This document shows, piece after piece, positions 1 to 64,000 of a stretch of 64,000 nucleotides of DNA; the first letter of the stretch is position 1, and every line of letters begins with the position of its first letter. The position numbers and the translations under genes were made by a program. Source of the DNA: a virus; IMG/VR virus record IMGVR_UViG_3300007609_001079, positions 1-64,000 of that record; one strand, 5' to 3'. The notes beneath the pieces were generated by a model. That model was not told the DNA's origin, did no database searches, and worked only from the letters and a program-made list of their open reading frames with translations.

Positions 1-106
1 ATTTTCCTGTCTTTTCTAATGCTTTTTTGAAGAAAGTTTGATATTCACTTTCTTCAACCATTACTTCTCGAACGATTTCTTTTAATCTATTTCTTGATAT
101 TTTCAT
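1..106 (-). CDS. Partial ORF (runs off the left edge); probable internal head protein
   Basis: Hand translation: MKISRNRLKEIVREVMVEESEYQTFFKKALEKTGK...; its ATG overlaps the TGA of 103..993 (ATGA). Not in the ORF track. Confidence 0.7.
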   Translation of the reverse strand, partial: MKISRNRLKEIVREVMVEESEYQTFFKKALEKTGK

Positions 107-993
107 TTCTCTATCTCCTGTATTGTCTTAGCAATATTAATTAGTCTTTCCTTTATCTTATAAATATGATTTTGGGTTCTTTTCCAATATTTTTGAGAAT
201 CCAACTCATTCATCGTTTTAATCTTATTATACCAATTAAAAAACTTTTCTGTTTCTGCCAACTGATACTTTAATTCTTTAAGACCCATTGCCATCTTTTT
301 ATGTGGATGCATTGTATCATCGTTTTTTAATTCTAACCAACGATTTACTGGTCTTTTTTGTTTTGCTTCTGAAATGATTTGGTCTTTTTTAAATGATACA
401 GATGGTGTTGCTGCAATCTTACCTTTACCACCAAAGTAATCTACCTTAGCATCAATACCAAATCTTGATTTTAATATCTTAACCACACCACTACCAAACT
501 TTTCATCTTTTAGTTTGATGTAAGTTTTTCCATCGCGAGTAGTGTTTTTTATTTCCTTTTCTACAAAACGAGAACCAATGGATTTAATAAGTGAATCTAC
601 CGAATCTCCAGCAAGTTGTCCTTTAAAATCTGATTCGTTTACTGATTCATTATAGAATGATTTTAAGTATTTGTGAAATTCTTTATCAGTTCTAACTTCT
701 TTATATTGTTTATCTGATAATACTTTTTTAATAAAATCAGTTATATTCTTAGAACCTTTTTTAATGATATTTAAATCGGACATAAAAGATTCATCAACTT
801 TACCAGCTAATGTATAACCAATTCTCTTAGCCATTTTCTTCTTACGTTTCTTATCAGAAGAACCTTTATCAGAAAAAGCATTTGGGGTTTGATAACCAGC
901 AACATTACCAGTTGTGGTTACTTCATCCATCTCACTTTGAACTTCATCTATGATTTCATCTAAGTATGATTTATTATTTTGTTTCATTGACAT
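103..993 (-). CDS. Hypothetical head-region protein with several x-x-Glu junctions
   Basis: 296-aa ORF downstream of portal; acidic leader ending MDE, internal VDE/YNE/VNE/ISE motifs, C-terminal helical/coiled-coil region. Confidence 0.6.
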   Translation of the reverse strand: MSMKQNNKSYLDEIIDEVQSEMDEVTTTGNVAGYQTPNAFSDKGSSDKKRKKKMAKRIGYTLAGKVDESFMSDLNIIKKGSKNITDFIKKVLSDKQYKEVRTDKEFHKYLKSFYNESVNESDFKGQLAGDSVDSLIKSIGSRFVEKEIKNTTRDGKTYIKLKDEKFGSGVVKILKSRFGIDAKVDYFGGKGKIAATPSVSFKKDQIISEAKQKRPVNRWLELKNDDTMHPHKKMAMGLKELKYQLAETEKFFNWYNKIKTMNELDSQKYWKRTQNHIYKIKERLINIAKTIQEIEK

Positions 994-1840
994 TTTTGAT
1001 TTCCTTAATTAATTCATAAGATAACATCAATGCAGAAACTTGCTCATCTGTAATTTTCTTACCAATTTTTTGTTTCTTGAGAACATTGATAGTTTCTCTT
1101 AATTTAATTTTGGTAATTTTATCACTCATACCTTTGTAGATAGTATGAAGTTCTGTAATAGTTTTTATTAATTGGTTTTCATAATATTCACCGAACTTAG
1201 AAGTGTTAGTAACATTATTAATATACTCACGAAGAAGCCCTTTTTGGTCATCATTAAGGTTAGTATATTTTTTGTTGAAAGATTCCACAAGAATTTTGTA
1301 GGTGATTAACCTTAAATCTTTTTCTTGTTTTTTGAAATCTTCTACCAATCTATCTTCCTTTTCTTTAATTGAAGGAGTAGATGTTGAGATATGTTCTATC
1401 AAAGTTAGTTTGGAATCAAATACATCTTTAACATCAAGAACGTTAATTGCCTTTGCTTCAAATAATTTATGAATAGATGCAAGGACTTTATAGTTAGTTA
1501 CTGGAGATGATAAAAAATTATCAATATCCAACGTTTCCTTAATTGCTTTAACTAAGTTGTATTTTTCTTTTTTAAGCTTAGTATAATCTAAACGAGTGTG
1601 TGCTTCTAAAATGGCATCAACAAACTTTTCAGATTTAGATTCTGTATTATACTTTTCGTTAATCAGCATGTTGAATAAACGAAGCTCCTTAGATAATTCA
1701 GTCTTTCCACCAAAAAATTCTTTTACAATATTCTTTGATTTTTCTTCACTACCATTCAACACCTCAAGTGTAATTTGACGAGTTAATAGTTCGAAAAGAA
1801 AACCCGTATTTTTAAATTTTGAATGTCTAATTTTTTTCAT
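974..1840 (-). CDS. Helical hypothetical protein immediately downstream of portal (possible prohead core/scaffold-associated)
   Basis: Long ORF; ATG at 1840 (MKKIRHSKFKNTG) preferred over TTG at 1855; preceded by TATATTTATA. Function inferred from position only. Confidence 0.55.
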   Translation of the reverse strand: MKKIRHSKFKNTGFLFELLTRQITLEVLNGSEEKSKNIVKEFFGGKTELSKELRLFNMLINEKYNTESKSEKFVDAILEAHTRLDYTKLKKEKYNLVKAIKETLDIDNFLSSPVTNYKVLASIHKLFEAKAINVLDVKDVFDSKLTLIEHISTSTPSIKEKEDRLVEDFKKQEKDLRLITYKILVESFNKKYTNLNDDQKGLLREYINNVTNTSKFGEYYENQLIKTITELHTIYKGMSDKITKIKLRETINVLKKQKIGKKITDEQVSALMLSYELIKEIKNVNETK

Positions 1841-1880
1841 TTTGTTTAATTCCAATTATGATATGGTAAAATTATCCTAT

Positions 1881-1890
1881 TATAAATATA
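1881..1890 (-). promoter_or_regulatory. TATATTTATA putative phage late promoter
   Basis: Exact 10-mer in the intergenic gap; recurs upstream of many gene starts in this window. Confidence 0.7.
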
Positions 1891-1907
1891 AATTTATAAA
1901 AGATAAC

Positions 1908-3641
1908 TTAATTTTCTGTATCTTCGAGAATATTGTCCTCACTCAACATACTCCCATTTTCGTGTAAATATTTTCTCTTTGATGCAATTCCGTTGATGAT
2001 TTTCAACGCTTTTTCTTCGGATGTTCGAGAACGTTTTGAGGTTCTTTCATCATCACCAAGAGGGTCTCTACCATAAGGGTGTTTATCTTTTCCATAGGTT
2101 CCACCTTCTCTCGGTCTACCACCCTTATCTTTAATTTCTTGTTTTAGTTGTTCCAATGATTCTTCAATATCATTTGGTTCTTCATCATCCATTGCAGGGT
2201 CATTACCTTCATCTTCAATAGAACGGAAACGATATCTATCTTTTAAATCATCTAACATTTTAACTCGTTGTTCATCTTGTTCACCATCAGATAGTTTAAA
2301 GATGTTTTCATATACCCAATCTTTGGATAACATATTAAGACCTTGGATATCTTGAGCCAATCTAATTTTCTCTGACCAAAGATTTACTTTTTCTTGTTCG
2401 TAAATTGTAGATGGGTTTACTAATGATAAACTAAAATTAGTCATCTCTGAATCTTGGATACCTTGTGAGTATAAGTGAACGATGGCAATTTTAGATAATT
2501 CCGAAATTACTGTTCTTTGGATTCTTTCAATTGTTCTTGCAAATCTTACATCTTCTGCAGCAAGGGTTGCTTTACCATTTACATTTTCTTCGTACCCTAA
2601 ATAAGCACGAGGAATTTTTAATGCAGCAAACATCTTGTTCTTTAAGTAATCGATATCATCCAATGAAGGTGTATCTAAGCCTGGTAGGTTTTCAATAGAT
2701 GTTCCACTATCTCCACCACGAACCGGTAAGAAGAAATCTTCTGTTAGGTTCTGCATATTATACTTTAAGTTATAATCGCCGGTGTTTCTATCAACAAAAG
2801 GAACTTTCTTCATCTTGTTGATAATTCTTTGCATGTAATTATCAACTTCAGTAGGAGCAATGTTTCCAATATCAATTTTGAAAACTCTCTTTTCAGGTGC
2901 TCTCATAATTCTGTGGATTAACATTGCATCTTCCATTAAAGAAATCTGTTTCCACAATCTTCTACCATTTTCAATCATTGATTTTCCATATGGTAACCAA
3001 TTGGTATCCGCTAATAATCTGAAGTGTGCAATTTCAAAATTTTCGTATTCTTCTTTTCCATTCGGGTCCTCGGTAATTTTAAACTTTACTGAGTTTGGAT
3101 TTGAAGGGTCGGTTCTTTCTAATCTTTCGGTATTGTAAACAGAATGTGGAGTAACGTTAACGATACCCTTACCTTCTGCAACTTCTAAACCTAAAAAGAA
3201 ATCTCCATACTTACACATATTACGAACCCAGGGCCATAAATTAAACTCTACGTTCATTACATCGTAAAATAAGTTATTAAGAACATCTTGAACTTTTTCA
3301 TTATCTGAATGAACTAATAGGATATCACCAAACTCATTTTTTAAAGTAGATTCATCTGCGTAGATATCTAATGCAGAAGCAAGAATAGGGTCATTATCCA
3401 TTGCATCATAATCACGGAAAACTTCTCTACGAACTTGTTGGTATGCCATTGATTGTGCACCACCTGCTTGTTCATAGAAAGATTTCTGTAACTTAGTGTA
3501 TCTATCTCTTAGAGATGATAAGTTAGTTTGCTGTCTTTCATCAGTATCATATACTTTTCTCTTACCATCCTTATCAACCGTAACTATTGCTTGAGAACGA
3601 AAGAGTTTAGTTAACCTCCCAAAAAATGAAGTATCTGCCAT
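1908..3641 (-). CDS. gp20: T4-like portal protein
   Basis: EDAMLIHRIMRAPEKRVFKIDIGN, EDFFLPVRGG, IENLPG, DIDYLKNKMFAALKIP, EDVRFARTIERIQ match the conserved T4 gp20 blocks. Confidence 0.95.
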   Translation of the reverse strand: MADTSFFGRLTKLFRSQAIVTVDKDGKRKVYDTDERQQTNLSSLRDRYTKLQKSFYEQAGGAQSMAYQQVRREVFRDYDAMDNDPILASALDIYADESTLKNEFGDILLVHSDNEKVQDVLNNLFYDVMNVEFNLWPWVRNMCKYGDFFLGLEVAEGKGIVNVTPHSVYNTERLERTDPSNPNSVKFKITEDPNGKEEYENFEIAHFRLLADTNWLPYGKSMIENGRRLWKQISLMEDAMLIHRIMRAPEKRVFKIDIGNIAPTEVDNYMQRIINKMKKVPFVDRNTGDYNLKYNMQNLTEDFFLPVRGGDSGTSIENLPGLDTPSLDDIDYLKNKMFAALKIPRAYLGYEENVNGKATLAAEDVRFARTIERIQRTVISELSKIAIVHLYSQGIQDSEMTNFSLSLVNPSTIYEQEKVNLWSEKIRLAQDIQGLNMLSKDWVYENIFKLSDGEQDEQRVKMLDDLKDRYRFRSIEDEGNDPAMDDEEPNDIEESLEQLKQEIKDKGGRPREGGTYGKDKHPYGRDPLGDDERTSKRSRTSEEKALKIINGIASKRKYLHENGSMLSEDNILEDTEN

Positions 3642-3678
3642 TTTGTTTTTTCTTTAAATTATAACCTTTATTGTATTA

Positions 3679-4059
3679 TTACCATTTTCTACAAGACCAA
3701 TATCTTGCTTTGTGCCTTGGACCTGGTGAATCACAATTGTGTCTTGCTCTAAAAGCTTTTCGTGCATCAGGATTATTTTTACGAATTTTCATCGTTTTTC
3801 CTTTTGCAGAACTTCCACCATGTCCAAAGTTTACTTTGACAACGTTTCCTTGGGGGTTTTTAACATATACTTTGAATTTCTTGACATCACCTTGCATCGG
3901 TTTACCAAGTTTTACTTTTCTACCTTGATACTCAGCTTCGTTCATATCAGCTTTGTATTCTTTCATGAATTCGCAAAATTCTTTGATGTCATGGTAGTTT
4001 TCCACCACATACTCTTCACAATATGAATTATTTTCTAATAAGCTAGATAAATTTATCAT
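3679..4059 (-). CDS. Small basic protein of T4-like phages (RKAFRARHNC...ARYWSC type), possibly head-packaged
   Basis: Acidic leader ending MNE followed by a very basic domain; AGGAGA SD and TATATTTATA upstream. Confidence 0.65.
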   Translation of the reverse strand: MINLSSLLENNSYCEEYVVENYHDIKEFCEFMKEYKADMNEAEYQGRKVKLGKPMQGDVKKFKVYVKNPQGNVVKVNFGHGGSSAKGKTMKIRKNNPDARKAFRARHNCDSPGPRHKARYWSCRKW

Positions 4060-4077
4060 TATTTCTTCTCCTTATAG

Positions 4078-4087
4078 TATAAATATA
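4078..4087 (-). promoter_or_regulatory. TATATTTATA putative late promoter
   Basis: Exact 10-mer ~19 nt upstream of the 4059 start. Confidence 0.7.
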
Positions 4088-4109
4088 TAATAATTAAATT
4101 ATAACTATT

Positions 4110-5705
4110 TTACAACAACCACGTTAAATCTTCTTGGGAACCATTAACATCGATTGACCATGGATTTTGTTCCAATGATGAATTACCACCAAACCCACCT
4201 CCACCACTTCCAATAGAAGTTTGGTTAGTAGAAATACTACCAAGTGCGTTTAAGGTTAAATCCATCCCTTCTTGCCTTAATCTAAGTGCGGTATCTCGAA
4301 CCCAAAGGGATATTGATAAGGACATAACTAAATCATCATTATATCCTCTCATTGCTTCAGCACGATTTCCATTCCATATAAAAGTAAATAACTCATCTAT
4401 GGTTCTCGTTGAACGTATAAGAACTTCTTTCTCTCTGATGTATTGTTCCATTTTAGAAATAATCAAAGGACGAGTTTTAGAAGTTGTTGAAAATCCAGCG
4501 GTCATATTTCGTTCTTCTGCTCGGTATTTATTATGTAATTGATGTTCTACATCCACATACTTTAAATCCTTACTCATATAGAAAAGGTTTTGATATCCTC
4601 TATCGATTACTTGTTGAATTACTGCCCAACCAATATTTGCGTTTTCAATTACGAGCAGTGCATTGTTGTAATCCGTTGATAATGATACGAGAAAGTTTCC
4701 AAAATCTTTGGTATCTAATTTACCTTTATATTCTGCAACTTGTGCGGAGTTCTCTATATCGATAACATGACATGCAGAGAAATCAGCAGAATCACCACGA
4801 GCAACATCGGCAACGACCATATAAGATTTCTGATAGTTAGGGTATTCCCATTTCCAAAGGTTTCCATCGAACCCAGTCTTTTCTACCGGTTCTTGACAGT
4901 AAGTTTCTTTGTAGAACATTAAAAGTTGTGGGTCGATTACAGTATCACCTGAACTTACAAAATCACAATCACATTCTTGTGCTGCACCTTTTGGTCCTAA
5001 AAGAACTTCTTGCTCATCTCTCCAAGTTTGGTCTCGTTCAGGATGAACTGACCAATGTAATCGGATAGTGTTAAAGGCATTACTACCATCTTCTGCACCT
5101 ACCCAAGTTTTGTGGAAGAAATTACCTACCCCATTTGGAGTTGATAAGATAATTGCGTTACCACCCGTTGATAAGGTAGATTGAGCAGATACCCAAATTT
5201 CTTCAATCTTATCGATAAAGGCTGCCTCATCAAATACTAATAAGGATAGTGCTTCAGAACGACCCGCATCACCTGCTGCAGATGTTGCTTTGATTTGAGA
5301 ACCATTTGAATATCGTAAAGATAATTTGTTATCTTCTACTGTTGTTTGTTTTAACCAAGAAGGTAAATACTGATTCATTACTCGAACCTTGGTTACCAAG
5401 TTTTTTGCAACCTCTTGTTTGGTTGCAATTACAAGAACGTTAAAATCTTGATTGAATAACATCTTCCATAATGAAAATCCTGCAGTTAAGGTTGATATAC
5501 CTGTTTGACGAGATTTTAAAATGATGTTATATCGATGTTCGTGAAATTGTGTTAGAGTTGATTCTTGGAATGGATATAATTGAAAAGGAATTTTACCACG
5601 AACTGGGTGTTGTATCATACAATACTTCTTCATGAAGTATATAGGGTCACCAGCACACTTCTGATACTCTAATTTAATTATATCTTTTAACGTTTGTTTA
5701 GCCAT
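4110..5705 (-). CDS. gp17: Terminase large subunit (T4 gp17-like)
   Basis: FQLYPFQ adenine motif, Walker A KSRQTGIST, Walker B LLVFDEAAF, coupling motif STPNG, nuclease motifs ADVARG, IENAN, DDLVMS. Confidence 0.95.
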   Translation of the reverse strand: MAKQTLKDIIKLEYQKCAGDPIYFMKKYCMIQHPVRGKIPFQLYPFQESTLTQFHEHRYNIILKSRQTGISTLTAGFSLWKMLFNQDFNVLVIATKQEVAKNLVTKVRVMNQYLPSWLKQTTVEDNKLSLRYSNGSQIKATSAAGDAGRSEALSLLVFDEAAFIDKIEEIWVSAQSTLSTGGNAIILSTPNGVGNFFHKTWVGAEDGSNAFNTIRLHWSVHPERDQTWRDEQEVLLGPKGAAQECDCDFVSSGDTVIDPQLLMFYKETYCQEPVEKTGFDGNLWKWEYPNYQKSYMVVADVARGDSADFSACHVIDIENSAQVAEYKGKLDTKDFGNFLVSLSTDYNNALLVIENANIGWAVIQQVIDRGYQNLFYMSKDLKYVDVEHQLHNKYRAEERNMTAGFSTTSKTRPLIISKMEQYIREKEVLIRSTRTIDELFTFIWNGNRAEAMRGYNDDLVMSLSISLWVRDTALRLRQEGMDLTLNALGSISTNQTSIGSGGGGFGGNSSLEQNPWSIDVNGSQEDLTWLL

Positions 5706-6106
5706 TATTTAGCAGTAAGATATAGGAACCCAAGTACACCGGCTGCATAAGTTCCTATTTTATAGAAAAATGTTTTTCTCTTTTCTCGTTTGAGTTCTTT
5801 AAGTAGTTGTTTAGATTTTTCTGATTCTAAACCAAATTGTTCATCTTTTTTTGAAATAATAGTTTCCAAGTTGATAACTTTAGAATTTAAGTTACCGATG
5901 ACAGAATCCTTTAGAACAACTTTCTTTTGTTCTAATTTTAAAAGTTCTTGAAGAGATAGTAATTCTAACTTTACACCATCCCCTTCAATTAAATCTTTAA
6001 TTACTAGTTTCGCTATTGGTTTTTTCAATGATACTATCGTATCGTTTTGCGAAAAACTCTTGAAGCTCACTAATAGTAAAATTATTAACAGAATTCCTTT
6101 TTTCAT
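5705..6106 (-). CDS. Exported coiled-coil protein with C-terminal hydrophobic anchor (candidate spanin partner)
   Basis: Signal peptide MKKGILLIILLLVSFKSFS/Q, coiled coil, C-terminal FFYKIGTYAAGVLGFLYL; own AAGGAG SD inside the upstream gene. Confidence 0.5.
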   Translation of the reverse strand: MKKGILLIILLLVSFKSFSQNDTIVSLKKPIAKLVIKDLIEGDGVKLELLSLQELLKLEQKKVVLKDSVIGNLNSKVINLETIISKKDEQFGLESEKSKQLLKELKREKRKTFFYKIGTYAAGVLGFLYLTAK

Positions 6107-6371
6107 CTGTGTTTCTCCTTATTGTAAAAATATTATTTTGAACTCTATCTATATCACCATCGATTAATTGGAGTTCTGTATGTAACGATTCTATTAAATT
6201 ATCCAATTCAGTATTCATAGTTTGGATAGAATCTATTTCTTTACCAATGTTTTCAATTTTTTCATTAAACCCATCAATATCGGTTTTAATCTGTCTCATA
6301 TTGTACAAATTAAAAACCAGCAATCCAAGGATTACGATTAAAACTAAATATTGATTTCGTCCTCCCGTCAT
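5997..6371 (-). CDS. N-terminally anchored coiled-coil membrane protein (i-spanin-like)
   Basis: TM segment YLVLIVILGLLVFNLY then heptad-rich coiled coil; overlaps the next gene by 110 nt. Confidence 0.5.
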   Translation of the reverse strand: MTGGRNQYLVLIVILGLLVFNLYNMRQIKTDIDGFNEKIENIGKEIDSIQTMNTELDNLIESLHTELQLIDGDIDRVQNNIFTIRRNTDEKRNSVNNFTISELQEFFAKRYDSIIEKTNSETSN

Positions 6372-6373
6372 GA

Positions 6374-7030
6374 CTATAAGTAATGTTCTAAATTGTTTTT
6401 CTTTAATGTTGCAAAGGCCATAATTCGTTTGGTTTCCAATTCTTCTAACTCTTTGGTACCATTATCAATCATTTCTTGAATATCTGCCTTAGTTTCTTCA
6501 ACTGATTTTGGCAATTCCCACTTTTCAGTAGAACCATCTTCGTTTACATATTCATAATATGGTTTAACATCGAGAAGAGCTTGTTTAAGTTCTTCTAATC
6601 TCATCTTACCATAGACCAACATGTTAGTTGATACTTTATATTCTTCGTATTCTTTCCAAAAACCACTTGTTCTGATAATATGTTCTTGTTTTATCATACA
6701 ATCAAGACAAAACCCAGTCTTTTTGATTAAAGTTTTATCTTTTGTAGTTTTTTTTATGGTTTCACAATTAGGAGATTTACATTCAGTTCTTTTCTGAACA
6801 TAATTACGAATTTCTTGCAATGCATCGGAGTTTTTACCAGTCTTAGTGATAAATCCATCCTTTTGTTCGTATTTGTAATGTTCATCTTCCCATACATCAC
6901 CAATTTCGTGAGTTTCCTTTGTTTTAGTGTATCCAATAGTGGTATTTTTATCGTACACACCAGTTTGTACCATATCTACCAACTTTCTACGAGTTGGGTG
7001 CATGTATTTCTTTTTGAATTCTTTACTCAT
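6374..7030 (-). CDS. Hypothetical protein with a 4-Cys putative Zn site
   Basis: CKSPNC...FCLDC; preceded by TATATTTATA. Confidence 0.6.
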   Translation of the reverse strand: MSKEFKKKYMHPTRRKLVDMVQTGVYDKNTTIGYTKTKETHEIGDVWEDEHYKYEQKDGFITKTGKNSDALQEIRNYVQKRTECKSPNCETIKKTTKDKTLIKKTGFCLDCMIKQEHIIRTSGFWKEYEEYKVSTNMLVYGKMRLEELKQALLDVKPYYEYVNEDGSTEKWELPKSVEETKADIQEMIDNGTKELEELETKRIMAFATLKKNNLEHYL

Positions 7031-7057
7031 TATTACATATTAGGTTATACCTTGATA

Positions 7058-7067
7058 TATAAATATA
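7058..7067 (-). promoter_or_regulatory. TATATTTATA putative late promoter
   Basis: Exact 10-mer ~28 nt upstream of the 7030 start; heads the run that includes the terminase. Confidence 0.7.
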
Positions 7068-7090
7068 TAAAAAAGAAGAAAACGATAAAT

Positions 7091-10000
7091 TTAGAAGAAT
7101 ATACCCAATAGTTGATTTACAGATGCGAATGCACCAGTCAATTTGAAAGTATTTCCTTTATATTGGAAAACAATTCCTTCATTTGGTACAATTTTAGAAG
7201 GACCACCAATAGATTGTAATCGTTTTAACTCTAATTTTAATTTTTCAATCTTTTTAGGGTCACCTGATTTCTTAACATCTTTAATTGTCTTATCTATTCT
7301 CTTTTTTATCGAGCGAACTGCTTCATCTGGGTTTACAGTAAGTACTGATGATGTAAATTCTAATACATCTGCACCAACCCCTAAGAAAATATTTTCAAAT
7401 TTCATTAAATTATCTTTTGAAATTTTCTTTTGGTCTTGTGAATCAATTTTCTTTGCCCAAATTAGAGTTTTTTCATCAGCAATATTCTTTTTATCTAATC
7501 TAAACTTCTTATCCATGAATGCCCATCTCTTAACTAACCCCATTAGAGTTTTATTATCGAGTGTTGTTGGTGAATTTTTAGTAATCCATTGTTTCCACCA
7601 CTCTTGGTGGTATTCTGCAACTCCATCAGTATCCTTTAAACCGAATTCTTTTTGTAATTTAGAAATTTGTGAGGTATATTTTCCTTTTTTAGAGGATAAT
7701 TGTTGTGATTTTGGTAATTTAATTACAGGTGGACCTTGAATTGTGTAATTATTTTGTACATCTTTGTTGATTTGTTTAATCATACCTGCCAAGATTCTCC
7801 CAGCATCTGCATTTTCTCCAATTGCAACACCATTCTCATCATATTCCATTGTTCCATGTAATACTAATAGAGGTTGACCATAAGGAATTACATTTACTGA
7901 AGTAGGATATATTACTTCAAGGTTCATAAAACACGAACCTCCTTTAAAAATCTTCTCTCGTTGTTTTGATGATAGTGATTTAATAGAATCAGATAAATCT
8001 TTCATAGCAAAGTTGTATGCTTTTTCCAATTCACCCCTTCCAGCGAACTTATCAGCAACTGCTTTTATATCTAATGCATTCTCACCACTATTTTTTAGAT
8101 GTCCTTTATTTCTTGCAGCAACTAATCTTCCATTTACCCAAGAAACTGCAAGTGCTTGACCATCAGTTTTTTCTCGTGTAAATTCTAAGTTACCTTCCAA
8201 TGCACGATTAACGATATCTTTAAGTTGTCCAAAGGTTAAGTTGATTTCAGTATCAAATGGATGATTCATATGCCCATATGCACCACCTTCCATTAACATA
8301 TTAGATTCGTTAATATTTTCTTTTATTAACTGGTCTGATGTTTTAGTTGTTGGATAAAACATCTCAACAATATGATTATCTAAATCCTCTAATAACTTAT
8401 CTATATTATCATTCATACCTTCGTTATATTTTTCTTTAAATGCAGTATGCATCTTTTGTATATCAGTTGGTATAGATAATTTTAATTTATCAGTTGATTC
8501 ACTTAAAGATTCACCCAATCCACCTCTATCATGTTTGGAGAATTTACTTAGTTTATCATATGCTCTGAATGATTTTAATTTATCTTGTTTTATTGGTCTC
8601 ATATCAGATAGTTGTTTGTATCTCATATGATTTTTAACAACGTATAAAACATTAGCAACATTACCACCAACGGACTTAATCCAATCTTTATATTTCTTTA
8701 CCAATGAAGCAGAAACTTTTTCGTGCCCAAAGTGTGTAATATGACCCTTCTTTGGATGAATACCTGCGGTTTCATCTTTTCCTATATCGTGAAACATTGC
8801 TGCTATTGCAATATCAATATCATCATCTTTTAAAGAACGATTTACAACTGTAATTGTATGTTTTAAAACATTACCCTCTGGATGTTTATCCAACCTCTGT
8901 CCAAAGTTTTTTAAGTTATATACCCTTTTTTGTAATTCAGATGGCATTTTTTTGAATAGTGATTTGAAATTAGTAATTCCTAACTTTTCAAGTTCCTTAC
9001 CTTCACTTAAACGAACCATAGATTCTTTACTTCTAAAATCTCGGTTAGAACCTTTGTTATTCTTAAATCCAAATGATTTATAGAACTGAACTAATCTTGA
9101 TTTCGAACCACCAAAATCCGAACTTGGTGTTGTGAAAATATCTTTGTTATTTTGTTGTGCATATTTTATCAAGTCTTGCATTACCTTAGAACCAATACCT
9201 TTATTTCGTTGGTCTTGTGGTACTACAACTCTTCTCAACTCTAAGTGATTTGGGTATTCGTAAATATCTAAATCAACTTTATATTTACTTGATAAAGTAT
9301 TTTCAATTCCTTCATTTATTTTTGTAATTTGTTCGTTTTTAGGAGAGAATTTCTCTACTTCCTTTGCACGTAAAACAGGTAAGAACTTAAACTTAGCTCG
9401 TTTCAATATTCTACCTTTTTTTCTAACTACATTCTTGTGAACTACCTGAGATTGTTTGATAGATAAATCGGATTTCTTTATATCGGGAAATAATTCTTTT
9501 GCAAACTCATCATAAACTTGTCGGTATGCCATCTTGTAAGCAATCTTTTTAAGTTTAGAAAGAGGTTTTCTTCTCTTCATTGTTCTTGCTCGTCTCCTTG
9601 CTATTTGAGCTCTCTTACCAGCCATTGCAGCTTTTCTTCTCAACTTATCAGCTGGTCTCATCTTACCTCGTTCTTCTAAATCTTCAGATTCTCCCAATAT
9701 ACCATTCTTTTCTTGCCATGAATCAAATGCATCATAATCGTATTCTTGTTGTTGAGAATCCCAACCACACGAATGACATAGATACTTTTCGTTATCATCA
9801 GATTCTATTTCCCATGAATGATTACATTTTTCACATTGGATTGTAGTTCCTGCGAGTTCTACTACAAAGTTTTCATTCATATATCTGAATGTAACTACTT
9901 TCTTACCATTAATAGTTGGCATACCATGTTCATCTTTACCAATAGATTTAACAACAACTTTTTTGTTCTTAAATTTACCCATTAATAAAGTATCACCAAT

Positions 10001-11098
10001 TTCTACTGGTAAGTTTATTGCCTCTTTAAGTGAGTTTTCATATTCCGATTGAGATTCTTTATCTCCTTGTTGAGAACCAAGTGCAGTTTCTTTATCAGTC
10101 TGATTAGATTCTATTCCACTTACCACCGAATATCCTACCAATGCTGCCTGTCGAGTAACATGAGTAAACCATTTTGAGTAAGCATCACTTGAATAGATAT
10201 CAATTTGGTTAGTTGCAGTTTTAGCACCAAGAACACCAGCAGGGAATGGGGTTACTGCTTTTACAGGCCCATTAGGATAAATTGGGTGTTCATAATAATC
10301 TTCTAATTCTTTAGATGATATCATATTAACAATCTCATATCCAATCTTTGCAGCTCTTTTAACGTTTATTTTAGAAAAGATATCAAAGTTAGGAAAAAAG
10401 TTGTTTGGTCCATCATCAACATCACTACCCATATTACCAACAACATTAGATGCTTCATTGATTAACCATTCTTCAATTCGTTCTTTAGGAATAAAGATAC
10501 CTTCGTTTAATTTAGAAGTGATTAAGTTGAATATGGTTTTGTTATATTTTGGGTATGCTCTATCTGTAAAGAAAGATTGTTTTTGTTCATCTGAACCTAA
10601 TGATAATCCATTACGAACATCAGTACCGCTTATTGGGTTGGATTGAGATGGTGATACGTAAACATATCCCCTATCTCTATACCCCTCAGTTGGAGTTCCT
10701 TTTAATGGAGTAAAGTATTTACCACCTAAACGAGATTTATCCTTCTCACCAACAACAGTTATGAAGGCAGTGGTAGTTTCATCAAACTTTTTAAGGATTT
10801 CAGTTGGTTGGTATGGGTTTTTAACTTGATGTATTTTGGATTTAGGTATACCAAACATCGATGTCATTATCTGAACCTTCTCCTTAAAATTAAATGGAGA
10901 TTTCGGTTTAGATACTTTGTTAGAAGTTCCTATAAAGACATTATTTTTACCAAATTTCTTTACAAGATGTTGGTAAGTAGAATAGTGTCCTTTATGGAAA
11001 GGTTGAAATCTCCCAACATAAACAACTACTATCTTTTTAATAGGATTATCATCCTCGAGTAGAATTTGCTCTACGAGATATTTAGAAAGTTCATTCAT
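7091..11098 (-). CDS. Multidomain polyprotein: HxGH nucleotidyltransferase / unknown / small beta domain / Zn ribbon / basic domain / GNAT / HD / RNA-ligase-like
   Basis: GRFQPFHKGH...ISGTDVR; CEKC...CHSC; VVVPQDQRNKGIGS...FYKSFGF; HPEGNVLKHT...FHDIGK...GHE...NHM; EKTDG...ARNKG...NLEVI...EGIVF...FKLTG. Confidence 0.85.
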   Translation of the reverse strand: MNELSKYLVEQILLEDDNPIKKIVVVYVGRFQPFHKGHYSTYQHLVKKFGKNNVFIGTSNKVSKPKSPFNFKEKVQIMTSMFGIPKSKIHQVKNPYQPTEILKKFDETTTAFITVVGEKDKSRLGGKYFTPLKGTPTEGYRDRGYVYVSPSQSNPISGTDVRNGLSLGSDEQKQSFFTDRAYPKYNKTIFNLITSKLNEGIFIPKERIEEWLINEASNVVGNMGSDVDDGPNNFFPNFDIFSKINVKRAAKIGYEIVNMISSKELEDYYEHPIYPNGPVKAVTPFPAGVLGAKTATNQIDIYSSDAYSKWFTHVTRQAALVGYSVVSGIESNQTDKETALGSQQGDKESQSEYENSLKEAINLPVEIGDTLLMGKFKNKKVVVKSIGKDEHGMPTINGKKVVTFRYMNENFVVELAGTTIQCEKCNHSWEIESDDNEKYLCHSCGWDSQQQEYDYDAFDSWQEKNGILGESEDLEERGKMRPADKLRRKAAMAGKRAQIARRRARTMKRRKPLSKLKKIAYKMAYRQVYDEFAKELFPDIKKSDLSIKQSQVVHKNVVRKKGRILKRAKFKFLPVLRAKEVEKFSPKNEQITKINEGIENTLSSKYKVDLDIYEYPNHLELRRVVVPQDQRNKGIGSKVMQDLIKYAQQNNKDIFTTPSSDFGGSKSRLVQFYKSFGFKNNKGSNRDFRSKESMVRLSEGKELEKLGITNFKSLFKKMPSELQKRVYNLKNFGQRLDKHPEGNVLKHTITVVNRSLKDDDIDIAIAAMFHDIGKDETAGIHPKKGHITHFGHEKVSASLVKKYKDWIKSVGGNVANVLYVVKNHMRYKQLSDMRPIKQDKLKSFRAYDKLSKFSKHDRGGLGESLSESTDKLKLSIPTDIQKMHTAFKEKYNEGMNDNIDKLLEDLDNHIVEMFYPTTKTSDQLIKENINESNMLMEGGAYGHMNHPFDTEINLTFGQLKDIVNRALEGNLEFTREKTDGQALAVSWVNGRLVAARNKGHLKNSGENALDIKAVADKFAGRGELEKAYNFAMKDLSDSIKSLSSKQREKIFKGGSCFMNLEVIYPTSVNVIPYGQPLLVLHGTMEYDENGVAIGENADAGRILAGMIKQINKDVQNNYTIQGPPVIKLPKSQQLSSKKGKYTSQISKLQKEFGLKDTDGVAEYHQEWWKQWITKNSPTTLDNKTLMGLVKRWAFMDKKFRLDKKNIADEKTLIWAKKIDSQDQKKISKDNLMKFENIFLGVGADVLEFTSSVLTVNPDEAVRSIKKRIDKTIKDVKKSGDPKKIEKLKLELKRLQSIGGPSKIVPNEGIVFQYKGNTFKLTGAFASVNQLLGIFF

Positions 11099-11119
11099 TT
11101 AGTATATACCTTATCAGTA

Positions 11120-11129
11120 TATAAATATG
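11120..11129 (-). promoter_or_regulatory. CATATTTATA putative late promoter (1 mismatch)
   Basis: ~22 nt upstream of the polyprotein ATG. Confidence 0.65.
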
Positions 11130-11142
11130 GGTTACAAAAAGT

Positions 11143-11259
11143 TTAGTGATTTTTGTAAATGAATGGGTCTCTTTTACGAAGTTCTTCTAACTTCTTTTTA
11201 TAGAGTTTTTCTTGTTTTCTTTTATTAAAATAATTTTTGATAATTTTGAATGGATTCAT
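11143..11259 (-). CDS. 38-aa basic peptide ending KKKLEELRKRDPFIYKNH
   Basis: Hand-translated ATG..TAA ORF filling the gap at the end of the glycan operon; below the ORF-track cutoff; start overlaps the upstream gene. Confidence 0.7.
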   Translation of the reverse strand: MNPFKIIKNYFNKRKQEKLYKKKLEELRKRDPFIYKNH

Positions 11260-12583
11260 CTGTTAAATTTTTATATATGGTTTGTTCTATATTAAAAATA
11301 TTATTATTTGCAGAATATTTTTTTAATAATTCTCGATTATGTATAAGTATTGGTTTTATTTTTTTTAATATATCCACCCACTCATCATCAGTTTTTTTTA
11401 TCAGAGAATTAACGAGTTTGCTTACTTTAAATATTCTAACAGAATCAATAATTTCATTATCATAACTCTCATCCCAAACGGATGAAAATGTTTGAAATCC
11501 CATTGATTGTAAATATTTTAAAGTATTTGGGTTTCCTAATATAACAAACGGATGATATTGTTGTATTGGTTTTATTGTTTTTTCAGTTGTATATATATTC
11601 CATTTTGTAAAAAATTCTGTTTCGGAAACAAGGCTAAAATAACTATCTTTATATAATGAAACATCATCAACTTCTAAAGACCTACCCTCTATTGATTCAT
11701 AATTTTCTATATCTAATGATTTTTTATTAATTTTTGTTAAAATATCATAACCCTTTGTTATTTTTAACATATCATTGGATTTTATTATATTTTTTATAAT
11801 CTCATTTGGCTCAGAATATTCATCCAATCCAAGATAATTATGCGTTTTTATATAATCTATAAAATAATCCGTATTAGTATAGTTCATATCAAACGATATC
11901 AAATTATTTTCTATATTATTAGATTCTGCTAATAAACATAACATTAATATTCTATGTGGGTGTAACCTTCTATTTAAAAATAAAAGTTTATTTTTTTTGT
12001 AACTAATAATATCATCCTCTTTTAAGAATAAGTCAACCGTCTGAGAATCGATTAATTCATTACCCTTATATAGCATATGTAAATTATATATAATGCACAA
12101 AAAATCCTTACTATTTTTTATTTTATATTTTGATTTATATCTATTAATATTATCCTCTATTCCAAAATTATTCGATAATATAATTATTTTATTTCTGGGT
12201 ATATTATATTGAATAGAATCTAAGTACAATTTATTTATATGAAACTTATCTAACTCATTTTCAAATCCAAAATATATTAATATATAAAAATTTTTAATAG
12301 ATTTACTATACGAAATTACTTTATCGGATATATTTGAAAATAAAGATTTTGTTTGATTTGAATCCAATCCAAGAGAAGTGTGTATTTTACCAAAAGTTGA
12401 TATGTTATATAAATACAAAGTGTGCGATGAATTAATATCCACATCATCAATATGAATTAAATTTTGAGCACAAAATGGTAAAATCCCTTCAGAATCTAAA
12501 TCCAAATCATGTATAGAATTTGTAAGTTGACCCACATGATTTACGTGTTCATATACGTTACGAATATCTATCTGAGGTTCCAA
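11225..12583 (-). CDS. Putative glycosyltransferase-like protein (SET/TEK family), paralog 1
   Basis: LFLNRRLHPHR; YFSLVSETEF...TEKTIKPI...HPFVILG...GFQTF...DESYD, reminiscent of the GT10/GT-B C-terminal lobe. Confidence 0.5.
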   Translation of the reverse strand: MEPQIDIRNVYEHVNHVGQLTNSIHDLDLDSEGILPFCAQNLIHIDDVDINSSHTLYLYNISTFGKIHTSLGLDSNQTKSLFSNISDKVISYSKSIKNFYILIYFGFENELDKFHINKLYLDSIQYNIPRNKIIILSNNFGIEDNINRYKSKYKIKNSKDFLCIIYNLHMLYKGNELIDSQTVDLFLKEDDIISYKKNKLLFLNRRLHPHRILMLCLLAESNNIENNLISFDMNYTNTDYFIDYIKTHNYLGLDEYSEPNEIIKNIIKSNDMLKITKGYDILTKINKKSLDIENYESIEGRSLEVDDVSLYKDSYFSLVSETEFFTKWNIYTTEKTIKPIQQYHPFVILGNPNTLKYLQSMGFQTFSSVWDESYDNEIIDSVRIFKVSKLVNSLIKKTDDEWVDILKKIKPILIHNRELLKKYSANNNIFNIEQTIYKNLTDESIQNYQKLF

Positions 12584-12595
12584 TTGTTTTTTATA

Positions 12596-13993
12596 TTACA
12601 ATAAAACATTATGTTCATATTTTATAACCGATTTTAAGTTACGATATATCATTTTTTTAATAGTATCTCCACCATAACTGATTAATAAATTATGATTATG
12701 GATTAATACATCTCGCATTTCCTCTAACATTTTATATAAATCAGAATTACTTAAATTTGATACAATTTGTATTTGATTAATAACAGATAATAACCTCTCA
12801 TCATCATTTTCCATTGTATCATAACTCTCATCCCACCAATTATCAAATGTTCTGAACCCATATTTTTTTAAATGATGTAAAATATACGGACTTCCAATTA
12901 AAAAAAATGGATGAAAATGCATTATAGGTTTTAGAATTTTTTCAGTAAATGATTGAGTAAATTTACTAAATTCTGTTTCAGATACTACACTAAAAAAAGT
13001 ATTTTCATATATTTCTTTTGTTTCCATACCATAACCATGTACGGAGTTTAAATCATCAAAGTCAATCGTTTTTTTATTGATATCACATAGTATATCATAT
13101 CCAGTTTTTAACTTATCATGGATAGATTTATCTCTAATAATCACAGGAGGCATTGTATCATCATTATACAATAATGTTTCTTTAAAATTGTCATAAAAAT
13201 TTAAATTCATATCAAGAGAATATAACATACTATCCAATGTTCCATTTTCAGCTAGTAATGCCAATGAAAGAATTCTATGATATCTTAAACGTCTATTTAA
13301 AAATAACCCCTTATGTGATTTTGGTTTTTTTATATGGGAAATATCAGCTATGGTTGATTTTTCTGCATTTTTATTTGGTTCATATCCCAATCTACTTCGT
13401 AATTCTAATGATTTAAATGGTATTGGCCAATTAAATGTTACTAATCTAATACCATCAGCACTCCCATATTTATCAATAAAATCATCTAAAATAATTTGAT
13501 TACTATTTGTACCATTTACTATTAATATTTTATTAATTGGTATTTCAAATAAAATAGAATCATCATATATTTTTTTTAACAAAGTTGAATCAAAGTATGG
13601 TTCACCGGTTTGTTCATAGAATAGAAATACATTGTTATGTGTTTTTAATAATTCAATTATATTTTTTGATAAAAAATTAAAAAAAGAAATTTGATTATCA
13701 GCCAAACCTAAAGAATTATAGTAATCACCATTTACACTAACGGGGTACAAATAAACAGAATCCTCACTATCACAATCAATATCAGAAATACTTATACAAT
13801 TTAGTTCAAGTGAACCAAGTGAACCAATATTCCAGTAAGTTGTATTTGGAAAATTTTTTTTAAACGGTTCATGTTCTATATTATCTACTATATTAAAATT
13901 TAAATCCCAAAAATATTCAAGGTGGTCTAAATTAACTCCGTTAACTATTAAATTATCTGGTCCAATTAAATCATATATAAGATTAATTTTCAT
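12596..13993 (-). CDS. Putative glycosyltransferase-like protein (SET/TEK family), paralog 2
   Basis: LFLNRRLRYHR; FFSVVSETEF...TEKILKPI...HPFFLIG...GFRTF...DESYD; tandem paralog of 11225..12583. Confidence 0.5.
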   Translation of the reverse strand: MKINLIYDLIGPDNLIVNGVNLDHLEYFWDLNFNIVDNIEHEPFKKNFPNTTYWNIGSLGSLELNCISISDIDCDSEDSVYLYPVSVNGDYYNSLGLADNQISFFNFLSKNIIELLKTHNNVFLFYEQTGEPYFDSTLLKKIYDDSILFEIPINKILIVNGTNSNQIILDDFIDKYGSADGIRLVTFNWPIPFKSLELRSRLGYEPNKNAEKSTIADISHIKKPKSHKGLFLNRRLRYHRILSLALLAENGTLDSMLYSLDMNLNFYDNFKETLLYNDDTMPPVIIRDKSIHDKLKTGYDILCDINKKTIDFDDLNSVHGYGMETKEIYENTFFSVVSETEFSKFTQSFTEKILKPIMHFHPFFLIGSPYILHHLKKYGFRTFDNWWDESYDTMENDDERLLSVINQIQIVSNLSNSDLYKMLEEMRDVLIHNHNLLISYGGDTIKKMIYRNLKSVIKYEHNVLL

Positions 13994-14531
13994 AATACAA
14001 TTCAGGATATTCTACAAGTATATGTATTCCCCCATCAGATAAAGCAGTTTTATATGCAGGTAAAATTTGTTCAGATTTTTTTAATTCTTGTATAGTTACA
14101 TTAGTTAAAATTTGTTTGAAGGGTTCCGTGTAATCTGCTTTATGTTGATGACCCGGGTCAAGTGGTTTATCAGAACCTTTACCAACTCTTACAATTACAT
14201 TTGGTTTCCATTCTCCATCGGACATTGCTTCTAACTTATCCAAATGATTTACTAATTGATTTGCAGCAAGGATTAAGAAATCCCATCGAGGGTAAAAAGT
14301 AACTACTCGATGACCTGTCATCGCAAGACCCATAGTCATTCCCATTTGGGTTTCTTCCATTACTGGAGTTTCTATCATTCTATCTTTTGGTAAACCTTCA
14401 ATTGTCTTTGACATTGGATTACCATAATAAACAATCTGTTGTCCAATAAAAATTGTAGATGGGTCATCCATCACAAGTTTCATTGCTTCAGTAAGATTAT
14501 CTACATATGGTGTGTAGTGTGGTTGTGTCAT
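13983..14531 (-). CDS. ThDP-dependent enzyme, E1-beta/transketolase pyrimidine-binding domain only
   Basis: DRMIETPVMEETQMGMTMGLAMTG, DFLILAANQLVN, GHQH; 182 aa with no C-terminal domain. Confidence 0.8.
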   Translation of the reverse strand: MTQPHYTPYVDNLTEAMKLVMDDPSTIFIGQQIVYYGNPMSKTIEGLPKDRMIETPVMEETQMGMTMGLAMTGHRVVTFYPRWDFLILAANQLVNHLDKLEAMSDGEWKPNVIVRVGKGSDKPLDPGHQHKADYTEPFKQILTNVTIQELKKSEQILPAYKTALSDGGIHILVEYPELYYEN

Positions 14532-14532
14532 T

Positions 14533-15306
14533 TTAATTTAGTTTTTGAGATATAATTTTTTTTATATAATTGTTGGTAATATGTGGATTTATATCTATTT
14601 TGAAATTATCTTTTTTTAATTTATCTATTATTAACTCAGATATTATTTTATGACCCTTTAAGTTAAAATGAATATCATTTATCTGATATCCATATTTTTT
14701 AAAATCAGACCTAACTGTTATTCCATATTCATCATTATGTATAAAATAATCAAATGAATGGCTCATATATCCATCAATTACAATATCAATATGCCTATCT
14801 TTAAATAATCTTTGATATGCATTATTCATCCAAAATGCTTCATTCCATAAAAGTGATATAACCTTAATACCCAATAATTCGTATTTACGTAATACGGAGT
14901 TAAATAACTCTACTTGTTCAGTATATTTATCATTTAACTCTTTTTCAGATAGTTTAATACCCCCATCATCAAAATCTCGGTTTGCTTGTGTAAATTGAAC
15001 AATAACCAAACCAATATCAGATGGGTGAATATCACGATTATTACATATTATTGGATTTAAGATTTCATTTATCATTCCTAAATTAGTTCCTCCATTATTC
15101 TTATTAGCAACCGACCATGTATTAAAATGATTAGCAACCAACGTTATAAATCTATTTGCATCTTTAAAAAGATAATGTGGTTCTCTTAAATGATGGGGTG
15201 CGAAATTATGAATTTTAGAAACTTCAGTAGATTCCATATTTGCGTAAAACTGCAAACCTTCACCCCAGGTGTATGAACAACCAACTCCGAGGATACCTTT
15301 ACTCAT
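14533..15306 (-). CDS. SGNH/GDSL-like protein
   Basis: GCSYTWGEG at the N-terminus and DIHFNLKGH at the C-terminus. Confidence 0.6.
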   Translation of the reverse strand: MSKGILGVGCSYTWGEGLQFYANMESTEVSKIHNFAPHHLREPHYLFKDANRFITLVANHFNTWSVANKNNGGTNLGMINEILNPIICNNRDIHPSDIGLVIVQFTQANRDFDDGGIKLSEKELNDKYTEQVELFNSVLRKYELLGIKVISLLWNEAFWMNNAYQRLFKDRHIDIVIDGYMSHSFDYFIHNDEYGITVRSDFKKYGYQINDIHFNLKGHKIISELIIDKLKKDNFKIDINPHITNNYIKKIISQKLN

Positions 15307-16030
15307 TTTTATCTTCTTTTATTTTTTTTATTATAGAATTTGCTATTACTCTATTTCCATTATGATTAAAGTGCATATCATTAATCTGAAGATTTTTTTG
15401 TGCGAAATCTGATTTTATTGTTAGATTAAAAGAATCTTCATTTACTAATGGTTCAAAATAATTGTATTTATCATTGTTAAAATATATAGGAACATGCCTA
15501 TGCATATACTTTGTTTGGTAGATAGGATTTTCATAATTCTCAACCATCCAAACAAAAGTATATACTTTAATATTATATTCATTTTCAACTTTAGTCAAAA
15601 GAATATCAAGTTCTTCTAATAAACTTGTTATACTTTCCTCATCTCTAGATATTGAACTAAATTGAAATATTAAAGTATCGAAATCACTTAAATTTATATT
15701 AAACTGATAATTTTTCCAAATATCATTATTAACAAAAGTACCTTTTCGTAAATCTAAAAACCCATTATTCTCCAATAGTTCAGATAAAAAACGAATATTT
15801 AAACCATTCATAGAACCATTTAAAAGTTTACTTACAGACCAAGTATCCAATTCACTACACACAAGATTTAACCATCTATACTTGTTTTTATAGGCAGCCA
15901 TTCCCTCTGTGATTGAGTTAAAATCAAATGTATGTTCATGGTTGAATGGTAGATTATCTAAATCGGAATAGAAGTATAATCCCTCACCCCACGTAAATGA
16001 ATCCCCTAATGCAAATATACCTTTACTCAT
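15299..16030 (-). CDS. SGNH/GDSL-like protein
   Basis: GDSFTWGEG and DMHFNHNGN; tandem paralog of 14533..15306. Confidence 0.6.
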   Translation of the reverse strand: MSKGIFALGDSFTWGEGLYFYSDLDNLPFNHEHTFDFNSITEGMAAYKNKYRWLNLVCSELDTWSVSKLLNGSMNGLNIRFLSELLENNGFLDLRKGTFVNNDIWKNYQFNINLSDFDTLIFQFSSISRDEESITSLLEELDILLTKVENEYNIKVYTFVWMVENYENPIYQTKYMHRHVPIYFNNDKYNYFEPLVNEDSFNLTIKSDFAQKNLQINDMHFNHNGNRVIANSIIKKIKEDKNE

Positions 16031-17022
16031 TATGGTTTTGAATTTGGGTCAAACTGGTCTTTATTTTTTTTGTACCATTTAAGTGCATCTTCCAATCCAC
16101 TTCGTAAATCGTATTTAGGTTCCCAACCCAATTTTCTTAATTTTTCGTTTGATAATAATCTAACTGGAATCATCGGTGCTTTGTTATTCACAAACTCGAT
16201 TGGATTGTCGTTCCCCTCAATTTCTTTGATAAGTTCTAATACTTCCATTACTGTATGCCCTTTACCATAACATACATTATAGATATCATATTTATCTACT
16301 TTCTCAGCAACTGTAATAAATCCGCTAACCATATCATCTACGTGAATAATATCACGAACTTCCGTTCCATCACCCCATAGTGGAATTGGATTCAAACCAT
16401 CTGCCACTTTTCTGATGTTTGCTGGTGTAACATGACATTTTTCAAAATCATATTTATCATTCGGTCCAAATGAATTGGAAGGTCTGATAATAACACATTG
16501 CATCGGGTCATGGATTTGATTAGAGAAGAATTCACAAAGAGTTTCTCCATATCTTTTCATCCAACCAACTGCTTTGTAAGCAGGATAGATGTTTGGTGTT
16601 TGTACATTCATATCTTCAGTACAATACTCGCCACCAATATCTGGATACGTGGTATTAGACGAAATAAACATAAACTTACGAACTTTGTTTCTCCAACTTT
16701 GTTCCATAAGATTGGTGTTCATTTCTACATTTGGTGTTACATGGAGTAGTGGATTTACTTTGGTATCCAATGCATTCGAAGTATTAGCTGCAGCATGAAA
16801 TACTACATCTACATCTTTCGAAACTTTTTCACAGAATTCAGCTTCTCGTAAATCTCCATTCAAATGTTCAATATTTTCCCATCCTTCAAAATCCTCACGT
16901 AACCCTCTACTCCACGATGTGGTACGTAGATTCGTGTAACCATTTTCATATAACATTTTAACTAATCGTGAACCAATAAATCCACTTGCTCCTGTAACTA
17001 ATACTTTATCTGTTTTTTTCAT
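16030..17022 (-). CDS. NAD(P)-dependent nucleotide-sugar SDR, GDP-fucose synthase-like, atypical active site
   Basis: VTGASGFIG, HVTPANIRK, WGDGTEVRDIIHVDD; YxxxK position reads VGWMK. Start at MKKTDK (17022) preferred over 17055. Confidence 0.8.
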   Translation of the reverse strand: MKKTDKVLVTGASGFIGSRLVKMLYENGYTNLRTTSWSRGLREDFEGWENIEHLNGDLREAEFCEKVSKDVDVVFHAAANTSNALDTKVNPLLHVTPNVEMNTNLMEQSWRNKVRKFMFISSNTTYPDIGGEYCTEDMNVQTPNIYPAYKAVGWMKRYGETLCEFFSNQIHDPMQCVIIRPSNSFGPNDKYDFEKCHVTPANIRKVADGLNPIPLWGDGTEVRDIIHVDDMVSGFITVAEKVDKYDIYNVCYGKGHTVMEVLELIKEIEGNDNPIEFVNNKAPMIPVRLLSNEKLRKLGWEPKYDLRSGLEDALKWYKKNKDQFDPNSKP

Positions 17023-17947
17023 AATACTCATATGTTTTTTTAATTCCTTCTTCAAATCCTAATTTTGGTAATAAACCATATTGTTCTTGTATCTTGGTTG
17101 ACATTCTTCTTCTCATATCACCATTTGGTTTAGAAGTATCCCAATTTATTTTTATTTCTTTGCCACTTGATTTGGCAACAGTTTCAATCATTCTCTTAAT
17201 TGAGATTTCTTCTCCACTTCCTAAGTTTGTTGTGATGTGTAATTCTTTTTCGAAACAATCTATACATCCATCGGCAACATCGCCGGCATAAATAAAATCA
17301 CGAGTTGGAGTTCCATCTCCCCATGCTTCAATTTCATCAGTTGCATCATAAACTTTTCTACACGTTGCTCCAATTACAGTTGCACCGTCTCCAAAGTTAT
17401 CGTATTCACCAAATATATTTGCCGGTCTTACAATTGTCCACCTATCATATCCATGTTGAACTTTATGAGCTTCCAAGTATAATTCGGGTATTCGTTTACT
17501 CCAGGATGGAAACCAATCATTTGGTGATGGGAGTGTTTTCCATACTGTATCTTCTACAAACTCTTCAGCAGGTTCATAAACACCAACTGAACTCATAAAT
17601 ACTAACCAACAATTGTGTTTGTGAGAGTTTTCAATTATGTTTGTATTTACTTTTATCGATGGTTCAAGAAAATCTAATGGTTTTTCTTTTGCTCTAATTG
17701 GAGAACCTTTAATTCCAAATGCATTAATTACACCATCGTATTTCATTGAATTAAACATATCAACCATATCATCCGATTCTTTTAAATCGGTAGATGAGAA
17801 TAAAAATCTGTCATCATCAATATCCTCCTTCATGGGATTTATATCAACACCATGCACTGAGTAGTTTTTTTCAAGTAGTTTTTTAACTACATGAGTTCCA
17901 ACTAAACCACTACAACCTGTTACTAAAACTTTTCCTTTTGTTTTCAT
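17006..17947 (-). CDS. NAD(P)-dependent nucleotide-sugar SDR, GDP-fucose synthase-like, atypical active site
   Basis: VTGCSGLVG, RPANIFG, WGDGTPTRDFIYAGD, KPNG; YxxxK position reads PSWSK. Start at 17947 (TAATG coupling) preferred over 17962. Confidence 0.8.
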   Translation of the reverse strand: MKTKGKVLVTGCSGLVGTHVVKKLLEKNYSVHGVDINPMKEDIDDDRFLFSSTDLKESDDMVDMFNSMKYDGVINAFGIKGSPIRAKEKPLDFLEPSIKVNTNIIENSHKHNCWLVFMSSVGVYEPAEEFVEDTVWKTLPSPNDWFPSWSKRIPELYLEAHKVQHGYDRWTIVRPANIFGEYDNFGDGATVIGATCRKVYDATDEIEAWGDGTPTRDFIYAGDVADGCIDCFEKELHITTNLGSGEEISIKRMIETVAKSSGKEIKINWDTSKPNGDMRRRMSTKIQEQYGLLPKLGFEEGIKKTYEYYEKNR

Positions 17948-18585
17948 TAAAAAACTACCCATTTACCAGTACCATAATGTGGGTACTTCGATTCATACTT
18001 ATAATATATTACATCTTCTGGTATTTCTCTCTGAATACCATTCCATGTATCTAATGTTGGTGTGTTTGTACTTACACCATTATCTTCTACTACGAAATAC
18101 AAAGGTAAATCATAGTTTCTTGCATATTTGTGAACTTCATAGAAGATTCCACTTTCAAATGCCATATCTCCTAAAAATACCCAAACCTTATCATCACCAC
18201 CATTATACTTAATTGATTTTGCAACTCCAAGCGCAATAGGCAAAGTACCAGTTACAATTGCGGATGCATAAAATTTAGATTCTTTATCTACAATTGTAAT
18301 AGATTTACCATCAAGTATTTTTTGTTTTAATACCAATGGTTCTACACCATGTAAAAGTGCGTGATAATGAGACCTCCATGTAGAGAATACCCAATCATTA
18401 ATTCCAATTTTATCAAATATTCTGATAAGTTCCTTTTCATTACCATTAGATAAGTGAATGGGTCCTGATATTTCACCATTTTCCCAATGTGAAATTATAT
18501 CATCTTCAAAATCTACTAAATCTTGTTCAGACCAATTTCCATTAACCCATCTATCCTCATGATAATCTAAGTTTTTAATTTCCAT
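17947..18585 (-). CDS. ThDP-dependent enzyme, E1-alpha-like (short)
   Basis: GPIHLSNGNE, STWRSHYHAL, ThDP motif GDMAFESG...VEDNG; 212 aa. Confidence 0.8.
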   Translation of the reverse strand: MEIKNLDYHEDRWVNGNWSEQDLVDFEDDIISHWENGEISGPIHLSNGNEKELIRIFDKIGINDWVFSTWRSHYHALLHGVEPLVLKQKILDGKSITIVDKESKFYASAIVTGTLPIALGVAKSIKYNGGDDKVWVFLGDMAFESGIFYEVHKYARNYDLPLYFVVEDNGVSTNTPTLDTWNGIQREIPEDVIYYKYESKYPHYGTGKWVVF

Positions 18586-19159
18586 ATTTATCTCTTTTTG
18601 ATAAGATTGGATTTTCAGTAGGCCAATCTATATTAAATCGTTTATCATTCCAAACTATTGTTTGCTGTTTTGTTTCATCGTTATATTCACCATGATATGC
18701 CATTTTATATGAAAAGATAGAATCATCTTCCATAATATAATGCCCATTTGCGAACATCGGTGGTATTAAAACTTGTGTTTGAGTTTCTGGTGATATTATA
18801 ATAGATTCCCATTTACCAAATGTAGTTGAGTGGGGTCTTACATCCAATACAACTAAGAAAATCTTGCCATGAATGCATGATACCAATTTCCAAGTTTTAT
18901 CATCGTAGTGTAATCCACGTAATACATTTAATTTTGATTTAGAATACCTATCATGTTTAAAAGCCAATCCATCATTACGTTCATTGGCAGGTAGTAATCT
19001 ATCATAGTAATCTGAATGATACGTGGTTGAAATAGAACCACGATATTCGTGATATACCGAAGGTTGTACAATTTTTAGTTCATGGAGAGTTGTTCCATTA
19101 TAATAATGAAAATCATTCCAATCTCTTTCTTTGTAAAATATACTTCTATTTAATGCCAT
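18575..19159 (-). CDS. rmlC: dTDP-4-dehydrorhamnose 3,5-epimerase family cupin
   Basis: VLRGLH, KLVSCIHG, LDVRPHSTTFGKW, IPPMFANG, IDWP...ILSKRD. Confidence 0.85.
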   Translation of the reverse strand: MALNRSIFYKERDWNDFHYYNGTTLHELKIVQPSVYHEYRGSISTTYHSDYYDRLLPANERNDGLAFKHDRYSKSKLNVLRGLHYDDKTWKLVSCIHGKIFLVVLDVRPHSTTFGKWESIIISPETQTQVLIPPMFANGHYIMEDDSIFSYKMAYHGEYNDETKQQTIVWNDKRFNIDWPTENPILSKRDKYGN

Positions 19160-20111
19160 AACCTAATGGAAAATCATTTCTATAACCTGAACTTAAATTC
19201 TTTATTAGAATGGTATAGGTTTTAATTAATTCTTCGATACCATCTTCTAATGTATAATTAGGTGACCAACCAACTTTTTCTAATTTTAAATTGGAAACAA
19301 TATAATCTCGTTTATCCGGGTCCTCATAATTATCATTGTAAAAAATCTCAAAAGAAGGAATTTGTTCTTTTATTTTTTCACATAGTTGTTGTTTTGTGAG
19401 ATTTGCTGATGATAGACCAACATTGAATACTTCACCACTATGAGTTTCATATTCATTTATAATTTTTTCAAATACCAATGCCACATCTCTGATGTGAATG
19501 AAGTTTCTTACAAACTTTTTTTCAAAGAGAACTATGGATTTATCAGTTAGGGCTTTATAAACGAATTCGTTTACTAATAAATCCATTCTCATTCGAGGGG
19601 AGGTTCCAAATACGGTGGCAAGTCTTAACGAAATTCCACCGATTCCTAACACTTCTCTCTCAGCATTAACTTTAGTAACACCATAATGTGAAATGGGGTT
19701 AAGTGGACTTTCTTCAGTACACTCACCATTCTCTCCTATCCCATACCCACTATTGGTGTTCGGGTAAACCACCCTTTTATTATTTTCTTTTGCAATATCA
19801 CAAACAAACTTAACGTGTTCGTAATTTATTTGTGTTGCTAATTCCTTATCACGTTCACATGCAGGAAATCCAACGATTGCTGCAAGTGGAATTATTATAT
19901 CGTTTTGTAATACCAATTCTCTTAATAATTCCTTATCTCGTACATCACCATTAACAAATTTAAAGTTTTTTTTATGTGAAAAGATAATAGATGATGTTTG
20001 GTTATACATCATATTATCTAATACAGTAACTTTTGAAGAATTTTCTAATAGTAATTCTGTAATTACCGACCCTAAGTAACCTGCTCCTCCGGTGATAAGT
20101 ATTTTGTTCAT
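19146..20111 (-). CDS. NAD-dependent nucleotide-sugar epimerase/dehydratase (extended SDR)
   Basis: ITGGAGYLGS, LAAIVG, canonical YGVTK, RNFIHIRDV. Confidence 0.9.
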   Translation of the reverse strand: MNKILITGGAGYLGSVITELLLENSSKVTVLDNMMYNQTSSIIFSHKKNFKFVNGDVRDKELLRELVLQNDIIIPLAAIVGFPACERDKELATQINYEHVKFVCDIAKENNKRVVYPNTNSGYGIGENGECTEESPLNPISHYGVTKVNAEREVLGIGGISLRLATVFGTSPRMRMDLLVNEFVYKALTDKSIVLFEKKFVRNFIHIRDVALVFEKIINEYETHSGEVFNVGLSSANLTKQQLCEKIKEQIPSFEIFYNDNYEDPDKRDYIVSNLKLEKVGWSPNYTLEDGIEELIKTYTILIKNLSSGYRNDFPLGYGIK

Positions 20112-21298
20112 ATAACTGAGTTTAGTTCTTTGAATGTTTCTTCAAATGATTGTTTTCTTGAAGTATCCAAAAATTTATTATTTTTTAAGAATTTTTTCCA
20201 AACAAAATCATTTATTTGAGTATCGTTCATATTCTGCAATGAACCTTTAATACCACCAACAATATGTTGTGGTATTTCTTTCTTATATAAATATATATCA
20301 AATTTTTTATTTATCAGATTTTTTGCGGAATCTGGTAAATTTGATGGTGAATAAAAATCAGGATGTGATACATCTATAAAGTAAGGATTTAAATCCATAC
20401 CCAAACACCAATCAACCAATTCATCCAAATAATATATGTTTAAATTAGTAACTGTTACAGCTACATCAAAATAAATTGAATCTGATTTATACTTTAACCA
20501 ACTTTTAATATTATTTACAACTTTATTCCAATCACCATGATGTCTTATATAATTAAATCTATCTTCAGTTGCATCCAAAGAGAATGAAATAACAACTCGT
20601 TTGAATTGTTTTAAAATTTCAATATATTCTTCTTTGAAAATAGTACCATTTGTATTAAATGATAATTCTTGGTTTTTTGCATACCCAAGTTCTATTGATT
20701 TTTTAAGAGTTTCCCATTGTTTTTTTACCAACATAGGCTCACCCCCATACATATCTATTTGTTCTATATGTGGTAGTGATTTTTCCAACTCACCCCAAAA
20801 CATAGATTCATCTTCATATGATTTATAGTTTGTTTTAACCCACTCTTTATAAACAATATCATCGGAATGCCCTCCACCCTCATCATGTATTGCTCTGTGT
20901 TCATCAAACCATTTTATGGATGCGCCAACACCACACATTCTACATGCAAGATTGCAAGTGTTACCTAAATTTAACTCTAGATATTTTACAATGGGCTCTT
21001 CCGAGTATCCTAATCTTAAATCCCGTGTTCGTCTACTTTCACCATGATATTTTTCATCATCCCAACATCGTTTACACCCATCATGTTGAATACCATTTTC
21101 TAAATCCTCAATAAGTTTTTTTCTATCGGGATTATTCATCATTTCTTCAAATGTATGAGTATCTGTTTTTATGAGTTTACTATCTTTATCTTTAAATGGT
21201 TTAGATTCATCATAATAACAACAAGGCATAACATACCCACCATTAGCTACACGAAGTCCGTTATATGAGTGAATACATTTCAGAGATTTCATATTCAT
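20108..21298 (-). CDS. Radical SAM protein with N-terminal twitch/SPASM-like Cys cluster
   Basis: C...PCC...CKRC, then CNLACRMC, GGEP, NTNGT. Confidence 0.9.
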   Translation of the reverse strand: MNMKSLKCIHSYNGLRVANGGYVMPCCYYDESKPFKDKDSKLIKTDTHTFEEMMNNPDRKKLIEDLENGIQHDGCKRCWDDEKYHGESRRTRDLRLGYSEEPIVKYLELNLGNTCNLACRMCGVGASIKWFDEHRAIHDEGGGHSDDIVYKEWVKTNYKSYEDESMFWGELEKSLPHIEQIDMYGGEPMLVKKQWETLKKSIELGYAKNQELSFNTNGTIFKEEYIEILKQFKRVVISFSLDATEDRFNYIRHHGDWNKVVNNIKSWLKYKSDSIYFDVAVTVTNLNIYYLDELVDWCLGMDLNPYFIDVSHPDFYSPSNLPDSAKNLINKKFDIYLYKKEIPQHIVGGIKGSLQNMNDTQINDFVWKKFLKNNKFLDTSRKQSFEETFKELNSVI

Positions 21299-21614
21299 GA
21301 TATATTATGTGAAAATTATTAGATTCATTATACATATTATATAATTTAGGAGATAATATTTTATTTAAATTTATGTGCTTTAATCTATCATCAATAACAA
21401 TTATATATAAATTCTGGTCATTAATGTATGAAGAATGTAATTCTTTAGTTAAAATTTTATTACATTCATTAAAAAATCCAAAATGTACTTTATTTTCTAA
21501 GTTATATTTTAAAACATTTATAATATTTTTTTTAGTATAACAAAAAGGCAAATACCCATTTGGGGTTTTAAAATCAAAAACTATATATAATTCCTTTTTT
21601 ATAAGATTATTCAT
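21261..21614 (-). CDS. Hypothetical AT-rich protein, possibly a truncated paralog of the SET/TEK family N-terminus
   Basis: 117-aa ORF overlapping both neighbours; LYIVFDFKTPNG loosely resembles INLIYDLIGPDN of 12596..13993. Confidence 0.4.
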   Translation of the reverse strand: MNNLIKKELYIVFDFKTPNGYLPFCYTKKNIINVLKYNLENKVHFGFFNECNKILTKELHSSYINDQNLYIIVIDDRLKHINLNKILSPKLYNMYNESNNFHIIYHEYEISEMYSLI

Positions 21615-23050
21615 AGTTTCACATTTATCATTTTTGCATTAGTTCCAATTTCCTCAATACCAACCAATTCATATTTTAAAGAGTTCATACCATCTTCCTT
21701 ATAATTCCATTCACCTTGCTGCATCTGTCTGATATATCTTCTTTCATTTCTTGCGGTAGTTTCTCCTTTTTTCCATTTCATAGAACCACCTTCTTCTACC
21801 AATCCCTCATCTTCATGTTCTAAACAAAACATTCGACCAGGTACTCGATGTGGTACGGTTGTATATGGAATTTGTATATCTTCCTTTAGATATTCACAAT
21901 TATGGATAATACCATCAGAACCATTGTTGGTTTTATCCAACACTAACCCATCTTTAAAATCGTAATGTAGGGATAACCCATCATTGATTGGATTATTATG
22001 AATACATTTAACTTCATCAGATGTAAGTGCTCGATTCCACATTTTAACTTCTGCTATATCTCCTTTAAACCACTTAGATACATCGTTTAATGAAACTGAT
22101 GTGGTTGTTCCTAAATAAAAAGATGTGTTACCATATCTCTTTAAATTACCTTGAAAATACTGAGGTGATTTAGTACCTGTTCCCCACCTAGCATCCGATT
22201 CTTTACCATTCATGTAAAGATGAATTTTATCTTCATCAATAACAAGAGTTATCCAACTCCACAATCCTTCATATCGTTTCATCCATTGGTAAAGATGCTC
22301 TCCTTCATTATTCCAAAGTTGTGCGGTATATGCACGTGAGTTATTATATGATAATCCCCAATCATAACCAGGCCGTCTGAATATTGGATATTCTACAAAT
22401 CTTCGCTCCTCATCACCGATTAAATAAATTGGTACTTTATCTTCTTGTTGTTCGGCTCTAGCTAAAATAGATACAGTATGAGAACGAGATGTTATATTTC
22501 TTAGTTTTCGTGAGGGGGGAATTTCAACGTATGAATCTTTACCATTAAATCGTAAGAATTCTTTTTGAGTTCCGTTATAATCCATATATGTATCATCAGC
22601 ATATCCTTCAAGAACACATCTCCAAAATAAATCATCATCTTCCATACCCCAATCCCAATAGTCATTTGAATAACCATTGGTCTTTTCTACTTGTTCTTTT
22701 GAGAAAAGAATTGCACCTCCAAAGTATTCTTCATACTTTAGTTCGTAATTCATTTGTGAAATTTGAGTTGCAATATGTCTTGGCTTTTCTTTTGGAAAAG
22801 AATAATCACAACCCTCTTCAGGTACCATATCGATATCGTGCCATACAATATAATCACACCCATCTTCGAATGCATGTTTTGCTGCAATGTTTTTCATTGC
22901 ACCTCTGTTAAAAAGTTTATCATCGGTTTGGTGACCAAAGTACATACAGTAATCTATACCATGTTCTTCAAGATATTTACCAACTCTTGGTACAAACTCT
23001 TTTAAGTGAGTTTCTCTGTTTCTATATGGTACACAAACTCCTAATTTCAT
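21611..23050 (-). CDS. GT7 (beta-1,4-galactosyltransferase-like) glycosyltransferase with inserted LamG domain
   Basis: VPYRNR, FNRG, HDID, YFGG, WGMEDDD; LamG motifs LRFNGKDSYV and FKGDIAEVKMWNRALT; C-terminal GRMFCLEH...DGMNSLKY. Confidence 0.9.
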   Translation of the reverse strand: MKLGVCVPYRNRETHLKEFVPRVGKYLEEHGIDYCMYFGHQTDDKLFNRGAMKNIAAKHAFEDGCDYIVWHDIDMVPEEGCDYSFPKEKPRHIATQISQMNYELKYEEYFGGAILFSKEQVEKTNGYSNDYWDWGMEDDDLFWRCVLEGYADDTYMDYNGTQKEFLRFNGKDSYVEIPPSRKLRNITSRSHTVSILARAEQQEDKVPIYLIGDEERRFVEYPIFRRPGYDWGLSYNNSRAYTAQLWNNEGEHLYQWMKRYEGLWSWITLVIDEDKIHLYMNGKESDARWGTGTKSPQYFQGNLKRYGNTSFYLGTTTSVSLNDVSKWFKGDIAEVKMWNRALTSDEVKCIHNNPINDGLSLHYDFKDGLVLDKTNNGSDGIIHNCEYLKEDIQIPYTTVPHRVPGRMFCLEHEDEGLVEEGGSMKWKKGETTARNERRYIRQMQQGEWNYKEDGMNSLKYELVGIEEIGTNAKMINVKL

Positions 23051-23457
23051 AATGATTCTGCAATTGCGGTTTTAAACTTTGTGGTACTCCATCCATGTGA
23101 ACGATTTATCCAATGAATTAAGGTTCCTAACTCTTTGCCTGTATAGTCTTTACCCATATAATCATCACCTAAAAATCTTACATCTGGATTAATACTTTTT
23201 AATAAAAATAATAACTCAGATTCTGTATTATATGTTAAGAAAGCTGGATTTGTGAAAAAGTATTTTAACATATCCTTTCTTTCTTCGGTAGATAATATTG
23301 GTTTTAATTTTTCTGGTCTTTCCATCGTTGGGTCATCATGTAATAAGATATATTGTTTTTTACAATTATCATTTATTTCTTTAAACAACTCAATATAACC
23401 CGGATGTATAACATCAAAGTTTCCACAGATTACTCCTATTTCAGGTAAATTATTCAT
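23047..23457 (-). CDS. Cytidylyltransferase (TagD/RfaE-II-like)
   Basis: GNFDVIHPGY, KPILSTEER, GDDY, RSHGWSTT. Confidence 0.85.
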   Translation of the reverse strand: MNNLPEIGVICGNFDVIHPGYIELFKEINDNCKKQYILLHDDPTMERPEKLKPILSTEERKDMLKYFFTNPAFLTYNTESELLFLLKSINPDVRFLGDDYMGKDYTGKELGTLIHWINRSHGWSTTKFKTAIAESL

Positions 23458-23461
23458 AATT

Positions 23462-24649
23462 TTAATGTTGTTTTCTTATATTTTCATTTTCTTCTCGTTG
23501 AGATTCAAACAAAACATCATGACAATTCATATTTCCACATATATTAGCACATTCTAATATTTTTCCTTCTTTAAATGTCTTATCCCAACTTTTATTATAC
23601 ACATTATATAATAACCTATCTTCTATAATATTTTTTATTGTATTTGTATTTAAATTGAATTTTTCAAACCCAATTTTATCCATAGCATCAAATTGCTGTT
23701 TAAATTTAATATCTACATATTTACCTTCTAAATAATGTTTTTTCTTTGTATAGATATCATTTGCAACAAAACAACATTGATAAACATCACCATGTGATTC
23801 TACATAAAAATCATTTTCAACACATCTTGGCTCTATTTTAATATTTTCATATTTTTTAATAAAGTTTATATCCGATTCTGATAATTCATCATCAAACCAA
23901 CCAACTTGTTCATGTAACTCCCGTTCAATATAAACAACATTAGCATCATTAGATAAATAAGTTGGTTTAAATTCATCTAAAGTAGATGGGTGTAACCAAT
24001 CTACAATATTACCACGACCATCCAAAACAGGAACAGGTGTTATATTAATACCATCATCTAAATTTATTGGAGATTTAAATTGAATTTTATCAAACCCCAA
24101 TTCAAGTGATAATTTCTGTGCTTCTTCTAATTGATGTTCGTTATGTTTAAAAACTAAGTAATCCCAAGCTTTCCATATATTCCTGTTTGTAGAGTTGGAA
24201 TTAAATGATGTTACATTTTCTATTAATTTTTTCCAATTAACATTTCTTCGATAAATATGATTAGTATTTTCCAACCCATCTATACTAAATACAATTAGTG
24301 TTTCAAACGTTAATGAATTACAAGCTAAGGATAGTTCTTTCCAAAACTTAGGTGTTTTCATTCCACCATTTGTATTTATTTGAAATCGTTTAAACTCAAA
24401 ATTAGATAAGTATTTAATAATTTCTATTAAATCAGGATTTGTACACGGGTCTCCATGATTGCCACAAAATCTTAAATATTGTACATCATTTAGAACTTCA
24501 CTAGGAAACCATTTTTTAAATGTATCAATACTAATATATCCTACATTTAAATATTCACCAACAACAGTACTATTCATTATATATCTAGCACAGCAAGGAC
24601 AGGCTGCGTTACATAAAGTAGATAATTCAATATGTAACGTATCTATCAT
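23462..24649 (-). CDS. Radical SAM protein with C-terminal SPASM/twitch-like Cys
   Basis: CNAACPCC, GNHGDP, NTNGG, SIDG, C-terminal C...YQCC...CANIC. Confidence 0.9.
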   Translation of the reverse strand: MIDTLHIELSTLCNAACPCCARYIMNSTVVGEYLNVGYISIDTFKKWFPSEVLNDVQYLRFCGNHGDPCTNPDLIEIIKYLSNFEFKRFQINTNGGMKTPKFWKELSLACNSLTFETLIVFSIDGLENTNHIYRRNVNWKKLIENVTSFNSNSTNRNIWKAWDYLVFKHNEHQLEEAQKLSLELGFDKIQFKSPINLDDGINITPVPVLDGRGNIVDWLHPSTLDEFKPTYLSNDANVVYIERELHEQVGWFDDELSESDINFIKKYENIKIEPRCVENDFYVESHGDVYQCCFVANDIYTKKKHYLEGKYVDIKFKQQFDAMDKIGFEKFNLNTNTIKNIIEDRLLYNVYNKSWDKTFKEGKILECANICGNMNCHDVLFESQREENENIRKQH

Positions 24650-26088
24650 AATTCTACTGATATTTTATTTAATAAAGTATCTTCATATACATGTGTTTGA
24701 TTATACTTCAATGTATTCAATCCATCAATTTTATAATTTGCTATATGTTGCCTAACTTCGTTATAATACTTTAATTGATTGATTCTTGTTTCTTGATGTA
24801 CCCATTTATTTCCAACAGATGAGTTCGAATCATGTTTTAAAGATTTAAATCTACTATTTCTACGAAAGGGTTTTGGTAAAAAAGTTTTAAATGATTGGTT
24901 TAGTTTATAAAGATATACATTAAATAATGTTGATTGATAACTTCCACCCAAATCTATACAAGTAGTTTCCGTTGATAATTCGGGCAATAATTGTGTAAGT
25001 AAAAACTCAGAAGATTTATAATCTCCCACATTTCTTACTTTAGGTTTGTGTGGAATTTTACTTAATTCTTTTATTTCATCATCTTCCAATGCAACATCAT
25101 ATAATTCTACACTTGAAATATTTCCATATAGAAATTCTGTATTTTCTTTTTTACCATTTGCAGAACCTATAAAAATTTCATCCGATGATAGTGGTAGAAT
25201 AGAATCTTCCATTTCAATGGTATCTACCAATTCACCATTTACAAATAATGAAATATACTTACCATCATTATATCTCATTGTAAGATATACCCAAGCTTCA
25301 CCAATTATATCTGAGTTGATTGAGTATGGTTTTTTATTTACATCATAAGTTTGACAAAAGAATCTACGAAAGGAATTGTAAAATAATCCAATGTTATAAC
25401 CCGGTATAGATAAGATTGGAAATTCATCATAATCTTTATTTTCGTTTAATTTAACTCCTTGTGGTTTTACTAATACCGATATTGTAAAATCGTCTTTTAG
25501 TAATGTGGTTTTTTCTCCTTCTAATTTGATAAACGAATCCCCATTAAATTTAAATGTGTGTAGTTCGTCCGAACCGCCTATTTCGATTTGGGTTTTATCC
25601 AATTCTAAGTCAGAATCCAAACATCTAATCAGTAAGTCATCATCTTCGAATCCCCAACCCCAATATTCGTTGGAGAATCCATTTATCAATTCGAAATCTT
25701 CTTTGTTAAACATCGTTACTCCACCAAAGTAATCAAAGAAAGTGGTTTCATAATCGTGTTCTTGTAAGTGAGTTGCTAAATGTAAGGGTTTATCAGTATA
25801 AGAGTAATCTACATCTTCTGGTAACATATCAACATCATGGAATACAAAGTAATCACATCCTTTATCCAAGGCATATGTGTATCCCACATTCAAAAGTTTA
25901 CCTCTATTAAAAGGTTTATCATCTGATTGTTCTACAATAAAGATTTCATACTCTAAATTAGTAAGATACTCTTCCATATGTTTTAAGAACCTCTTTAGTT
26001 GTTGAGGTCTATCTCTATATGGAACAATAATTCCTAATTTATGATTCTGAACTCTCTTCCTTCGAAGTAGTCGTTCCTCTTTCTGCAT
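24646..26088 (-). CDS. GT7 glycosyltransferase with inserted LamG domain
   Basis: VPYRDR, FNRG, FHDVD, YFGG, WGWGFEDDD; LamG GNISSVELYDVAL; C-terminal FKSLKH...DGLNTLKY. Confidence 0.9.
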   Translation of the reverse strand: MQKEERLLRRKRVQNHKLGIIVPYRDRPQQLKRFLKHMEEYLTNLEYEIFIVEQSDDKPFNRGKLLNVGYTYALDKGCDYFVFHDVDMLPEDVDYSYTDKPLHLATHLQEHDYETTFFDYFGGVTMFNKEDFELINGFSNEYWGWGFEDDDLLIRCLDSDLELDKTQIEIGGSDELHTFKFNGDSFIKLEGEKTTLLKDDFTISVLVKPQGVKLNENKDYDEFPILSIPGYNIGLFYNSFRRFFCQTYDVNKKPYSINSDIIGEAWVYLTMRYNDGKYISLFVNGELVDTIEMEDSILPLSSDEIFIGSANGKKENTEFLYGNISSVELYDVALEDDEIKELSKIPHKPKVRNVGDYKSSEFLLTQLLPELSTETTCIDLGGSYQSTLFNVYLYKLNQSFKTFLPKPFRRNSRFKSLKHDSNSSVGNKWVHQETRINQLKYYNEVRQHIANYKIDGLNTLKYNQTHVYEDTLLNKISVEL

Positions 26089-26302
26089 CTCTTGATGGTC
26101 TGTTTTCAGGTAAGTTATCTAATGTTGCGTTTCTTCCTTTAACTGCGAATTTAGCTAAATTGTGAATTTCCCACAAATTCCACTCAACTTTCTTTTGGTG
26201 GTCTTTGATTTCAGCATCAAATAACATATCTTCAATTGCTTGAGTAGATTCCAAAATCTCACCCATAAGCTCCATATGCTGTTTAAATTGTTCGTCTGTC
26301 AT
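26039..26302 (-). CDS. Hypothetical 87-aa acidic protein
   Basis: ATG ORF between two GT7 genes. Confidence 0.5.
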   Translation of the reverse strand: MTDEQFKQHMELMGEILESTQAIEDMLFDAEIKDHQKKVEWNLWEIHNLAKFAVKGRNATLDNLPENRPSRDAERGTTTSKEESSES

Positions 26303-26303
26303 C

Positions 26304-27794
26304 TTATGTAATTATTTTAAATGATTCGTAATTTATTTCCTCGTTTGTTTCTTTTACTAAATTATAATCCAATGAATTTAATCCAATATCTTTCCAATCT
26401 ATATCTTTAGTTAATATATCATAGAAAAATATATCTGAATTTTCTATTACATCTGGATCATAATCATAGTATCTACCAATAATATCAGTATCACGTGAGT
26501 GTGTTAATGTATTATATTTACCAGGATATCTAACAGGTAGATAAACAGGATCCGCTACTGATATTATTTTGTTTTCAGTTATTGGTGTTCCTATAACTCG
26601 TAAGTGATTAAAGTTTTTGCCATTATCCAAAACTATTTTTTTATATGAATGAGATGGGTAGTTAAAATTTTCATCGTGATTACCAAAATCTAAATTAATT
26701 ATAGGTGAAATCCCAAATTGAGTTTCTAAATAATTTAAAGATTCATATCCATTGTAATAAAGTTCTGATATATCATCATCGGATAATATTCTATCAAACA
26801 TCATAACAGATGCTAATTCAATTTGAGAATCTATGTCAGAAATTATAATATCTTTATAATGTGGGTGGATTTTAAAATCATTTGGAATATCTACACTATG
26901 CGTTTTTCCATTTAAATTTAATTTTAATAAATTATTTTTTAAATCTACACCAAAAACTATATGATTCCATTGATTTCGATAATAACCAACGGATAAACCA
27001 TAACTCTTTTCAACATCATCCCAAATCTGACACATAATTTGTGTACTATTGTTCAGAAATATTCCAGTATCTAATCCTTTAAAATAAAATAATTTTTTAA
27101 TATCGGAATATTCTCCATTATCATTGAACCATAAAGAAATACTAAATGATTTTGTAATTGATTCTTTTGTTAATGGGTTTATCAATCCAACTGAATACGT
27201 ATCTAATGGAAATTTAACAATTTTTAATAAATGCGTTTTATCGTTTGAAGATATCTTTACATTTTCAATTCTATATGGTAATGTATCTGATAAATTTTCA
27301 TTTGAATAAACTTTATTTAAATCATAAAACTTTTCAGTATGGGCACCACTTTGTTTTAATCGATATAATAAATCTAAATCTTCAAATCCATATCCCCAAT
27401 ATTCATTTGAATAACCATTTGCTTCTACAAAATCTTCACGATTTATTAACACCACTCCACCAAAGTATTGTGGGTAAGGTAGTTTATAACCATGTGCTTG
27501 AACCTGAGTAGCTAAATGAATGGGAACATCTGGATATGAATAATCACAATCATCATTCATTGGTAACATATCAATATCATGAAATGCAAAATAGGTATAT
27601 TCTTCACCGATTTCCTTTACAACAACATTACATAATTTACCATAATTAAATGGTCTATCATCCGATTGTTCTGCAATAAAAATGGTGTAATCAATCCCCT
27701 TATCCTTTAAGAATTCATGCATATGGGGAACAAAAATATCTAAGTGTTTTTGTCTGTCCCTAAAAGGAACGATGATTGCAAGTTTTTCTTCCAT
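26304..27794 (-). CDS. GT7 glycosyltransferase with inserted LamG domain
   Basis: VPFRDR, FNYG, FHDID, YFGG, WGYGFEDLD; LamG FSISLWF...WNHIV...FDRILS; C-terminal GKYNTLTH...IGLNSLDY. Confidence 0.88.
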   Translation of the reverse strand: MEEKLAIIVPFRDRQKHLDIFVPHMHEFLKDKGIDYTIFIAEQSDDRPFNYGKLCNVVVKEIGEEYTYFAFHDIDMLPMNDDCDYSYPDVPIHLATQVQAHGYKLPYPQYFGGVVLINREDFVEANGYSNEYWGYGFEDLDLLYRLKQSGAHTEKFYDLNKVYSNENLSDTLPYRIENVKISSNDKTHLLKIVKFPLDTYSVGLINPLTKESITKSFSISLWFNDNGEYSDIKKLFYFKGLDTGIFLNNSTQIMCQIWDDVEKSYGLSVGYYRNQWNHIVFGVDLKNNLLKLNLNGKTHSVDIPNDFKIHPHYKDIIISDIDSQIELASVMMFDRILSDDDISELYYNGYESLNYLETQFGISPIINLDFGNHDENFNYPSHSYKKIVLDNGKNFNHLRVIGTPITENKIISVADPVYLPVRYPGKYNTLTHSRDTDIIGRYYDYDPDVIENSDIFFYDILTKDIDWKDIGLNSLDYNLVKETNEEINYESFKIIT

Positions 27795-27809
27795 GTAACT
27801 TTAATTATA

Positions 27810-27819
27810 TATAAATATA
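27810..27819 (-). promoter_or_regulatory. TATATTTATA putative late promoter inside the glycan cluster
   Basis: Exact 10-mer ~16 nt upstream of the GT7 start at 27794. Confidence 0.7.
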
Positions 27820-27826
27820 TAAAATT

Positions 27827-29104
27827 TTATATTGTAGATTTTTTTAAAGAATTATACAATTCGGGAAATAATTCTTTCCAATCTTCTTTTCTAAATTTAT
27901 CAACTGTTTCGGTTGTTCTAATAAAGGTATTAGATTCCCCATTATATTCTGCGTTATAATACCTACCAACTACATCATCATAAAACTCATCTGATAGTAA
28001 TCCTTTTATAGAATCTAATTTTTCTTGTCGTATTTGTTTTGGAATAATATTTGCTGATTGATATTCTGGTGCATGAACATGATTTGATATGATTCGTTTG
28101 ATTAAACCACTACCATTTAATTTAAACATACCACGTTTTACCAAATACTGAGTAAGTTCTTCCATATAGAGGAAGTTATAAGAATTTAATGTTTGTGTAA
28201 TGGTATAATAAAAATTATGGTCATTATATTCGGTAATGAATTTCTTTATATTATCTATTGTAAGTTTAAAGTTTGCGTTTTTTCTAATATAATCGTTTCT
28301 ATCACCAAAATCATCTACTGAAATAGATATACCAACGAATTGGAAATGTTTTAGTTTTTCTAATGCAGGTTTTATCTTTTCAAAATCGTAATTAGCGTTT
28401 GTAATATAAAATATTTTCATTTTACTCGCTAAACCATCTTCAATTAATCTATCCAATAATTTAAAGTGTTTTGGAACTAAAAAGGGCTCTCCACCACTAA
28501 TATGTAATTGGTCTATCATTGGTGAGTGTTCAATCAAAGCATTATAAAAATCCTCATCCTCAACCCAATCATAGTTTGTATATTTCATTGTTTGTAACTC
28601 ATCGTAGTTACTTGGGAAATTAACTTTATCTTTAAGATTCATGTAATCGTTAATCCAACTGGTAGATGATTCTGCATTACAACTTCTACATTTTAAATTA
28701 CAATAGTTACCTAATCTAATTTCTACGTTTCTTAAATCTATCTTTATACTTCCATCGGGTTTTGTTGATTTATCAACATCCGTATTATAAAAAGAATCTT
28801 TTTGTCTTTTACTTTTTCCACCTGCCAATTCTACATCATGACAAGTTTTACAAGCAGGGGGAACTTCACCAGCAACCATCTGCCTTCTGATTTCTTTAAA
28901 TGAATCTGAGTTTATAATTGCAGGGATACCCTCACTAATATTTATCTTTTCGTATCCACCATCAGGTAAAATATTAGATGCAGCTGATTGTCCATGTGCG
29001 TGATTGGATACACAACATACGGAACATACACCATGTGGATGAACACTAATATGTTTCCAAGGTAAATCGCATAAAAATCTATTCTCCGTTTTCATAAAGT
29101 GCAT
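27827..29104 (-). CDS. Radical SAM protein with N-terminal twitch domain
   Basis: CDLPWKH...VCC...CKTC; CNLKCRSC; GGEP. Start may be 29095. Confidence 0.9.
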   Translation of the reverse strand: MHFMKTENRFLCDLPWKHISVHPHGVCSVCCVSNHAHGQSAASNILPDGGYEKINISEGIPAIINSDSFKEIRRQMVAGEVPPACKTCHDVELAGGKSKRQKDSFYNTDVDKSTKPDGSIKIDLRNVEIRLGNYCNLKCRSCNAESSTSWINDYMNLKDKVNFPSNYDELQTMKYTNYDWVEDEDFYNALIEHSPMIDQLHISGGEPFLVPKHFKLLDRLIEDGLASKMKIFYITNANYDFEKIKPALEKLKHFQFVGISISVDDFGDRNDYIRKNANFKLTIDNIKKFITEYNDHNFYYTITQTLNSYNFLYMEELTQYLVKRGMFKLNGSGLIKRIISNHVHAPEYQSANIIPKQIRQEKLDSIKGLLSDEFYDDVVGRYYNAEYNGESNTFIRTTETVDKFRKEDWKELFPELYNSLKKSTI

Positions 29105-30395
29105 CTGATAGTTTTAAATCCTTTCTATATGGTATTGACTCATACCATTCTTTATATTCAGGAATAATATCTAAAAATCTATATTTTTCTTCCCTACCAT
29201 CATCTAAAATTTCGGTTGTGTGTTTTAAAACCTTTTCAATTCGTTCTCTTGGTTCAGATAAGGGTTCATCCATAAAATTAAATAAAGATTCATACTTAGG
29301 TCTTAATGCATTAGCCTCTTCTTCATTTAATGATTTTAAATGTTGTATGTATCTTTTTTTAGTTTCGTTCTTTAAATCATCGGGTAATATATTAATAGAA
29401 TAATGAAATGGATTTGTCAATACATTATTTAAATGAATATTCCAATGAGGTACTCCTAACCTTTTCCAATACTCAATATACTCAGGAATATACATTACAT
29501 TAAAAATATTAGTCGTACATGATATATGGAAGTTTATATGATTATTTATACATTTTTTTATATTTTCTTCAATAATATCCCATTTTGTACCCTTACGAGA
29601 ATATTCTGCATTTTTACCAACACCATCTATTGATGCAAATATAGTTACGTTTCCATAATCCTTTTCTATAAATGGTTTCCATAACTCTAAGTTATCATAT
29701 TGTTTAAATTTAAGATAACCTAAGTTTGTATTATATCGTAATCGTAGATTAGTATTACCAACCTCTACAAGTTTTTGTAAAATATAATAATGTTCTTCCA
29801 TTAAAAGGGGTTCACCACCTGCAAAATATATTTCTTCTACATCATTAATAAATTCATCTAAATAAAGATTAATATCTTTTTGAGAATAATTATTAACATT
29901 TATAATAGCTTGAGGTAACTCAGAACCACCGAATATTTTAACTTCATCTTCATACCACTTTGAAGATAAAAAAGAACCACACATTCTACATTTCATATTA
30001 CATAAATTGGAAAATCTAAAATCCCAATAAAGTAATTTAAAATCATTATTATGCCCATCCGCAGTTGTATTTTTAGTAATATCAGGTATATGTTTTTCAT
30101 ACCATCTATTAGAAGATGTCCTTGTAGAATCTAAAGAGTTTTTTTCTTGTTGAAAACACTTTCTACAATTATAATGCTTCTTTCCTTCCAGCATATACTG
30201 ACGGATTTCTTTCATTTTTTTATTATTCCACAACTCTTCTAATGTGTTGTGTTTTAGATTTCCAATCTCTTCTCTCCAATCAGTAAGACAGCATGGATAT
30301 ACATTACCATTTGGCCACGTGTTTAAATGTAACCAAGGTAAAACACAAAATGTTTTACTAATTTTATCACCAGGATTTTCTAATTGTTCACTCAT
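29079..30395 (-). CDS. Radical SAM protein with N-terminal twitch domain
   Basis: CVLPWLH...GNVYPCC...IGNL...LEELWN...CRKC; CNMKCRMC; GGEP. Confidence 0.92.
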   Translation of the reverse strand: MSEQLENPGDKISKTFCVLPWLHLNTWPNGNVYPCCLTDWREEIGNLKHNTLEELWNNKKMKEIRQYMLEGKKHYNCRKCFQQEKNSLDSTRTSSNRWYEKHIPDITKNTTADGHNNDFKLLYWDFRFSNLCNMKCRMCGSFLSSKWYEDEVKIFGGSELPQAIINVNNYSQKDINLYLDEFINDVEEIYFAGGEPLLMEEHYYILQKLVEVGNTNLRLRYNTNLGYLKFKQYDNLELWKPFIEKDYGNVTIFASIDGVGKNAEYSRKGTKWDIIEENIKKCINNHINFHISCTTNIFNVMYIPEYIEYWKRLGVPHWNIHLNNVLTNPFHYSINILPDDLKNETKKRYIQHLKSLNEEEANALRPKYESLFNFMDEPLSEPRERIEKVLKHTTEILDDGREEKYRFLDIIPEYKEWYESIPYRKDLKLSDALYENGE

Positions 30396-30397
30396 AT

Positions 30398-31753
30398 CTA
30401 TGCTTCTATTTTTTGTATAGTATCAAACCATTCTATAAATTGAGTTGGTAGATAATCTTCTATTGGTTTTTGTCTACGTTTAGCGTATTGTTCTACAAAG
30501 TTTTTGAAATCATTATGTTTATTTTCCATATTATCGGAATCTTCATATGATACATCAACTTTTCTTAAATAGGTAAGTAATCGTTCATAGTGATTAATTT
30601 CCCACTCCTTCATCCAATCTTTATTTTCCTTAATTGTTTTTTCTAATCTATCAGCAACTGCGTTTTTAACGTCTTGAGAAATAATATTTACTGATTGGAA
30701 TGATGGGAATCTTAAAATATTTACACTCATATAGAATGCTTCTTTATCATTAAATTCTTTTCGCCACCCAACAATCTTTTGTAAAAATTCATCTACACTC
30801 CATATGGATAATGCTGATATTGTCATCATAATATGTACTGAACGAATATTTTCAGAATGATATGCTCGTAATATGTTCTTTTCCCAAGTATCCCATTCAA
30901 ACCCATCTCTTACAAATTCTTGTAATTCACCAATACATTCTGCAGAAGTATAAACATCAAATGATTTAAAGTTTTTTGCGGCATCTAATAGAGTATCCAT
31001 TCTCTCATCTTCTAAGATAAGATTTGAATTTACTGCGAAATCAAATGTTTCGTTATCACACATCTCAAGTAATTGCCAAAACGAAGGGGAACGAGCAGGT
31101 TCTCCACCCGATACTCTTAATTCTTGTAATCCTCCTCTGATTTCTTCGAACCACTCATAGAATTTCTCAATATAAGGGTTGTTTATGTTTTTGTTACCAT
31201 ATGGCATTGCGTGGTGACCAGTATTCTTAAAAGTAAAACCACCAGTTGTTTTCATATTCTGATAAGGTCCTCCACGAGAAATATCTTGATGCCAAGTTGA
31301 TGAGAATTCAGCGTTACAATAAGAACAAGCTAAATTACATAAGTTATCAAATGCCAATTCAACTGTTTTTGGAATTACGTTTGCATCCCAAGGCATATTT
31401 TGAATTGCCTTTACTTCCTCATCGGTATATCTGTAAGTTTGATAAACTCTATCAGAAAATAAACCACTATCTTTTTTAGCGGCATCTTCCACTCTCCAGC
31501 AATAAGAACATTCAGATGGCCTTTCACCATTTAACATTAACTTACGTTGTTCTTTTTTAAATTTGGTATTATGTAAAGCCGTTTTGTTTTCTAACAACTC
31601 ACCCTTTGGTATAGAGTGTGCGAGTGGGTGGTGACAAGAAGCGGTTCTTCCATTACCTAACCAAATAGATACATTGTACCATTTAGCTGCACAAAAGGAA
31701 GTTGATATAGAATCAATTAACTTCGCTGTATTTTGTAAACTTTTTTCTGACAT
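30398..31753 (-). CDS. Radical SAM protein with N-terminal twitch domain (AKW/SCHH subtype)
   Basis: FCAAKW...SCHHP...ECSYCW; CNLACSYC; GGEP. Confidence 0.9.
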   Translation of the reverse strand: MSEKSLQNTAKLIDSISTSFCAAKWYNVSIWLGNGRTASCHHPLAHSIPKGELLENKTALHNTKFKKEQRKLMLNGERPSECSYCWRVEDAAKKDSGLFSDRVYQTYRYTDEEVKAIQNMPWDANVIPKTVELAFDNLCNLACSYCNAEFSSTWHQDISRGGPYQNMKTTGGFTFKNTGHHAMPYGNKNINNPYIEKFYEWFEEIRGGLQELRVSGGEPARSPSFWQLLEMCDNETFDFAVNSNLILEDERMDTLLDAAKNFKSFDVYTSAECIGELQEFVRDGFEWDTWEKNILRAYHSENIRSVHIMMTISALSIWSVDEFLQKIVGWRKEFNDKEAFYMSVNILRFPSFQSVNIISQDVKNAVADRLEKTIKENKDWMKEWEINHYERLLTYLRKVDVSYEDSDNMENKHNDFKNFVEQYAKRRQKPIEDYLPTQFIEWFDTIQKIEA

Positions 31754-33111
31754 AACTTATAATAATTATTTAACTCTTTAAATGTGGTTTGAAAATTTGT
31801 ATTTCTTCGTTTATCATATTCATCTATAAAATTAACAAAATCACTTCTATTTTTTGTTGTTGTTACTTCATCATATGTGTTGTTATACATATGAGATATT
31901 AATCCTTGAAGTTGGTTTATTTGCTCATTAGTTAAACACCCATCTCCATTTTCATAAACACCCCAAGTTCTTTCTTGGATAAGTTCTTCAACATCTTTTT
32001 TAAATTTATCTTTTGTTTCTGTATCTAGATTTACAATAGATAAAAATTCAGGATATATTAAGAAATTATTTACAAATTGAATTTTGTTATAATCAACTTC
32101 CTTGTTATAAATAGAACGAAGTTCTAAAAGGTATCTCACAAACTCACAATAGGATTCTATTGTTAGAATATTTACTGCTGTCATACAAGATGCGAGTACA
32201 TTTTTTACATTTGAAAGAACTTTTTCAAAGTTTTTTTGCCAAACTTCATATTTTAATCCATACCTAATATATTCATTTTGAGAACCAACCGATTCTCCAC
32301 TTGTGAATATTTGTATTTCTTTTACTTTACCATCTAACTGATTTAATTTATCAATAAGTTTATCGATTAAGTTATCAGGTACCATTAAGTTGGTATTTAC
32401 ACAAAATATTAAATTAGGATTTGGATTTTCAATCAACTCATCCATTACCTTCCAAGTATCTTTTGATAAAAGTGGTTCACCACCTGTGATTCTTAATGTG
32501 TGTAATTTTGGATAAAGTTCTGGCCACCATTTCCAAAAGGCATCTACATATGGATTTTCTTCTGATTGTTTATAAGTTCGTTTATCTTCTTCTAATTTAT
32601 TGTAATTATTTGAAGTTGGATATGAACCAAATCTTTCTATTTCTTCTAACCAAGTTGTGGAATTTGAATGAGTACAATATGCACATTTCATATTACATGT
32701 ATTCGAAAAGGAAACCTCTAAATAACTTGGTTCTATATCTCTGGTACCTTTTTCTAAGATTTCATCTTTTTTAATTTGAGAAAAAGAATTACCAGATTTA
32801 TAAATTCTTTCAGAAAAGTAATTATCACCTAAATCTTCAATCTTCCAACAATATTCACATTCACTCGGTCTATCACCTCGCAACATCTTTTTCATTTGTT
32901 GCTTTTTATATCTAGTATTATGAAGTGCTTTTGGATTTCTCTGAACTTCTCTTAATGGTATTTTATGAGGTGATGGATAATGACAGGAATGGTTATATCC
33001 ATTTTGTAAGTAAAGTGTTAATTGTGACCATTTAGCTAAACAGAAACTTGATGATACTTTACCAAGTTCCTTCTTAACTTTTAAATGATGTTCCATTACA
33101 GTTTGCCACAC
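31717..33111 (-). CDS. Radical SAM protein with N-terminal twitch domain (AKW/SCHH subtype)
   Basis: FCLAKW...SCHYP...ECEYCW; CNMKCAYC; GGEP. Confidence 0.9.
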   Translation of the reverse strand: MWQTVMEHHLKVKKELGKVSSSFCLAKWSQLTLYLQNGYNHSCHYPSPHKIPLREVQRNPKALHNTRYKKQQMKKMLRGDRPSECEYCWKIEDLGDNYFSERIYKSGNSFSQIKKDEILEKGTRDIEPSYLEVSFSNTCNMKCAYCTHSNSTTWLEEIERFGSYPTSNNYNKLEEDKRTYKQSEENPYVDAFWKWWPELYPKLHTLRITGGEPLLSKDTWKVMDELIENPNPNLIFCVNTNLMVPDNLIDKLIDKLNQLDGKVKEIQIFTSGESVGSQNEYIRYGLKYEVWQKNFEKVLSNVKNVLASCMTAVNILTIESYCEFVRYLLELRSIYNKEVDYNKIQFVNNFLIYPEFLSIVNLDTETKDKFKKDVEELIQERTWGVYENGDGCLTNEQINQLQGLISHMYNNTYDEVTTTKNRSDFVNFIDEYDKRRNTNFQTTFKELNNYYKLCQKKVYKIQRS

Positions 33112-34511
33112 TCCTCGTAAAATTCTGCTAATTCTGGAAAAGTTTCTTTGAAGTTAGTACCTCTACGTTCATCATGAGCTTTAAACATATTGTAGAAGTT
33201 TCTACGAAGTTTATTCTGTTCACTTTCATCTATTGGTTCATCAAACCAATCTATAATTCTTCGTATTTTTCCAATCTCAATTTGAGTAAATCCTAAATAC
33301 CAATCTTTCCATTCTTCTATTTCCCAAAGTGGTTTAATAGTATGTAAAGTTTCCATTTGAATTGCAATAGATTCCAAAGTATCTCTCCATTCTTTTGGTA
33401 AAATTTTTACAATCTGATGGGTGGGATATCTTAGATAAGCAGAATCTAAAGTTAAAGCGGTTACCCAATATCTATCTGGTGAATTGTGTTTTACCTTTTG
33501 TTCAAATACCCAATCCACTAAATCAGCATATTTTGGAACTGATAAAGCATTGAAGGTACTCATCACTGCTATTGATAATTTTTTAGTTTTTGAAAGTAGT
33601 TCATCAACTCTACGTTGCCATTCATCAAATTCTAGACCATTTCTAATATAATCTGCTTGTTTACCAAAAGTATCAACTGATGTAAATATTGTGAGTTCCG
33701 ATACTCTACCACTTTCTTCCAATTGAACTAACTTCTCTACCAATTTATCATAAAGAACAGCAGGTACACCTAAGTTAGAATTTATAGATAATTTTAAATT
33801 AGTGTTTGGGTTATCAGTAGTAAGAATGTGGTCAATTACTTTCCAAAAATCAGGAGACATTGAAGGTTCACCACCGGTAATCCTAAAAGTGTGCATATCT
33901 TTATACAAATCTGGCCACCATTCCCAAAACGCATCTACATATGGATTTGGTTCAGAATGTTTATAAGGCATTTTACCAACTTCCTCAAACCACTCTAAAT
34001 TATTAAAGTTATCAGTAGTGGGATATGCACCATGTTTTTTTAATTCAGTTACCCATGCTGATGAATATTGAGGTCCACAATATGAACATTTAAAGTTACA
34101 TGCATTTGAAAAAGCAACCTCAACATATTTTGGATTATAGTTTTTTCTCCAAGGAGTATTTTTAATTTCATCAAAAAATGGTTCTGACCAAGGTTCTGAT
34201 GATTTATATGTTCTATCAGAAAACTCCGGTCCACTGTCCTCAACTTTCCAACAGTAATCACATTCATCAGGCCTACCACCTTCTAACATCTCCTTACGTT
34301 GACGTTTTTTATGTTTGGTATTATGAAGTGCGGTTGGGTTTCTTCTTAATTCTAATAATGGAATTTTATGAGGTATAGGGTGGTGACAAGAATGTGTTTC
34401 ACCATTTTGCAAATGAATTGTAACTTGTGTCCATTTTGCTAAACAAAAACCACAACCAGTTTCGTTTAATTTATCCCTTAAATCGTAAAGTTCTCCTCTA
34501 TGGTCTATCAT
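33096..34511 (-). CDS. Radical SAM protein with N-terminal twitch domain (AKW/SCHH subtype)
   Basis: FCLAKW...SCHHP...ECDYCW; CNFKCSYC; GGEP. Confidence 0.9.
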   Translation of the reverse strand: MIDHRGELYDLRDKLNETGCGFCLAKWTQVTIHLQNGETHSCHHPIPHKIPLLELRRNPTALHNTKHKKRQRKEMLEGGRPDECDYCWKVEDSGPEFSDRTYKSSEPWSEPFFDEIKNTPWRKNYNPKYVEVAFSNACNFKCSYCGPQYSSAWVTELKKHGAYPTTDNFNNLEWFEEVGKMPYKHSEPNPYVDAFWEWWPDLYKDMHTFRITGGEPSMSPDFWKVIDHILTTDNPNTNLKLSINSNLGVPAVLYDKLVEKLVQLEESGRVSELTIFTSVDTFGKQADYIRNGLEFDEWQRRVDELLSKTKKLSIAVMSTFNALSVPKYADLVDWVFEQKVKHNSPDRYWVTALTLDSAYLRYPTHQIVKILPKEWRDTLESIAIQMETLHTIKPLWEIEEWKDWYLGFTQIEIGKIRRIIDWFDEPIDESEQNKLRRNFYNMFKAHDERRGTNFKETFPELAEFYEECGKL

Positions 34512-35353
34512 ACTGAAACTATTTTATCTATAAGTATTTCCCATTGTGAATAACTCTGATGATAATTTTCATCCATTTTTTCAATGTGGAAATCTGGATT
34601 ATCTATATCGATTTTCCAATCATTTAATTGTATCCCTCGATACATTTTTTTATATTCCTGCCAATAAGTGTAATCTTCTTTCGTTTCACTTACTTCTTTT
34701 AATCTTTCTAAAACAGTTGAATCCCATTTAAAATGATGAACTTGTACAAATCCTTCACCTTTACCAATTGGATATTTCTTTTTATGAAATTTCCCCCAGC
34801 TGTTTTTACCATCTTCACCTACAATTGCATAGTGTTGACCCGAAGTTACATCAACCGAACCTTTCATTACACAAACTTTGTTAGGACAAGCCCCACTCAT
34901 TGGATATCTAAAAAATCCTGCTAATGGGAAAGATTTCCAAATATCCGTATATCTGTGAACATTTGGAAACTTCCCTCCTTCTCCTATCCTATCGAGAAAT
35001 CCACCTGTGATAAACTCCCATCCATTTTCTTCACATTCTTTTATCATCTTACGAATGTTTTTTGGATACAAGTGAAATTCATCATCATCCGCAACCACCC
35101 ACCATTCATCTGGTTTAGTTTGCTTTACTTTGTTATATAATTCAGTTACCTTCTCCCAATTAAATTTAGGTTCTGTAACCACCATATAAGGTTCCACACC
35201 ACACTTCTTTACTTCTTCAAGTATTCCATCATCTTCACTCTGTCTATACACCACAACGAAGATTTCATCTACCATCGATTCGTAATGTTTTAACATATGT
35301 GGAAATAATGTAGTATTGTGTCCTACAACCGTAACTAAATTTAATTTTTGCAT
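34508..35353 (-). CDS. GT-A fold (GT2-like) glycosyltransferase
   Basis: MLKHYE...VDEI, WWVVADDDEF (DxD-type), late GQH and VHHFKW motifs. Confidence 0.7.
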   Translation of the reverse strand: MQKLNLVTVVGHNTTLFPHMLKHYESMVDEIFVVVYRQSEDDGILEEVKKCGVEPYMVVTEPKFNWEKVTELYNKVKQTKPDEWWVVADDDEFHLYPKNIRKMIKECEENGWEFITGGFLDRIGEGGKFPNVHRYTDIWKSFPLAGFFRYPMSGACPNKVCVMKGSVDVTSGQHYAIVGEDGKNSWGKFHKKKYPIGKGEGFVQVHHFKWDSTVLERLKEVSETKEDYTYWQEYKKMYRGIQLNDWKIDIDNPDFHIEKMDENYHQSYSQWEILIDKIVSV

Positions 35354-36120
35354 CTTTGTAATATCGTTAAACCTGTTGAAGATGGTTTACTTCTAAATAT
35401 ACCATTATTGAATAAGTTGAAAATTTCCCAATCACTATCCTGCTTTAATTCTTTAATTAATTGAGCGGGTCCATTTGCATATTCTTGATGAAATCCTTCT
35501 CTGATATCATCTGTTATATAATGTTCTTTTTCAAATGAGATATCAGTATCGTGAATAGAAATTATACCATGTGGTTGAAGTAATTGAGAATATAATTCAA
35601 AATCTTGTTTTACATCTTCATAGGAATGACCAGCATCAATATGTAGATAATCTATTTTTATATCTTCTTTAACAAAAAAATCATAGAAAGCTCGTTCGGT
35701 AGTTGTAAGTAATAACCTTGGGTCAAAGTTTTTTCTAAAGAAAGAATTCTCATCAGTCCAATCGGTAAATCCACCAACTCCATTTGATGCATCTACAAGG
35801 TACGTTGAACCAATATCACCCCAATTTATATCATTATTTCCTCCAAAGATTCCAGCCTCGTATAAATCGAATCTTGCTTGTGTCATTATCCGTGGAATAA
35901 ATCCTCCACCACTTCCTAAACATACACAAGTTTTAGCACGAAGATAATGAATTAAAGAATAAATTAACAACCCATCACCCAAATGTAAATCACCAGCGCC
36001 ATGAGTCCATCGATATTTAATAGGAGTATGAACCTCGTACTCTCTATTAGTGTCATCTGTCTTAGTGTCTAAGTTATGGGTTATAAAGTCTTTTATATAT
36101 TTTGTATTAAGTATACTCAT
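35341..36120 (-). CDS. Class I SAM-dependent methyltransferase (Methyltransf_24-like)
   Basis: CLGSGGG, IDYLHIDAGHSYEDVKQDF, GIISIHD. Confidence 0.85.
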   Translation of the reverse strand: MSILNTKYIKDFITHNLDTKTDDTNREYEVHTPIKYRWTHGAGDLHLGDGLLIYSLIHYLRAKTCVCLGSGGGFIPRIMTQARFDLYEAGIFGGNNDINWGDIGSTYLVDASNGVGGFTDWTDENSFFRKNFDPRLLLTTTERAFYDFFVKEDIKIDYLHIDAGHSYEDVKQDFELYSQLLQPHGIISIHDTDISFEKEHYITDDIREGFHQEYANGPAQLIKELKQDSDWEIFNLFNNGIFRSKPSSTGLTILQRCKN

Positions 36121-36160
36121 TTTGTCACTGCTTTAGTGCTGTCCCCCTGCCCCCTATGGT

Positions 36161-36170
36161 TATAAGTATA
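36161..36170 (-). promoter_or_regulatory. TATACTTATA variant of the late promoter motif
   Basis: One mismatch; ~41 nt upstream of the methyltransferase ATG, heading the MTase-GT2-radical SAM run. Confidence 0.5.
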
Positions 36171-36218
36171 GAGAATTTAATGAAACGTATATATTTATAT
36201 AAAAATATATAAAATAAT

Positions 36219-37280
36219 TTAGAAAAATGAAATCATTTGTGTTCTGACTTGGTCTATCCAGTCTTTTTTATTATCGTACTTTTTTAAGTATTCTATTAAT
36301 TTATTTCTTTCTTCTACACGAGTTTCATGCGAATCCTTTAATATTTGTTTAATACAACCATCAAATTCATTTTTCGTACTTGCTCGGTATTTATACTCCA
36401 CATCTTTACACCAATCTGTATTAATTATTGGTAATTTTCCGTAATCTAACGCCTGAAAAATTGAATAACCGAATGGTTCTTTAAAATATGCTCCATGAAA
36501 TATTCCCCAAGTTTTACCCATAAATGCTTGATAAATGTTTGGATTCCATTGATATAAATCTACAGTGGGTAACGTAAATGATGAAGTATCTTTTAAATTT
36601 TGAACATCTCTCTGGTCTGTTAAGGCGTATCCTTTTGTTATACCATTCATCCAATGTAAACATTTACGAGATTCTGCTCTAGCAGCAAATCCAACTTCAC
36701 CATTATCAACATGAGTAGTTAATTGTGCTGGCCCTTGAAACTCATAATAGTTTGGAATTGTATAAGTGTAATTTGGAAATTTTTCTTTCATCGAAGTTGG
36801 GTTCATACCAATCCAAATTCTTCGCTTACATGTCATTATAAACTCATCGTAGAAATTTACATCTACTTTGGTTTGTAATTGTATCCTATCTAATTCTGGC
36901 ATCTTTTTCATTACATCTGTCATATCTCGTGGATATGCATGAACGAAAATTATTCCAAACTTATCTTCGTGTTTCCAAAGATGTTCTCGGTAATGATAGT
37001 TTCCATGAAGGAAGTGTATCCACTCTGATTCTTCACACCACTCTTGAGTTATATCTTCATCATCAAAGTGAAAATGATATTTTAATCCTTTTGGTAAAGA
37101 TTCTGGTTTAAAGTTTCCGGGTCTTTTAGAATCTATTAATAATCGGTAATATCGATGATTTGGTAAGAGAGGCCAAACTTCTTTTAGAAAGTTATTTACC
37201 CATATATCCGCCCCACCTTGAACAGTATTTCCTGCTCCAGTTGCCACTAGTAAAAAGTATGGTGGTTTCTTATCTGACAC
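36219..37280 (-). CDS. GT-B fold (GT4-like) glycosyltransferase
   Basis: N-terminal QGGADIWV, ARAESRK, EPFGYSIFQALDYGKLPI (EX7E-like region); GTG start. Confidence 0.7.
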   Translation of the reverse strand: MSDKKPPYFLLVATGAGNTVQGGADIWVNNFLKEVWPLLPNHRYYRLLIDSKRPGNFKPESLPKGLKYHFHFDDEDITQEWCEESEWIHFLHGNYHYREHLWKHEDKFGIIFVHAYPRDMTDVMKKMPELDRIQLQTKVDVNFYDEFIMTCKRRIWIGMNPTSMKEKFPNYTYTIPNYYEFQGPAQLTTHVDNGEVGFAARAESRKCLHWMNGITKGYALTDQRDVQNLKDTSSFTLPTVDLYQWNPNIYQAFMGKTWGIFHGAYFKEPFGYSIFQALDYGKLPIINTDWCKDVEYKYRASTKNEFDGCIKQILKDSHETRVEERNKLIEYLKKYDNKKDWIDQVRTQMISFF

Positions 37281-37298
37281 TTTTATTATAACCTTTTA

Positions 37299-37308
37299 TA
37301 TAAATATA
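37299..37308 (-). promoter_or_regulatory. TATATTTATA putative late promoter
   Basis: Exact 10-mer ~19 nt upstream of the 37280 start. Confidence 0.7.
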
Positions 37309-37311
37309 CAT

Positions 37312-37833
37312 TTAATCATTTATTTGATTTTTAGTTAACCAAAACACTAATACATAACGAGTACCACTTAAAACACTTTCAACTTGGTGGTTTAAATTTG
37401 AATCAAACATTACCATGTTACCACAACTTCTATCCGAACAATATGATGTTTTATCACCATTTTCATCAAAATCCCATATGATTAAATCACCCCCATTGTA
37501 TTCCGCTTTATCAGATAATTGTATAGATACGGATTTATATCTATCTTCATGACCAACCCCACTATCTATATGATTATCAAAATACTGCCCTTCTTTATAT
37601 CGAACAACGGTAACCACATCTGGTAATGATATTATATTATATTTACTTAGTTTTGTAAGTAAAAGTTCTTCAACTTCTTTATTTGAATAAAATGAATGTT
37701 CATAACAGGTTCTATCATCGGTTATTTCAACTGTTATTCCATCATTTGTAATTCCACTACGTACAAATTCTCCACAGAGTGATAGAATTTTTTCACATTC
37801 TTTTTTGGTAAAAATTATATCTTGTTGTATCAT
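37312..37833 (-). CDS. 2OG-Fe(II) oxygenase (prolyl-hydroxylase/PKHD-like)
   Basis: RYKEGQYFDNHID, YNGGDL, HQVESVLSGTRYVLVFW. Confidence 0.9.
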   Translation of the reverse strand: MIQQDIIFTKKECEKILSLCGEFVRSGITNDGITVEITDDRTCYEHSFYSNKEVEELLLTKLSKYNIISLPDVVTVVRYKEGQYFDNHIDSGVGHEDRYKSVSIQLSDKAEYNGGDLIIWDFDENGDKTSYCSDRSCGNMVMFDSNLNHQVESVLSGTRYVLVFWLTKNQIND

Positions 37834-40214
37834 AGTTCTTGAGGAGTTTTAACAGTAGGTAATGTATCTACGGTAGGAGTTACACCCGGTGGTGTACCAC
37901 CACCGCTTAATCTACCAAGTTCAATATAAATTGAAAAGTTTTTACCACTTGTATCAGATGTAGTTAAATCGATTGTGGTATTAACACTTTGACCTGCACT
38001 TGGTGCAGTTACCTTTAATCTAAAATGAGTTATATATGGTGAAACATCTGGATATTCAGTTAGAAAGTCAATATATGATAAACTTAGTGTAGAAGTTGGT
38101 GATACTATTGAAAAATTACCAAATCCATTTTCCACTACTCTATATGTTACCTCTGCGTTTGTTCTTAATGAAAATGTTAAATATCGGGTATCACTTTCAG
38201 TAGCCGCCCAAAATCCACTTTGAACATACTGACCATTTATACCACCAACTTCCCAACCAGGTCTTTGGGTAGTAGTAGTGGATGGAAAATATAAATATCC
38301 AGTTAAATCCACTGCTTGTTGAACAGTACTTCTTGATTTTACAAAAGTTGTATTGGAATTAAACCACCCGCTTGGAACAGTCATTGAAGCATTTACCCAT
38401 CGAGTTTCATCATTTACCGAAGCCTTAAATCCTCTTGCAAGAGTAACAGGTGTTCCTGAATTTTGTAAAGGAGTATATGTGGTTGTAATTGTTGGATTGC
38501 CCACCGCAGTTACATTTGCAGCTGTTATAGCTCCACTTGAAGCAACACTAAAATTTGTTATAGATACTTGTGCATCACCATATACTCTTGATTCCTGTAT
38601 AGCACTTACAGTTCGTGTAAATGAACCAGGATTCTGATAAGTACTTGGTACATTTACCGTAACATTTACATATCTTGGTGTATTTGTACCAACTAATGGA
38701 AATCCAGCTGCAGCTGAATATGATGTACCTGAATTAAATCCAGTTGTATATGTTATTGTGTATGCAATATTACCAGTAGTTGTAACAGTTGGTACTGAAA
38801 TATCACCAAATTCATCAACATCAAAACCACTAATAGCAATATTTGAATTACTCCAAATAGGTTTAGTAGTTTGCGAAAAAGTTACAGAATCCGATGGACT
38901 ACCATCTAACACAGAAACCGATGCACTACCATTTCGTGTAGATGTTCCTGTATTTTCTAATATTCTTATATAAACTCTATCATCCCCATTACCACTTATA
39001 TTAGCAGTAGTAAATCCACTTGTAGATGAAAGGGATTGTTGATAACCAGTTCCGGTTATATCCGATATCCAATTTGTATTTGATACCACATCAAAGAATT
39101 TAGTTTCCCCTTGTGCACTAAATGAGAGTGTAGATGTTGCAATTGATAATGTTTCAACAAATGCTGCTTGTGATAAGTTTACAGTATCGGATGGACTTCC
39201 ATCAGTAACCGCTACTGAAACTGTTCCTGTTCGTGTAGATGTGTTTGTATTATTCAATGCCCGTATGTAAATAACATCATCTCCATTACCATTTATATTA
39301 GCAGTGGTAAATCCACTTGTTGATGATAGTGATTGTTGGAATCCGGTACCGGATATATTGGAAATCCAATCGGTATTTGATAAAACTGTAAATGATTTAA
39401 CTTGTGAAGTTGATGTAAATGATAATGAACTAATAGCTATTGATAATGTCTCTACAAATCCAGATTGTGTATGTGTTATACTTCTTTCTTGGTTAAAATT
39501 GGTAGTACTTATTGAAAAATTTAATTGAGCGGTTCGTTGTGGGCCTGTATTACTTGCCATAGTTAATGTAAACCTATATCTACTTGTACTTCCTAAATTG
39601 GTTTTAACGGGAGATGATAACGTAAACCCACTACCAATTACCGTACCAGTTACTACAAGAGGATTTGTTACAGTTACATCTTGTGTAAATGAAGTTGTAG
39701 ATGTAGCTATGGTTTGTGCTGTACTTGGAGTTAATACAATAGAAGCTGGATTACCTGCCTGTACTACTGATAATGTACGATATGTATTCCCACCCTGCCC
39801 TATGAATGTAATTGTTGCACTTCGTTCTGTATTACCAAGAGTATTATTAGAAGAAGCTACAAAACTAATACTACCATTATTAGAAGTACTCAAATAAACC
39901 GTATCAGTTTCTAACCAAGCGGGTTTGCCAACCATTAATGTAAATCCATTAGTACTAAAATTGATTGTTTGTGTACTTGTTACATTTGAATATGATAACG
40001 ATGTTGGTGAAATACCAACGGAAGTAGCAGTTAAATTTAAACTTTTATTATAAAAAGAATCAGCTAAAACAATATTACGTGGAGATGCTGCATTATAATT
40101 ATCAATATTGAACACTTGTGCCATTTCTGTAAAGGTGTTTGTATTACCTTTAGAAATAGTAGCTTCATCTTGTAAATCTCTTATACTCAGAGGTCCGCTA
40201 GGTGGTAATGGCAT
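37830..40214 (-). CDS. Tail-fibre-associated adhesin with BACON/Ig-like repeats
   Basis: N-terminal MPLPPSGPLS, Ser/Thr-rich, repeated SNTxW...NTxTSTRxG.V.V...SQ units; translationally coupled to the tail fibre gene. Confidence 0.75.
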   Translation of the reverse strand: MPLPPSGPLSIRDLQDEATISKGNTNTFTEMAQVFNIDNYNAASPRNIVLADSFYNKSLNLTATSVGISPTSLSYSNVTSTQTINFSTNGFTLMVGKPAWLETDTVYLSTSNNGSISFVASSNNTLGNTERSATITFIGQGGNTYRTLSVVQAGNPASIVLTPSTAQTIATSTTSFTQDVTVTNPLVVTGTVIGSGFTLSSPVKTNLGSTSRYRFTLTMASNTGPQRTAQLNFSISTTNFNQERSITHTQSGFVETLSIAISSLSFTSTSQVKSFTVLSNTDWISNISGTGFQQSLSSTSGFTTANINGNGDDVIYIRALNNTNTSTRTGTVSVAVTDGSPSDTVNLSQAAFVETLSIATSTLSFSAQGETKFFDVVSNTNWISDITGTGYQQSLSSTSGFTTANISGNGDDRVYIRILENTGTSTRNGSASVSVLDGSPSDSVTFSQTTKPIWSNSNIAISGFDVDEFGDISVPTVTTTGNIAYTITYTTGFNSGTSYSAAAGFPLVGTNTPRYVNVTVNVPSTYQNPGSFTRTVSAIQESRVYGDAQVSITNFSVASSGAITAANVTAVGNPTITTTYTPLQNSGTPVTLARGFKASVNDETRWVNASMTVPSGWFNSNTTFVKSRSTVQQAVDLTGYLYFPSTTTTQRPGWEVGGINGQYVQSGFWAATESDTRYLTFSLRTNAEVTYRVVENGFGNFSIVSPTSTLSLSYIDFLTEYPDVSPYITHFRLKVTAPSAGQSVNTTIDLTTSDTSGKNFSIYIELGRLSGGGTPPGVTPTVDTLPTVKTPQEL
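38865..39458 (-). repeat. Tandem 297-bp (99-aa) BACON-like duplication
   Basis: Copies at 39162..39458 and 38865..39161 share FVETLSIA, QQSLSSTSGFTTANI, GNGDD, DGSPSD; shared DNA words lie 297 nt apart. Confidence 0.9.
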
Positions 40215-43200
40215 TATTTATCCTTTTTTAAATTTTTGTTTTCTTCTTCTAATTCAATTAATCTATTATTTAGATTTTTTACAGCTTCTAATAGATATAC
40301 AGTTAACTTTTCATACTTAACGCCCATATATCCACCATACATATCACCAACTAATTCTGGCATATTTTCTTTAATTTCTTGCGCAATTACACCAACATCA
40401 TGTCCTTTGGAATTATGTATTTTTTCATATTCAGGTCTCCAATCAAACTCATAACCACCAATTTTATTTATTTTATCAAATGGATTATTAATAGGAATTA
40501 TATTATCCTTCAATCTTTTATCCGATGAATAGTATGCGGTTATATTTCCAGTAGCAGTTATATTTCCACCCACCTCAACCATTGTACCCGATGCTTGTCT
40601 ATCCATTCTAACATATTCAGTAGTAGTTCTTACAACCTGCAATCCTCCACCATTTATTTCAGTTACCGAAACTTCTTTAAATACTCTAACATTTGAGTAT
40701 CCGGCTCCACGTCCTTCGATAGTTAAATCGGCAAAATATCCATTTGGAAGAAATATACTTGAATATATTGGAATATTATATGTAACTAATACTTTACTTC
40801 TTACAGTATATGTACCACCATTAGCATTAAATGTAGTTGCTTGTGGTCCACGGGAACTTGGTATGGTTACAAAATTTCTAGTAGTAACTTCTGATTGAGT
40901 TGAACCAACTAAATCGAGAGCAACCCCATTAAAAACAGATTGTACATGTTGAGCAGCAACATTACCACCACTATCTATTAGTTGTAAATAAATTGTACAT
41001 GAAATTTGAGCATTTCCTACTGTCATGTAATATGAACTTGGGTTTTGACCCGGTATTTCAAGAACTATATTAGCAGATAATGATGCATCGTTACTTGGAT
41101 ATGAATTATCTTGGTTATCAATAGAATCATATGCAAATGTTAAAGTTTGACCAGATAATCCAGATGTACTTATTGTGCCCGCATCATATGAATCTTCTAA
41201 GGTTCCGGTAAACGTAGTTTGATTACTAAATTGAGAAAATCTAGTATCCCCATCATAAACGGTTCCTTCCGGTACGTTTACCGAACCAGCAGTTGTCGCA
41301 CCTAATGCAGATAAATTTGCCGATGAGTTTAAATCTACACGAATTGTAGTACCATCTTGGATTTCAATCGCAGGTCTAGCTGCATTTAAAACAATTTGAT
41401 TCGGTTTATAAATTTTGTCAGATGTGATTATCCAACCACCGATATTACCTAATGTAGATGTGATTTCACCAGAAAAAGTTCCTTCGGCCCCAACAAACGT
41501 AGTACCATTAATCACACCACCGGTAATATTTGCACCGGTAATATTTGCACCGGCTGATATATTTCCTGCAAAGAACGCATCACCACTACTATCTATTCTA
41601 AACGAAGGTGTAGTTATAGTTCCGCCAGTTAAATCAAAATTAGTACCATTTGTTGAAAAATTACTACCATCAGTTACACCACTATAACTATTTGATTGAA
41701 TATTTCCTGTCCTAATTTTATTACCTTGAATGGTTGTGGTATTACTATTTACATCTCCAGCCGCATCACCTGGTCCTAACAAATTTCCAGCTGTCGTACC
41801 CCCAATGGTAACTGTATCTGATATTGTACCGGTAGTTGCGCTAATATTTCCCTTTATCTCTAATGTAGTTCCTGTCCATTTAAGGTAGTTAGTGTTTCCA
41901 TTTTCAAGAGACATTTTATATTCCCCATCACCATCCCTACCAATGAATATACCATCCCCAACCGAATATCCTTGATTTCCTTGTGTATTCGATTGACCTA
42001 ATGAGAAGTAAGGAAAATTATCTCCACCATATAAGGTTATATTTGCTGAAGAAAGTGCACCACTATTATTCGAACCAATATTCAAAGTGTTTCTAACAAA
42101 CGATTCATCAAATATTGCTATCTTTGCAGCTACAAAGAAATCTTCAGTACCTAAATCTTGCCAGAAAGTATTTCCACCTGAAGTAGGAACTTGGTTTGTA
42201 TTAGATTGTAATGTAGCGTAATATCTTCCATCATATAAAACAGCATCTCTTCTTCCATTAGATATATCATATTGGTATGTACGTGATGAATTCCATGGAC
42301 CTGTAAACACAATACCTGGACCGGTTGAACCCTCTGCTATAACTCGTATTGAGTGCGTCTTTTCAATAGCATCTGATTCATTTCCATCTCTATCTTTATA
42401 TGTAACATCAAATGTAATTAGGTTACCAAGTACACTAGCCGGCTTTGCAGCAGTTATTGTACCATCTGAATTTGATGAGGTACCATCTCCATTTGAATCT
42501 GTTAAGTTTGTAATTTTAAAAGTTCCATTTGTAGATAGTGTTGCATCATATGTGTATAATCCAAGAGAATCATATACTTGAACAGAAAATGTATTAGTAT
42601 CTGATATGATATCATTAACATCTACACTAACTTCTTGAGATGGTGGGTTTAATTCTATTGTAACCGCACCCAATCCATCCACACCTTGTTTAGCAACACC
42701 AATGGTAAATGAAATATCTTCACTATCAGAAGTTCCTTCTGAGTTTACATAATTTATTGTAGCAGTACCACTAACCGTTGTAGATGGTGAAGTATCTGCG
42801 GTTATTACACCTAATGATGAAACACTAAATTCAGAAGATAGAGATTCTATTGTGAATTGATATTCACTTGGAGCTCCACTATTTAGGTATGTATAATTTG
42901 TAGTACCTTCTTTTACTGAAATATTAATCTCACTTGGTGTTGACCCAAAATCTATTGTTTGTGATTGTGGTGATACTGTAACCAATACATTAGGTGCAGC
43001 TTTTTTAACTTTAGATAATGCGATTGTATCTGTAATTGTTCGAGGAGTTCCTTCAGAATCTTCTACTGTGGCAGATATTGCAACAGTTGTTGAATCTATA
43101 TTATCACCTAAAGTTCTACCACTTAATGTGATTGTACCACTTAATTCATCAGTAACAATACTTGAAATATCAGATGAAATTGCATCTAAATTTGTAATTG

Positions 43201-46033
43201 TTTTATTAGATGAACTTCCTTCATATTGTTCTTTAACAACAACAATTGAATTACTAAAAGAACCTGTTTGTTCGCCTGTTGATTTAGCAACTACACTTTG
43301 GTCTTTATTACTTGTTTCAATTGAAAGAAGTGGTGCAGCTATTTTTGATTTAGAATAATTTACCTTTTTGGTAAAATCTATTTCAGTTGCATTATCACCA
43401 GCTTTATATCTTATTAAAAGTGTTAAATCTCCACTATCTCCACTCATCGCAGAAATACCATATGAGTTGGAATCTGGGTTAGGGTCATTTGGAGTTACAC
43501 CTGATGATGGGGTTACTGAAACTATATCAAAGGTATTTTTAGTTCCCAATCCTTCACTATGTGAAATAACATTCGAACCAATTCTAACATCAACTGTACC
43601 ATCACCATTATCAAATTCAGTAGAAGTTACATTACCAATTGAATCGGATTTGAATGAGGTATTTTCTGTTGAAAGAACCACCGAGACCCCATCAAAGTTT
43701 ATTACTTTTGAAATGGTAATTTCATCAGATTGTTCTACTCCAAAAACATCCGAGCCAGTAAATTCATATGTAATTTCATCAAAGTTATTTTCTGCAAATG
43801 ATGCAGAAAATTGTAACGCAGATAAGGTATATGTAGTTACACCACTTTCAGTAGAAACCTCAACTAAATCAGGTCCATTTACATTACTTTTATTAATAGT
43901 AATTGGAGTATCAATTGATGCTAAGTTTTTCCTTTGTGCACGAATTGTGATACTCTGTCCACTTGGTTTTGGTGAAAGTGTTGTTGGTTCGTAAATAAAT
44001 TGATTTGCGTTTGAACTAACTAAAAGAGTGGGTGCATTTTCACCATCTTCCAAACGATATATTGTTTCAAATTCTTCAAGTTCCTCAATCGATGCAGTAT
44101 AGATTATAGAGAATACTTCTGGTTTAGGGTCTACACCACCCCACGTTCCTTCAAATGAACCAATAGTAACCAACCCACCATTATTACTTGGATTGGTTAA
44201 ACCACCAGGATATGATACCCAATCCGTTGGTTCGATGTAAACACCATCTTCATCAAATGCACTCGAGAAATATGCAACTGAACCTGTTAAATTTTGGATA
44301 GTAGTTTTAAATTGTATTTGTTGTGATGTAGGACTTGCCGAACCACTTATATATCTAAATGCATTTCTATCCGATTCAAAGGTTAATAATTTTGAAGTTG
44401 TATTAAAATCGTTACCACCATTGAAAGTTTTGGTTGCAACTACATTGACTGGAATGTAATTATTATTTATATCGTAAAACTCGAATCGGAAATCAAATGT
44501 TTCACTTGCAAGTTTTCTTGGTATATCTTGGATTAAGGTAAATTCATCAGGTGAGAATGATGTATCTTGTGCATTCTTTAAAGATACATTTGAGATATAC
44601 CAATCATCTCCTTTGAATTCAAATACCAATTTAGCATCAACATTTTGTTGTGCTATAATATTTTCACTAATAGATTTACGAACCACATAGGAACCATCCG
44701 GAGTAACATCTACAAACGATTGAGTAAATGGACTACCATTATCATATGCTCCACTAAAATAAGCTTTAAGATATTTATCATCTGATATGGACCCACTTAA
44801 TAAAGTTCTAAAGTTTAAAGTGTATTCAACATCTTTAGAAATAGAAAAAGATTGTGAAGTGATTAACTGTTGAATACCACTACCATTATAATCTATTTTA
44901 ACTGCTTGAGATAAAACAGAAGAATCTATTTCAGTTGGGTGGTCTATACTTGTGGTAACCCAATATCTTTCTAAATTAGTTTGGTCAAATCTACCATAAG
45001 ATAATTCAGTATTTTCGGTAGTGGTTATATCACGAAGTAATTCCGTTGATTCTAATCTTGATTCTTGTACAAATTGAAAATCATTTGCAGAACTTCTTGA
45101 TTTACGAAATACCTTAACCCTTGCAACATCACCAACAAAAGTTTTTAATTGAGTAATATCTATTTTAGCAAATGAACCAGTAAGCGCAGATTCTCCAATA
45201 GTTTCACGTTGGAAATCGGTATAAGTAACTGAATATGATTGTGATGTAAAATTATCAACTATATTATTATCGTTGGTATATGGTATATTTACTAAAAGTT
45301 CTCTATCATTAAGAACCTCAATTATATTCGAGGAATATGTAGAACCATCAACATTTACATCGATTGTATTTTCATCAACATCAATATCCCATGTACCCGA
45401 ACTTTTAATTAATTTATAGAAAGTACCCCCACGATAGTTTGTTAAATCGGTTCCTGCGTTTGGTAGTTGAGCAACACCACTAACTTCACCCGTATCAGTA
45501 ACTTGATTAACACTTTTAGTAAAAATAGGTTTTACAAGTTCATCTATGGATACTAATGGTCTTTTGTAAAACCTAACAATAGTTTCGTTGGCAAGGTTTT
45601 TATTTATCTTAAATGTCCTCTCCCACTTAACATTGTAGATACCCCTCCATTCTTCTGGCACGGGTAGTGTTTCACCATTAGGACCTATATAATTTTTTAA
45701 CTCACCAAGAATGGTGATTTTACCTAAGCCTATTGGAGTATCATCATAAACATGAACTGATACTAATTTTGAAGTTCCCTCATAGTATTCGGGTATACCA
45801 TCACCTGGTTCAAAATATACAGGATTTCCTTCAACATCTAATACTTCAATTTTTACCTCAGTAGTTTCTTTTAAAAACTCAGAACCTTCAATTAAAAACC
45901 CATTTTTACCACCAGTATATTGTTCAGTAAATTCAGAAATCCTAAAGTAATCTGAATTAGGATTTTCATCTACCAAAAAAGTTTGGAAATTGGAAAGGTT
46001 TTGAAAGGGTGAAAAAGATTTTATTATTGCCAT
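40214..46033 (-). CDS. Long tail fibre/spike with C-terminal peptidase S74 intramolecular chaperone
   Basis: GNITAYYSSDKRLKDNI...GVIAQE...VKYEKL...LEAVK; beta-helix-like G-x-I-x-A repeats. ATG at 46033 has a GGAG SD and promoter motif, so preferred over TTG at 46069. Confidence 0.85.
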   Translation of the reverse strand: MAIIKSFSPFQNLSNFQTFLVDENPNSDYFRISEFTEQYTGGKNGFLIEGSEFLKETTEVKIEVLDVEGNPVYFEPGDGIPEYYEGTSKLVSVHVYDDTPIGLGKITILGELKNYIGPNGETLPVPEEWRGIYNVKWERTFKINKNLANETIVRFYKRPLVSIDELVKPIFTKSVNQVTDTGEVSGVAQLPNAGTDLTNYRGGTFYKLIKSSGTWDIDVDENTIDVNVDGSTYSSNIIEVLNDRELLVNIPYTNDNNIVDNFTSQSYSVTYTDFQRETIGESALTGSFAKIDITQLKTFVGDVARVKVFRKSRSSANDFQFVQESRLESTELLRDITTTENTELSYGRFDQTNLERYWVTTSIDHPTEIDSSVLSQAVKIDYNGSGIQQLITSQSFSISKDVEYTLNFRTLLSGSISDDKYLKAYFSGAYDNGSPFTQSFVDVTPDGSYVVRKSISENIIAQQNVDAKLVFEFKGDDWYISNVSLKNAQDTSFSPDEFTLIQDIPRKLASETFDFRFEFYDINNNYIPVNVVATKTFNGGNDFNTTSKLLTFESDRNAFRYISGSASPTSQQIQFKTTIQNLTGSVAYFSSAFDEDGVYIEPTDWVSYPGGLTNPSNNGGLVTIGSFEGTWGGVDPKPEVFSIIYTASIEELEEFETIYRLEDGENAPTLLVSSNANQFIYEPTTLSPKPSGQSITIRAQRKNLASIDTPITINKSNVNGPDLVEVSTESGVTTYTLSALQFSASFAENNFDEITYEFTGSDVFGVEQSDEITISKVINFDGVSVVLSTENTSFKSDSIGNVTSTEFDNGDGTVDVRIGSNVISHSEGLGTKNTFDIVSVTPSSGVTPNDPNPDSNSYGISAMSGDSGDLTLLIRYKAGDNATEIDFTKKVNYSKSKIAAPLLSIETSNKDQSVVAKSTGEQTGSFSNSIVVVKEQYEGSSSNKTITNLDAISSDISSIVTDELSGTITLSGRTLGDNIDSTTVAISATVEDSEGTPRTITDTIALSKVKKAAPNVLVTVSPQSQTIDFGSTPSEINISVKEGTTNYTYLNSGAPSEYQFTIESLSSEFSVSSLGVITADTSPSTTVSGTATINYVNSEGTSDSEDISFTIGVAKQGVDGLGAVTIELNPPSQEVSVDVNDIISDTNTFSVQVYDSLGLYTYDATLSTNGTFKITNLTDSNGDGTSSNSDGTITAAKPASVLGNLITFDVTYKDRDGNESDAIEKTHSIRVIAEGSTGPGIVFTGPWNSSRTYQYDISNGRRDAVLYDGRYYATLQSNTNQVPTSGGNTFWQDLGTEDFFVAAKIAIFDESFVRNTLNIGSNNSGALSSANITLYGGDNFPYFSLGQSNTQGNQGYSVGDGIFIGRDGDGEYKMSLENGNTNYLKWTGTTLEIKGNISATTGTISDTVTIGGTTAGNLLGPGDAAGDVNSNTTTIQGNKIRTGNIQSNSYSGVTDGSNFSTNGTNFDLTGGTITTPSFRIDSSGDAFFAGNISAGANITGANITGGVINGTTFVGAEGTFSGEITSTLGNIGGWIITSDKIYKPNQIVLNAARPAIEIQDGTTIRVDLNSSANLSALGATTAGSVNVPEGTVYDGDTRFSQFSNQTTFTGTLEDSYDAGTISTSGLSGQTLTFAYDSIDNQDNSYPSNDASLSANIVLEIPGQNPSSYYMTVGNAQISCTIYLQLIDSGGNVAAQHVQSVFNGVALDLVGSTQSEVTTRNFVTIPSSRGPQATTFNANGGTYTVRSKVLVTYNIPIYSSIFLPNGYFADLTIEGRGAGYSNVRVFKEVSVTEINGGGLQVVRTTTEYVRMDRQASGTMVEVGGNITATGNITAYYSSDKRLKDNIIPINNPFDKINKIGGYEFDWRPEYEKIHNSKGHDVGVIAQEIKENMPELVGDMYGGYMGVKYEKLTVYLLEAVKNLNNRLIELEEENKNLKKDK

Positions 46034-46053
46034 TGAGTATTCTCCATATACAC

Positions 46054-46063
46054 TATAAATATA
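46054..46063 (-). promoter_or_regulatory. TATATTTATA putative late promoter of the tail fibre operon
   Basis: Exact 10-mer ~21 nt upstream of ATG 46033. Confidence 0.7.
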
Positions 46064-46081
46064 CCTCAAAAAAAGTTATAA

Positions 46082-46091
46082 TATATTTATA
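46082..46091 (+). promoter_or_regulatory. TATATTTATA promoter motif, divergent, upstream of the RHH gene
   Basis: Same 10-mer on the plus strand, ~27 nt upstream of ATG 46118. Confidence 0.7.
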
Positions 46092-46118
46092 CATAGAAAT
46101 ACATAGAAAGTTATAGAA
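46091..46118 (+). repeat. Three ATAGAA direct repeats at 10-bp period (putative operator)
   Basis: ATAGAA at 46093, 46103 and 46113; the first two extend to TACATAGAAA. Confidence 0.65.
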
Positions 46119-46276
46119 TGAGAAAATATACTACAATACAGATACAAAAAGAAACCCATGAACTCTTACAAGAATATTGTAAGGAACATGGGTATAAATT
46201 AAGCGGATTGGTAGAATCGTTAATTAAACAAAGATGTACTCAATCTCGTAATGTTCTTCCGGTCACTAAAACTTAA
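46118..46276 (+). CDS. 52-aa ribbon-helix-helix DNA-binding protein
   Basis: Hand translation MRKYTTIQIQKETHELLQEYCKEHGYKLSGLVESLIKQRCTQSRNVLPVTKT: alternating beta strand, helix, G-turn, S-capped helix. Below the ORF-track cutoff. Confidence 0.8.
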   Translation: MRKYTTIQIQKETHELLQEYCKEHGYKLSGLVESLIKQRCTQSRNVLPVTKT

Positions 46277-49200
46277 CATGAGAGAAACCTTCTACTTTTT
46301 TAATTTCAATTAAATTATCTACCACATCTCGCATGGAATCGATATGGGAGATAATCATGACGAAATCAAACTGTGTTTTAAGGTAGGTAAACAGCATAAA
46401 GAGTGATTGTAGGTTCTCACTATCTAAAGTTCCAAATCCTTCATCTATCACGAGAAAATTAGGTCGTGGTAGGTTACATACGTTGATTAGAGCAACTCTA
46501 ATCGCAAGACCACTAATAAACCTCTCCATACCACTACACATTTCTAAACTCCATCTCTGGTCTCCATATACAAGGTAGGCGTTGATATTCTTACCATCAA
46601 TCTCTAACTGCATTCCAAAATCAACAATCTGACCTAAGATGTTATTTACCTCACCTTCAATCATTGGAAGTGATTTCTCAATGAGTTCATAACTCACACC
46701 ATCTTTAGAAAGAGCGTTTAGATAATAATCAAATAATTTAGATTGTTGTTCTAAATCCTTTACTTCACTAATTCGTTCTTGTATAGATTCTTTTTGATTT
46801 TGTAATGCAGATACTTTACCATTTAAAGTTAGAATATCTTTATTAACCTTTTTTAAATCATTTTTAACAATATCTAATTTTGAACGAACTTCTGAAATTT
46901 GACTTCTAATTTCTTTATTTTGTTTTATTTGTTCTTCGTTCTTATAATATTCTTCAATTAGTTGTTTTTGTTGTACAACTTGAGTATCTAAACGAATTTC
47001 TTCGGTTTCGGTTGTTGATAACTTGTTGATAAGTTGTGAGATTTCCCTATCTAATTTATCCTCCTTTTCCTTGACTTCCTTATACTTAACATACTCATCC
47101 TCGATATCTTTAAGTTCTTGTAATGATTGAGAAATTATTTGAATTCCCTCGTTGAATTTAACCAAGTGTAATTCACCATCTTGGATTTGAGAATCTACAC
47201 TTGCCTTTTGTTCTAATATAGTTTGAGAGTTATCCATACACACATCACAATTTTCATTGTATCTGTGTTTATCCAAATGTTCTTTCCTTTCTCTTAGGGA
47301 TTCTAATTTAATTTGAATTTTATCTACTTCGGATTCTGCCCTTTGAAGTTTTGTTTTTCCTTCTTGGATTTTTTGAATACCATTTTCTAACTTTTCCTCA
47401 TCATATGTATCTAAAATTTCTTCCAACGTAAGCTGTAATTCTTCTCTATGAGTTATAAGTTCTTGAGTAGAACTCTTTTTGGTTTTTACCTCATCTAATT
47501 TAGATTCTAATATCTTCAATCGAGATTCCAATTCCTCAATAGATACACCACTATCTGCGTTTAATTTTACTATTTTAGAATTTAAGTAAATGATTTGTTT
47601 ATTTAATCCATCTTCTTCAGTTGTTAATGATGATTGATTAATTTCTAAAAGGTTGTATTCAGATTTATCAGTTTTTAATTGTGTATCGATATTAGCCAAC
47701 TTTGTCGTAAAATCATCGGACTTGAATTTTCTGATAAGTGTTGCATTATCTCTATTCTCATCTGATGCCTTTTGGTATAATTTATCAAAGATATCTACAC
47801 CAATAAATTGAGAAAGTATTTCTTTTCTTTCTGATTGTGATTTATCAATAAAGAGTGCATTGTTTCCTTGTAAAGATAAGGTAGTTAAAACAAAATCTTC
47901 AAACTTACCTAAATACTTTTCAATATTCTGATTGGTTTCTCTCCTTTGTTCTCCATTGAGTGAAGTTATAACACCTCCACTTTCAGACCAGAAATTTACA
48001 TCTACTTTTACTGCTGTTTTCTTTCTAACATACTTAGCAGTTCGTTCAATGAAGTAATCTACCCCATCAATTTCAAAGTTAAATTTACAATAGAATTTAT
48101 CTGAACGATTATTTAAGATATTCTTTGCAACATTAGTTTTAGATGTTTTATCATAAATTACAAACGATAATGCATCGAATAAAGAAGATTTACCACTTGC
48201 GTTCGGAGCAAAAATTCCAACGATTCCTTGTGCATTATCAAACTTTATTTTGTTTCCTTCACCATATGAGAACATATTAGAAAACTCTAAAGTTTTTGGT
48301 GTCCAAAGAATATTACCCATTGAATCTGAATCATCAATTTGAGTATTTAAATCTTTATTAATATCTGTTATTTTATCTAATTCACCTTCTTCTAACAAAT
48401 ATTGTCTTTCTAAGTAATCACGAATTAATTGGTTTTGAAAAGTTTCATCTTTTACGTTACCAACGATGTTTTTGTTTACCTTTTGGTTTGTTTTTAACTG
48501 ACCTATTGTATCTGTTCTTGTTACTGTAACCTCTGCAACCTTGAATAGTTTTTTCAATTCGGTGATACGAAGTTTCATATCACTTGGTTCGGTATTGGTA
48601 AATCTCAATCTTAAACGAGGATACTTTGGAAGTTTAGTATCAACTTCATCGTAAACCCATTGTGGAATTTGACCATCAATTACATCGACAGTTAAGAACC
48701 CATAATCATTATGAATATGATGTTCGGTGAAAGTACGAGTAGGTACATCCCACAATAAGTAACCATGATTTTCTAATAGTTCACCATGATTCTGTTGAAC
48801 CATAGAACCTGCATAAGCAACCCACTCATAACCTTCACCGAAAGTTTGTCTTTTGTGAATATCACCTAACATTGCCATATCGAACCCATCAAACATATCT
48901 ACTTGGAATGAGTTTGAAGAGACAGTATAACCAATATCAGTTTGTGCTTTGTTTACAGGTCCATGGAATAAAACAATTTTATTTTCACCTTCTACATCTT
49001 TACCTTTAGGCCAGTTTTCCTTATCATCTAAGATAGAATAAACCACAAAGGTAAGGTTGTGTATGTTATACACTCCAGTATCCCTTAGATAGTGGATACG
49101 TGAGTTGTTGAGGTTTTCAACAATAGGTGTAAGAACATCTAACCTATGATTGTTATTTAAATTACAATCGTGATTACCTGTGATTAAGATAGTTTCTCGT

Positions 49201-49424
49201 AATTTCGCACACTCGGTTAAGAACCATGAGATTTCTTGAACCAACTCGGGACTCATCTCGGTTTTTGCGTGAGCAATATCTCCTGCTAAATAAATAACAG
49301 AATCTTCAATTGCATCTTGTTTAACTTGATTTAAGAATTTTTCGAATACCAACCGATATTCTCTGTGTCTTTGGAGATTTCTAATGTGTAAATCTGCCAA
49401 ATGATAAATCTTGTTTATTATCAT
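46266..49424 (-). CDS. Fused SbcD/Mre11 nuclease - SbcC/Rad50 ATPase (gp47-gp46-like)
   Basis: ADLH, AGD, GNHD, FHG, GDIH; Walker A APNASGKS, Q-loop, coiled coil with CDVC hook, CSGME signature, VIDEG, ISH. Confidence 0.93.
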   Translation of the reverse strand: MIINKIYHLADLHIRNLQRHREYRLVFEKFLNQVKQDAIEDSVIYLAGDIAHAKTEMSPELVQEISWFLTECAKLRETILITGNHDCNLNNNHRLDVLTPIVENLNNSRIHYLRDTGVYNIHNLTFVVYSILDDKENWPKGKDVEGENKIVLFHGPVNKAQTDIGYTVSSNSFQVDMFDGFDMAMLGDIHKRQTFGEGYEWVAYAGSMVQQNHGELLENHGYLLWDVPTRTFTEHHIHNDYGFLTVDVIDGQIPQWVYDEVDTKLPKYPRLRLRFTNTEPSDMKLRITELKKLFKVAEVTVTRTDTIGQLKTNQKVNKNIVGNVKDETFQNQLIRDYLERQYLLEEGELDKITDINKDLNTQIDDSDSMGNILWTPKTLEFSNMFSYGEGNKIKFDNAQGIVGIFAPNASGKSSLFDALSFVIYDKTSKTNVAKNILNNRSDKFYCKFNFEIDGVDYFIERTAKYVRKKTAVKVDVNFWSESGGVITSLNGEQRRETNQNIEKYLGKFEDFVLTTLSLQGNNALFIDKSQSERKEILSQFIGVDIFDKLYQKASDENRDNATLIRKFKSDDFTTKLANIDTQLKTDKSEYNLLEINQSSLTTEEDGLNKQIIYLNSKIVKLNADSGVSIEELESRLKILESKLDEVKTKKSSTQELITHREELQLTLEEILDTYDEEKLENGIQKIQEGKTKLQRAESEVDKIQIKLESLRERKEHLDKHRYNENCDVCMDNSQTILEQKASVDSQIQDGELHLVKFNEGIQIISQSLQELKDIEDEYVKYKEVKEKEDKLDREISQLINKLSTTETEEIRLDTQVVQQKQLIEEYYKNEEQIKQNKEIRSQISEVRSKLDIVKNDLKKVNKDILTLNGKVSALQNQKESIQERISEVKDLEQQSKLFDYYLNALSKDGVSYELIEKSLPMIEGEVNNILGQIVDFGMQLEIDGKNINAYLVYGDQRWSLEMCSGMERFISGLAIRVALINVCNLPRPNFLVIDEGFGTLDSENLQSLFMLFTYLKTQFDFVMIISHIDSMRDVVDNLIEIKKVEGFSHVKF

Positions 49425-50200
49425 ATAATCTTGTTTGTGTTGATGAAATTGAATAGTTCATCTGCTATTAATTTATAACCTTCTTTATTTGGATGTTGAG
49501 TTGCACGGGTATCATATTTTTCTAAGTGCTCCCATATATCTATTCTATTTAATTTATTTAACAAATCCCTAAAAGTATATTTTAATTCACCAAAAATAGG
49601 TTTAGTATCTATTAATTTAGTGTAATCATTCTTCAATGGTGGTTGTACCATATATTCAAAGGATTCACACATTATATATTTTATATCATACTCTTTAAAT
49701 AATTTTTGTAAAAAAATTATATAATTTTGATTTACTATATTATAGTAATCCTGTGTAAATAATTCGGTTACAAAGAATTTCTTATAATCGGATAGAAATT
49801 TATTAAATTGACTCGATACACCATGCTCATCATATGAGTTATAAAATCTATCAGGCGTTTCTAACAAATGCTTTACAGACCATGATACCCACTCACCTTG
49901 TGGTAAAAATGGAACATAATCTCTAAGAGATGATGAAAACATTATAGTAACAAAATCATCAGATGTAACATTACCATTTTCAATATCTTTGATAATATCA
50001 TTAAACATTTTTCTATTTGAATTACCACTAATACCTTTATTAAGTACTTTGGGTATATTCATTTTATCCGCCAATTTCTTTGGCCAGGCATGTTCATTTC
50101 TAAAATTTCTTTTATCGTTTGGAGATAGTGTATTTTCAATTAACACATCACTACCCTCACCTTCAGTCCAAGAACATCCATATGCAACTAATCTTTTCAT
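49421..50200 (-). CDS. SGNH/GDSL-like protein
   Basis: YGCSWTEGEG, NKGISGNSN, QHPNKEGY. Confidence 0.65.
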   Translation of the reverse strand: MKRLVAYGCSWTEGEGSDVLIENTLSPNDKRNFRNEHAWPKKLADKMNIPKVLNKGISGNSNRKMFNDIIKDIENGNVTSDDFVTIMFSSSLRDYVPFLPQGEWVSWSVKHLLETPDRFYNSYDEHGVSSQFNKFLSDYKKFFVTELFTQDYYNIVNQNYIIFLQKLFKEYDIKYIMCESFEYMVQPPLKNDYTKLIDTKPIFGELKYTFRDLLNKLNRIDIWEHLEKYDTRATQHPNKEGYKLIADELFNFINTNKII

Positions 50201-51138
50201 AAACTCATTAATTTCTGTGATATAATATCAGTAAAGTCTGTTTTCTTGGATTCTTTAAGAATAGAATTGATTTGGGAGAATCCCATCTCACCTGCATCCT
50301 TTTCTGATGGTACTATATTTTTGGTTTCTATTCCTTGATTTTGAAATTGTAATGTATAACGTAACGCCTGTTCTTGAGCATCTTCATCAAGTAAGATATT
50401 GATGTTCTTAACTCCTTGTTTATATATATTATCATTTAAATTTCTTGGTATAAATTTACCAAGTATAGGAATTGCGTTTCTCTTCACAGCCATCGCATCG
50501 AATACTCCCTCTACTATTGTAATTGGTTCCTTCCAATTTATTTGGTTCTCAAACATGATAATGTTTTTCGAAACCGGCGGGTTTTTATATTTAAATTTTT
50601 CCTCATCGAATACAGAACGTGCGATGAAGTAATTGAGTCTATTGTTAGAATCATAAGATGGAATAATAATACGACCGGAATAAAGACCAGTATCGCAATA
50701 TCCGATATTATATCTAATAATGTCCTCTTTAGTAATACCACGAGAATTCGCATATTGTTTTACCTTTCTGAACGTTGGGTTAAACCCCGTTGGTTCTTTT
50801 AGTAATGATTTAAATTCATTTGGTAACCTTAACTCAATCTTTTCTTCTTCGGTAGATGGAGTATATGTAACGTAATCATCCCCATAGATTTCAAAAATCT
50901 TTTTTAGTTTGTGGGAATCCGTATGTAACCTCCTTAATAGTGATTGAATTTTCTTTCCCTTTGAATCACAGACCCAACAATGCCATTGTTGAGTTTCAAG
51001 GTTTATTTGTAACTTCTTTTTGTGGTGATGACAGAATGGACAATGATGTGCCTGTTCATTTCCCTTCATGGAAGTACCAGTACCCAAAGTTTCATCAAGT
51101 ATGTTTATAACTGTTATTCTATCTCTATGTGAAAGCAT
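50197..51138 (-). CDS. dnaG: DNA primase (Zn finger + TOPRIM)
   Basis: CPFC...WHCWVC, RIIIP, KYKNP, VEGVFDA, LLDED. Confidence 0.92.
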   Translation of the reverse strand: MLSHRDRITVINILDETLGTGTSMKGNEQAHHCPFCHHHKKKLQINLETQQWHCWVCDSKGKKIQSLLRRLHTDSHKLKKIFEIYGDDYVTYTPSTEEEKIELRLPNEFKSLLKEPTGFNPTFRKVKQYANSRGITKEDIIRYNIGYCDTGLYSGRIIIPSYDSNNRLNYFIARSVFDEEKFKYKNPPVSKNIIMFENQINWKEPITIVEGVFDAMAVKRNAIPILGKFIPRNLNDNIYKQGVKNINILLDEDAQEQALRYTLQFQNQGIETKNIVPSEKDAGEMGFSQINSILKESKKTDFTDIISQKLMSL

Positions 51139-51157
51139 ACTAATTTTTTATTTGATA

Positions 51158-51189
51158 CAAATATACGAAAAATATTTAATATATCCAAA
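51158..51189 (-). promoter_or_regulatory. Bacteroidota-type housekeeping-sigma promoter (-33 TTTG / -7 TAnnTTTG)
   Basis: TTTG-N20-TATATTTG, a perfect consensus, ~20 nt upstream of the primase ATG. Confidence 0.85.
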
Positions 51190-51468
51190 TTATACCATCG
51201 GAAATCCATTAACATTCACAGTTGAACGAAATGGTTTAGATTTTGGTTTTTGTTTTGTTTCTTTAATTCCTAATCGCATTTCTCTCATTTGATTTAGGAA
51301 TTGTTTTGCATTATCATTATATTTCCTTTTAACAAAAATGTTCATCATCCACTCCATTCTCTTATCAGCATCAGGATCTTTACCTTGTTTGATTAATTCG
51401 TGTTTCCACCAGGTGATGAGTTTAAGTAATACTGTTCTTTGTTTGTCTGAAAGTGGGTGATATGTCAT
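51190..51468 (-). CDS. Hypothetical 92-aa basic protein
   Basis: ATG ORF with its own host-type promoter. Confidence 0.6.
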   Translation of the reverse strand: MTYHPLSDKQRTVLLKLITWWKHELIKQGKDPDADKRMEWMMNIFVKRKYNDNAKQFLNQMREMRLGIKETKQKPKSKPFRSTVNVNGFPMV

Positions 51469-51494
51469 AATTTTATATTTTATCTTTTACAAGA

Positions 51495-51526
51495 CTAATA
51501 TACGAAATTATTCTGTAATTTCCAAA
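51495..51526 (-). promoter_or_regulatory. Bacteroidota-type promoter
   Basis: TTTG-N20-TATATTAG, sharing TTTGGA and TTTCGTATATT with the primase promoter. Confidence 0.75.
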
Positions 51527-52551
51527 TCTTTTACGTATTTTCTTAAAGGGATAAATGATTCGGTTTCAAGTAAGTTTTTCATTTTTATATCATCATACAT
51601 CCGAGCTTTGTTATATTCAATTATATTATTTAGCTCATATGTATTATGATGTTTTAATAATTCTTTAGCTGCATCTATTGCATAATCCATTCGAATTGAA
51701 TCATCCATAGTATCATATGATTCATCAATAAGTGTGTCAAATGTTTTAAATCCTAATCGTTTTAGTTCATACAATGAACCCCTTGATGATATTAAAACAA
51801 ATGGTAACCCGTATGAAATATTTCTCCAAGTTTTTTCCGATAAATGTAACATCTCTTCAAAAAAATTAGGATTATCATTTGTATGTTGTGAATAATATTC
51901 CGATTCTGCTATAATCTGTATTTTAGAATTATAATAAACTTCGGATTTTAAATGAAATTTCCACTCATCATGTAAATTATCATTAATATCATCAAATATA
52001 GAATCATCTATAAAATTTCTATTTTTTTTATATGTAATAAAAACATTATCTAAATTTTTATTTCTTATTTTAAAATACCCCTCTTCCTTATGTTTTTTTC
52101 CATTTCTAACCAAATATGAATAATCATATTTTGGTATTATTTTATTTTTATTTGGTAAATAACTATTAAATGGATTTAAAGCAAATGTTGGAATATATAA
52201 CATGGTTATATTATGATTATTATAATGAACAACGCCCTTATTATATGCATTATTATAACAAATTATACCACGGTTTCTGTTAACTTTAAATTCATCTAAT
52301 ACATTATAAAAGCGAGTATATTCTAATCTTAATATTTGAGGATACCCTTCAGGCCCATCATCTAACAAAAATATAAGTTTATCATTTTTTAAAAAGTTTG
52401 TCCAGTATTCATCATGTACTTCTTGAGTATTTATAATAAAATATGCATCTTCACCTTTATAGTTTTCAATGATATCGCATTCATATCCAAATCTATTTAT
52501 TATTTTATATAATAAACGTTGATTATTATTATTTGTGATATAAAATTTCAT
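51508..52551 (-). CDS. Putative glycosyltransferase-like protein (SET/TEK family), paralog 3
   Basis: IIAESEY...LSEKTWRNI...PFVLI...GFKTF...DESYD. Confidence 0.5.
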   Translation of the reverse strand: MKFYITNNNNQRLLYKIINRFGYECDIIENYKGEDAYFIINTQEVHDEYWTNFLKNDKLIFLLDDGPEGYPQILRLEYTRFYNVLDEFKVNRNRGIICYNNAYNKGVVHYNNHNITMLYIPTFALNPFNSYLPNKNKIIPKYDYSYLVRNGKKHKEEGYFKIRNKNLDNVFITYKKNRNFIDDSIFDDINDNLHDEWKFHLKSEVYYNSKIQIIAESEYYSQHTNDNPNFFEEMLHLSEKTWRNISYGLPFVLISSRGSLYELKRLGFKTFDTLIDESYDTMDDSIRMDYAIDAAKELLKHHNTYELNNIIEYNKARMYDDIKMKNLLETESFIPLRKYVKDLEITE

Positions 52552-52555
52552 AAAT

Positions 52556-52587
52556 TAAATATAAGAAATAGTTTACACTATTCCAAA
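52556..52587 (-). promoter_or_regulatory. Bacteroidota-type promoter
   Basis: TTTG-N20-TATATTTA immediately upstream of ATG 52551. Confidence 0.65.
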
Positions 52588-53018
52588 TCTTTTCTAAAAA
52601 ACTTTCCTAAGAGGTTATCATTCAAGGATAACTCATCTCCCAATACATCATGTGCGAATTGTTCTTGTAGTTCGTAGTAGGTTAGTGATTTCTTATTTGA
52701 ACAGAAGCGAAGTATTTCTAATTTACATTGGGATGTACTTTCATTGGTAGAAAACCAACTATTTACAATTTTATTTGAAGAACGATAATCCTTCCAATCT
52801 GATTCTTTAGTAACCATCTCATATTTCTTTACTCTCTTGTCTTCCAGAGCAGCAATTTCTTTTTTACCGAAATTTCTTTTACGAACCGAAACTACTTGTT
52901 TCTTACCAATATAGAATTCACCTGTTGTAGTGTTTGTGATTTTATAAATAAATCCAAAAACATCATCTGGCATATCCGATAGTTCTGTAATATAGTTTCC
53001 ATTATATATCCAACTCAT
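52578..53018 (-). CDS. GIY-YIG nuclease, T4 endonuclease II-like
   Basis: FGFIYKITN...FYIGKK, ESDWKDYRSS, EILRFC, YYE, NDN; single domain. ATG at 53018 preferred over 53039. Confidence 0.8.
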   Translation of the reverse strand: MSWIYNGNYITELSDMPDDVFGFIYKITNTTTGEFYIGKKQVVSVRKRNFGKKEIAALEDKRVKKYEMVTKESDWKDYRSSNKIVNSWFSTNESTSQCKLEILRFCSNKKSLTYYELQEQFAHDVLGDELSLNDNLLGKFFRKDLE

Positions 53019-53565
53019 AGTTAAATTGTTTAAAATCATCTTTATACCTTTCTCGAACCCAATCTTTCATCCATTCTTCATTATACATATATTTGTAATA
53101 CCTTTGTTGGTTTAAATCTGGATGTTTATCATAAAGTGGATTTCGATTTAAGTGCGGAATTGTAGATTGAATTCCAATTTGTGTAAAGATATTACTTACA
53201 TCTTCTTTAAAGTTTTCGTATCTACCAATGAAGGATACATCAACATTTCCCGCGTTAATATAGTAACTTTGGGGTAATAGAACTAAATCTAAATTATTTG
53301 ATTTTTTTAAAAAGGTTCCGAAATCGTAATCGGTTCTTCCTTTTCTTTTTTCGTGTAAAAATGCAGATGTTAATCTTGTAAAAGGATTTCTAACCATAGT
53401 ATAAATTTTATAGTTAGGAAATTTCTGAAATACACGAATAGAATCATGTACCATAGGAGAGGTTGTATTTTCTATATTTTGTAAAATACTTGATATAGAA
53501 GTACCACCAGTCTTAGGTATGTGAATAAATCCCCATTTATTAGAATGATTGATGAGTAAACTCAA
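53002..53565 (-). CDS. Sulfotransferase family 2 (carbohydrate sulfotransferase-like)
   Basis: 5'-PSB FIHIPKTGGTS, 3'-PB VRNPFTRLTS, FIGRYE, YKDDF..FNY; TTG start. Confidence 0.85.
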   Translation of the reverse strand: MSLLINHSNKWGFIHIPKTGGTSISSILQNIENTTSPMVHDSIRVFQKFPNYKIYTMVRNPFTRLTSAFLHEKRKGRTDYDFGTFLKKSNNLDLVLLPQSYYINAGNVDVSFIGRYENFKEDVSNIFTQIGIQSTIPHLNRNPLYDKHPDLNQQRYYKYMYNEEWMKDWVRERYKDDFKQFNYELDI

Positions 53566-53576
53566 ATCTTACGATT

Positions 53577-53759
53577 TTAGTACTTAATAGAATCTGAGTA
53601 TTTTTTTAAATTCACTTTACCACCTCTTGCCTGTGCAAGGGCTTTATCATCTTTGTGAAGTTTGTTTACCTCATCTGCAGAGATTGGAGTTTTATCTTTC
53701 GATTTATCTGCCAATTTAGCAAATTCAGATTTTTCGTATAATTCTTGTATTGAAGCCAT
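53577..53759 (-). CDS. Hypothetical 60-aa protein
   Basis: AAGGAG SD and TATATTTATA upstream. Confidence 0.7.
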   Translation of the reverse strand: MASIQELYEKSEFAKLADKSKDKTPISADEVNKLHKDDKALAQARGGKVNLKKYSDSIKY

Positions 53760-53782
53760 AATTTAATTTCTCCTTTGTATTA

Positions 53783-53792
53783 TATAAATATA
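53783..53792 (-). promoter_or_regulatory. TATATTTATA putative late promoter
   Basis: Exact 10-mer ~24 nt upstream of 53759. Confidence 0.7.
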
Positions 53793-53794
53793 GA

Positions 53795-54919
53795 TTACGT
53801 ATCAAAACGAACAATGAAGTTCACATCGTAATCCGGTAAATTCTTAATTGGTTGTGGTAACTTAGCTACTGCAACCATATCTCCATCCTTATCATAGATA
53901 CCGATTGTGGTTACCATTGGAGCAAGATATGATCCTGTTGGGTCCATTTTAGAGTTAATGGAATAATCATCCCAAGAACCACTTACAGAACTACTATACG
54001 AACTAACAAATGTTTCTCGTACTGATATATCTTGTATTTCTTTTATCTTAATTGTTTTAGCAGTAGATACGTTTGATATTGGGGTTGTTGTGAAATCATA
54101 TGAGCCACTTAGGGTAACATTAACTGCCGATGGGTTTTGTGAGTAATTAAATTCACCTGCTTTTGCCTCTAATAAAATTTCGGTTTCATGGATAGTTGTA
54201 GTAGAACGATATTGTAAATCATAATCAGTAAATTCAGATACATTACTAACCACAAATCTACCATCAGAGTAAAAAATGTTACCATATGTTTGGTTAGAAA
54301 CAATGATACCATTGAAGTTTAGAATTGCAGTAAATGAAATTAAATTATTTTCAAAATTGATGTTAGTAAGAAACATTTCATCGGTATCACCATTAAATGT
54401 TAAAATAGTACTACCGGTTTCCAAATCCATAGATAATATGGTTAACTCAAATGAATTTATCCCATCTACTATAATTAAAATCTCATTTTCAAAATCTAAT
54501 TCAGAAAAGATATATGTTGGGTTTGGATTCACTAATTTACCATCCCCATCATCAACATAAGTATTATCACCAATTTGTATATTTACTGATTTTGGTTTTA
54601 TCTTTTCACCAATTTTATCTCTATCTAAATCAATTACAAATATGGTATCTTCTATTTTTCGTTCACTATTAAACTCAGCGGGATTATAAAAGGAACCATA
54701 ATTGTTTAATAAACCATTATCAGTATAATACTTTTTCTTGATACTTTGATAAAGTAGATGCACAAACACACCCTCATCAGTTGGTGAGGTATCTGAATCA
54801 AATACCCCATCCACATTATACGCCTTGATAACTGGATTATTATTTTGAGAAGTATTCCATTGTTTATAAACTTTGAAACTTCTACGAGATATATTTGATT
54901 TTGGTATTGACTTTAACAT
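53795..54919 (-). CDS. Baseplate/tail structural protein
   Basis: GEFNYSQNPS and C-terminal TTIGIYDKDGDMVAVAKLPQPIK, paralogous to 55000..56193. Confidence 0.65.
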   Translation of the reverse strand: MLKSIPKSNISRRSFKVYKQWNTSQNNNPVIKAYNVDGVFDSDTSPTDEGVFVHLLYQSIKKKYYTDNGLLNNYGSFYNPAEFNSERKIEDTIFVIDLDRDKIGEKIKPKSVNIQIGDNTYVDDGDGKLVNPNPTYIFSELDFENEILIIVDGINSFELTILSMDLETGSTILTFNGDTDEMFLTNINFENNLISFTAILNFNGIIVSNQTYGNIFYSDGRFVVSNVSEFTDYDLQYRSTTTIHETEILLEAKAGEFNYSQNPSAVNVTLSGSYDFTTTPISNVSTAKTIKIKEIQDISVRETFVSSYSSSVSGSWDDYSINSKMDPTGSYLAPMVTTIGIYDKDGDMVAVAKLPQPIKNLPDYDVNFIVRFDT

Positions 54920-54934
54920 AATATAATTCCTCTA

Positions 54935-54944
54935 TATAAATATA
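54935..54944 (-). promoter_or_regulatory. TATATTTATA putative late promoter
   Basis: Exact 10-mer just downstream of a terminator and ~16 nt upstream of 54919. Confidence 0.7.
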
Positions 54945-54951
54945 CAGAAAT

Positions 54952-54977
54952 AAAAAACCCCCACCGAAGTGAGGGTT
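54952..54977 (-). terminator. Rho-independent terminator with C(UUCG)G tetraloop
   Basis: AACCCTCAC-TTCG-GTGGGGGTT followed by a T run, just after the stop of 55000..56193. Confidence 0.9.
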
Positions 54978-54999
54978 AGTGTTTTATCATTTAAGTTTT

Positions 55000-56193
55000 T
55001 TAGAAATCTAATTTAACTTTAATTAATACTTCTTTATCAAATGATTTAGCGATTGGTTGTGAAGTTTTAGCTACGGATAATAATTCGTTTGCATCGTTGT
55101 ATAAACCAACAGTTGTAATATATGTTTTAGGGTCTGTTTCAAAGGTAGATTGTACAAATGAACCATCTGAACCCGTTACGTAAGATGGGTTGTTTGAATA
55201 GTTAAATTCTCTGTTTGTTGCTCTTACGAAGTAATGTGATGTTGATACATTCTCAGTTCTTCTTGCATCAAAATCTGCCCCACCTGATATAGCGTTATAT
55301 AGATATTGATGATTTTTCTGTTCAGCTGAAGTTTCTAAACTACCGCTTAACTCTCCCCCAACTTTACTACCCAATGCAGATGGGTTTAGTACTATCAATC
55401 CTTGGTCTGGATAAAACAATCCATATCCTTCACCATTAGAAGCAGTTGTACTATCTACTGAGGCAGTAACTCCACTTCCTAAATTAAGAGAACCTTCTAC
55501 TATATTAAATACTCTACCAGCTTTACCAACTGTATCTGAAAATTTCTTACCACTATCATCAATAAAGGTTACAGATGAACTTATTGAACCACTTAAAGTT
55601 AATTCCCAGTTTCCAGCATCCACTTTTTCTTTATATCGTGAACGAGCTATATTAATTACATATATATCATCCGATTCATGCTCAACTGCCGATGATGATG
55701 TAAATGTAAAATATTCATCAGTTTGGTCTAATAAAATTTGTCTATATTGTGCATAAGTTGCTTTAGTTGCATAGGTTGAATCCGGGTCAGTATCTATATC
55801 AGCAGAACCTAAACCAGTTTTATGACCATATGCAACTGCAAATTGTACAGATGATGAATCTATTGTATCATAAACATTATAATAATATTTTCCACTAGTT
55901 GATGCAATTTGTTCATCTGAAAGAAAAAATTCAGTAATCTGGCCAGTTGTATTACCCCATAAACTATCTGTTACTACTTCAACTTTACCAGTTACTTGGT
56001 CAAATTCACCAAATCTTTTGTAAATACCCGTTGAGATAGAACCACCTTGTGCAGCAATTTTATCACCACCAGTCAAATACTGATTTATAATTTGAGATAA
56101 TTGCTCGGATGTAAGATTACCTTGATTAGCCGATAGATACGATGCTAACTCTGCTGATAAATTTACTCCCGCTTGTCCTGTTATTTGTGCCAT
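55000..56193 (-). CDS. Baseplate/tail structural protein
   Basis: EFNYSNNPS and C-terminal TTVGLYNDANELLSVAKTSQPIAK...VKLDF; GGAG SD. Confidence 0.65.
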   Translation of the reverse strand: MAQITGQAGVNLSAELASYLSANQGNLTSEQLSQIINQYLTGGDKIAAQGGSISTGIYKRFGEFDQVTGKVEVVTDSLWGNTTGQITEFFLSDEQIASTSGKYYYNVYDTIDSSSVQFAVAYGHKTGLGSADIDTDPDSTYATKATYAQYRQILLDQTDEYFTFTSSSAVEHESDDIYVINIARSRYKEKVDAGNWELTLSGSISSSVTFIDDSGKKFSDTVGKAGRVFNIVEGSLNLGSGVTASVDSTTASNGEGYGLFYPDQGLIVLNPSALGSKVGGELSGSLETSAEQKNHQYLYNAISGGADFDARRTENVSTSHYFVRATNREFNYSNNPSYVTGSDGSFVQSTFETDPKTYITTVGLYNDANELLSVAKTSQPIAKSFDKEVLIKVKLDF

Positions 56194-56212
56194 GTTCTTT
56201 TATTCTCCGTTA

Positions 56213-56842
56213 TTATGTTGGTTGTACATAAGTTACGGTTACTGGAATAGTTTGTGAACCACCAGTTTCGTTACCATATACAGTAATTGTTGTTTTTATT
56301 GTTTGAGTAATGTTTGGATTAGGAATAAATGTAAATGTTAATCCAGTTTCTACTGCAGCAGTTGTTGTGATTTCATCACCTAAGAATACAGGAATAGTTC
56401 CACTACCAGCACTTGCACCTGCACCTACAATAGAACCTGCGTTTTTATTAGAAAGTACAATAGTATATCCACTTTGTGAATTACCACTTGGGGAAGTTGT
56501 TGGTGTTAACGATACTTGACCAGAAGTTTGATTTACTGAAATAGAAGGAATACCAAATCCTACCTTTGGAATTTTCTTCGTACCTTTTGGTAAAGTTACC
56601 AATTTGTATTTCAATACTTGTGTTTCATCCGGTGAAGCTTCAGTAATTGGAATTGCTCTAATTGCTGAATCATAATAAGCAGACCCCTTTGGGTGCGCAG
56701 GGTCATATAAGGTATAATCTACCTCATCATCACCTAATGCGAATTTTGTAATGTTTAACCCTTGACCAGCCGCAAGTTTCTCTCTACCTTTTTTGGTAAG
56801 GATTGCATCTACTGTAATCGTTGAATTATCTAAATATGCCAT
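56213..56842 (-). CDS. Baseplate/tail-collar-like structural protein
   Basis: DAILTKKGREKLA...ITKFALGDD resembles the N-terminus of P2 gpH-type tail-collar domains; C-terminal Ig-like beta region. Confidence 0.6.
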   Translation of the reverse strand: MAYLDNSTITVDAILTKKGREKLAAGQGLNITKFALGDDEVDYTLYDPAHPKGSAYYDSAIRAIPITEASPDETQVLKYKLVTLPKGTKKIPKVGFGIPSISVNQTSGQVSLTPTTSPSGNSQSGYTIVLSNKNAGSIVGAGASAGSGTIPVFLGDEITTTAAVETGLTFTFIPNPNITQTIKTTITVYGNETGGSQTIPVTVTYVQPT

Positions 56843-56867
56843 AATTTATTCCTCTATGTTTTCAATA

Positions 56868-56877
56868 TATAAATATA
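56868..56877 (-). promoter_or_regulatory. TATATTTATA putative late promoter
   Basis: Exact 10-mer ~26 nt upstream of 56842. Confidence 0.7.
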
Positions 56878-56907
56878 AGTAATTTTATTTTTAGTTATTT
56901 TTTATTT

Positions 56908-59900
56908 TTAATCAACTTCTAAGATTGGTTCTCCACTTCCTCTACCACTATCATTAACCCTTAATGTATTTGGATTAGTAGTAAATGTTTGTACAGCATC
57001 TCCACCATCTAAAGTTGTAAGATGAGTTTGCTTGGAACCATTGTAGTATGAATTTTCCAATCCGGTTGATACATCTTCTACAAAACGATAGTGAGTTGAG
57101 AATGTACCATTTAAAGGAGTTACTGTTCTATCAATAGTATTAGTAATATCATCACCATTCCATGGTAATATGGTAACAAATTCTCTAAATTTATCAACAT
57201 CAACCACATCATATATAACGTAGTCATTGGAGCCAGTAGTTGTTGGATAGCCTGATATCTGTTGCCTTTCAGCTTCAGTATATCTTTCTTTTACTTTAAA
57301 TACTTTAACTCTATCTTTAATAATGTTTCCATTTCCATCTAATCGAGTTCTAATAGAATAAGAGCCACTACCAAATAAATTAAATCCCGCAACCGCCAAA
57401 TCATTATTTCCGAATCCACCAACTTCAGTAAAGGTGGTTGAATCATAGAATGCATCAACAGAACCAGTCATCTTTGCATCTATGTTGAATTCAAATCCAC
57501 CCATAGTTGCTTCTTCGTTTCTTTGAATAAATCCACTCTGAATTGATGAATTCGTTGTTACAAATGTTCCATCTAAATTAGAGATATCGGAAATAATATT
57601 AACATCGGCACCACCACTTACATAACCATCATAGAATGGTTGTTCAGTTGATACGTGAATATCCTCAGAGGTAGATACTAAAGCAAGTTTAGTAAGTTCC
57701 TCCGATGTAACAATAGTATCTTCGGTTGTATCAATAGAAACCTCGTGATAATTTTCTTCACCACTCGGTCTATTCCATTTAGTTTTACTTCTTTCTAAAA
57801 TATGCGGTTCAATCAATAATCCTTTTGCCACCTTTGCTCTTGCAGGTACTAAAGATTCTAATTGGTCAAATAAAGTTCTATCAATATAACGAACTAATTG
57901 TACATATTCATTGAAATTTAAATTATATCTTTGGAAATAGTATTCTCTAAATGTAGTTAAATCTTTATATGAATCATTATAATCATCAGATGGATTACCA
58001 ATAAAATCATCAATATTAATTGGTCCTACTGAACGAAGGATATCCATATTGATTTCTTTGATTGGAGAAAAGAATAATCCCAATCTATCTGAATCAATTG
58101 GTGATTGTTCATATGATTTTTGAGTACTTCTTTCTCTATAAGATAGTCCAAGACCATCTTCTCCAATTTCAGAACCATCTAAATTATATTGAGTTTCAAA
58201 TCGAACTTTATTACTATAATTAAATCCACTTTGAGGAACTTGAGCAGTTACAGTTCTTTCATATGGAGTATAGTTGTATGGATACTCTGATATTGAATCA
58301 AAATTAGAAGCAGTTGCATGAGTTTCATATGTTTGCTTAATAGCAACATTTTTAATAGAAACATCGGTTCCTCTATCTTTTGGATATTCAAAATCTAATC
58401 TTAAAAGTAAATCTTCGGTAGATGCTGAATTATGATTTCCATTTATTGCATCTGGCAATAAAGTATGATTATCAATTACGGATTCTAATAATGGGGTTGT
58501 CCATAAACGAACTTCATCGATAGAAGCAGTTAAAGTAGAACCACCAATTACTAATTCACTACCACTTGTCCAGCCACTCGTTCCACTAACTGAGAATGAA
58601 GTAGATACCTCGTTTCTAATTCTTTCTTGAAACCCTTCTTTTGCAAAAATCTCAAAAGTATCATTACCACCAACAACTGATTTGTTAATCGTAATATGAG
58701 TAAACTCATCATTATAAAATGGGAATGGGTTAGTAGATTGTGATACTAAAGTAGAACCTTCTAATACTTTTAATTCTACTTTCGCATGCGAACCTGTATC
58801 TTTTAATAAATGTAAACTCCACCCACTACCACTAACAATTCGTTGGTCAACTCTTTCTTCGGTAGATAATCTAATTTCAAATGAGTTTGGATAATCATTA
58901 GTACCACTATATTCTTTCCATGGAATGGTTATTGCAGCAGAACCACCAACGTTTATTGAAGCAGTTCTATCATCATATGTAAATTTAGTTGTACCACTTT
59001 CATTAACATCTCTTGGTCCACCAAATTCCATTACAGTCAACATTGATGATGGAATACCATAACAACTCATCAATGCATGTAATGCACGTTTAGAACCTTT
59101 GTGTTTAAGTAAATAAGGTAAATTGTTTAGTATTCTTCTCCAAATTTGATTTTGGTTTTCTTTACCTTTTAGTACCGAACCCCTAGATTCATCTATATCT
59201 CTTTCATCCCCATCTGCATTCCAATTACCATATGCATATTCCCAAAGTGCTTGAGATTGAACGCCCATATCAGCATCCCAACCAAGAGATTCTAACATTT
59301 GGTATAAGAATTCATCCTTTATACCACTTTCATATTTGTGTTCTAATTTCTTAGATTCTGCTAATGCCTTTGTGTGCAGCCAGAGAGTATCAAAGTGTTG
59401 TCCTAACATATGGAAGAACAAAACAAATTCCTGTCCTTCATCATCATCTTGAACATGTTGTGGGAGATTTCGTACTAACCCATTTATATTATTATAATCA
59501 TATGTTCTTGCATCACTTAAAAGGTTAGATGCATTTTCTCCACTAATATAAAGATGATTTTCAAACGCATCAAACCCAACAACTACTCCATTGATTTGTG
59601 ATTCTAATCTTTCTTTTTCATTTGAAAGAGATATGGATGATGTATATTCTGAACCCGATGTTACTAAATCTATTCGTTGATTGTAAAAATCAATTAAATT
59701 TACTTTGTATATATAATTTTCAACTCTCTCTTCTGCAGATGAATATTTTACAAAATTTTCCCAAACATAATTCCCATTGGAACTGGTAAATTGTATATCT
59801 AATTTTTTTAAATCGAACCCACTACCACTTACAAACTGATTAACTAAATCCGTAGATGAGGTTGAACCGCTCGCGATTAAATCATCATAAATGAGTAATC

Positions 59901-61959
59901 CAACATTATCAGTAAACTTTTCATTAAAGTTTGGTTGTAATGAAATACATTCTTCAACAACCTCATCAATAACAGTCATTTGTTCAATCAAAGGAATTGA
60001 TTGAATCTTAGACATCCAAACTTGTTGGTTGGGTTGAATTGATTTTGGTAGGGGTTCGTATAATTTTAAAACTAATGTTTTTACTTCTTTAGTTTTTTCT
60101 TCTCTACCAGTTAGAGGGTCTACAACTTCATATTCAGAGAATGTTTCAGTATCAACTCCCCATGTAGAGATTAATTTATTATCACCTTCACCTAAATGTA
60201 ATAAGTGAGTTAAGTATTTTGAATTCTCCGATTGAAGAATACTTTTATCAAATTGCTTAGAAATTGCTTCACGAATATCTCGTACTACATTTCCTCTACG
60301 TAATCTTAAATTTCCTTTATCAAATGAAATTGTAATTTCTTCAGTTTTACCTGCGAAAGTAGAATCACCTTCATCATTGTATGGAATAAAGAGAAGTTTA
60401 AAATCAACTACATCAACTGATTCAGCAAGAGATTTACCAGCTTTGGTTAAAACATCTTTAACATTTAAAGTAAGCTGTCCTTGTGCATCTCTTTTAGTTG
60501 CAATCTTGGTTTGATTTGAAATTTTACCAACCCACACATCAACCCAATTGGTATTAATAGATGTCCAACTAACTCTAAAATCAACATTATATCCTTTAAA
60601 ATCTTCACCAATAATATTTTCAGGATATGTGATATGTGTTATATCTGGTCCTGCGAATGATTTGGTTTCTGAAACATTAATAATTACCTTTGTACTTTCA
60701 CCACTTCCACCATTATTAGAAACAGGTTGTAAATAAAGTTCAAATGTACCAACACGACCAAAATCAGATGGTGAAAATCTAACCGTACCATTTGCTGGCA
60801 ATGTTCGTGTAACATTACCTAATGAGTATGTTACTTTATCTGCAAATGCAGTAGAGTATGATATACTTGGCCCACCACCCGCTAAATTATATGATATAGA
60901 ATTAGAACTTACCGATATAACTGGTTTACCAAATACTGGTGGTTGAATTTCTGGTATTATACCTTTACTTGCAGATACATGTAAAGTATAATTTTCTCCA
61001 GTAACTAAGTTATATGATTGGTTTGGGGAGGATGAGTTGGATAGTACGTTTCCATTTTTTCTCAAAGTATATTCAAAATTATACTCTGATGTAGTTGGTG
61101 TTATACTAAAAATTCCACTATCATTTGCCTCAAAAACACCTTCTGTTAAATTACCAGAATTTCCATCAAATGAATAATTTAATAAACTTGAAATAATCGA
61201 AGAATCAAACGATACTTCTATTGATACTATTGGATTGGGTTGTATAACGACATCCCAAATAGAAGTATCCCAATTAATATCCGATGGGAATCTACCACTT
61301 TCTGTTTTTGAAACTACAACACCATTTTTAAAAAGTTTTACACCTACATCCCCACGGATTTGTCTAATGGTATAAACATCTGGGTGTGTTTTTGATTGCC
61401 AATTTAATTTAAAAGTATGACCACTGGATGGTATTTCAGATATAGGAAAAATAAATAATTCTCTTGTTGTAAGAGATTCATCTAAATAAACATTTCCTCT
61501 ATCTGGTGTCTTTTTTACCATAATAGATACACTTCTCTCTTCAGCAACGATTGAAGAATTCCCCTCAAACGTAGTTGTTTCTATAACAGGATTAAATGGG
61601 TCAAACTGCAAATCAGCAAGTACCGCTTCTGTAATACCCATTAGTTCGTTAGAGGGGGTGGTGTTTATAGTGTTAGCACCAGGTAATGTTCCAAACGCAT
61701 TTAACTCAACATTTTCATTTGCATCAAAGTTAATTGATAAATCACCAGTACCAACACCGATAATATTTCCAAATCCCGGATTTGGTTCTAAAAAATCATC
61801 CAAACGATTTCCCGTTCCAGTTGGACCATTTAATATATTCCAATTTTGCTTGATAATAACACCAGAAGAGTTTCTGAGAACTTTCCATTCCCAACGCTCT
61901 CCATTTGGATAGGTAAATATTTCACCAGGGAATAATCCACTTCTTAAAGGTTTTGCCAT
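56908..61959 (-). CDS. Large baseplate wedge-like protein with LamG domain
   Basis: LYQMLESLGW...IWRRILNNLPYLLKHKGSKRALHALMSCYG (gp7/P2 gpI-like block); LamG IDEVRLWTTPL; QLESLVPA. Confidence 0.65.
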   Translation of the reverse strand: MAKPLRSGLFPGEIFTYPNGERWEWKVLRNSSGVIIKQNWNILNGPTGTGNRLDDFLEPNPGFGNIIGVGTGDLSINFDANENVELNAFGTLPGANTINTTPSNELMGITEAVLADLQFDPFNPVIETTTFEGNSSIVAEERSVSIMVKKTPDRGNVYLDESLTTRELFIFPISEIPSSGHTFKLNWQSKTHPDVYTIRQIRGDVGVKLFKNGVVVSKTESGRFPSDINWDTSIWDVVIQPNPIVSIEVSFDSSIISSLLNYSFDGNSGNLTEGVFEANDSGIFSITPTTSEYNFEYTLRKNGNVLSNSSSPNQSYNLVTGENYTLHVSASKGIIPEIQPPVFGKPVISVSSNSISYNLAGGGPSISYSTAFADKVTYSLGNVTRTLPANGTVRFSPSDFGRVGTFELYLQPVSNNGGSGESTKVIINVSETKSFAGPDITHITYPENIIGEDFKGYNVDFRVSWTSINTNWVDVWVGKISNQTKIATKRDAQGQLTLNVKDVLTKAGKSLAESVDVVDFKLLFIPYNDEGDSTFAGKTEEITISFDKGNLRLRRGNVVRDIREAISKQFDKSILQSENSKYLTHLLHLGEGDNKLISTWGVDTETFSEYEVVDPLTGREEKTKEVKTLVLKLYEPLPKSIQPNQQVWMSKIQSIPLIEQMTVIDEVVEECISLQPNFNEKFTDNVGLLIYDDLIASGSTSSTDLVNQFVSGSGFDLKKLDIQFTSSNGNYVWENFVKYSSAEERVENYIYKVNLIDFYNQRIDLVTSGSEYTSSISLSNEKERLESQINGVVVGFDAFENHLYISGENASNLLSDARTYDYNNINGLVRNLPQHVQDDDEGQEFVLFFHMLGQHFDTLWLHTKALAESKKLEHKYESGIKDEFLYQMLESLGWDADMGVQSQALWEYAYGNWNADGDERDIDESRGSVLKGKENQNQIWRRILNNLPYLLKHKGSKRALHALMSCYGIPSSMLTVMEFGGPRDVNESGTTKFTYDDRTASINVGGSAAITIPWKEYSGTNDYPNSFEIRLSTEERVDQRIVSGSGWSLHLLKDTGSHAKVELKVLEGSTLVSQSTNPFPFYNDEFTHITINKSVVGGNDTFEIFAKEGFQERIRNEVSTSFSVSGTSGWTSGSELVIGGSTLTASIDEVRLWTTPLLESVIDNHTLLPDAINGNHNSASTEDLLLRLDFEYPKDRGTDVSIKNVAIKQTYETHATASNFDSISEYPYNYTPYERTVTAQVPQSGFNYSNKVRFETQYNLDGSEIGEDGLGLSYRERSTQKSYEQSPIDSDRLGLFFSPIKEINMDILRSVGPINIDDFIGNPSDDYNDSYKDLTTFREYYFQRYNLNFNEYVQLVRYIDRTLFDQLESLVPARAKVAKGLLIEPHILERSKTKWNRPSGEENYHEVSIDTTEDTIVTSEELTKLALVSTSEDIHVSTEQPFYDGYVSGGADVNIISDISNLDGTFVTTNSSIQSGFIQRNEEATMGGFEFNIDAKMTGSVDAFYDSTTFTEVGGFGNNDLAVAGFNLFGSGSYSIRTRLDGNGNIIKDRVKVFKVKERYTEAERQQISGYPTTTGSNDYVIYDVVDVDKFREFVTILPWNGDDITNTIDRTVTPLNGTFSTHYRFVEDVSTGLENSYYNGSKQTHLTTLDGGDAVQTFTTNPNTLRVNDSGRGSGEPILEVD

Positions 61960-63701
61960 TATAATTCTCTCCCCTTAGTTGTTTGTGTTTTAGCTGTAAC
62001 TTTAGTTACAGGTTGAGTTGATTTTTGTCTACTCAATAATCTTTCTCTTGCAGCGAGTTGTTCATTAGAAGTAAAGTTTCCTCTACCTGTTTCTGGTTCT
62101 AAAATTTGATTAGGTTGTTGAACAACTGATGAACCTGGAGTTCTACCAAGGCCTTGTGATAAATCACCAGTCCCACCTACTAATAATTCCTTTGCATTCA
62201 TTATTATATTATTAGCATTTGTGTTTGCAATTTGAGCAACTCCATTTATATTTTCCATTCTAACTTCATCATCAAATCCAATTCCACGAACATCTATATC
62301 TCGTTGGTCTGTAAATATGTTGGGTGATTTAGTAGTATTCTTTTCTCTATCACCAAGTGGTATTACAGCAGTTGTACCATCATCTTGTATTAAAATTGAT
62401 GTATCGTATTCTAAGGTTGGGAAAACCTCAAATGGCCTATCATCCTTTGGTAATGGGAATATACAAACTCCCGGTAGTCCATAATTTAAAGCAGCTGGAT
62501 TTTCACACAACATTGGTTTTGGTGGTTGGGGTGGGTCTAATTCTATTGGGTCTGATTCTATTTTAATTTTAGTATCACGTGGTTCATCGATAACAACATT
62601 TTCGGATGTATCTGCATAGATACACATATCAGGTACACTTATAGTTGCATTTGGATTATATGTTCTTGCATTTGGGTCCATACAACCGGGTATTCCTGCT
62701 TCTACACTTGGTGGTATTGTAGATGAATAATTTTTATTACTCGTTACTGTTTTTAAAATCTCACCAACCTTATCTAATGTTTCTTGTTGTTCAATGGTTA
62801 AAGAAGTTTCTTCTTGTATATTCCGTTTTGGTAAATAATATTCAATACAACTACCAATAATACTCGTTACCGTATCCATGATTTCATTTGTATCATAACA
62901 CAATTGAGGTATAGTACTTTTTGGTTGTCCAAAGTTATTTGAAAGAATATTGTACTCTCTATTATTTTTATAATGATTTACAGCCTGTACAAACTTTTCT
63001 TTTACGTTTTGTAAATATATTTCAAAGTTTTGTATTTTGAATTCTTCAATAATTAAATTGATATAATTCTGACCAGATTCAACTGTACCTTTTAAGGTTA
63101 ACATATTTTCCAATGCCTTCTGAACATCAAATTGTTCTACGAATTCATCTAATAGTGGAAGAACATCTGCTCCAAAAGTTTTACCTTGAATCAAACATTG
63201 ATATCTTTCATTTAAATCAGAATTGGGTTTTCCATTTTCATCAATAGTTGGTAGGATTCTAATCTCAGTTCTTGATGGAGAAATCTCGTGTATCCAAGTA
63301 GTATCGTTTTCTTTACCATCGGAACCCAACCTTCTATTTAACAAAGAAATTTGAGATTTAAATATTCCATTAGAATACCCAGCTTCTTTAATTAACTTTT
63401 CAACATCTACGAAGAATTCTTCTGCTTGGTTTGATTTTATATTTTGTTTATTGATTTGGGCTTTACCAAAGTAATCTTTTTTGGTATCATCATTATACTC
63501 AATATATCTTGCAGTTTTACCTTTAGCAGATTCTTGCGGTAATGGATTATCATTTGAATCATAAAGAACAAACTCAATAGTATCACCTATATTAATACCA
63601 AAGTAACCCTTGGAGATTTCTCTCTCAAAGATTTTTCTATCTTTGTCATCAACAAGATATCCTTTAGTATCTTCTATTTTTTTAAAGTTATCTATTGCCA
63701 T
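61959..63701 (-). CDS. Hypothetical structural protein with Cys-bounded GCxD-type repeats
   Basis: EISPSRTEIR; GCMDPNARTYNPNAT...CIY and CENPAALNY...CIF; Pro-rich low-complexity tail. Confidence 0.55.
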   Translation of the reverse strand: MAIDNFKKIEDTKGYLVDDKDRKIFEREISKGYFGINIGDTIEFVLYDSNDNPLPQESAKGKTARYIEYNDDTKKDYFGKAQINKQNIKSNQAEEFFVDVEKLIKEAGYSNGIFKSQISLLNRRLGSDGKENDTTWIHEISPSRTEIRILPTIDENGKPNSDLNERYQCLIQGKTFGADVLPLLDEFVEQFDVQKALENMLTLKGTVESGQNYINLIIEEFKIQNFEIYLQNVKEKFVQAVNHYKNNREYNILSNNFGQPKSTIPQLCYDTNEIMDTVTSIIGSCIEYYLPKRNIQEETSLTIEQQETLDKVGEILKTVTSNKNYSSTIPPSVEAGIPGCMDPNARTYNPNATISVPDMCIYADTSENVVIDEPRDTKIKIESDPIELDPPQPPKPMLCENPAALNYGLPGVCIFPLPKDDRPFEVFPTLEYDTSILIQDDGTTAVIPLGDREKNTTKSPNIFTDQRDIDVRGIGFDDEVRMENINGVAQIANTNANNIIMNAKELLVGGTGDLSQGLGRTPGSSVVQQPNQILEPETGRGNFTSNEQLAARERLLSRQKSTQPVTKVTAKTQTTKGREL

Positions 63702-63704
63702 TTC

Positions 63705-64000
63705 TTAGGTTTTCTCTTGACCCACATTAACTGATGTGTTCCCACGTGTACCCCACGTATCTTTTCTATCAACTTCTCGTTCGTATGATGCTCTAATTCT
63801 ATGTGTTTCTCCCAAAGAGGTTTGTACTAATACATTCCCCTCAAATGTTCTATTTCGTTTACCTTTAGTATCATCGGTTTTATTTAACCATTGAAGTGTT
63901 ACAAACCCCTTACCAGCTTCAGAACCTTGTCTTGGTGGTATTGTTATTGATGGTGGAACTTTTAACCACTTTCTCGCCTCGACATCTAATGATAAATTAA
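63705..64000 (-). CDS. Partial ORF (3' end), probably structural
   Basis: Open frame from the window edge ...WLKVPPSITIPP...GQEKT to TAA at 63705, 3 nt before the next ATG. Confidence 0.65.
   Translation of the reverse strand, partial: NLSLDVEARKWLKVPPSITIPPRQGSEAGKGFVTLQWLNKTDDTKGKRNRTFEGNVLVQTSLGETHRIRASYEREVDRKDTWGTRGNTSVNVGQEKT

Follow-up and report, generated by a model that had tools for sequence, protein, structure and literature searches.

A modular polyprotein beside the packaging genes of a large T4-like phage, with [L/I]-x-Glu sites at its joints: a candidate capsid-loaded enzyme precursor

The locus and its modules

The DNA analysed here, a window of 64,000 nucleotides (IMGVR_UViG_3300007609_001079:1-64000), comes from a large uncultured T4-like phage. 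Positions 7091-11098 of the minus strand translate without a stop into a protein of 1335 aa, and the open reading frame proposed in an earlier, sequence-only reading is thus real and open throughout. That reading had placed the gene beside packaging genes, and TerL and the portal gene are indeed found there; both lie downstream of the polyprotein gene in 67 of 67 loci. The contig, 55% complete according to CheckV, ends just after the portal gene, which is why neither the protease gene nor the capsid gene of this phage appears in it. The features of the locus, with residues of the protein and the supporting method, are as follows.

1908-3641: portal gene, packaging neighbour of the polyprotein gene
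4110-5705: TerL gene, packaging neighbour of the polyprotein gene
11118..11128 (-): promoter-like intergenic box ATATTTATATA, 20 nt upstream of the polyprotein ATG
11054..11098 (-): leader, aa 1-15, with LVE10 and LLE15; candidate capsid-targeting sequence (AF2: helix at aa 2-15, then coil)
10502..11053 (-): NMNAT-like HxGH nucleotidyltransferase, aa 16-199, ending in LNE199 (Pfam, AF2, fold search)
10454..10501 (-): spacer helix, aa 200-215, with IEE210 and INE215 (AF2: helix 205-221, pLDDT about 57-60)
10022..10453 (-): 'DDGP' domain, aa 216-359, ending in LKE359 (AF2 confidence 50-83)
9857..10021 (-): small beta domain, aa 360-409, and pentapeptide NFVVE, with MNE409 and VVE414 (AF2, four short strands)
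9671..9856 (-): Zn ribbon, aa 415-470 (CxxC...CxxC), and hexapeptide SEDLEE, with LGE470 and LEE476 (weak HypA-like Pfam match)
9311..9670 (-): Arg/Lys-rich helical domain, aa 477-596, ending in INE596 (AF2 helices 482-584)
9002..9310 (-): minimal GNAT acetyltransferase, aa 597-699, ending in LSE699 (Pfam Acetyltransf_7, Acetyltransf_1)
8510..9001 (-): HD phosphohydrolase, aa 700-863, ending in LGE863 (Pfam HD, E 8e-7)
8288..8509 (-): disordered linker, aa 864-937, with seven [LI]xE sites (867, 904, 912, 927, 931, 937, others)
7094..8287 (-): RNA-ligase-like covalent nucleotidyltransferase, aa 938-1335, with GGAYGH right after LME937 (AF2, motifs)

A late-type promoter of its own had also been attributed to the gene. 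What stands of this claim is a recurring upstream box: ATATTTATATA occurs 20-35 nt upstream of eight minus-strand gene starts in the window, the polyprotein gene included, and three of these eight belong to the head/packaging block. This box is not the TATAAATA of T4 in the coding direction.

The proposed string of domains holds, with nucleotidyltransferase (CTP_transf_like 26-163, E 1.7e-7), GNAT (612-688) and HD (754-831) found by Pfam, the ligase-like domain by its AF2 fold and the Zn ribbon weakly (HypA-like, 410-447). Structure prediction of the N-terminal domain exceeds pLDDT 90 over aa 22-197, and the top 16 structural matches of aa 21-200 are all NMN/NaMN adenylyltransferases (Z 9.5-12.6; Foldseek E 1.5e-5), with PPAT and cytidylyltransferases also matching the fold (Z 8-11.5). 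Its sequence contains FHKGH at aa 34-38 and ISGTDVR at aa 156-162; HxGH, ISxTxxR and a Rossmann-like fold together characterize it as a predicted NMNAT-like domain.

The central modules are more heterogeneous. Pfam and Atlas searches give no match for the 'DDGP' domain, which is missing from many relatives with breaks at q197-201 and q354-357. Nor does Pfam recognize the Arg/Lys-rich helical domain, where pLDDT reaches 97 and falls below 50 at aa 589-596. A profile of 3925 aa, phrog_10691, matches the GNAT region at E 3.6e-23, and tblastn adds matches in the DarB-like/PLxRFG giant phage proteins; the AF2 fold of this region is similar to the minimal GNATs AcrVA5 (Z 6.8) and At1g77540. The HD domain scores 29.8 bits against a Pfam cut-off of 22 and contains FHDIGK; aa 700-830 are predicted at high pLDDT, with fold matches to PhnZ, a CCA-type tRNA enzyme and YhaM (Z 6-7.4). 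Beyond it, pLDDT is below 50 at aa 831-878, 886-918 and 921-939. Pfam and phrog profile searches detect no peptidase or MuF domain in the 1335-aa protein.

Residues 938-1335 are again modelled with high confidence (pLDDT 90-98). The eight best of 48,161 chains compared with aa 940-1335 are RNA ligases, aligned over 183-205 residues at rmsd 3.6-4.6 with Z 8.0-8.8, a cautionary range despite the uniform run of matches; the top Foldseek matches are T4 Rnl1, then Rnl3 and Trl1 (E 5e-3). Across 66 sequences K977, D979 and G980 (KTDG) are invariant, and E1307-G1308 (EGIVF) and K1319 nearly so. Pfam and a sequence search of the PDB yield no match for aa 938-1335. Fold and motifs place this predicted domain in the RNA-ligase superfamily, outside every described family. 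It shares the adenylyltransferase fold and motifs I, IV and V with the ligases of the T4 Pnkp plus Rnl1 and fungal Trl1 systems, but differs by a large helical insertion and by matching no curated RNA-ligase family. The HD phosphoesterase, together with the CCA-adding and P-loop kinase modules that relatives add, recalls the heal-and-seal repertoire of those systems; the 1335-aa protein itself lacks a 5' kinase, which weighs against an RNA-repair reading, and is proposed here to travel in the virion instead of being made early in infection.

Taken as a whole, the polyprotein consists of independently folding modules joined by disordered linkers that carry conserved, often tandem [L/I]-x-Glu sites.

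Glutamate sites and module exchange

The 14 hydrophobic-x-Glu tripeptides listed in the sequence-only reading all lie exactly at the positions counted. Their overall number is mildly raised: [LI]xE occurs 19 times (12.0+-3.1 in shuffled sequences) and [LIVM]xE 25 times (19.3+-3.8). It is their placement that is striking. Ten of the 19 [LI]xE sites fall within the 181 residues (13.6%) at pLDDT<50 (binomial p 6e-5), and within-linker shuffling yields 2.9+-1.5 sites. Leu or Ile occupies P3 at 10 of 18 linker Glu residues and at 9 of the 68 remaining ones (Fisher p 4e-4), and no such enrichment is seen for the controls [LI]x[D/K/Q/N/S]. The sites are thus concentrated at boundaries rather than in domain interiors, with 17 of 19 in linkers, domain ends or the leader and only IYE614 and IGE1095 inside folded domains. 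Over the whole proteome of the phage [LI]xE is slightly over-represented (387 vs 323 expected), and the two ORFs after the portal gene, at the core/scaffold position, have the highest enrichment in the contig.

Comparison with more than 2600 relatives reveals gain and loss of modules at the joints. At the joint before the ligase-like domain, all 162 distinct contexts among close relatives contain [LIVM]-x-E; P1 is always Glu, P3 is Leu or Ile in 161 and P2 is free, and 144 contexts have a second site 4-10 aa upstream. The beta domain moves as a unit, with an E site just upstream in 107 and just downstream in 113 of 117 distinct contexts. In distant relatives with internal nucleotidyltransferase domains a site precedes the domain in 21 of 26 cases. 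Breakpoints fall at q197-215, q467-476 and q587-597, and the tandem sites after the Zn ribbon are kept (L.E followed by ELDE, SIDE or DLDE). A CCA module, bounded by ..xE| and F[LM]NE|, follows the Zn ribbon in P0003 and the HD domain in P0004 and P0012. Besides CCA-adding modules, relatives carry P-loop kinase modules, and a SprT-like peptidase is present in one of 30 diverse relatives. Catalytic motifs are strictly conserved over about 1700 clusters (K of KTDG, EG and K; HxGH; HD), and inteins are located in the ligase active-site motif.

The variable architecture expected among relatives is therefore found, modules having been added, dropped and relocated at the joints. Two finer points of the earlier proposal stand in part. 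Fixed first and last domains are the rule in close relatives, but the order is permuted in distant ones. Similarly, modules are bounded by joints, but one loss within the protein itself did not take place exactly at an E site: aa 868-889 align with the first residues of a PolyA_pol (CCA) module present at this joint in relatives and are the internal scar of a module that was not removed cleanly.

The leader and the ligase joint provide further information. Relatives share a leader consensus, M..L...LVE.IL.E, and the leader of the polyprotein is of the kind found on small head-cluster proteins and on the split ligase gene. In seven loci the ligase has a gene of its own, whose product begins MIRL.K[IL]LNE|[VI]LLKE|GGAYGH and thus includes a separate leader with two LxE sites, while in two loci a split intein re-joins the ligase half, which there has no leader. 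Among distant stand-alone ligases the leaders are short and unrelated, and they too finish with [LIVM]xE immediately ahead of GG. Two observations temper the picture. Among 128 distant clusters at 50% identity, 31 have C, M or A before GG at the ligase joint, with the preceding Leu-Leu kept; what looks like a site at this joint may therefore owe something to the structure of the ligase domain. Leaderless forms starting at the nucleotidyltransferase, some of which may be gene-call artefacts, still keep internal sites, so leader and sites are not strictly coupled. In P0062 the sequence ..LIKE|NI.. is duplicated on both sides of the GNAT module.

Head machinery and known systems

The setting with a prohead protease that had been assumed is found in the lineage through relatives with complete head modules, which encode both a protease of the T4 gp21 type and a gp23-type capsid protein that carries an LxE|A site. 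In a complete relative (G001) Peptidase_S77 is matched at E 1.7e-27 and Gp23 at E 2.6e-77; where T4 gp23 is cleaved, this capsid protein reads ..LLDE|ATATG, and the small head-cluster proteins of this relative have leaders of the type MIKLQTLLNE|. Another relative (G003) has Peptidase_S77 at E 5.2e-30. Of 24 loci with sufficiently long flanks, 21 have the protease at the syntenic position, the present contig ending before it, and the cultured Microcystis phage Mel-JY01 has the same gene layout.

The polyprotein is related to two known kinds of protein, the capsid-targeted internal proteins of T4 and the polyvalent proteins. Like T4 internal head proteins and Alt, it has a leader of about 10-15 aa ending in L/I-x-Glu (PMC9026906), a lineage with both an S77 protease of the gp21 type and a capsid protein of the gp23 type, and a late gene whose product is, as proposed here, meant for delivery with DNA. 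T4 cargo differs in consisting of single proteins with one terminal cut (two in Alt), whereas here a precursor has up to about nine enzyme or binding modules, conserved putative sites at every joint and modules shuffled between phages. With polyvalent proteins (Iyer et al. 2017, PMC5512222) it shares the stringing together of many effector domains, unrelated to one another, in a single chain whose gene lies among late/packaging genes, in this case at least four enzyme domains plus binding domains, as well as the GNAT module common to DarB-like/PLxRFG giants. Release of polyvalent domains has been proposed to occur through embedded peptidase domains (MPTase and others; PMC5512222), in contrast to the present joints, which have the consensus of a trans-acting prohead protease in a protein with no embedded peptidase or MuF/portal fusion. 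A term search of PMC5512222 did not find the pair of NMNAT-like and RNA-ligase-like domains (cytidylyltransferase 0, NMNAT 0).

In phiKZ and SPN3US many proteins inside the head are processed after Glu, at multiple and redundant sites, by a T4-related protease (gp175 and gp245, respectively), and fragments of inner-body/ejection proteins are ejected into the host (PMC9026906). The motif there is, however, S/A/G-x-E, and most of the proteins cut carry propeptides and are non-enzymatic, unlike an array of recognisable enzymes separated by sites.

A link to virion proteins comes from cyanophages. S-CREM2 gp154, a distant homologue of the N-terminal module detected in virions by mass spectrometry (PMC10665884), starts MKNFSSFLTE| and aligns with the polyprotein from residue 1 (BLAST E 1e-4, hhalign E 8e-5), a distant link with an hhalign probability of 60% over 64 columns. 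Its family, T4-GC190 (a cyanophage core 'cytitidyltransferase'), has been detected in cyanophage virions (PMC3037559). Both proteins are HxGH nucleotidyltransferases with the signature GRF/Y.P.HKGH ... KSP/NP.., and the ..FLTE leader of gp154 parallels that of the polyprotein; T4-GC190 differs in having only about 286 aa, a nucleotidyltransferase plus a small C-terminal domain, and no ligase. S-PM2 has a separate protein in which ligase-like and nucleotidyltransferase domains occur in reversed order.

Proposed packaging and its alternatives

Because every joint looks like a cutting site of the head protease, capsid loading, cutting and delivery are probable. Each computational check suggested in the sequence-only reading favours its proposal, and the separate ligase gene with its leader, the re-joining split intein and the virion-detected homologue are points that the reading had not raised. 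The protein is best read as a late head-module precursor that would be loaded into the capsid, cut by the protease into enzymes and delivered together with DNA, a protein-level cassette array. The N-terminal amphipathic leader would act like a T4 capsid-targeting sequence and bring the precursor into the prohead core, where a gp21-type (Peptidase S77) protease would cut after the Glu of exposed linker sites. These cuts would remove the leader and short spacer peptides and free domain-sized enzymes, which would remain in the filled head and enter the cell alongside the DNA. The delivered activities would comprise RNA-end repair (healing by HD, sealing by the ligase), NAD-related and acetyltransferase functions, and may work before translation of phage proteins is possible, most plausibly against tRNA-cleaving or NAD-depleting host defences. 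Evolutionary swapping of modules at the joints would thus equip different phages with different kits.

An unlikely alternative is a packaged, essentially uncut polyvalent protein, perhaps with its leader removed, that would be delivered as one multi-enzyme chain in the manner proposed for DarB-like polyvalent proteins and whose linker tripeptides are used in part or never. The GNAT module is common to giant DarB-like/PLxRFG proteins thought to act uncut (PMC5512222), and the distant clusters that lack Glu at the ligase joint and the leaderless forms that retain sites point the same way. Conservation of P3 and P1 with a free P2 across many joints and contexts argues against it, as do the retention of redundant tandem sites and the position of the sites in disordered, accessible linkers. 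Accessible consensus sites in core-associated proteins are cut by T4 gp21 and phiKZ gp175 (PMC9026906).

Distinctly less probable is a cytoplasmic RNA-repair/NAD enzyme that is never packaged, hydrophobic-x-Glu being a style of linkers or helix ends or a by-product of linker recombination. Every recognisable module is a soluble enzyme with a cytoplasmic substrate, [LI]xE is mildly enriched proteome-wide and the duplications flanking GNAT in P0062 suggest recombination at linkers; the T4 repair enzymes Pnkp and Rnl1 are not known to be virion proteins. Against this, the gene always lies within the late head/packaging block, the split ligase acquires a leader of the small-head-cluster-protein type, the unrelated leaders of distant stand-alone ligases still end in xE|GG and distant homologues are detected in virions. 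Joint sequences differ except at P3 and P1, and shared linker ancestry is therefore no explanation.

Very improbable, finally, is a prohead core or scaffold component with secondary enzyme-like domains, cut up and expelled like T4 gp22/gp67/gp68 with nothing functional delivered, for although many and tandem sites and a gene in the head module are what scaffold proteins have, strict conservation extends to the catalytic motifs, the active-site motif of the ligase harbours inteins as is typical of functionally important enzymes, and domain-sized products of 12-45 kDa are not expected to exit capsid pores, to judge from T4 (PMC9026906).

Beyond the capsid-loaded precursor itself, a wider reading, held with slightly more doubt than belief, is that in T4-like aquatic/jumbo phages the prohead protease may serve as a general unpacker of evolvable multi-enzyme precursors, one capsid-targeting leader loading a row of cassettes that the protease would free inside the head, to be injected as a counter-defence kit active ahead of translation. 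If true, the kit would include a new RNA ligase family, a CCA-adding enzyme, a kinase, HD, NMNAT-like and AcrVA5-like GNAT modules, and new cassettes would be gained by simple in-frame insertion between LxE joints.

The putative precursor gene and its enzyme modules

The putative precursor is encoded by a single uninterrupted ORF of 1335 codons on a 101,661-bp IMG/VR virus contig (CheckV: 55% complete), of which the window is the first 64 kb. Its modules are arranged as leader, NMNAT-like nucleotidyltransferase (NTase), DDGP domain, beta domain, Zn ribbon, basic domain, GNAT, HD, linker and RNA-ligase-like domain, and all 14 tripeptides listed in the sequence-only reading were found at their residues. 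No cultured phage matches the first 12 kb by megablast.

Features of the precursor region in the window
103-993 (-), first ORF after the portal gene
974-1855 (-), second ORF after the portal gene
1908-3641, portal, downstream of TerL in the direction of transcription
3679-4059 (-), 126-aa ORF in the gap between TerL and portal
4110-5705, large terminase (TerL), downstream of the precursor gene
5705-6371 (-), overlapping pair of small ORFs whose products have hydrophobic segments at the N-terminus; located between TerL and the precursor gene
7091-11098 (-), precursor gene

The proposed packaging-gene neighbourhood is confirmed, as TerL and portal both lie downstream, and three small ORFs come before TerL; 67 of 67 loci have TerL on the downstream side of the precursor gene. 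The arrangement of the two overlapping small ORFs is also kept in the complete related genome G001 and in the cultured Microcystis phage Mel-JY01. Farther upstream, the window carries genes for gp46/47-like and T4-type tail-fibre proteins, as well as a large block of sugar and radical-SAM genes.

An intergenic box on the coding strand, (T)ATATTTATATA, occurs 20-35 nt before eight gene starts (1855, 4059, 7030, 11098, 27794, 37280, 54919 and 56842), head-block genes among them, and is a candidate promoter of this phage lineage. The gene had been credited with a late-type promoter of its own; a box does lie upstream of it, but differs from the late TATAAATA of T4. The count of TATAAATA in the window is not above chance (23 vs 19.4); what distinguishes the reverse-oriented box is solely its position upstream of genes.

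Pfam recognizes a cytidylyltransferase-like HxGH domain (residues 26-163), GNAT (612-688) and HD (754-831). AlphaFold2 (AF2) was run on the precursor in two halves, with alignments of relatives. The N-terminal domain (residues 22-197) has pLDDT >90, and its top 16 structural matches are NMN/NaMN adenylyltransferases (Z 9.5-12.6; Foldseek E 1.5e-5), to which the modelled fold is closest. The last 398 residues have no Pfam match and only noise among PDB sequences; they are predicted at pLDDT 90-98 to adopt an RNA-ligase-type adenylyltransferase fold. RNA ligases (NgrRnl, Trl1, REL1, T4 Rnl1 and Rnl2; Z 8.0-8.8) take all of the first eight places among 48,161 chains, and Foldseek places T4 Rnl1 first. 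Across 66 sequences there is little or no variation in the ligase motifs, namely the KTDG lysine, an EG pair and a Lys downstream. The GNAT module is a minimal form with structural likeness to AcrVA5 (Z 6.8), and by sequence it matches that of the giant DarB-like/PLxRFG phage proteins. The Atlas search turned up no usable match for the DDGP domain, and fold searches, dominated by the NTase and ligase domains, returned no named fold for the DDGP, beta, Zn-ribbon and basic domains.

Placement of the joint motif and shuffling of modules

By simple count, the [LI]xE motif barely exceeds chance, with 19 occurrences in the precursor against 12.0 ± 3.1 in shuffles; the phage proteome overall has a small excess (387 vs 323). 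It is the position of the sites that is clearly beyond chance. Residues with pLDDT <50 make up 13.6% of the chain, yet hold 10 of the 19 sites (binomial p 6e-5), and Leu or Ile stands two residues before Glu for 10 of 18 linker glutamates compared with 9 of 68 elsewhere (Fisher p 4e-4). When the residues of the linkers are shuffled among themselves, 2.9 ± 1.5 sites remain instead of 10, and no enrichment appears when the placement test is repeated for Asp, Lys, Gln, Asn or Ser rather than Glu. With control residues flat, the claim that a protease-site-like motif is concentrated at the domain boundaries stands. Of the remaining sites, seven are in the leader, at the ends of domains or in spacers of poor order, and only IYE614 and IGE1095 sit inside folded domains. 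LME937, directly before the ligase domain, falls in a disordered stretch, and thus is not counted by AF2 within the ligase fold.

The family comprises >2600 matches of similar length and 881 shorter ones, and the ligase domain alone forms 1715 clusters at 50% identity. Architectures vary widely, from 1000 to 1930 aa, and breakpoints recur at precursor residues 197-215, 354-359, 405-419, 467-476, 587-597, 699-703, 863-889 and 915-937, in agreement with the joints first proposed. Since the ends of BLAST HSPs scatter 3-10 residues around the joints, anchor-based counts were used instead. The 50-aa beta domain follows the leader, the NTase or the DDGP domain, or directly precedes the ligase; a site lies immediately before it in 107 of 117 distinct contexts and immediately after it in 113. 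A CCA-adding (PolyA_pol) module follows the Zn ribbon in the related protein P0003 and the HD domain in P0004 and P0012, always flanked by an xE site before and F[LM]NE after. Further cassettes in relatives are DUF5661, P-loop kinases (AAA_33/Zeta_toxin), a ParB-like segment, HD, GNAT, inteins and, once, an SprT-like module. In distant relatives, a site stands before 21 of 26 internal NTase domains, in the register of LLE15 of the leader.

Conservation at the ligase joint was followed among close relatives, where [LIVM]-x-E precedes the domain in 162 of 162 distinct 16-residue contexts; P3 is Leu or Ile in 161 of these, P1 is always Glu and P2 is free. A second site is present 4-10 residues upstream in 144 of the 162; the background density of sites is 0.015 per position. 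In 31 of 128 clusters of distant relatives (50% identity), Cys, Met or Ala stands before GG and Leu-Leu is kept; because the hydrophobic pair persists where Glu is replaced, it may also serve the ligase domain. In this group, which includes P0300, P0302, P0306, P0312 and P0322, LL[LQTK][C/M/A]GG replaces LLxEGG before the domain. The clade lacking Glu at the ligase joint keeps E sites at its remaining joints, and its ligase may stay fused or its protease may differ. The expectation that leaderless forms lack internal sites was refuted, as these forms keep them.

The sequence-only reading had further anticipated fixed first and last domains, with gain and loss exactly at the E sites. The order is indeed fixed among close relatives, but distant ones start with the beta domain or the ligase. 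Breakpoints do fall at joints, but loss of the CCA-adding module left a trace in the precursor, where residues 868-889 (window 8443-8508 (-), region of residues 864-885) are a remnant of the first helix of the module that relatives carry there. This loss therefore occurred by internal in-frame deletion and not by clean excision at joints.

Prohead protease, split ligases and virion homologues

In T4, gp21 cuts after Glu in L/I-x-E and leaders of ~10 residues target the internal proteins (IPs) and Alt into the core, while redundant cleavage sites are documented in phiKZ (PMC9026906). The contig itself has no S77 or Gp23 match and ends ~1 kb before the expected place of the protease gene. The gene order of the window is found in G001 (288,673 bp, terminal repeats), where the precursor gene is followed by three small genes, TerL, a 158-aa gene, portal, three genes, a Peptidase_S77 homologue of T4 gp21 (E 1.7e-27) and a Gp23-type capsid protein (E 2.6e-77). 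Of 24 loci whose flanks reach far enough, 21 have the protease downstream of the precursor gene. The G001 capsid protein carries ..LLDE/ATATG (slashes mark candidate cuts) ~25 residues before a conserved ..VRR..VQPM block, which is the position of the T4 gp23 cleavage site.

The two ORFs after portal have the highest [LI]xE enrichment in the contig (z 2.6 for 103-993 and 3.6 for 974-1855) and no PHROG match; the first carries ..EMDE/VTTTG, like the capsid maturation site of relatives. T4 has core and scaffold proteins at this place, and the two products probably belong to the prohead core, scaffold or vertex and are substrates of the protease. Small head-cluster proteins of G001 begin MIKLQTLLNE and MIKLRQLINE, resembling the leader of the split ligase described below. 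The 126-aa ORF between TerL and portal starts MINLSSLLE, its G001 counterpart being the one that starts MIKLQTLLNE, and resembles a small internal protein of the head with a leader for capsid targeting. Mel-JY01 has the layout of G001 and a 639-aa NTase-ligase form, MGKLINILLSE/ ... IIAE/GGLGGH.

The ligase is a separate gene in seven loci. In one of them (L016), the first gene ends in a clean stop and the ATG of the second follows after ten bases that include a ribosome-binding site; a recoded stop or frameshift was rejected as the source of split forms on these grounds. The split gene encodes a 15-residue leader, MIRL.K[IL]LNE followed by [VI]LLKE, directly before GGAYGH. Distant stand-alone ligases have unrelated short leaders, again ending in [LIVM]xE right before GG; two others begin directly with MGGAYGH, so the tripeptide is dispensable for the ligase fold. 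At two related loci, L035 (1-2337 and 3104-4291) and L052, the ligase is interrupted at the catalytic KTDG motif: an IntN-like segment ends the upstream gene and a 35-aa IntC-like segment (..ILVHN, then TDGQ) opens the downstream gene, an arrangement that resembles a split intein of natural origin. No leader is present on the C-terminal piece, as would be expected were splicing to re-join it to the precursor. Pfam also finds intein/Hint domains in one distant relative.

Detection in virions comes from distant cyanophage homologues. The 'cytidylyltransferase' gp154 of cyanophage S-CREM2 was found in virions by mass spectrometry (PMC10665884), and its cyanophage core family, T4-GC190 (559 records), had been detected in virions earlier (PMC3037559). 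The protein begins MKNFSSFLTE/ and aligns to the precursor from residue 1 (BLAST E 1e-4; hhalign E 8e-5, probability 60%), which gives distant and indirect support to packaging of the leader-NTase module. A tblastn search from Mel-JY01 finds no marine cyanophages. A 591-aa protein of Synechococcus phage S-PM2 d138 (locus L088:8485-10260; BFVD match) combines a ligase-like domain (TKWDG ... EGFV ... K) with an HxGH NTase in reversed order and has no clear leader. It supports the ligase-NTase pairing, not the polyprotein idea, and its reversed order shows this pairing to be old and independent of domain order.

Proposed delivery of an enzyme array

The closest known systems are the capsid-targeted internal proteins and Alt of T4, polyvalent proteins and the processed phiKZ-like ejection proteins. 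Multi-domain polyvalent proteins are delivered with DNA, and their release through embedded peptidases has been proposed (PMC5512222). The precursor differs from all of these as a shufflable array of enzyme cassettes, with one leader and the consensus of a trans-acting prohead protease at its joints, a combination for which the literature searched gave no description. If the reading of a packaged precursor cut by this protease is correct, phages could deliver many enzymes at once by means of one targeting signal and an existing protease, the logic of viral polyproteins would hold for tailed phages as well, and the concept of polyvalent proteins would acquire a processing mechanism that is concrete and testable. 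A leader with LxE joints could also be a natural design rule for packing several foreign proteins into T4-type capsids.

The end-repair repertoire, consisting of the HD phosphoesterase and RNA-ligase-like domain in the precursor and the CCA-adding enzyme and P-loop kinases in relatives, points to a putative role in mending broken ends of RNA or tRNA. An NMNAT-like partner is present almost throughout, which suggests a connection with NAD chemistry; this chemistry has been linked to RNA repair and to NAD-depleting defences (PMC9503650). The finding also draws attention to an RNA-ligase-like family that is very large (~1700 clusters at 50% identity), has no family model and is nearly always paired with an NMNAT-like enzyme. 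Delivery as cargo would make the activities of the precursor available before translation; the reading, if correct, suggests that tRNA/RNA repair and NAD chemistry are pre-loaded in virions. Such pre-loading would be sensible against defences that stop translation, because cut tRNAs bar the translation of phage repair enzymes.

What the first reader, a model, noticed from the sequence alone, without database searches (positions are those of the whole stretch)
7094..9001. HD phosphohydrolase plus RNA-ligase-like domain suggests an RNA heal-and-seal kit
Seen: the HD module has HPEG...HT, HDIGK, GHE and HM, the pattern of HD domains in CCA-adding enzymes. The C-terminal ~400 aa carry covalent nucleotidyltransferase motifs in the right order: I (EKTDG), Ia (ARNKG), III (NLEVI), IV (EGIVF), V (FKLTG). 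Known: the E. coli CCA-enzyme HD domain has 2',3'-cyclic phosphodiesterase/phosphatase activity, and T4 repairs tRNA with Pnkp + Rnl1. Inference: repair of RNA cut by host defence nucleases. The N-terminal HxGH domain could be NMNAT-like and counter NAD depletion (more speculative).
Basis: partly seen in the sequence, partly recalled or inferred. Interest (0 to 1): 0.75.

Follow-up and report, generated by a model that had tools for sequence, protein, structure and literature searches.

The report
Phage polyprotein ending in RNA-ligase-like enzyme
The flagged stretch is the last half of one 1335-residue protein of a large aquatic T4-like phage: it holds a real HD phosphoesterase of the tRNA-CCA-enzyme type and a previously unmodelled enzyme with the fold and catalytic residues of RNA ligases. 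The whole protein looks like a string of RNA-end-repair enzymes that the phage's head protease may cut apart.

Summary
Observation confirmed. Window 7094-9001 is residues 700-1335 of one ORF (7091-11098, minus strand). It lies directly upstream of terminase and portal in an incomplete (about 55%) IMG/VR phage contig.

- **HD domain (residues 700-867):** it matches Pfam HD and CCA-enzyme models and aligns to E. coli Cca residues 223-283.
- **Relatives:** some fuse this ligase to a PNK-clan kinase, a CCA-adding enzyme and an HD domain. This supports RNA/tRNA repair.

- The constant partner of the ligase is the N-terminal HxGH nucleotidyltransferase, not the HD domain.
- This copy's HD is what remains of an HD-CCA enzyme that lost about 340 residues of polymerase in frame.
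- No 5' kinase lies in this ORF or contig.

Module borders carry an enriched hydrophobic-N/S-Glu motif (8 observed, 0.9 expected), and complete relatives encode a T4 gp21-type head protease. Cleavage and virion packaging are therefore plausible but unproven. The same family was already flagged and followed up on other genomes in this scan.

The parts
7091..11098 (-). Whole ORF, 1335 residues (stop codon at 7091-7093): a modular enzyme polyprotein. The finding covers its residues 700-1335.
11120..11127 (-). Promoter-like motif. It reads ATATTTATA on the gene strand, 29 nt upstream of the ATG. The same motif lies upstream of the neighbouring head-module genes.
   Evidence: 17 of 26 gene-strand copies in the contig lie within 60 nt upstream of an ORF start.
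11054..11098 (-). N-terminal leader, residues 1-15, ending in I-L-L-E. Relatives have leaders of 4-15 residues that also end in hydrophobic-x-Glu.
10502..11053 (-). HxGH (HIGH) nucleotidyltransferase, NMNAT/NadM-like, residues 16-199. FHKGH at 10985-10999, ISGTDVR at 10613-10633. It ends in K-L-N-E.
10064..10453 (-). Conserved module of unknown fold, about residues 216-345. Invariant residues include the DDGP of its VDDGPN motif and several Tyr/Gly/Pro/Trp/His positions.
   Evidence: The fold attempt failed (pLDDT 48).
9872..10015 (-). Small beta-rich module (GDT..GKFKNKK..INGKK), about residues 362-409. In relatives it recurs in front of other modules.
9743..9871 (-). Four-Cys zinc-ribbon-like segment, about residues 410-452.
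   Evidence: (weak HypA and PriA-type zinc-ribbon hits).
9311..9691 (-). Lys/Arg-rich segment, about residues 470-596.
   Evidence: sequence
9002..9310 (-). Short GNAT acetyltransferase-like module, residues 597-699.
   Evidence: Acetyltransf_7 E 2.7e-06, Acetyltransf_1 E 1.7e-05. (phrog_10691 E 3.6e-23).
8498..9001 (-). HD phosphoesterase of the CCA-enzyme type, residues 700-867, with the His/Asp motifs intact.
8288..8497 (-). Linker and scar, residues 868-937. Residues 871-889 match the first residues of the CCA-polymerase module of the relative in L005, and residues 898-937 match the segment after it. About 340 residues are missing here. The segment ends in the conserved L-x-E just before GGAYGH.
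7094..8287 (-). RNA-ligase-like covalent nucleotidyltransferase domain, residues 938-1335. Motif I is EKTDG (K977, 8159-8173). Motif III is E1061. Motifs IV and V are EGIVF and FKLTG (7133-7180).
7193..7804 (-). Helical insertion of about 200 residues (about 1099-1302) between motif IIIa and motif IV of the ligase-like domain.
   Evidence: secondary structure of the model

Best explanation
The stretch is the C-terminal half of a 1335-residue modular protein of a large aquatic phage with T4-type head genes. Its modules, in order, are:
- an NMNAT-like HxGH nucleotidyltransferase
- an unknown module
- a small beta module
- a zinc ribbon
- a basic segment
- a mini-GNAT
- an HD phosphoesterase
- an RNA-ligase-like domain of about 400 residues from an unmodelled family

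Proposed mechanism for the ligase domain (inferred from the fold and invariant residues):
1. Lys977 takes AMP from ATP.
2. The AMP passes to a 5'-phosphate RNA end.
3. A 3'-OH attacks and seals the break.

The HD domain (inferred by homology to the E. coli Cca HD domain) removes 2',3'-cyclic, 2' or 3' phosphates from RNA 3' ends. In relatives this same backbone also carries a PNK-clan kinase and a CCA-adding enzyme. The family is therefore best read as a tRNA/RNA end-repair kit against host RNA-cutting defences. This copy is a reduced version: its CCA polymerase has been deleted and it has no kinase.

The module borders carry hydrophobic-x-Glu motifs of the type cut by T4 gp21 head protease, and the protein starts with a short leader that ends the same way. 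I therefore infer, with less confidence, that the protein enters the prohead, is cut into separate enzymes, and is delivered with the DNA.

My estimates for each step:
- active covalent nucleotidyltransferase: about 0.85
- substrate is RNA: about 0.65
- role in tRNA repair: about 0.5
- protease processing and packaging: about 0.4
For: Fold and catalytic residues:
- The model has pLDDT 88.9.
- The motif residues are invariant.
- hhalign places EKTDG on T4 Rnl1 K99-E-D-G and NLEVIYP on its motif III.
- The protein ends 16 residues after motif V, so it has no OB domain.

HD domain.

Family context:
- Fused partners in 34 long relatives are HIGH 26, HD 5, CCA head 4, AAA_33/Zeta kinase 3.
- HIGH and the ligase lie in one ORF in 44 of 52 closed ORFs. 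Two relatives have the reversed order.

Head context:
- The order polyprotein, o218, TerL, o126, portal is conserved across the 80 IMG/VR loci fetched: 78 carry o218, 76 TerL and 66 portal, and it is also found in Microcystis phage Mel-JY01.
- TerL is T4 gp17-like.
- A Peptidase_S77 (gp21) gene lies about 3 kb past the portal in 3 of 3 complete relatives.

Border motif:
- [LIVMFY][NS]E[GSAN] occurs 8 times against 0.9 in shuffles (0 of 2000 shuffles reach 8). All 8 lie at module borders.
- In 93 relatives the non-ligase part has 109 observed against 37.6 expected. The ligase part has 16 against 20.9, and other ORFs of the contig have 17 against 22.6.
- L/I-x-E directly before GGAYGH is kept in 206 of 235 sequences, although that segment is disordered in the model.
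- The HIGH domain ends in L-x-E in nearly all relatives.

The gene shares a promoter-like motif with the neighbouring head genes.
Against: - No sequence-level significance to any known ligase family: 0 of 30 members hit a ligase Pfam model, and hhalign against T4 Rnl1 gives only E 0.08.
- Motif V has one Lys (K-L-T), whereas T4 Rnl1 has the K-x-K pair of K240 and K242 (my recollection, not checked here).
- No 5' kinase, CCA head, Tpt1 or RtcB-type partner was sought and found in the held 55% of this genome, so a complete repair path is not shown for this phage.
- The HD here is a leftover of a deleted HD-CCA module and could be decaying.
- Two complete relatives lack any canonical DNA ligase, so a DNA-sealing role is not excluded.
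- Cleavage and packaging rest only on motif statistics, synteny and analogy to T4. There are no virion proteomics for this family.
Confidence: 0.55

Rival explanations
1. The ligase-like domain seals DNA rather than RNA. It could close nicks in phage DNA during replication or just after injection.
Against: - All best structural matches are RNA ligases.
- There is no OB domain or motif VI, because the protein ends 16 residues after motif V.
- Fused partners in relatives are RNA-end enzymes: CCA-adding enzyme, HD, PNK-clan kinase.
- G002 has a canonical DNA ligase and still keeps this gene.
- From my own knowledge, T4-like cyanophages also lack a DNA ligase.
Confidence: 0.15
2. The protein is a cytoplasmic multi-enzyme protein that is never cut or packaged. 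On this reading the hydrophobic-N/S-Glu motif is only a helix-capping or linker signature inherited with shuffled modules.
For: Part of the motif enrichment in relatives reflects shared ancestry of homologous junctions. In two distant relatives the ligase and HIGH domains are joined by a Lys/Glu/Pro linker without such a motif. There is no direct evidence of cleavage.
Against: - All 8 motifs in this protein fall at module borders, and none lies inside the ligase domain.
- L-x-E before GGAYGH is conserved although disordered in the model.
- Stand-alone ligase homologues keep a 15-residue leader that ends in L-L-x-E.
- The gene sits in fixed synteny with terminase, portal and a gp21-type protease.
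- A distantly related HxGH 'cytidylyltransferase' was detected in CsCl-purified virions of the T4-like cyanophage S-SZBM1 (PMC9146016). Its similarity to our HIGH domain is weak: 26% identity, pairwise E 5e-06.
Confidence: 0.3
3. The conserved pair of HxGH domain and ligase domain acts on a nucleotide cofactor or on RNA 5' ends, not on broken tRNA. Examples would be NAD+ synthesis feeding an NAD-using ligase, or NAD or nucleotide capping of RNA.
For: HIGH and the ligase are fused in most relatives, in either order. This argues that they work together. The HIGH domain is closest to NadM and archaeal NMNAT. HD, kinase and CCA modules are optional.
Against: The NMNAT similarity covers only about 60 residues. 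No Nampt/NAPRTase and no Tpt1 is present in three complete relatives. To my knowledge no NAD-dependent RNA ligase is known. The structural neighbours are ATP-dependent enzymes.
Confidence: 0.1
4. The domain mainly has a morphogenetic or structural role, as T4 gp63 (Rnl1) also promotes tail-fibre attachment. On this reading the ligase chemistry is secondary or lost.
For: The gene always sits in the head and packaging gene block. T4 rnlA is annotated 'RNA ligase and tail fiber protein attachment catalyst'.
Against: The catalytic Lys, motif III Glu, motif IV Glu-Gly and motif V Lys are invariant across sequences only 38-84% identical to the query. This points to selection on catalysis.
Confidence: 0.07

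Closest known systems
T4 RNA ligase 1 (RnlA/gp63) working with T4 Pnkp (PseT): tRNA heal-and-seal against the PrrC anticodon nuclease
   Different: - There is no significant sequence similarity.
- A helical insertion of about 200 residues sits between motifs IIIa and IV. Rnl1 instead has a C-terminal helical tRNA-binding domain.
- Healing here is by an HD domain, not the HAD-type phosphatase of Pnkp.
- This copy has no kinase.
- The enzymes are strung in one protein next to the head genes.
Rnl5 (Naegleria gruberi NgrRnl), Trl1 ligase domain, T. brucei REL1 and T4 Rnl2
   Different: Each of these families has its own flanking domain (N-terminal in Rnl5, C-terminal in Rnl2 and Trl1). This domain instead has an internal helical insertion and a conserved GGAYGH..HPFD N-terminal segment. 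No clade assignment is possible from these data.
HD domain of E. coli CCA-adding enzyme (Cca). It has 2',3'-cyclic phosphodiesterase, 2'-nucleotidase and phosphatase activities (Yakunin et al. 2004, from my own knowledge).
   Same: The HPE..HT..HD(I/L)GK..H.GH pattern aligns to Cca residues 223-283. It hits CCA-enzyme models. In relatives the same HD sits beside a PolyA_pol head domain.
   Different: In the phage family the HD precedes the polymerase head in some relatives (P0145, L005), the reverse of the order in E. coli Cca. In this window the polymerase part is deleted altogether.
T4 head-internal proteins (IPI-III, Alt), which are targeted by a short N-terminal capsid-targeting sequence and cut by gp21 after L/I-x-E (from my own knowledge of T4 morphogenesis)
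   Same: The protein has a short leader ending in hydrophobic-x-Glu, repeated hydrophobic-x-Glu motifs at module borders, and a gp21-family protease in relatives.
   Different: Processing and packaging are not shown here. The cargo would be a chain of RNA-end enzymes rather than an anti-restriction protein or an ADP-ribosyltransferase.
NadM/archaeal-type NMN adenylyltransferases, including the NMNAT-Nudix proteins of jumbo phages
   Same: The GRFQPFH.GH and IS.T..R motifs are present. The best hits are NMNAT models and structures.
   Different: Only about the first 60 residues align. There is no Nudix partner, and no Nampt in relatives. The domain is constantly fused to a ligase-like domain, which is not an architecture known for NMNATs.

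Membership tests
Covalent nucleotidyltransferase superfamily (ATP-dependent ligases and capping enzymes) | Motif I KxDG with the catalytic Lys in a loop between two strands | tested here: met
   E-K977-T-D-G. K, D and G are invariant in 30 homologues. The Lys lies at the end of the strand spanning model residues 72-77. hhalign places it on T4 Rnl1 K99.
Covalent nucleotidyltransferase superfamily (ATP-dependent ligases and capping enzymes) | Motifs III, IIIa, IV and V in order on the core beta strands | tested here: met
   E1061, H1081, E1307-G1308 and K1319 are invariant and lie on strands 156-164, 177-186, 408-413 and 416-420 of the model. Motif V has a single Lys.
Covalent nucleotidyltransferase superfamily (ATP-dependent ligases and capping enzymes) | Nucleotidyltransferase fold | tested here: met
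Covalent nucleotidyltransferase superfamily (ATP-dependent ligases and capping enzymes) | Formation of a covalent Lys-NMP intermediate | not testable with these tools
   This needs an adenylylation assay.
Rnl1 family (T4 RnlA; Pfam RNA_lig_T4_1) | Sequence membership in the family model, and a C-terminal helical tRNA-binding domain | tested here: not met
   No ligase Pfam model is hit by any of 30 members, even at E up to 10, apart from 2 weak DNA_ligase_aden hits. hhalign against T4 Rnl1 gives E 0.08. The protein ends 16 residues after motif V, and its helical part is an internal insertion.
ATP-dependent DNA ligases | OB-fold domain with motif VI after the nucleotidyltransferase domain | tested here: not met
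HD phosphohydrolase superfamily, CCA-enzyme subtype | H...HD...H...H metal-binding motifs and a match to the HD and CCA-enzyme models | tested here: met
   PF01966 at 29.8 bits (cut-off 22). TIGR02692 E 1.3e-08 and PRK10885 E 1.4e-05, both over the HD part only. BLASTP to E. coli Cca residues 223-283.
Class II CCA-adding enzyme | Pol-beta type head domain (PolyA_pol) with the GG.VRD motif | tested here: not met
   The domain is absent from this ORF and from the contig. It is present in the relatives P0123, P0139, P0145 and L005. The alignment shows about 340 residues missing here.
NMN adenylyltransferase (NadM/archaeal type) | HxGH and ISxTxxR motifs, plus a full-length match above the family cut-off | tested here: inconclusive
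   Both motifs are present. PF01467 scores 31.9 bits (cut-off 21). The NMNAT-specific models score far below their cut-offs: NF002243 scores 33 against 127, and TIGR01527 scores 29 against 181.
T4 gp21 (Peptidase_S77) substrates / head-internal proteins | Cognate protease encoded by the phage | tested here: inconclusive
   The protease gene is present in 3 of 3 complete relatives (E 1e-26 to 7e-33). In this contig the region past the portal is cut off at the window start.
T4 gp21 (Peptidase_S77) substrates / head-internal proteins | L/I-x-E cleavage sites and an N-terminal targeting leader, with cleavage and presence in virions | tested here: inconclusive
   The motif is enriched and positioned at module borders. 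Cleavage and packaging are not testable with these tools.
GNAT acetyltransferases | Match to GNAT models over the acetyl-CoA binding core | tested here: met
   Acetyltransf_7 scores 28.1 bits (cut-off 27) and Acetyltransf_1 scores 25.5 bits (cut-off 20.7). Only the C-terminal half of the profiles is covered.

The most novel reading that the evidence does not exclude
A widespread group of aquatic T4-like jumbo phages packs a protease-processed chain of RNA-end enzymes into the capsid and injects it with the DNA, so that repair is in place before any phage gene is expressed. The core of this chain is an obligate pair: an HxGH nucleotidyltransferase and a new clade of RNA ligase. The pair may carry out a coupled, non-canonical end-joining or end-capping chemistry.
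Probability: 0.2. Interest if true: 0.85.

Novelty: new variant of a known kind. Interest (0 to 1): 0.62.

Why it matters
- **A new ligase family.** The ligase-like domain defines a large family: 1757 clusters at 50% identity and more than 569 IMG/VR loci. No Pfam model matched any of its members, and I found no paper on it. If active, it would be a new clade of RNA ligase with an unusual internal helical insertion. That matters for RNA-repair biology and possibly as a reagent.
- **An obligate pairing.** The constant fusion with an HxGH nucleotidyltransferase, in either order, suggests a coupling that has not been described.
- **Possible delivery with the virion.** If the chain is cut by the head protease and carried in the virion, it would be the first case of pre-made RNA-repair enzymes delivered at infection. 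That would change how the timing of phage counter-defence against tRNA-cleaving systems is viewed.
- **This copy as a natural experiment.** It shows module loss in action, through the in-frame deletion of the CCA polymerase.

Tried and rejected
- **Sequence search of the whole protein against solved structures** found only NMNAT and HD-region hits, and nothing for the ligase part.
- **Profile search of the ligase family against PDB sequences** gave only eukaryotic ribosomal protein eS6 (E 8e-05) over the start of the helical insertion. I treat this as compositional or unexplained, not as homology.
- **Pfam scan of 30 family members at E up to 10** found no ligase family.
- **DUF6267 lead.** The protein atlas pointed to DUF6267, carried by 24% of one neighbouring cluster. 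DUF6267 does not match this contig, and no paper mentions it.
- **Fold of residues 200-470**, built with 17 homologues, failed (pLDDT 48). The VDDGPN module therefore remains unassigned. I saw no Walker A motif in this ORF.
I used an IMG/VR scan instead.
- **Virion-proteomics lead.** S-SZBM1 virions contain a 'cytidylyltransferase' (PMC9146016). Its HIGH domain is only weakly similar to ours. Its neighbour gene is not ligase-like, and the family profile finds nothing in that genome. This is therefore only indirect support.
- **T4 late promoter.** TATAAATA on the gene strand is not enriched (10 copies). Overall the octamer is at chance level. Its complement on the gene strand is the motif that is positioned upstream of genes.
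- **Literature.** The Burroughs and Aravind 2016 survey of RNA repair systems is not held in the library, so I could not check whether it mentions this family. No paper on Mel-JY01 or DUF5661 was found.
Full report
**What is at the coordinates**

Window 7094-9001 is not a separate gene. It is residues 700-1335 of a single 1335-residue ORF on the minus strand (7091-11098). All long ORFs of the window lie on that strand, and G+C is about 30%. The window is the first 64 kb of a 101,661-bp IMG/VR virus record that is judged about 55% complete and has no end repeats. Directly downstream lie three small genes, the large terminase (4110-5705) and the portal (1908-3641).

**Domain map of the ORF**
- Residues 1-15: leader.
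- Residues 16-199: HxGH nucleotidyltransferase (PF01467 E 1.7e-07). The best specific hits are NadM and archaeal NMNAT, but only over about 60 residues. An ISGTDVR motif is present.
- About 216-345: a conserved module of unknown fold with a VDDGPN motif.
- About 362-409: a small beta module.
- About 410-452: a zinc ribbon.
- About 470-596: a Lys/Arg-rich stretch.
- Residues 597-699: a short GNAT.
- Residues 700-867: HD domain.
- Residues 868-937: a linker.
- Residues 938-1335: the ligase-like domain.

**The HD claim**

The HD domain passes the Pfam cut-off. It hits CCA-enzyme models over their HD part only. BLASTP aligns it to E. coli Cca residues 223-283 with the His/Asp motifs in register.

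**The ligase claim**

No family library and no solved-structure sequence search recognises residues 938-1335. The family is nevertheless large: 1757 clusters at 50% identity, 561 of them at E below 1e-30.

An alignment of 30 mostly stand-alone homologues (38-84% identity to the query) has 25 invariant columns.

AlphaFold2 with this alignment gives pLDDT 88.9 and pTM 0.83. Only the first 38 residues of the query are disordered.

Structural comparison:
- Foldseek ranks T4 Rnl1, fungal Trl1-LIG and archaeal Rnl3 first (best E 1.6e-03, prob 0.96).
- The hit list is coherent, the motif residues are invariant, and the residues sit on the expected strands. Together these make a covalent nucleotidyltransferase fold the clear reading.
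- A profile-to-sequence alignment with T4 Rnl1 is not significant (E 0.08). It does put EKTDG on K99-E-D-G and NLEVIYP on motif III.

Two features set the domain apart from known ligases. A helical insertion of about 200 residues sits between motifs IIIa and IV. The protein ends 16 residues after motif V, so there is no OB domain and no appended C-terminal domain.

**Family context**

In 34 long relatives the fused partners are:

| Fused partner | Relatives (of 34) |
|---|---|
| HxGH domain | 26 |
| DUF5661 | 6 |
| HD | 5 |
| PolyA_pol (CCA) head plus its RNA-binding part | 4 |
| AAA_33/Zeta-type P-loop kinase | 3 |

- One relative, P0145 (1930 residues), reads HIGH, DUF5661, AAA_33 kinase, HD, CCA head, ligase.
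- That set (kinase, phosphoesterase, template-independent nucleotidyltransferase, ligase) is the known make-up of RNA repair systems (background in PMC7824862). It supports an RNA/tRNA repair role for the family.
- The constant partner of the ligase is the HxGH domain, not the HD. The two lie in the same ORF in 44 of 52 closed ORFs, which range from 767 to 1918 residues. In two distant relatives the order is reversed and the domains are joined by a plain Lys/Glu/Pro linker. This suggests that the two work together.

**This copy is reduced**

The closest complete relative is G001 (276 kb, locus L005). It has the same backbone, but its HD is followed by a CCA-polymerase module with GGAVRD. A global alignment gives the following:
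- Residues 703-889 of our protein match residues 776-961 of the relative.
- About 340 residues are then missing from our protein.
- Residues 898-960 of our protein match residues 1302-1364 of the relative.

The HD here is therefore what remains of an HD-CCA enzyme after an in-frame loss of the polymerase. This agrees with an earlier scan note (e1-5993292). No AAA_33 kinase, CCA head, NAPRTase or Tpt1 is found in the 101.6 kb held. G001 and G002 do encode AAA_33 kinases elsewhere, so a kinase may lie in the missing part of this genome.

**Head context and the polyprotein idea**

Synteny and head machinery:
- Across 80 IMG/VR loci the order polyprotein, o218, (two small genes), TerL, o126, portal is kept. 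Microcystis phage Mel-JY01 has the same arrangement.
- TerL is T4 gp17-like. It is 56% identical to Mel-JY01, 55% to the Flavobacterium immuto phages and about 34% to cyanomyoviruses.
- Three complete relatives each encode a T4 gp21-type prohead protease about 3 kb past the portal. That position lies beyond the start of our contig.

- The motif [LIVMFY][NS]E[GSAN] occurs 8 times against 0.9 in shuffles, and 0 of 2000 shuffles reach 8. The Glu residues are at positions 199, 215, 409, 596, 699, 867, 893 and 931. All of these are module borders.
- In 93 representative relatives the non-ligase part has 109 motifs against 37.6 expected. The ligase part has 16 against 20.9, and the other ORFs of the contig have 17 against 22.6.
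- Immediately before GGAYGH, position -1 is Glu in 206 of 235 sequences and position -3 is Leu or Ile in 230 of 235. That stretch is disordered in the model.
- Stand-alone ligases keep a 15-residue leader that ends in L-L-x-E.
- The HIGH domain ends in L-x-E, and the N-terminal leaders end in hydrophobic-x-Glu.

From my own knowledge, T4 gp21 cuts after L/I-x-E, and T4 internal proteins carry a short cleaved targeting leader. The analogy is good. Cleavage and packaging are still inferred, not shown, and part of the enrichment in relatives is inherited rather than independent.

Two further points bear on this:
- The gene has a promoter-like ATATTTATA 29 nt upstream of its start. It shares this motif with o218, o126 and the gene after the portal. 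17 of the 26 gene-strand copies in the contig lie within 60 nt upstream of ORF starts.
- An HxGH 'cytidylyltransferase' was detected in purified virions of cyanophage S-SZBM1 (PMC9146016). It is only weakly similar to our HIGH domain, and that phage has no member of the ligase family.

**Rivals**
- *DNA sealing* cannot be excluded, because G001 and G003 lack any canonical DNA ligase. Against it stand the structural neighbours, the missing OB domain and the RNA-end partners in relatives.
- *An NAD-linked role for the HIGH-ligase pair* is possible but has little support. Three complete relatives have no Nampt/NAPRTase and no Tpt1.

**Comparison and novelty**

The domain works like an Rnl-type RNA ligase, but it fails the membership tests for Rnl1 and for DNA ligases. 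It is best described as an unmodelled clade of the covalent nucleotidyltransferase superfamily.

BFVD holds family members named only 'cytidyltransferase-like domain-containing protein'. More distant look-alikes occur in cyanophage S-PM2 and phage PA5oct, and they rank ahead of annotated T4-type RNA ligases.

The same family was flagged, and twice followed up, on other genomes in this scan, with similar conclusions. My tests were run independently on this window.

I rate it a new variant of a known kind, with interest 0.62.

Noticed in passing
Window 11120-11127, 7058-7065, 4078-4085 and 1881-1888, plus 13 more sites in the contig: A motif reading ATATTTATA on the gene strand lies 11-49 nt upstream of 17 ORF starts. 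That is 17 of the 26 gene-strand copies in 101.6 kb. It is a candidate phage promoter class shared by the polyprotein and the head-module genes. The T4 late consensus TATAAATA on the gene strand is not enriched.
   Followed up: partly
Window 103-993 (minus strand), the 296-residue ORF two genes past the portal: This ORF carries 3 copies of the hydrophobic-N/S-Glu-small motif against 0.2 expected. It is the only other ORF of the contig with such an excess, so it is a possible scaffold or internal head protein processed by the same protease.
   Followed up: partly
Window 3679-4059 (minus strand), the 126-residue ORF between TerL and the portal: It starts with a leader ending in S-L-L-E and has a further M-N-E site before a Lys-rich C-terminal part (phrog_7595, unknown function). 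It is conserved in 62 of 80 related loci.
   Followed up: no
Contig G000:C1 99313-100048 (outside the window): A cluster of four tRNA genes (Asp-GTC, Ser-TGA, Thr-TGT, Glu-TTC) lies on the gene strand.
   Followed up: no
Relatives G001 (276 kb) and G003 (173 kb): These complete or near-complete relatives have no ATP-dependent or NAD-dependent DNA ligase detectable with Pfam models. G002 has one.
   Followed up: partly
Window about 7500-7950 (ligase residues about 1046-1200): The family profile hits eukaryotic ribosomal protein eS6 (residues 66-215) at E 8e-05 in the PDB sequence search. The hit spans the motif IIIa strand and the start of the helical insertion. It is probably compositional, but it remains unexplained.
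   Followed up: no
Window 9002-9350 (residues 583-711): The GNAT-like module matches positions 2675-2809 of a 3925-position PHROG profile of unknown function (phrog_10691, E 3.6e-23). The same module therefore also sits inside giant phage proteins.
   Followed up: no
Loci L005, L030 and L046 (and others): The segment between the HIGH and ligase domains varies from about 0.4 to 3.4 kb among otherwise syntenic phages. It behaves like a hypervariable cassette slot: ParB-like, kinase, CCA, HD, GNAT and intein/Hint modules were seen or noted there.
   Followed up: partly

Follow-up and report, generated by a model that had tools for sequence, protein, structure and literature searches.

A tail-fibre-linked gene cluster in an uncultured T4-like phage is predicted to encode the cytoplasmic synthesis of an unusual, heavily tailored glycan

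The window analysed here is a stretch of 64,000 nucleotides (positions 1 to 64,000 of IMG/VR record IMGVR_UViG_3300007609_001079) from an uncultured T4-like phage, whose host is probably a member of the Bacteroidota. The contig is about 55% complete, and the capsid genes fall beyond it. A cluster of 27 co-directional ORFs on the minus strand, encoding proteins of 87–496 aa, occupies positions 11225–37833. Most of the ORFs abut the next one or share a few bases with it. The cluster is flanked on one side by a giant tail-fibre gene and on the other, past a gene for a 1335-aa enzyme and three small genes, by the terminase and portal genes. Family assignments are based on Pfam, NCBIfam and PDB searches, and the catalytic motifs are intact across the enzyme families of the cluster. 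The region contains the following features.

1908–3641: portal gene, flanking the cluster
4110–5705: large terminase gene, flanking the cluster
11225–12583 and 12596–13993, minus: two paralogous GT-B fold proteins of a virus-only family (AlphaFold2 pLDDT 87; Foldseek; ESM Atlas)
13983–14531, minus: ThDP enzyme, Pyr-domain subunit, E1-beta-like, 182 aa (PF02779, Transket_pyr-like, 5e-5; NF006667, 3.7e-12)
14533–15306 and 15299–16030, minus: two SGNH-like paralogues, candidate O-acyl esterases or transferases (GDS-type and D-x-H blocks)
16030–17055 and 17006–17962, minus: two SDRs, GDP-fucose-synthase-like/4-epimerase-like, candidate C4-reductases
17947–18585, minus: ThDP enzyme, PP-domain subunit, E1-alpha-like, 212 aa (PF00676, 1.2e-13; TIGR03182, 8e-22; PDB PDH E1-alpha, 8e-8)
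18575–19159, minus: predicted 4-keto-heptose 3,5-epimerase, RmlC fold (dTDP_sugar_isom, 6.6e-41)
19146–20111, minus: predicted NDP-heptose C4-dehydrogenase, Cj1427-like SDR (58% identity over 305 aa to PDB 6VO6, E 3.6e-108)
20108–21298, minus: sixth N-terminal-twitch radical SAM gene (NF033640, 289 bits)
20286–20295: internal copy of the promoter motif, within the preceding gene
21261–21614, minus: 117-aa ORF, kept in relatives
21611–23050, minus: GT7-LamG, copy A (GT7N, GT7C and Laminin_G_3; alignment)
23047–23457, minus: nucleotidyltransferase, 136 aa, cytidylyl/adenylyltransferase fold (PF01467, CTP_transf_like, 7.5e-9)
23462–24649, minus: seventh radical SAM gene, of a different subtype that lacks the N-terminal twitch domain (PF04055, 3e-6)
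24646–26088, minus: GT7-LamG, copy B (residues 9–176 match beta4GalT1/T7, E 8e-34)
26039–26302, minus: acidic ORF of 87 aa, its tail rich in Ser/Thr (no family match; present in one related contig only)
26304–27794, minus: GT7 (beta4GalT-like) with inserted LamG, copy C (GT7N 4e-23, GT7C 5e-19, LamG 2.8e-5)
27810–27819, minus: promoter motif TATATTTATA, exact, 25 nt upstream of a GT7-LamG gene
27827–34511, minus: five tandem N-terminal-twitch radical SAM genes, at 27827–29104, 29079–30395, 30398–31753, 31717–33111 and 33096–34511 (NF033640, 293–387 bits)
34508–35353, minus: GT-A/GT2-like protein, weakly assigned (PF13704, E 6.7e-5, under the Pfam cut-off)
35341–36120, minus: SAM-dependent methyltransferase (PF13578, Methyltransf_24, E 1.7e-10)
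36161–36170, minus: promoter motif with one mismatch, TATACTTATA, 50 nt upstream of the methyltransferase gene
36219–37280, minus: candidate GT-B (GT4-like) glycosyltransferase (E-P-F-G...L-P-I motif, of the GT-B type E-x-F-G...P-I)
37299–37308, minus: promoter motif TATATTTATA, exact, 28 nt upstream of the GT4-like gene
37312–37833, minus: 2OG-Fe(II) oxygenase of PKHD/PiuC (prolyl-hydroxylase-like) type (PF13640, 2OG-FeII_Oxy_3, E 1e-13; PDB 3dkq, E 5e-6)
37830–40214, minus: 794-aa protein with 30% Ser/Thr and repeated Ig/BACON-like modules (composition)
40214–46069, minus: giant tail fibre, 1951 aa, heading the operon (C-terminal Peptidase_S74 chaperone domain, E 8.8e-15)

An earlier sequence-only reading had described about 28 mostly abutting genes here between tail-fibre and head genes, and its inventory is matched almost item by item. 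The GT7 trio, the three SDRs (Pfam E 1e-33 to 1e-43) and RmlC-type epimerase, the methyltransferase and the 2OG oxygenase are all confirmed by family searches. The proposed ThDP pair corresponds to a split two-subunit enzyme, the cytidylyltransferase to a small nucleotidyltransferase, and the seven radical SAM proteins to six NF033640 members and one of another subtype.

Each GT7 protein contains GT7N, GT7C and Laminin_G_3. In the aligned copies the catalytic signature is intact, with DVD, WGWGFEDDD and a downstream histidine invariant. The inserted LamG domain, which lies within the catalytic domain, may be there to bind the acceptor. Metagenomes contain at least 2974 homologues of copy B; the 50,697 phage records searched contain none. 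The GT2-like protein of the earlier reading keeps a Pfam signal that lies below the cut-off. Its GT4-like protein matches no Pfam family over the cut-off; the assignment is backed by the GT-B-type motif and a language-model match (ESM Atlas, 0.97) to a viral Glycos_transf_1 cluster and a DNA alpha-glucosyltransferase cluster. The protein is 68–69% identical in relatives. The two terminal proteins, formerly only GT-like, are predicted GT-B folds, and every top Foldseek match of the model is a GT-B enzyme. The VIA Z scores are 11.9 for T4 BGT, 11.1 for EXT1-EXT2, and 9.4 for both an alpha1,3-fucosyltransferase and T4 AGT, placing the modelled structure equally near T4 DNA glucosyltransferases and protein/glycan transferases. 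A chlorella-virus glycosyltransferase is also among the neighbours, and other viruses (P0359 and P0360) encode members of the family as fusions with an NDP-sugar SDR.

The sugar-donor genes are more specific. The C4-dehydrogenase matches PDB 6VO6, which we take to be Cj1427 (the entry is named only 'putative sugar-nucleotide epimerase/dehydratease'), and its second-best PDB match reaches only 5.7e-19. The best PDB matches of the epimerase are the C. jejuni GDP-D-glycero-4-keto-D-lyxo-heptose 3,5- and 3-epimerases (E 7e-48 to 3e-43), as against 9e-27 for the best dTDP-type RmlC. On these two similarities, the module is assigned by sequence to the C. jejuni capsular GDP-heptose pathway type, acting on a seven-carbon sugar. 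In that pathway, Cj1427 is the C4-dehydrogenase, Cj1430 the 3,5-epimerase and Cj1428 the C4-reductase (PMC10680097). The phage trio follows the same order of chemistry, with the GDP-fucose-synthase-like reductases coming after. It differs from C. jejuni in being phage-encoded, in having two reductase-like genes, a ThDP pair and a TagD/RfaE-like nucleotidyltransferase, and in the absence of a capsule export system; none of the GmhA, HddA, GmhB and HddC genes for the GDP-heptose precursor was seen here. The nucleotidyltransferase (NCBIfam rfaE_dom_II 3e-9, under the cut-off; PDB TagD 1.7e-4) is a candidate sugar-1-phosphate activating enzyme.

The six N-terminal-twitch radical SAM proteins score well above the NF033640 (N_Twi_rSAM) cut-off of 170 bits, and share invariant CxxxCxxC and GGEP motifs and four invariant N-terminal cysteine positions. 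An AlphaFold2 model (pLDDT 93.8) has best PDB matches with TM of at most 0.36, and these enzymes have no close solved relative; we know of no characterised member of the family. The seventh protein shows weak NCBIfam matches to a tungsten-cofactor maturase and BlsE, and is missing in close relatives. Multi-radical-SAM genomes have been described for T4-like marine viruses (Nishimura et al. 2017; PMC5332604), and other IMG/VR phages carry tandem NF033640 arrays of up to ten paralogues. Distant phages have such arrays with no recognisable glycosyltransferase nearby, unlike the array here, which is embedded among glycosyltransferase and sugar-nucleotide genes. In bacteria, the homologues lie mainly among other radical SAM and TPR proteins. 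A glycan-tailoring role for these enzymes is thus putative.

The single SGNH protein noted earlier is in fact two paralogues with 31% mutual identity (E 4e-35). Both retain the GDS-type and D-x-H blocks, have no Pfam match, and are only weakly similar to a Pfam-supported SGNH protein at 49421–50200. Outside the cluster, the genome encodes a sulfotransferase, a carbamoyltransferase and two further radical SAM proteins, bringing the radical SAM total to nine, and a phage SAM synthetase (metK), which points to SAM supply for them.

The 1951-aa protein is identified as a tail fibre by its C-terminal Peptidase_S74 domain. Its translation probably begins at the ATG at 46033, with a promoter motif (46054–46063) lying 30 nt upstream. 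The N-terminal 900 residues or so are 40–62% identical in four related contigs. The fibre gene is translationally coupled to that of the 794-aa protein, which has no Pfam or PHROG match and is missing from relatives G001 and G003, both of which retain the cluster. This non-conserved protein is possibly a fibre accessory or a glycan acceptor.

Five related IMG/VR contigs share the order tail fibre, cluster and terminase; in relatives, a NadR-like gene comes between the cluster and the terminase. Core cluster genes are 50–92% identical in the relatives, compared with 87% for the terminase. Variability among relatives, suggested earlier as a check, is limited: a core of about 22 genes is conserved, while the 794-aa protein and the 2OG oxygenase are missing. 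The cultured relative immuto has the same backbone without the fibre-cluster module, and the module sits here among replication genes, so fibre and cluster are inserted as a unit. The cluster is inherited with the fibre gene and not with early genes.

The motif TATATTTATA occurs genome-wide in 15 sense and 2 antisense copies, and 13 of the 15 lie 13–51 nt upstream of a start codon. It is found in three or four places within the cluster, including the three that had been read as structural-gene motifs (one with a mismatch), and also precedes the tail-fibre gene, baseplate-module genes, and genes beside the terminase and portal. The baseplate genes are homologues of immuto gp105–gp117 (baseplate wedge, E 6e-147). 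Bacteroidota-type promoters occur only at 51–52.6 kb and 75–101 kb, with none in 11–50 kb. The motif is a genuine, phage-specific promoter type common to the cluster and the baseplate, tail-fibre and packaging genes. The promoters had been called late-type; the sharing with structural genes holds, and because of it the cluster is presumably expressed late.

These features support an export-less cytoplasmic pathway whose product is an unusual glycan with heavy tailoring, and whose genes are physically linked to the tail-fibre gene both here and in the relatives. As claimed before, the cluster has no flippase, polymerase or export gene; no lipid-carrier gene is found in it either, and a hydropathy scan detects no membrane protein in 11–38 kb. 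In the proposed scheme, the small nucleotidyltransferase would activate a sugar phosphate, the Cj1427-type dehydrogenase would oxidise an NDP-heptose at C4, and the epimerase would scramble C3/C5 of the 4-keto intermediate. The two-subunit ThDP enzyme probably attaches a two-carbon branch to this intermediate, and the two reductases would set the final configurations. Three GT7, one GT-A-like and three GT-B proteins would then build an oligosaccharide of several residues, to be tailored by the seven radical SAM enzymes, the O-methyltransferase and the two SGNH-like proteins; the sulfotransferase, the carbamoyltransferase, two more radical SAM enzymes and the SAM synthetase are encoded elsewhere. 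Glycosylation would take place in the cytoplasm during assembly, on the tail fibre or on a different protein of the virion surface. We infer the acceptor, the order of steps, the branched heptose and the radical SAM tailoring of the glycan. The full picture, a late, wholly cytoplasmic glycan factory that is linked to the fibre gene and decorates a phage structural protein, is favoured tentatively, at a little short of an even chance. A virion protein as acceptor, also the conclusion of the sequence-only reading, is a plausible guess with rather less than even weight: the export-less pathway, structural-type promoters and fibre coupling are supported, and nothing in the sequence points to an acceptor.

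Giant viruses provide one parallel to virion glycosylation. They encode their own sugar-nucleotide synthesis, cytoplasmic glycosyltransferases and methyltransferases (chlorovirus capsid and Mimivirus fibril glycans), as does the phage, and glycosylate virion proteins in atypical ways that need neither the host ER/Golgi nor lipid carriers. They differ in infecting eukaryotes and in having no known radical SAM arrays, and the homology is of generic folds only. Mycobacteriophages provide another, as far as the citing accounts describe it (Freeman et al. 2023, cited in PMC12619734 and PMC12801897): soluble phage glycosyltransferases, sometimes with a methyltransferase, are encoded in or beside structural genes and act cytoplasmically to O-glycosylate virion proteins. 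Those systems, as so described, have one to four glycosyltransferase genes and use host sugar nucleotides, whereas the present 27 genes would make their own sugars and provide for tailoring by radical SAM enzymes. The missing acceptor signal, the BGT-like folds and a published O-chain view of similar islands keep host-surface and DNA alternatives under consideration.

LPS-gene clusters are carried by cyanophage P-SSM2. In T4-like pelagimyophages and cyanomyophages, 'host recognition clusters' join tail-fibre, glycosyltransferase, LPS-type and radical SAM genes, and host O-chain modification is favoured for them (PMC7029224). An analogous role here is unlikely, though credible: the enzymes would supply modified NDP-sugars and transferase steps to a lipid-linked O-antigen or capsule pathway, use the host flippase and ligase, and block superinfection or keep progeny off debris. 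The heptose module does most resemble a bacterial capsule pathway, and since peripheral O-antigen glycosyltransferases require no transmembrane segment, the lack of membrane proteins is compatible with a lipid-linked host acceptor. However, the contig contains no initiating polyprenyl-phosphate transferase, flippase, polymerase or ligase, the structural-type promoters fit exclusion functions poorly, and the cluster travels with the fibre. It resembles a host recognition cluster in its aquatic T4-like setting and its large region of tail-fibre, glycosyltransferase, LPS-type and radical SAM genes, a combination already known. It differs in its probable Bacteroidota host, a conserved rather than hypervariable core, animal-type GT7-LamG proteins, the Campylobacter-type heptose module and promoters pointing to co-expression with structural genes. 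The identity of the heptose module, the NF033640 membership, the shared TATATTTATA promoter and the conserved fibre-cluster-terminase layout are new.

Attachment of the glycan, or part of it, to a modified DNA base is improbable. Precedents are T4 glucosyl-hmC and the recently described 5hmC mono- to trisaccharides including heptose; the synthesis of heptosyl-5hmC reportedly involves a GT-B enzyme and a small cytidylyltransferase, in clusters located near structural genes (Pyle et al., bioRxiv 10.1101/2023.12.21.572611). The phage is itself T4-like and shares with these clusters a BGT-like GT-B protein, a cytidylyltransferase-fold enzyme and heptose, and its GT4-like protein lies near DNA alpha-glucosyltransferases in language-model space. 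Yet T4 BGT, exostosins and fucosyltransferases have Z scores just 1–2.5 units apart, so the BGT match is one of fold level only. The contig, an incomplete genome, has no thymidylate-synthase-type hydroxymethylase, C5-methyltransferase or TET/JBP oxygenase (no Tet_JBP match), and PF00303 is absent from the five related fragments, also incomplete. The 2OG enzyme of the cluster is PKHD-type and not conserved. GT7 enzymes extend sugars, not bases, the promoters are late-type, and seven glycosyltransferase-like genes with methyl, acyl, sulfate and carbamoyl tailoring go far beyond any known DNA glycan.

A diffusible heptose-containing natural product or a matured small phage peptide, for instance the 87-aa ORF, is the least probable product: SPASM/twitch radical SAM enzymes typify RiPP, aminoglycoside and nucleoside antibiotic pathways, SkfB, CteB, BlsE, viperin and anSME are the structural neighbours of the radical SAM model, two small ORFs lie inside the cluster and bacterial homologues sit in radical SAM/TPR arrays, but the 87-aa ORF is missing from most relatives, the searches turned up no transporter or protease and no leader-recognition (RRE) domain, and the seven glycosyltransferase-like genes favour an oligosaccharide on a macromolecule.

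The cluster at 11225-37833 is highly likely to encode a cytoplasmic pathway in which a modified NDP-heptose is made and a glycan of several residues is built and extensively tailored. It comprises 27 ORFs on the minus strand, most of which overlap by a few bases. The gene families named for this interval in the sequence-only reading were confirmed by search, and the principal ones are listed below.

Recognised components of the glycan cluster, assigned by family searches
Within 11225-37833, minus strand, three extended SDRs
18575-19159, minus strand, one RmlC-fold epimerase
Within 11225-37833, minus strand, ThDP pair (E1-alpha-like, 212 aa; E1-beta-like, 182 aa)
Within 11225-37833, minus strand, cytidylyltransferase-fold protein, 136 aa
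Within 11225-37833, minus strand, three proteins with GT7 N, GT7 C and Laminin_G_3 domains
Within 11225-37833, minus strand, seven radical SAM proteins
Within 11225-37833, minus strand, Methyltransf_24 methyltransferase
Within 11225-37833, minus strand, 2OG-Fe(II) oxygenase

Four further assignments of that reading need qualification. The GT2-like protein has a family match that lies under the Pfam cut-off. Pfam gave no hit for the GT4-like protein; it carries a GT-B-type motif, and a language-model comparison matches it to a viral Glycos_transf_1 cluster with a score of 0.97. The single SGNH protein is in fact a pair of paralogues, recognised by motif blocks only. The two terminal GT-like proteins belong to no sequence family, and modeling of one of them, followed by structure search, places them in the GT-B class. 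For the eight Pfam-negative proteins of the cluster, Pfam searches at E values up to 10 returned nothing useful. A megablast search with 12 kb of the cluster found nothing similar in 50,697 phage records, and the window contains no riboswitch or other RNA family in Rfam.

The lack of flippase, polymerase and export genes, which had been remarked from the sequence, was borne out. In the 11-38 kb region, neither these Pfam families nor any multi-pass membrane protein occurs, and a Kyte-Doolittle scan found no membrane protein in the cluster. No flippase, ABC exporter, polymerase, ligase or initiating polyprenyl-phosphate transferase was recognised in the whole 101.7-kb contig. The hallmarks of Wzx/Wzy- or ABC-dependent O-antigen and capsule clusters are absent from the cluster and were not recognised elsewhere in the contig.

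The nature of the donor sugar is indicated by the SDRs and the epimerase. The SDR at 19146-20111 shares 58% identity over 305 aa with PDB 6VO6 (E 3.6e-108), whereas the next PDB hit has an E value of 5.7e-19, weaker by 89 orders of magnitude. We take 6VO6 to be Cj1427, in line with the reference list of PMC10680097. The epimerase at 18575-19159 matches PDB entries of GDP-D-glycero-4-keto-D-lyxo-heptose 3,5- or 3-epimerases at E values of 7e-48 to 3e-43, but dTDP-type RmlC proteins only at 9e-27 at best, 20 orders of magnitude worse. The two SDRs that come next are GDP-fucose-synthase-like. Their scores against GDP-fucose synthases and against 4-epimerases are similar (E 1e-27 to 1e-30), and they match the C. 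jejuni reductase entries only partially. In C. jejuni, heptose chemistry proceeds from Cj1427 to Cj1430 and then to Cj1428 (PMC10680097). The SDR, epimerase and SDR set of the cluster follows the same order of chemistry, which makes a modified NDP-heptose the very probable donor, as judged from homology.

The closest relatives of the 136-aa nucleotidyltransferase are RfaE domain II and TagD, with scores under the cut-offs. Neither GmhA nor any other precursor gene was recognised among the Pfam-scanned proteins of this contig, whose completeness is 55%; the heptose precursor may come from the host. A minimal ThDP pair is located inside the sugar module. YerE and AviB1/B2 are analogues for ThDP-dependent two-carbon branching, and by this analogy the pair may put a two-carbon branch on a 4-keto intermediate.

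All three GT7 proteins pass the Pfam models for both GT7 N and GT7 C. The protein encoded at 24646-26088 aligns through residues 9-176 with the solved catalytic domains of beta4GalT1 (E 8e-34) and beta4GalT7 (E 9e-32). Residues D85, D87, W143, E148, D149, D151 and H419 are invariant in 38 aligned homologues, as are the GT7 signature blocks: DVD, WGWG-x-EDDD, and a downstream His followed by DGLN-x-L. These residues presumably map onto their functional counterparts in beta4GalT1, with the His binding metal. An insert of ~230 residues containing the LamG domain separates the EDDD block from the His/DGLN block. With invariant blocks on both sides of this insert, the catalytic domain is complete, with LamG inserted into it. 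The architecture occurs in at least 2974 metagenomic proteins, and tblastn found no match to it among the 50,697 sequenced phage records. The cluster holds the first dense beta4GalT-like set that these searches turned up in a phage. The LamG insert of a second GT7 protein (21611-23050, residues 159-352) weakly matches gp051 of the cultured Flavobacterium phage immuto, annotated as a structural protein, in tblastn (23% identity, E 1e-5). This similarity hints that the insert comes from, or resembles, a lectin-like domain of virion fibres or baseplates.

One member of the terminal GT-like pair was modeled with a pLDDT of 87, and all its top Foldseek matches are GT-B glycosyltransferases. An exhaustive structural scan (VIA) ranks T4 beta-glucosyltransferase first (Z 11.9), closely followed by EXT1-EXT2 heparan sulfate polymerase (11.1), a serine-rich-repeat-protein glycosyltransferase (10.4), exostosin (10.2), and alpha-1,3-fucosyltransferases and T4 AGT (9.3-9.4). 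The same domain is fused to an NDP-sugar SDR in other viruses. The GT4-like protein has one match among phage records, an unannotated metagenomic phage.

Six of the seven radical SAM proteins belong to NF033640 (N_Twi_rSAM), with 289-387 bits against a cut-off of 170. The seventh, encoded at 23462-24649, is of another type and falls outside this family (44 bits). The CxxxCxxC cysteines C132, C136 and C139 and the N-terminal cysteines C17, C36, C77 and C80 are invariant, and the GGEP motif is intact. NF033640 has at least 4161 metagenomic members, and sequence searches found no solved relative. A model with a pLDDT of 93.8 retrieved only generic radical SAM neighbours in the fold search; SkfB, CteB, BlsE, viperin and anSME all lie at TM ≤ 0.36. 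Against the 50,697 phage records, the radical SAM query gave three weak matches only. The Pfam families of neighbouring genes were tallied from fetched loci. Bacterial NF033640 genes are mostly accompanied by further radical SAM genes and by genes for TPR proteins, along with a few for GT2 enzymes. Around distant phage arrays, most genes could not be annotated, but a carbamoyltransferase recurs. These contexts point to no particular radical SAM substrate. Tandem unbroken arrays of up to ten NF033640-type genes occur in other IMG/VR phages (loci L009, L011 and L026), flanked by recurring proteins of ~115, ~300, ~290, ~340 and ~326 aa without a Pfam family. One marine T4-like genome has been reported to carry 12 radical SAM genes (PMC5332604).

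The decamer TATATTTATA is present in 15 sense and 2 antisense copies, and for 13 copies a start codon follows at a distance of 13-51 nt. Genes with the decamer in front of them are the tail-fibre gene, five baseplate-module genes, genes by the terminase and portal, and a carbamoyltransferase gene. Within the cluster, the sites noted from the sequence are present as exact copies at 37299-37308, before the GT4-like gene, and at 27810-27819, before a GT7 gene, and as a one-mismatch copy at 36161-36170. A further copy lies within a radical SAM gene (20286-20295). Bacteroidota-type promoters are confined to 51-52.6 kb and 75-101 kb. Because the decamer is common to both gene sets and the Bacteroidota-type promoters occur only elsewhere, the cluster is wired like the structural genes, and we infer late timing.

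The tail-fibre ORF as listed starts with a TTG at 46069, where the promoter motif overlaps the first codons; translation more likely begins with the ATG at 46033, which follows the motif by 30 nt. GC-rich hairpins with a T-run behind them are situated directly upstream of TATATTTATA promoters at 54920-54999 of the window and at 72212-72301 of the genome, and look like terminator-promoter junctions bounding late transcription units. The 98-nt spacer before the methyltransferase gene (36121-36218) contains two degenerate promoter copies, an unusual G-rich run GGGGGCAGGGGGAC and a short hairpin directly before the start codon; it has no Rfam match.

Two related IMG/VR contigs, G001 and G003, display the same order of fibre, cluster, NadR-like gene and terminase. 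The identity is 87% for the terminase and 50-92% for about 22 core genes of the cluster. Relative to these contigs, a five-gene radical SAM block is transposed with respect to two GT7 genes, and the fibre C-terminus and the cluster edges are variable. The odd radical SAM gene, an 87-aa ORF, the 2OG oxygenase, a 794-aa Ser/Thr-rich protein and the second SGNH and GT-B copies are, in this comparison, specific to this phage. Phage immuto shares the same backbone, but its fibre genes come right after the baseplate genes and it lacks such an island; here, the fibre and the cluster lie between the replication genes and the NadR-like gene. From this comparison, the two appear to have been inserted together as a unit of about 35 kb. 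Immuto carries a small glycan cassette elsewhere in its own genome (L148:1-4989; NC_055915.1 54450-59988), annotated as a methyltransferase, a mannosyltransferase, a WecE-like transaminase, a 'pilin glycosylation protein', a nucleotide-sugar epimerase and a glycosyltransferase.

A virion protein fits best as the acceptor of the glycan: the promoters are of the structural-gene class, the cluster is inherited along with the fibre gene, lipid-carrier genes are lacking, and mycobacteriophages and giant viruses provide precedents. We hold this assignment tentatively, at somewhat less than an even chance. The arrangement resembles mycobacteriophage-type virion glycosylation in that the cluster is directly downstream of the tail-fibre gene and shares TATATTTATA with baseplate, fibre and packaging genes, with its timing deduced from the promoters. 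In a virion pathway, LamG-guided GT7 enzymes of animal type would assemble the oligosaccharide chain, and the N-terminal-twitch radical SAM arrays, common in aquatic phages, could constitute a new class of glycan-editing enzymes. The full proposal is that a widespread, uncultured lineage of T4-like Bacteroidota phages coats its own giant tail fibre, or another virion surface, with a heptose-containing oligosaccharide that is branched, bears methyl and acyl groups and possibly sulfate or carbamoyl groups, and is edited by radical SAM enzymes. It would amount to virion glycosylation at giant-virus scale in a tailed phage, and is doubtful as a whole. The 794-aa Ser/Thr-rich protein was considered as a dedicated acceptor and set aside as a general explanation, since the relatives keep the cluster without it. 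Collagen-like G-X-Y repeats, which are possible substrates of hydroxylation and glycosylation, were looked for and none were found.

Remodeling of the host envelope has been the published guess for similar islands (PMC7029224) and would suit a capsule-like sugar; we regard it as less likely here, given its poorer fit to the late-type promoters and to the missing initiating and export genes. Hypermodification of DNA would account for the T4 BGT- and AGT-like folds and has precedents in heptosyl-5hmC, yet no hydroxymethylase, C5-methyltransferase or TET enzyme is present in or near the cluster, and the sheer size of the glycan toolkit also makes this reading improbable. The contig lacks PF00303, PF00145 and PF12851, and five related fragments also lack PF00303; the absence is firm for the cluster and not for the whole genome, as all records are fragments and the PF12851 controls gave no signal. 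A small-molecule or peptide product is very improbable.

The general kind of island is known. In aquatic T4-like phages, a 'host recognition cluster' joins tail-fibre genes with GT/LPS-type and radical SAM genes (PMC7029224), and the present cluster is alike in belonging to a T4-like phage and in joining a fibre gene to both classes. Hypervariability between related phages marks such clusters; here the variation lies in the fibre C-terminus, the cluster edges and the transposed radical SAM block, and about 22 core genes persist in G001 and G003. Its distinctive features are the triple GT7-LamG set, the conserved core inherited together with the fibre, the explicit promoter link to structural genes, and a Campylobacter-type heptose module at what the alignments suggest is ortholog-level identity. 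Glycan islands next to tail-fibre genes are common in abundant aquatic myophages. This cluster is informative in that a characterised bacterial counterpart allows the donor sugar to be predicted and made in vitro, the promoter class ties it to virion genes, and the fibre-cluster unit is conserved in several relatives. If the acceptor is a virion protein, complex particle glycans would be made by tailed phages as well as by giant viruses, and this would matter for the stability of particles, for how they recognise hosts and for how they withstand grazing or enzymes. Should the radical SAM arrays edit glycans, there would be a function for a family of at least 4000 metagenomic members.

The record is linear, 101,661 bp in length, with a CheckV completeness of 55%, and the window is its first 64 kb. 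The GC content is ~30%, and almost all genes are on the minus strand. The large terminase is T4-like, with best matches in Microcystis phage Mel-JY01 (56%) and immuto (55%). The portal, primase and baseplate module are syntenic with immuto, and genome 65945-67969 matches the immuto baseplate wedge protein (E 6e-147). Among ten flank proteins, PHROGs recognised only terminase, portal, SbcC and primase. Replication-side genes are preceded by Bacteroidota-type promoters, which fits a Bacteroidota host.

Additional enzymes are encoded elsewhere in the genome, including two more NF033640-like genes and another SGNH protein, 2OG oxygenase and methyltransferase. The phage has its own S-adenosylmethionine synthetase with all three MetK domains (L059:14014-14979; genome 78014-78979), which plausibly supplies nine radical SAM enzymes and three methyltransferases. 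A Sulfotransfer_2 gene of the carbohydrate-sulfotransferase family (53002-53565, E 2.4e-13) is located just downstream of the baseplate module and adjoins a SegE-like GIY-YIG endonuclease gene (52578-53039). With the GT7 enzymes, it makes up an enzyme pairing of the kind known from animal glycosaminoglycans. A NodU/CmcH-type carbamoyltransferase gene (L059:8684-10390; genome 72684-74390) lies downstream of a TATATTTATA promoter, and homologues recur beside radical SAM arrays in the distant IMG/VR phages L010, L017, L044 and L045. Four tRNA genes (Asp-GTC, Ser-TGA, Thr-TGT and Glu-TTC) are found at L060:15313-16048, genome about 99.3-100.0 kb; those for Ser and Thr may help to translate the Ser/Thr-rich fibre proteins. 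A 1335-aa multidomain protein (7091-11098) is composed of cytidylyltransferase-fold, GNAT and HD domains and a C-terminal region. It is served by a late-type promoter of its own (11120-11129) and forms the cluster boundary in all relatives. Its immuto counterpart is annotated as a NadR-like NMN adenylyltransferase.
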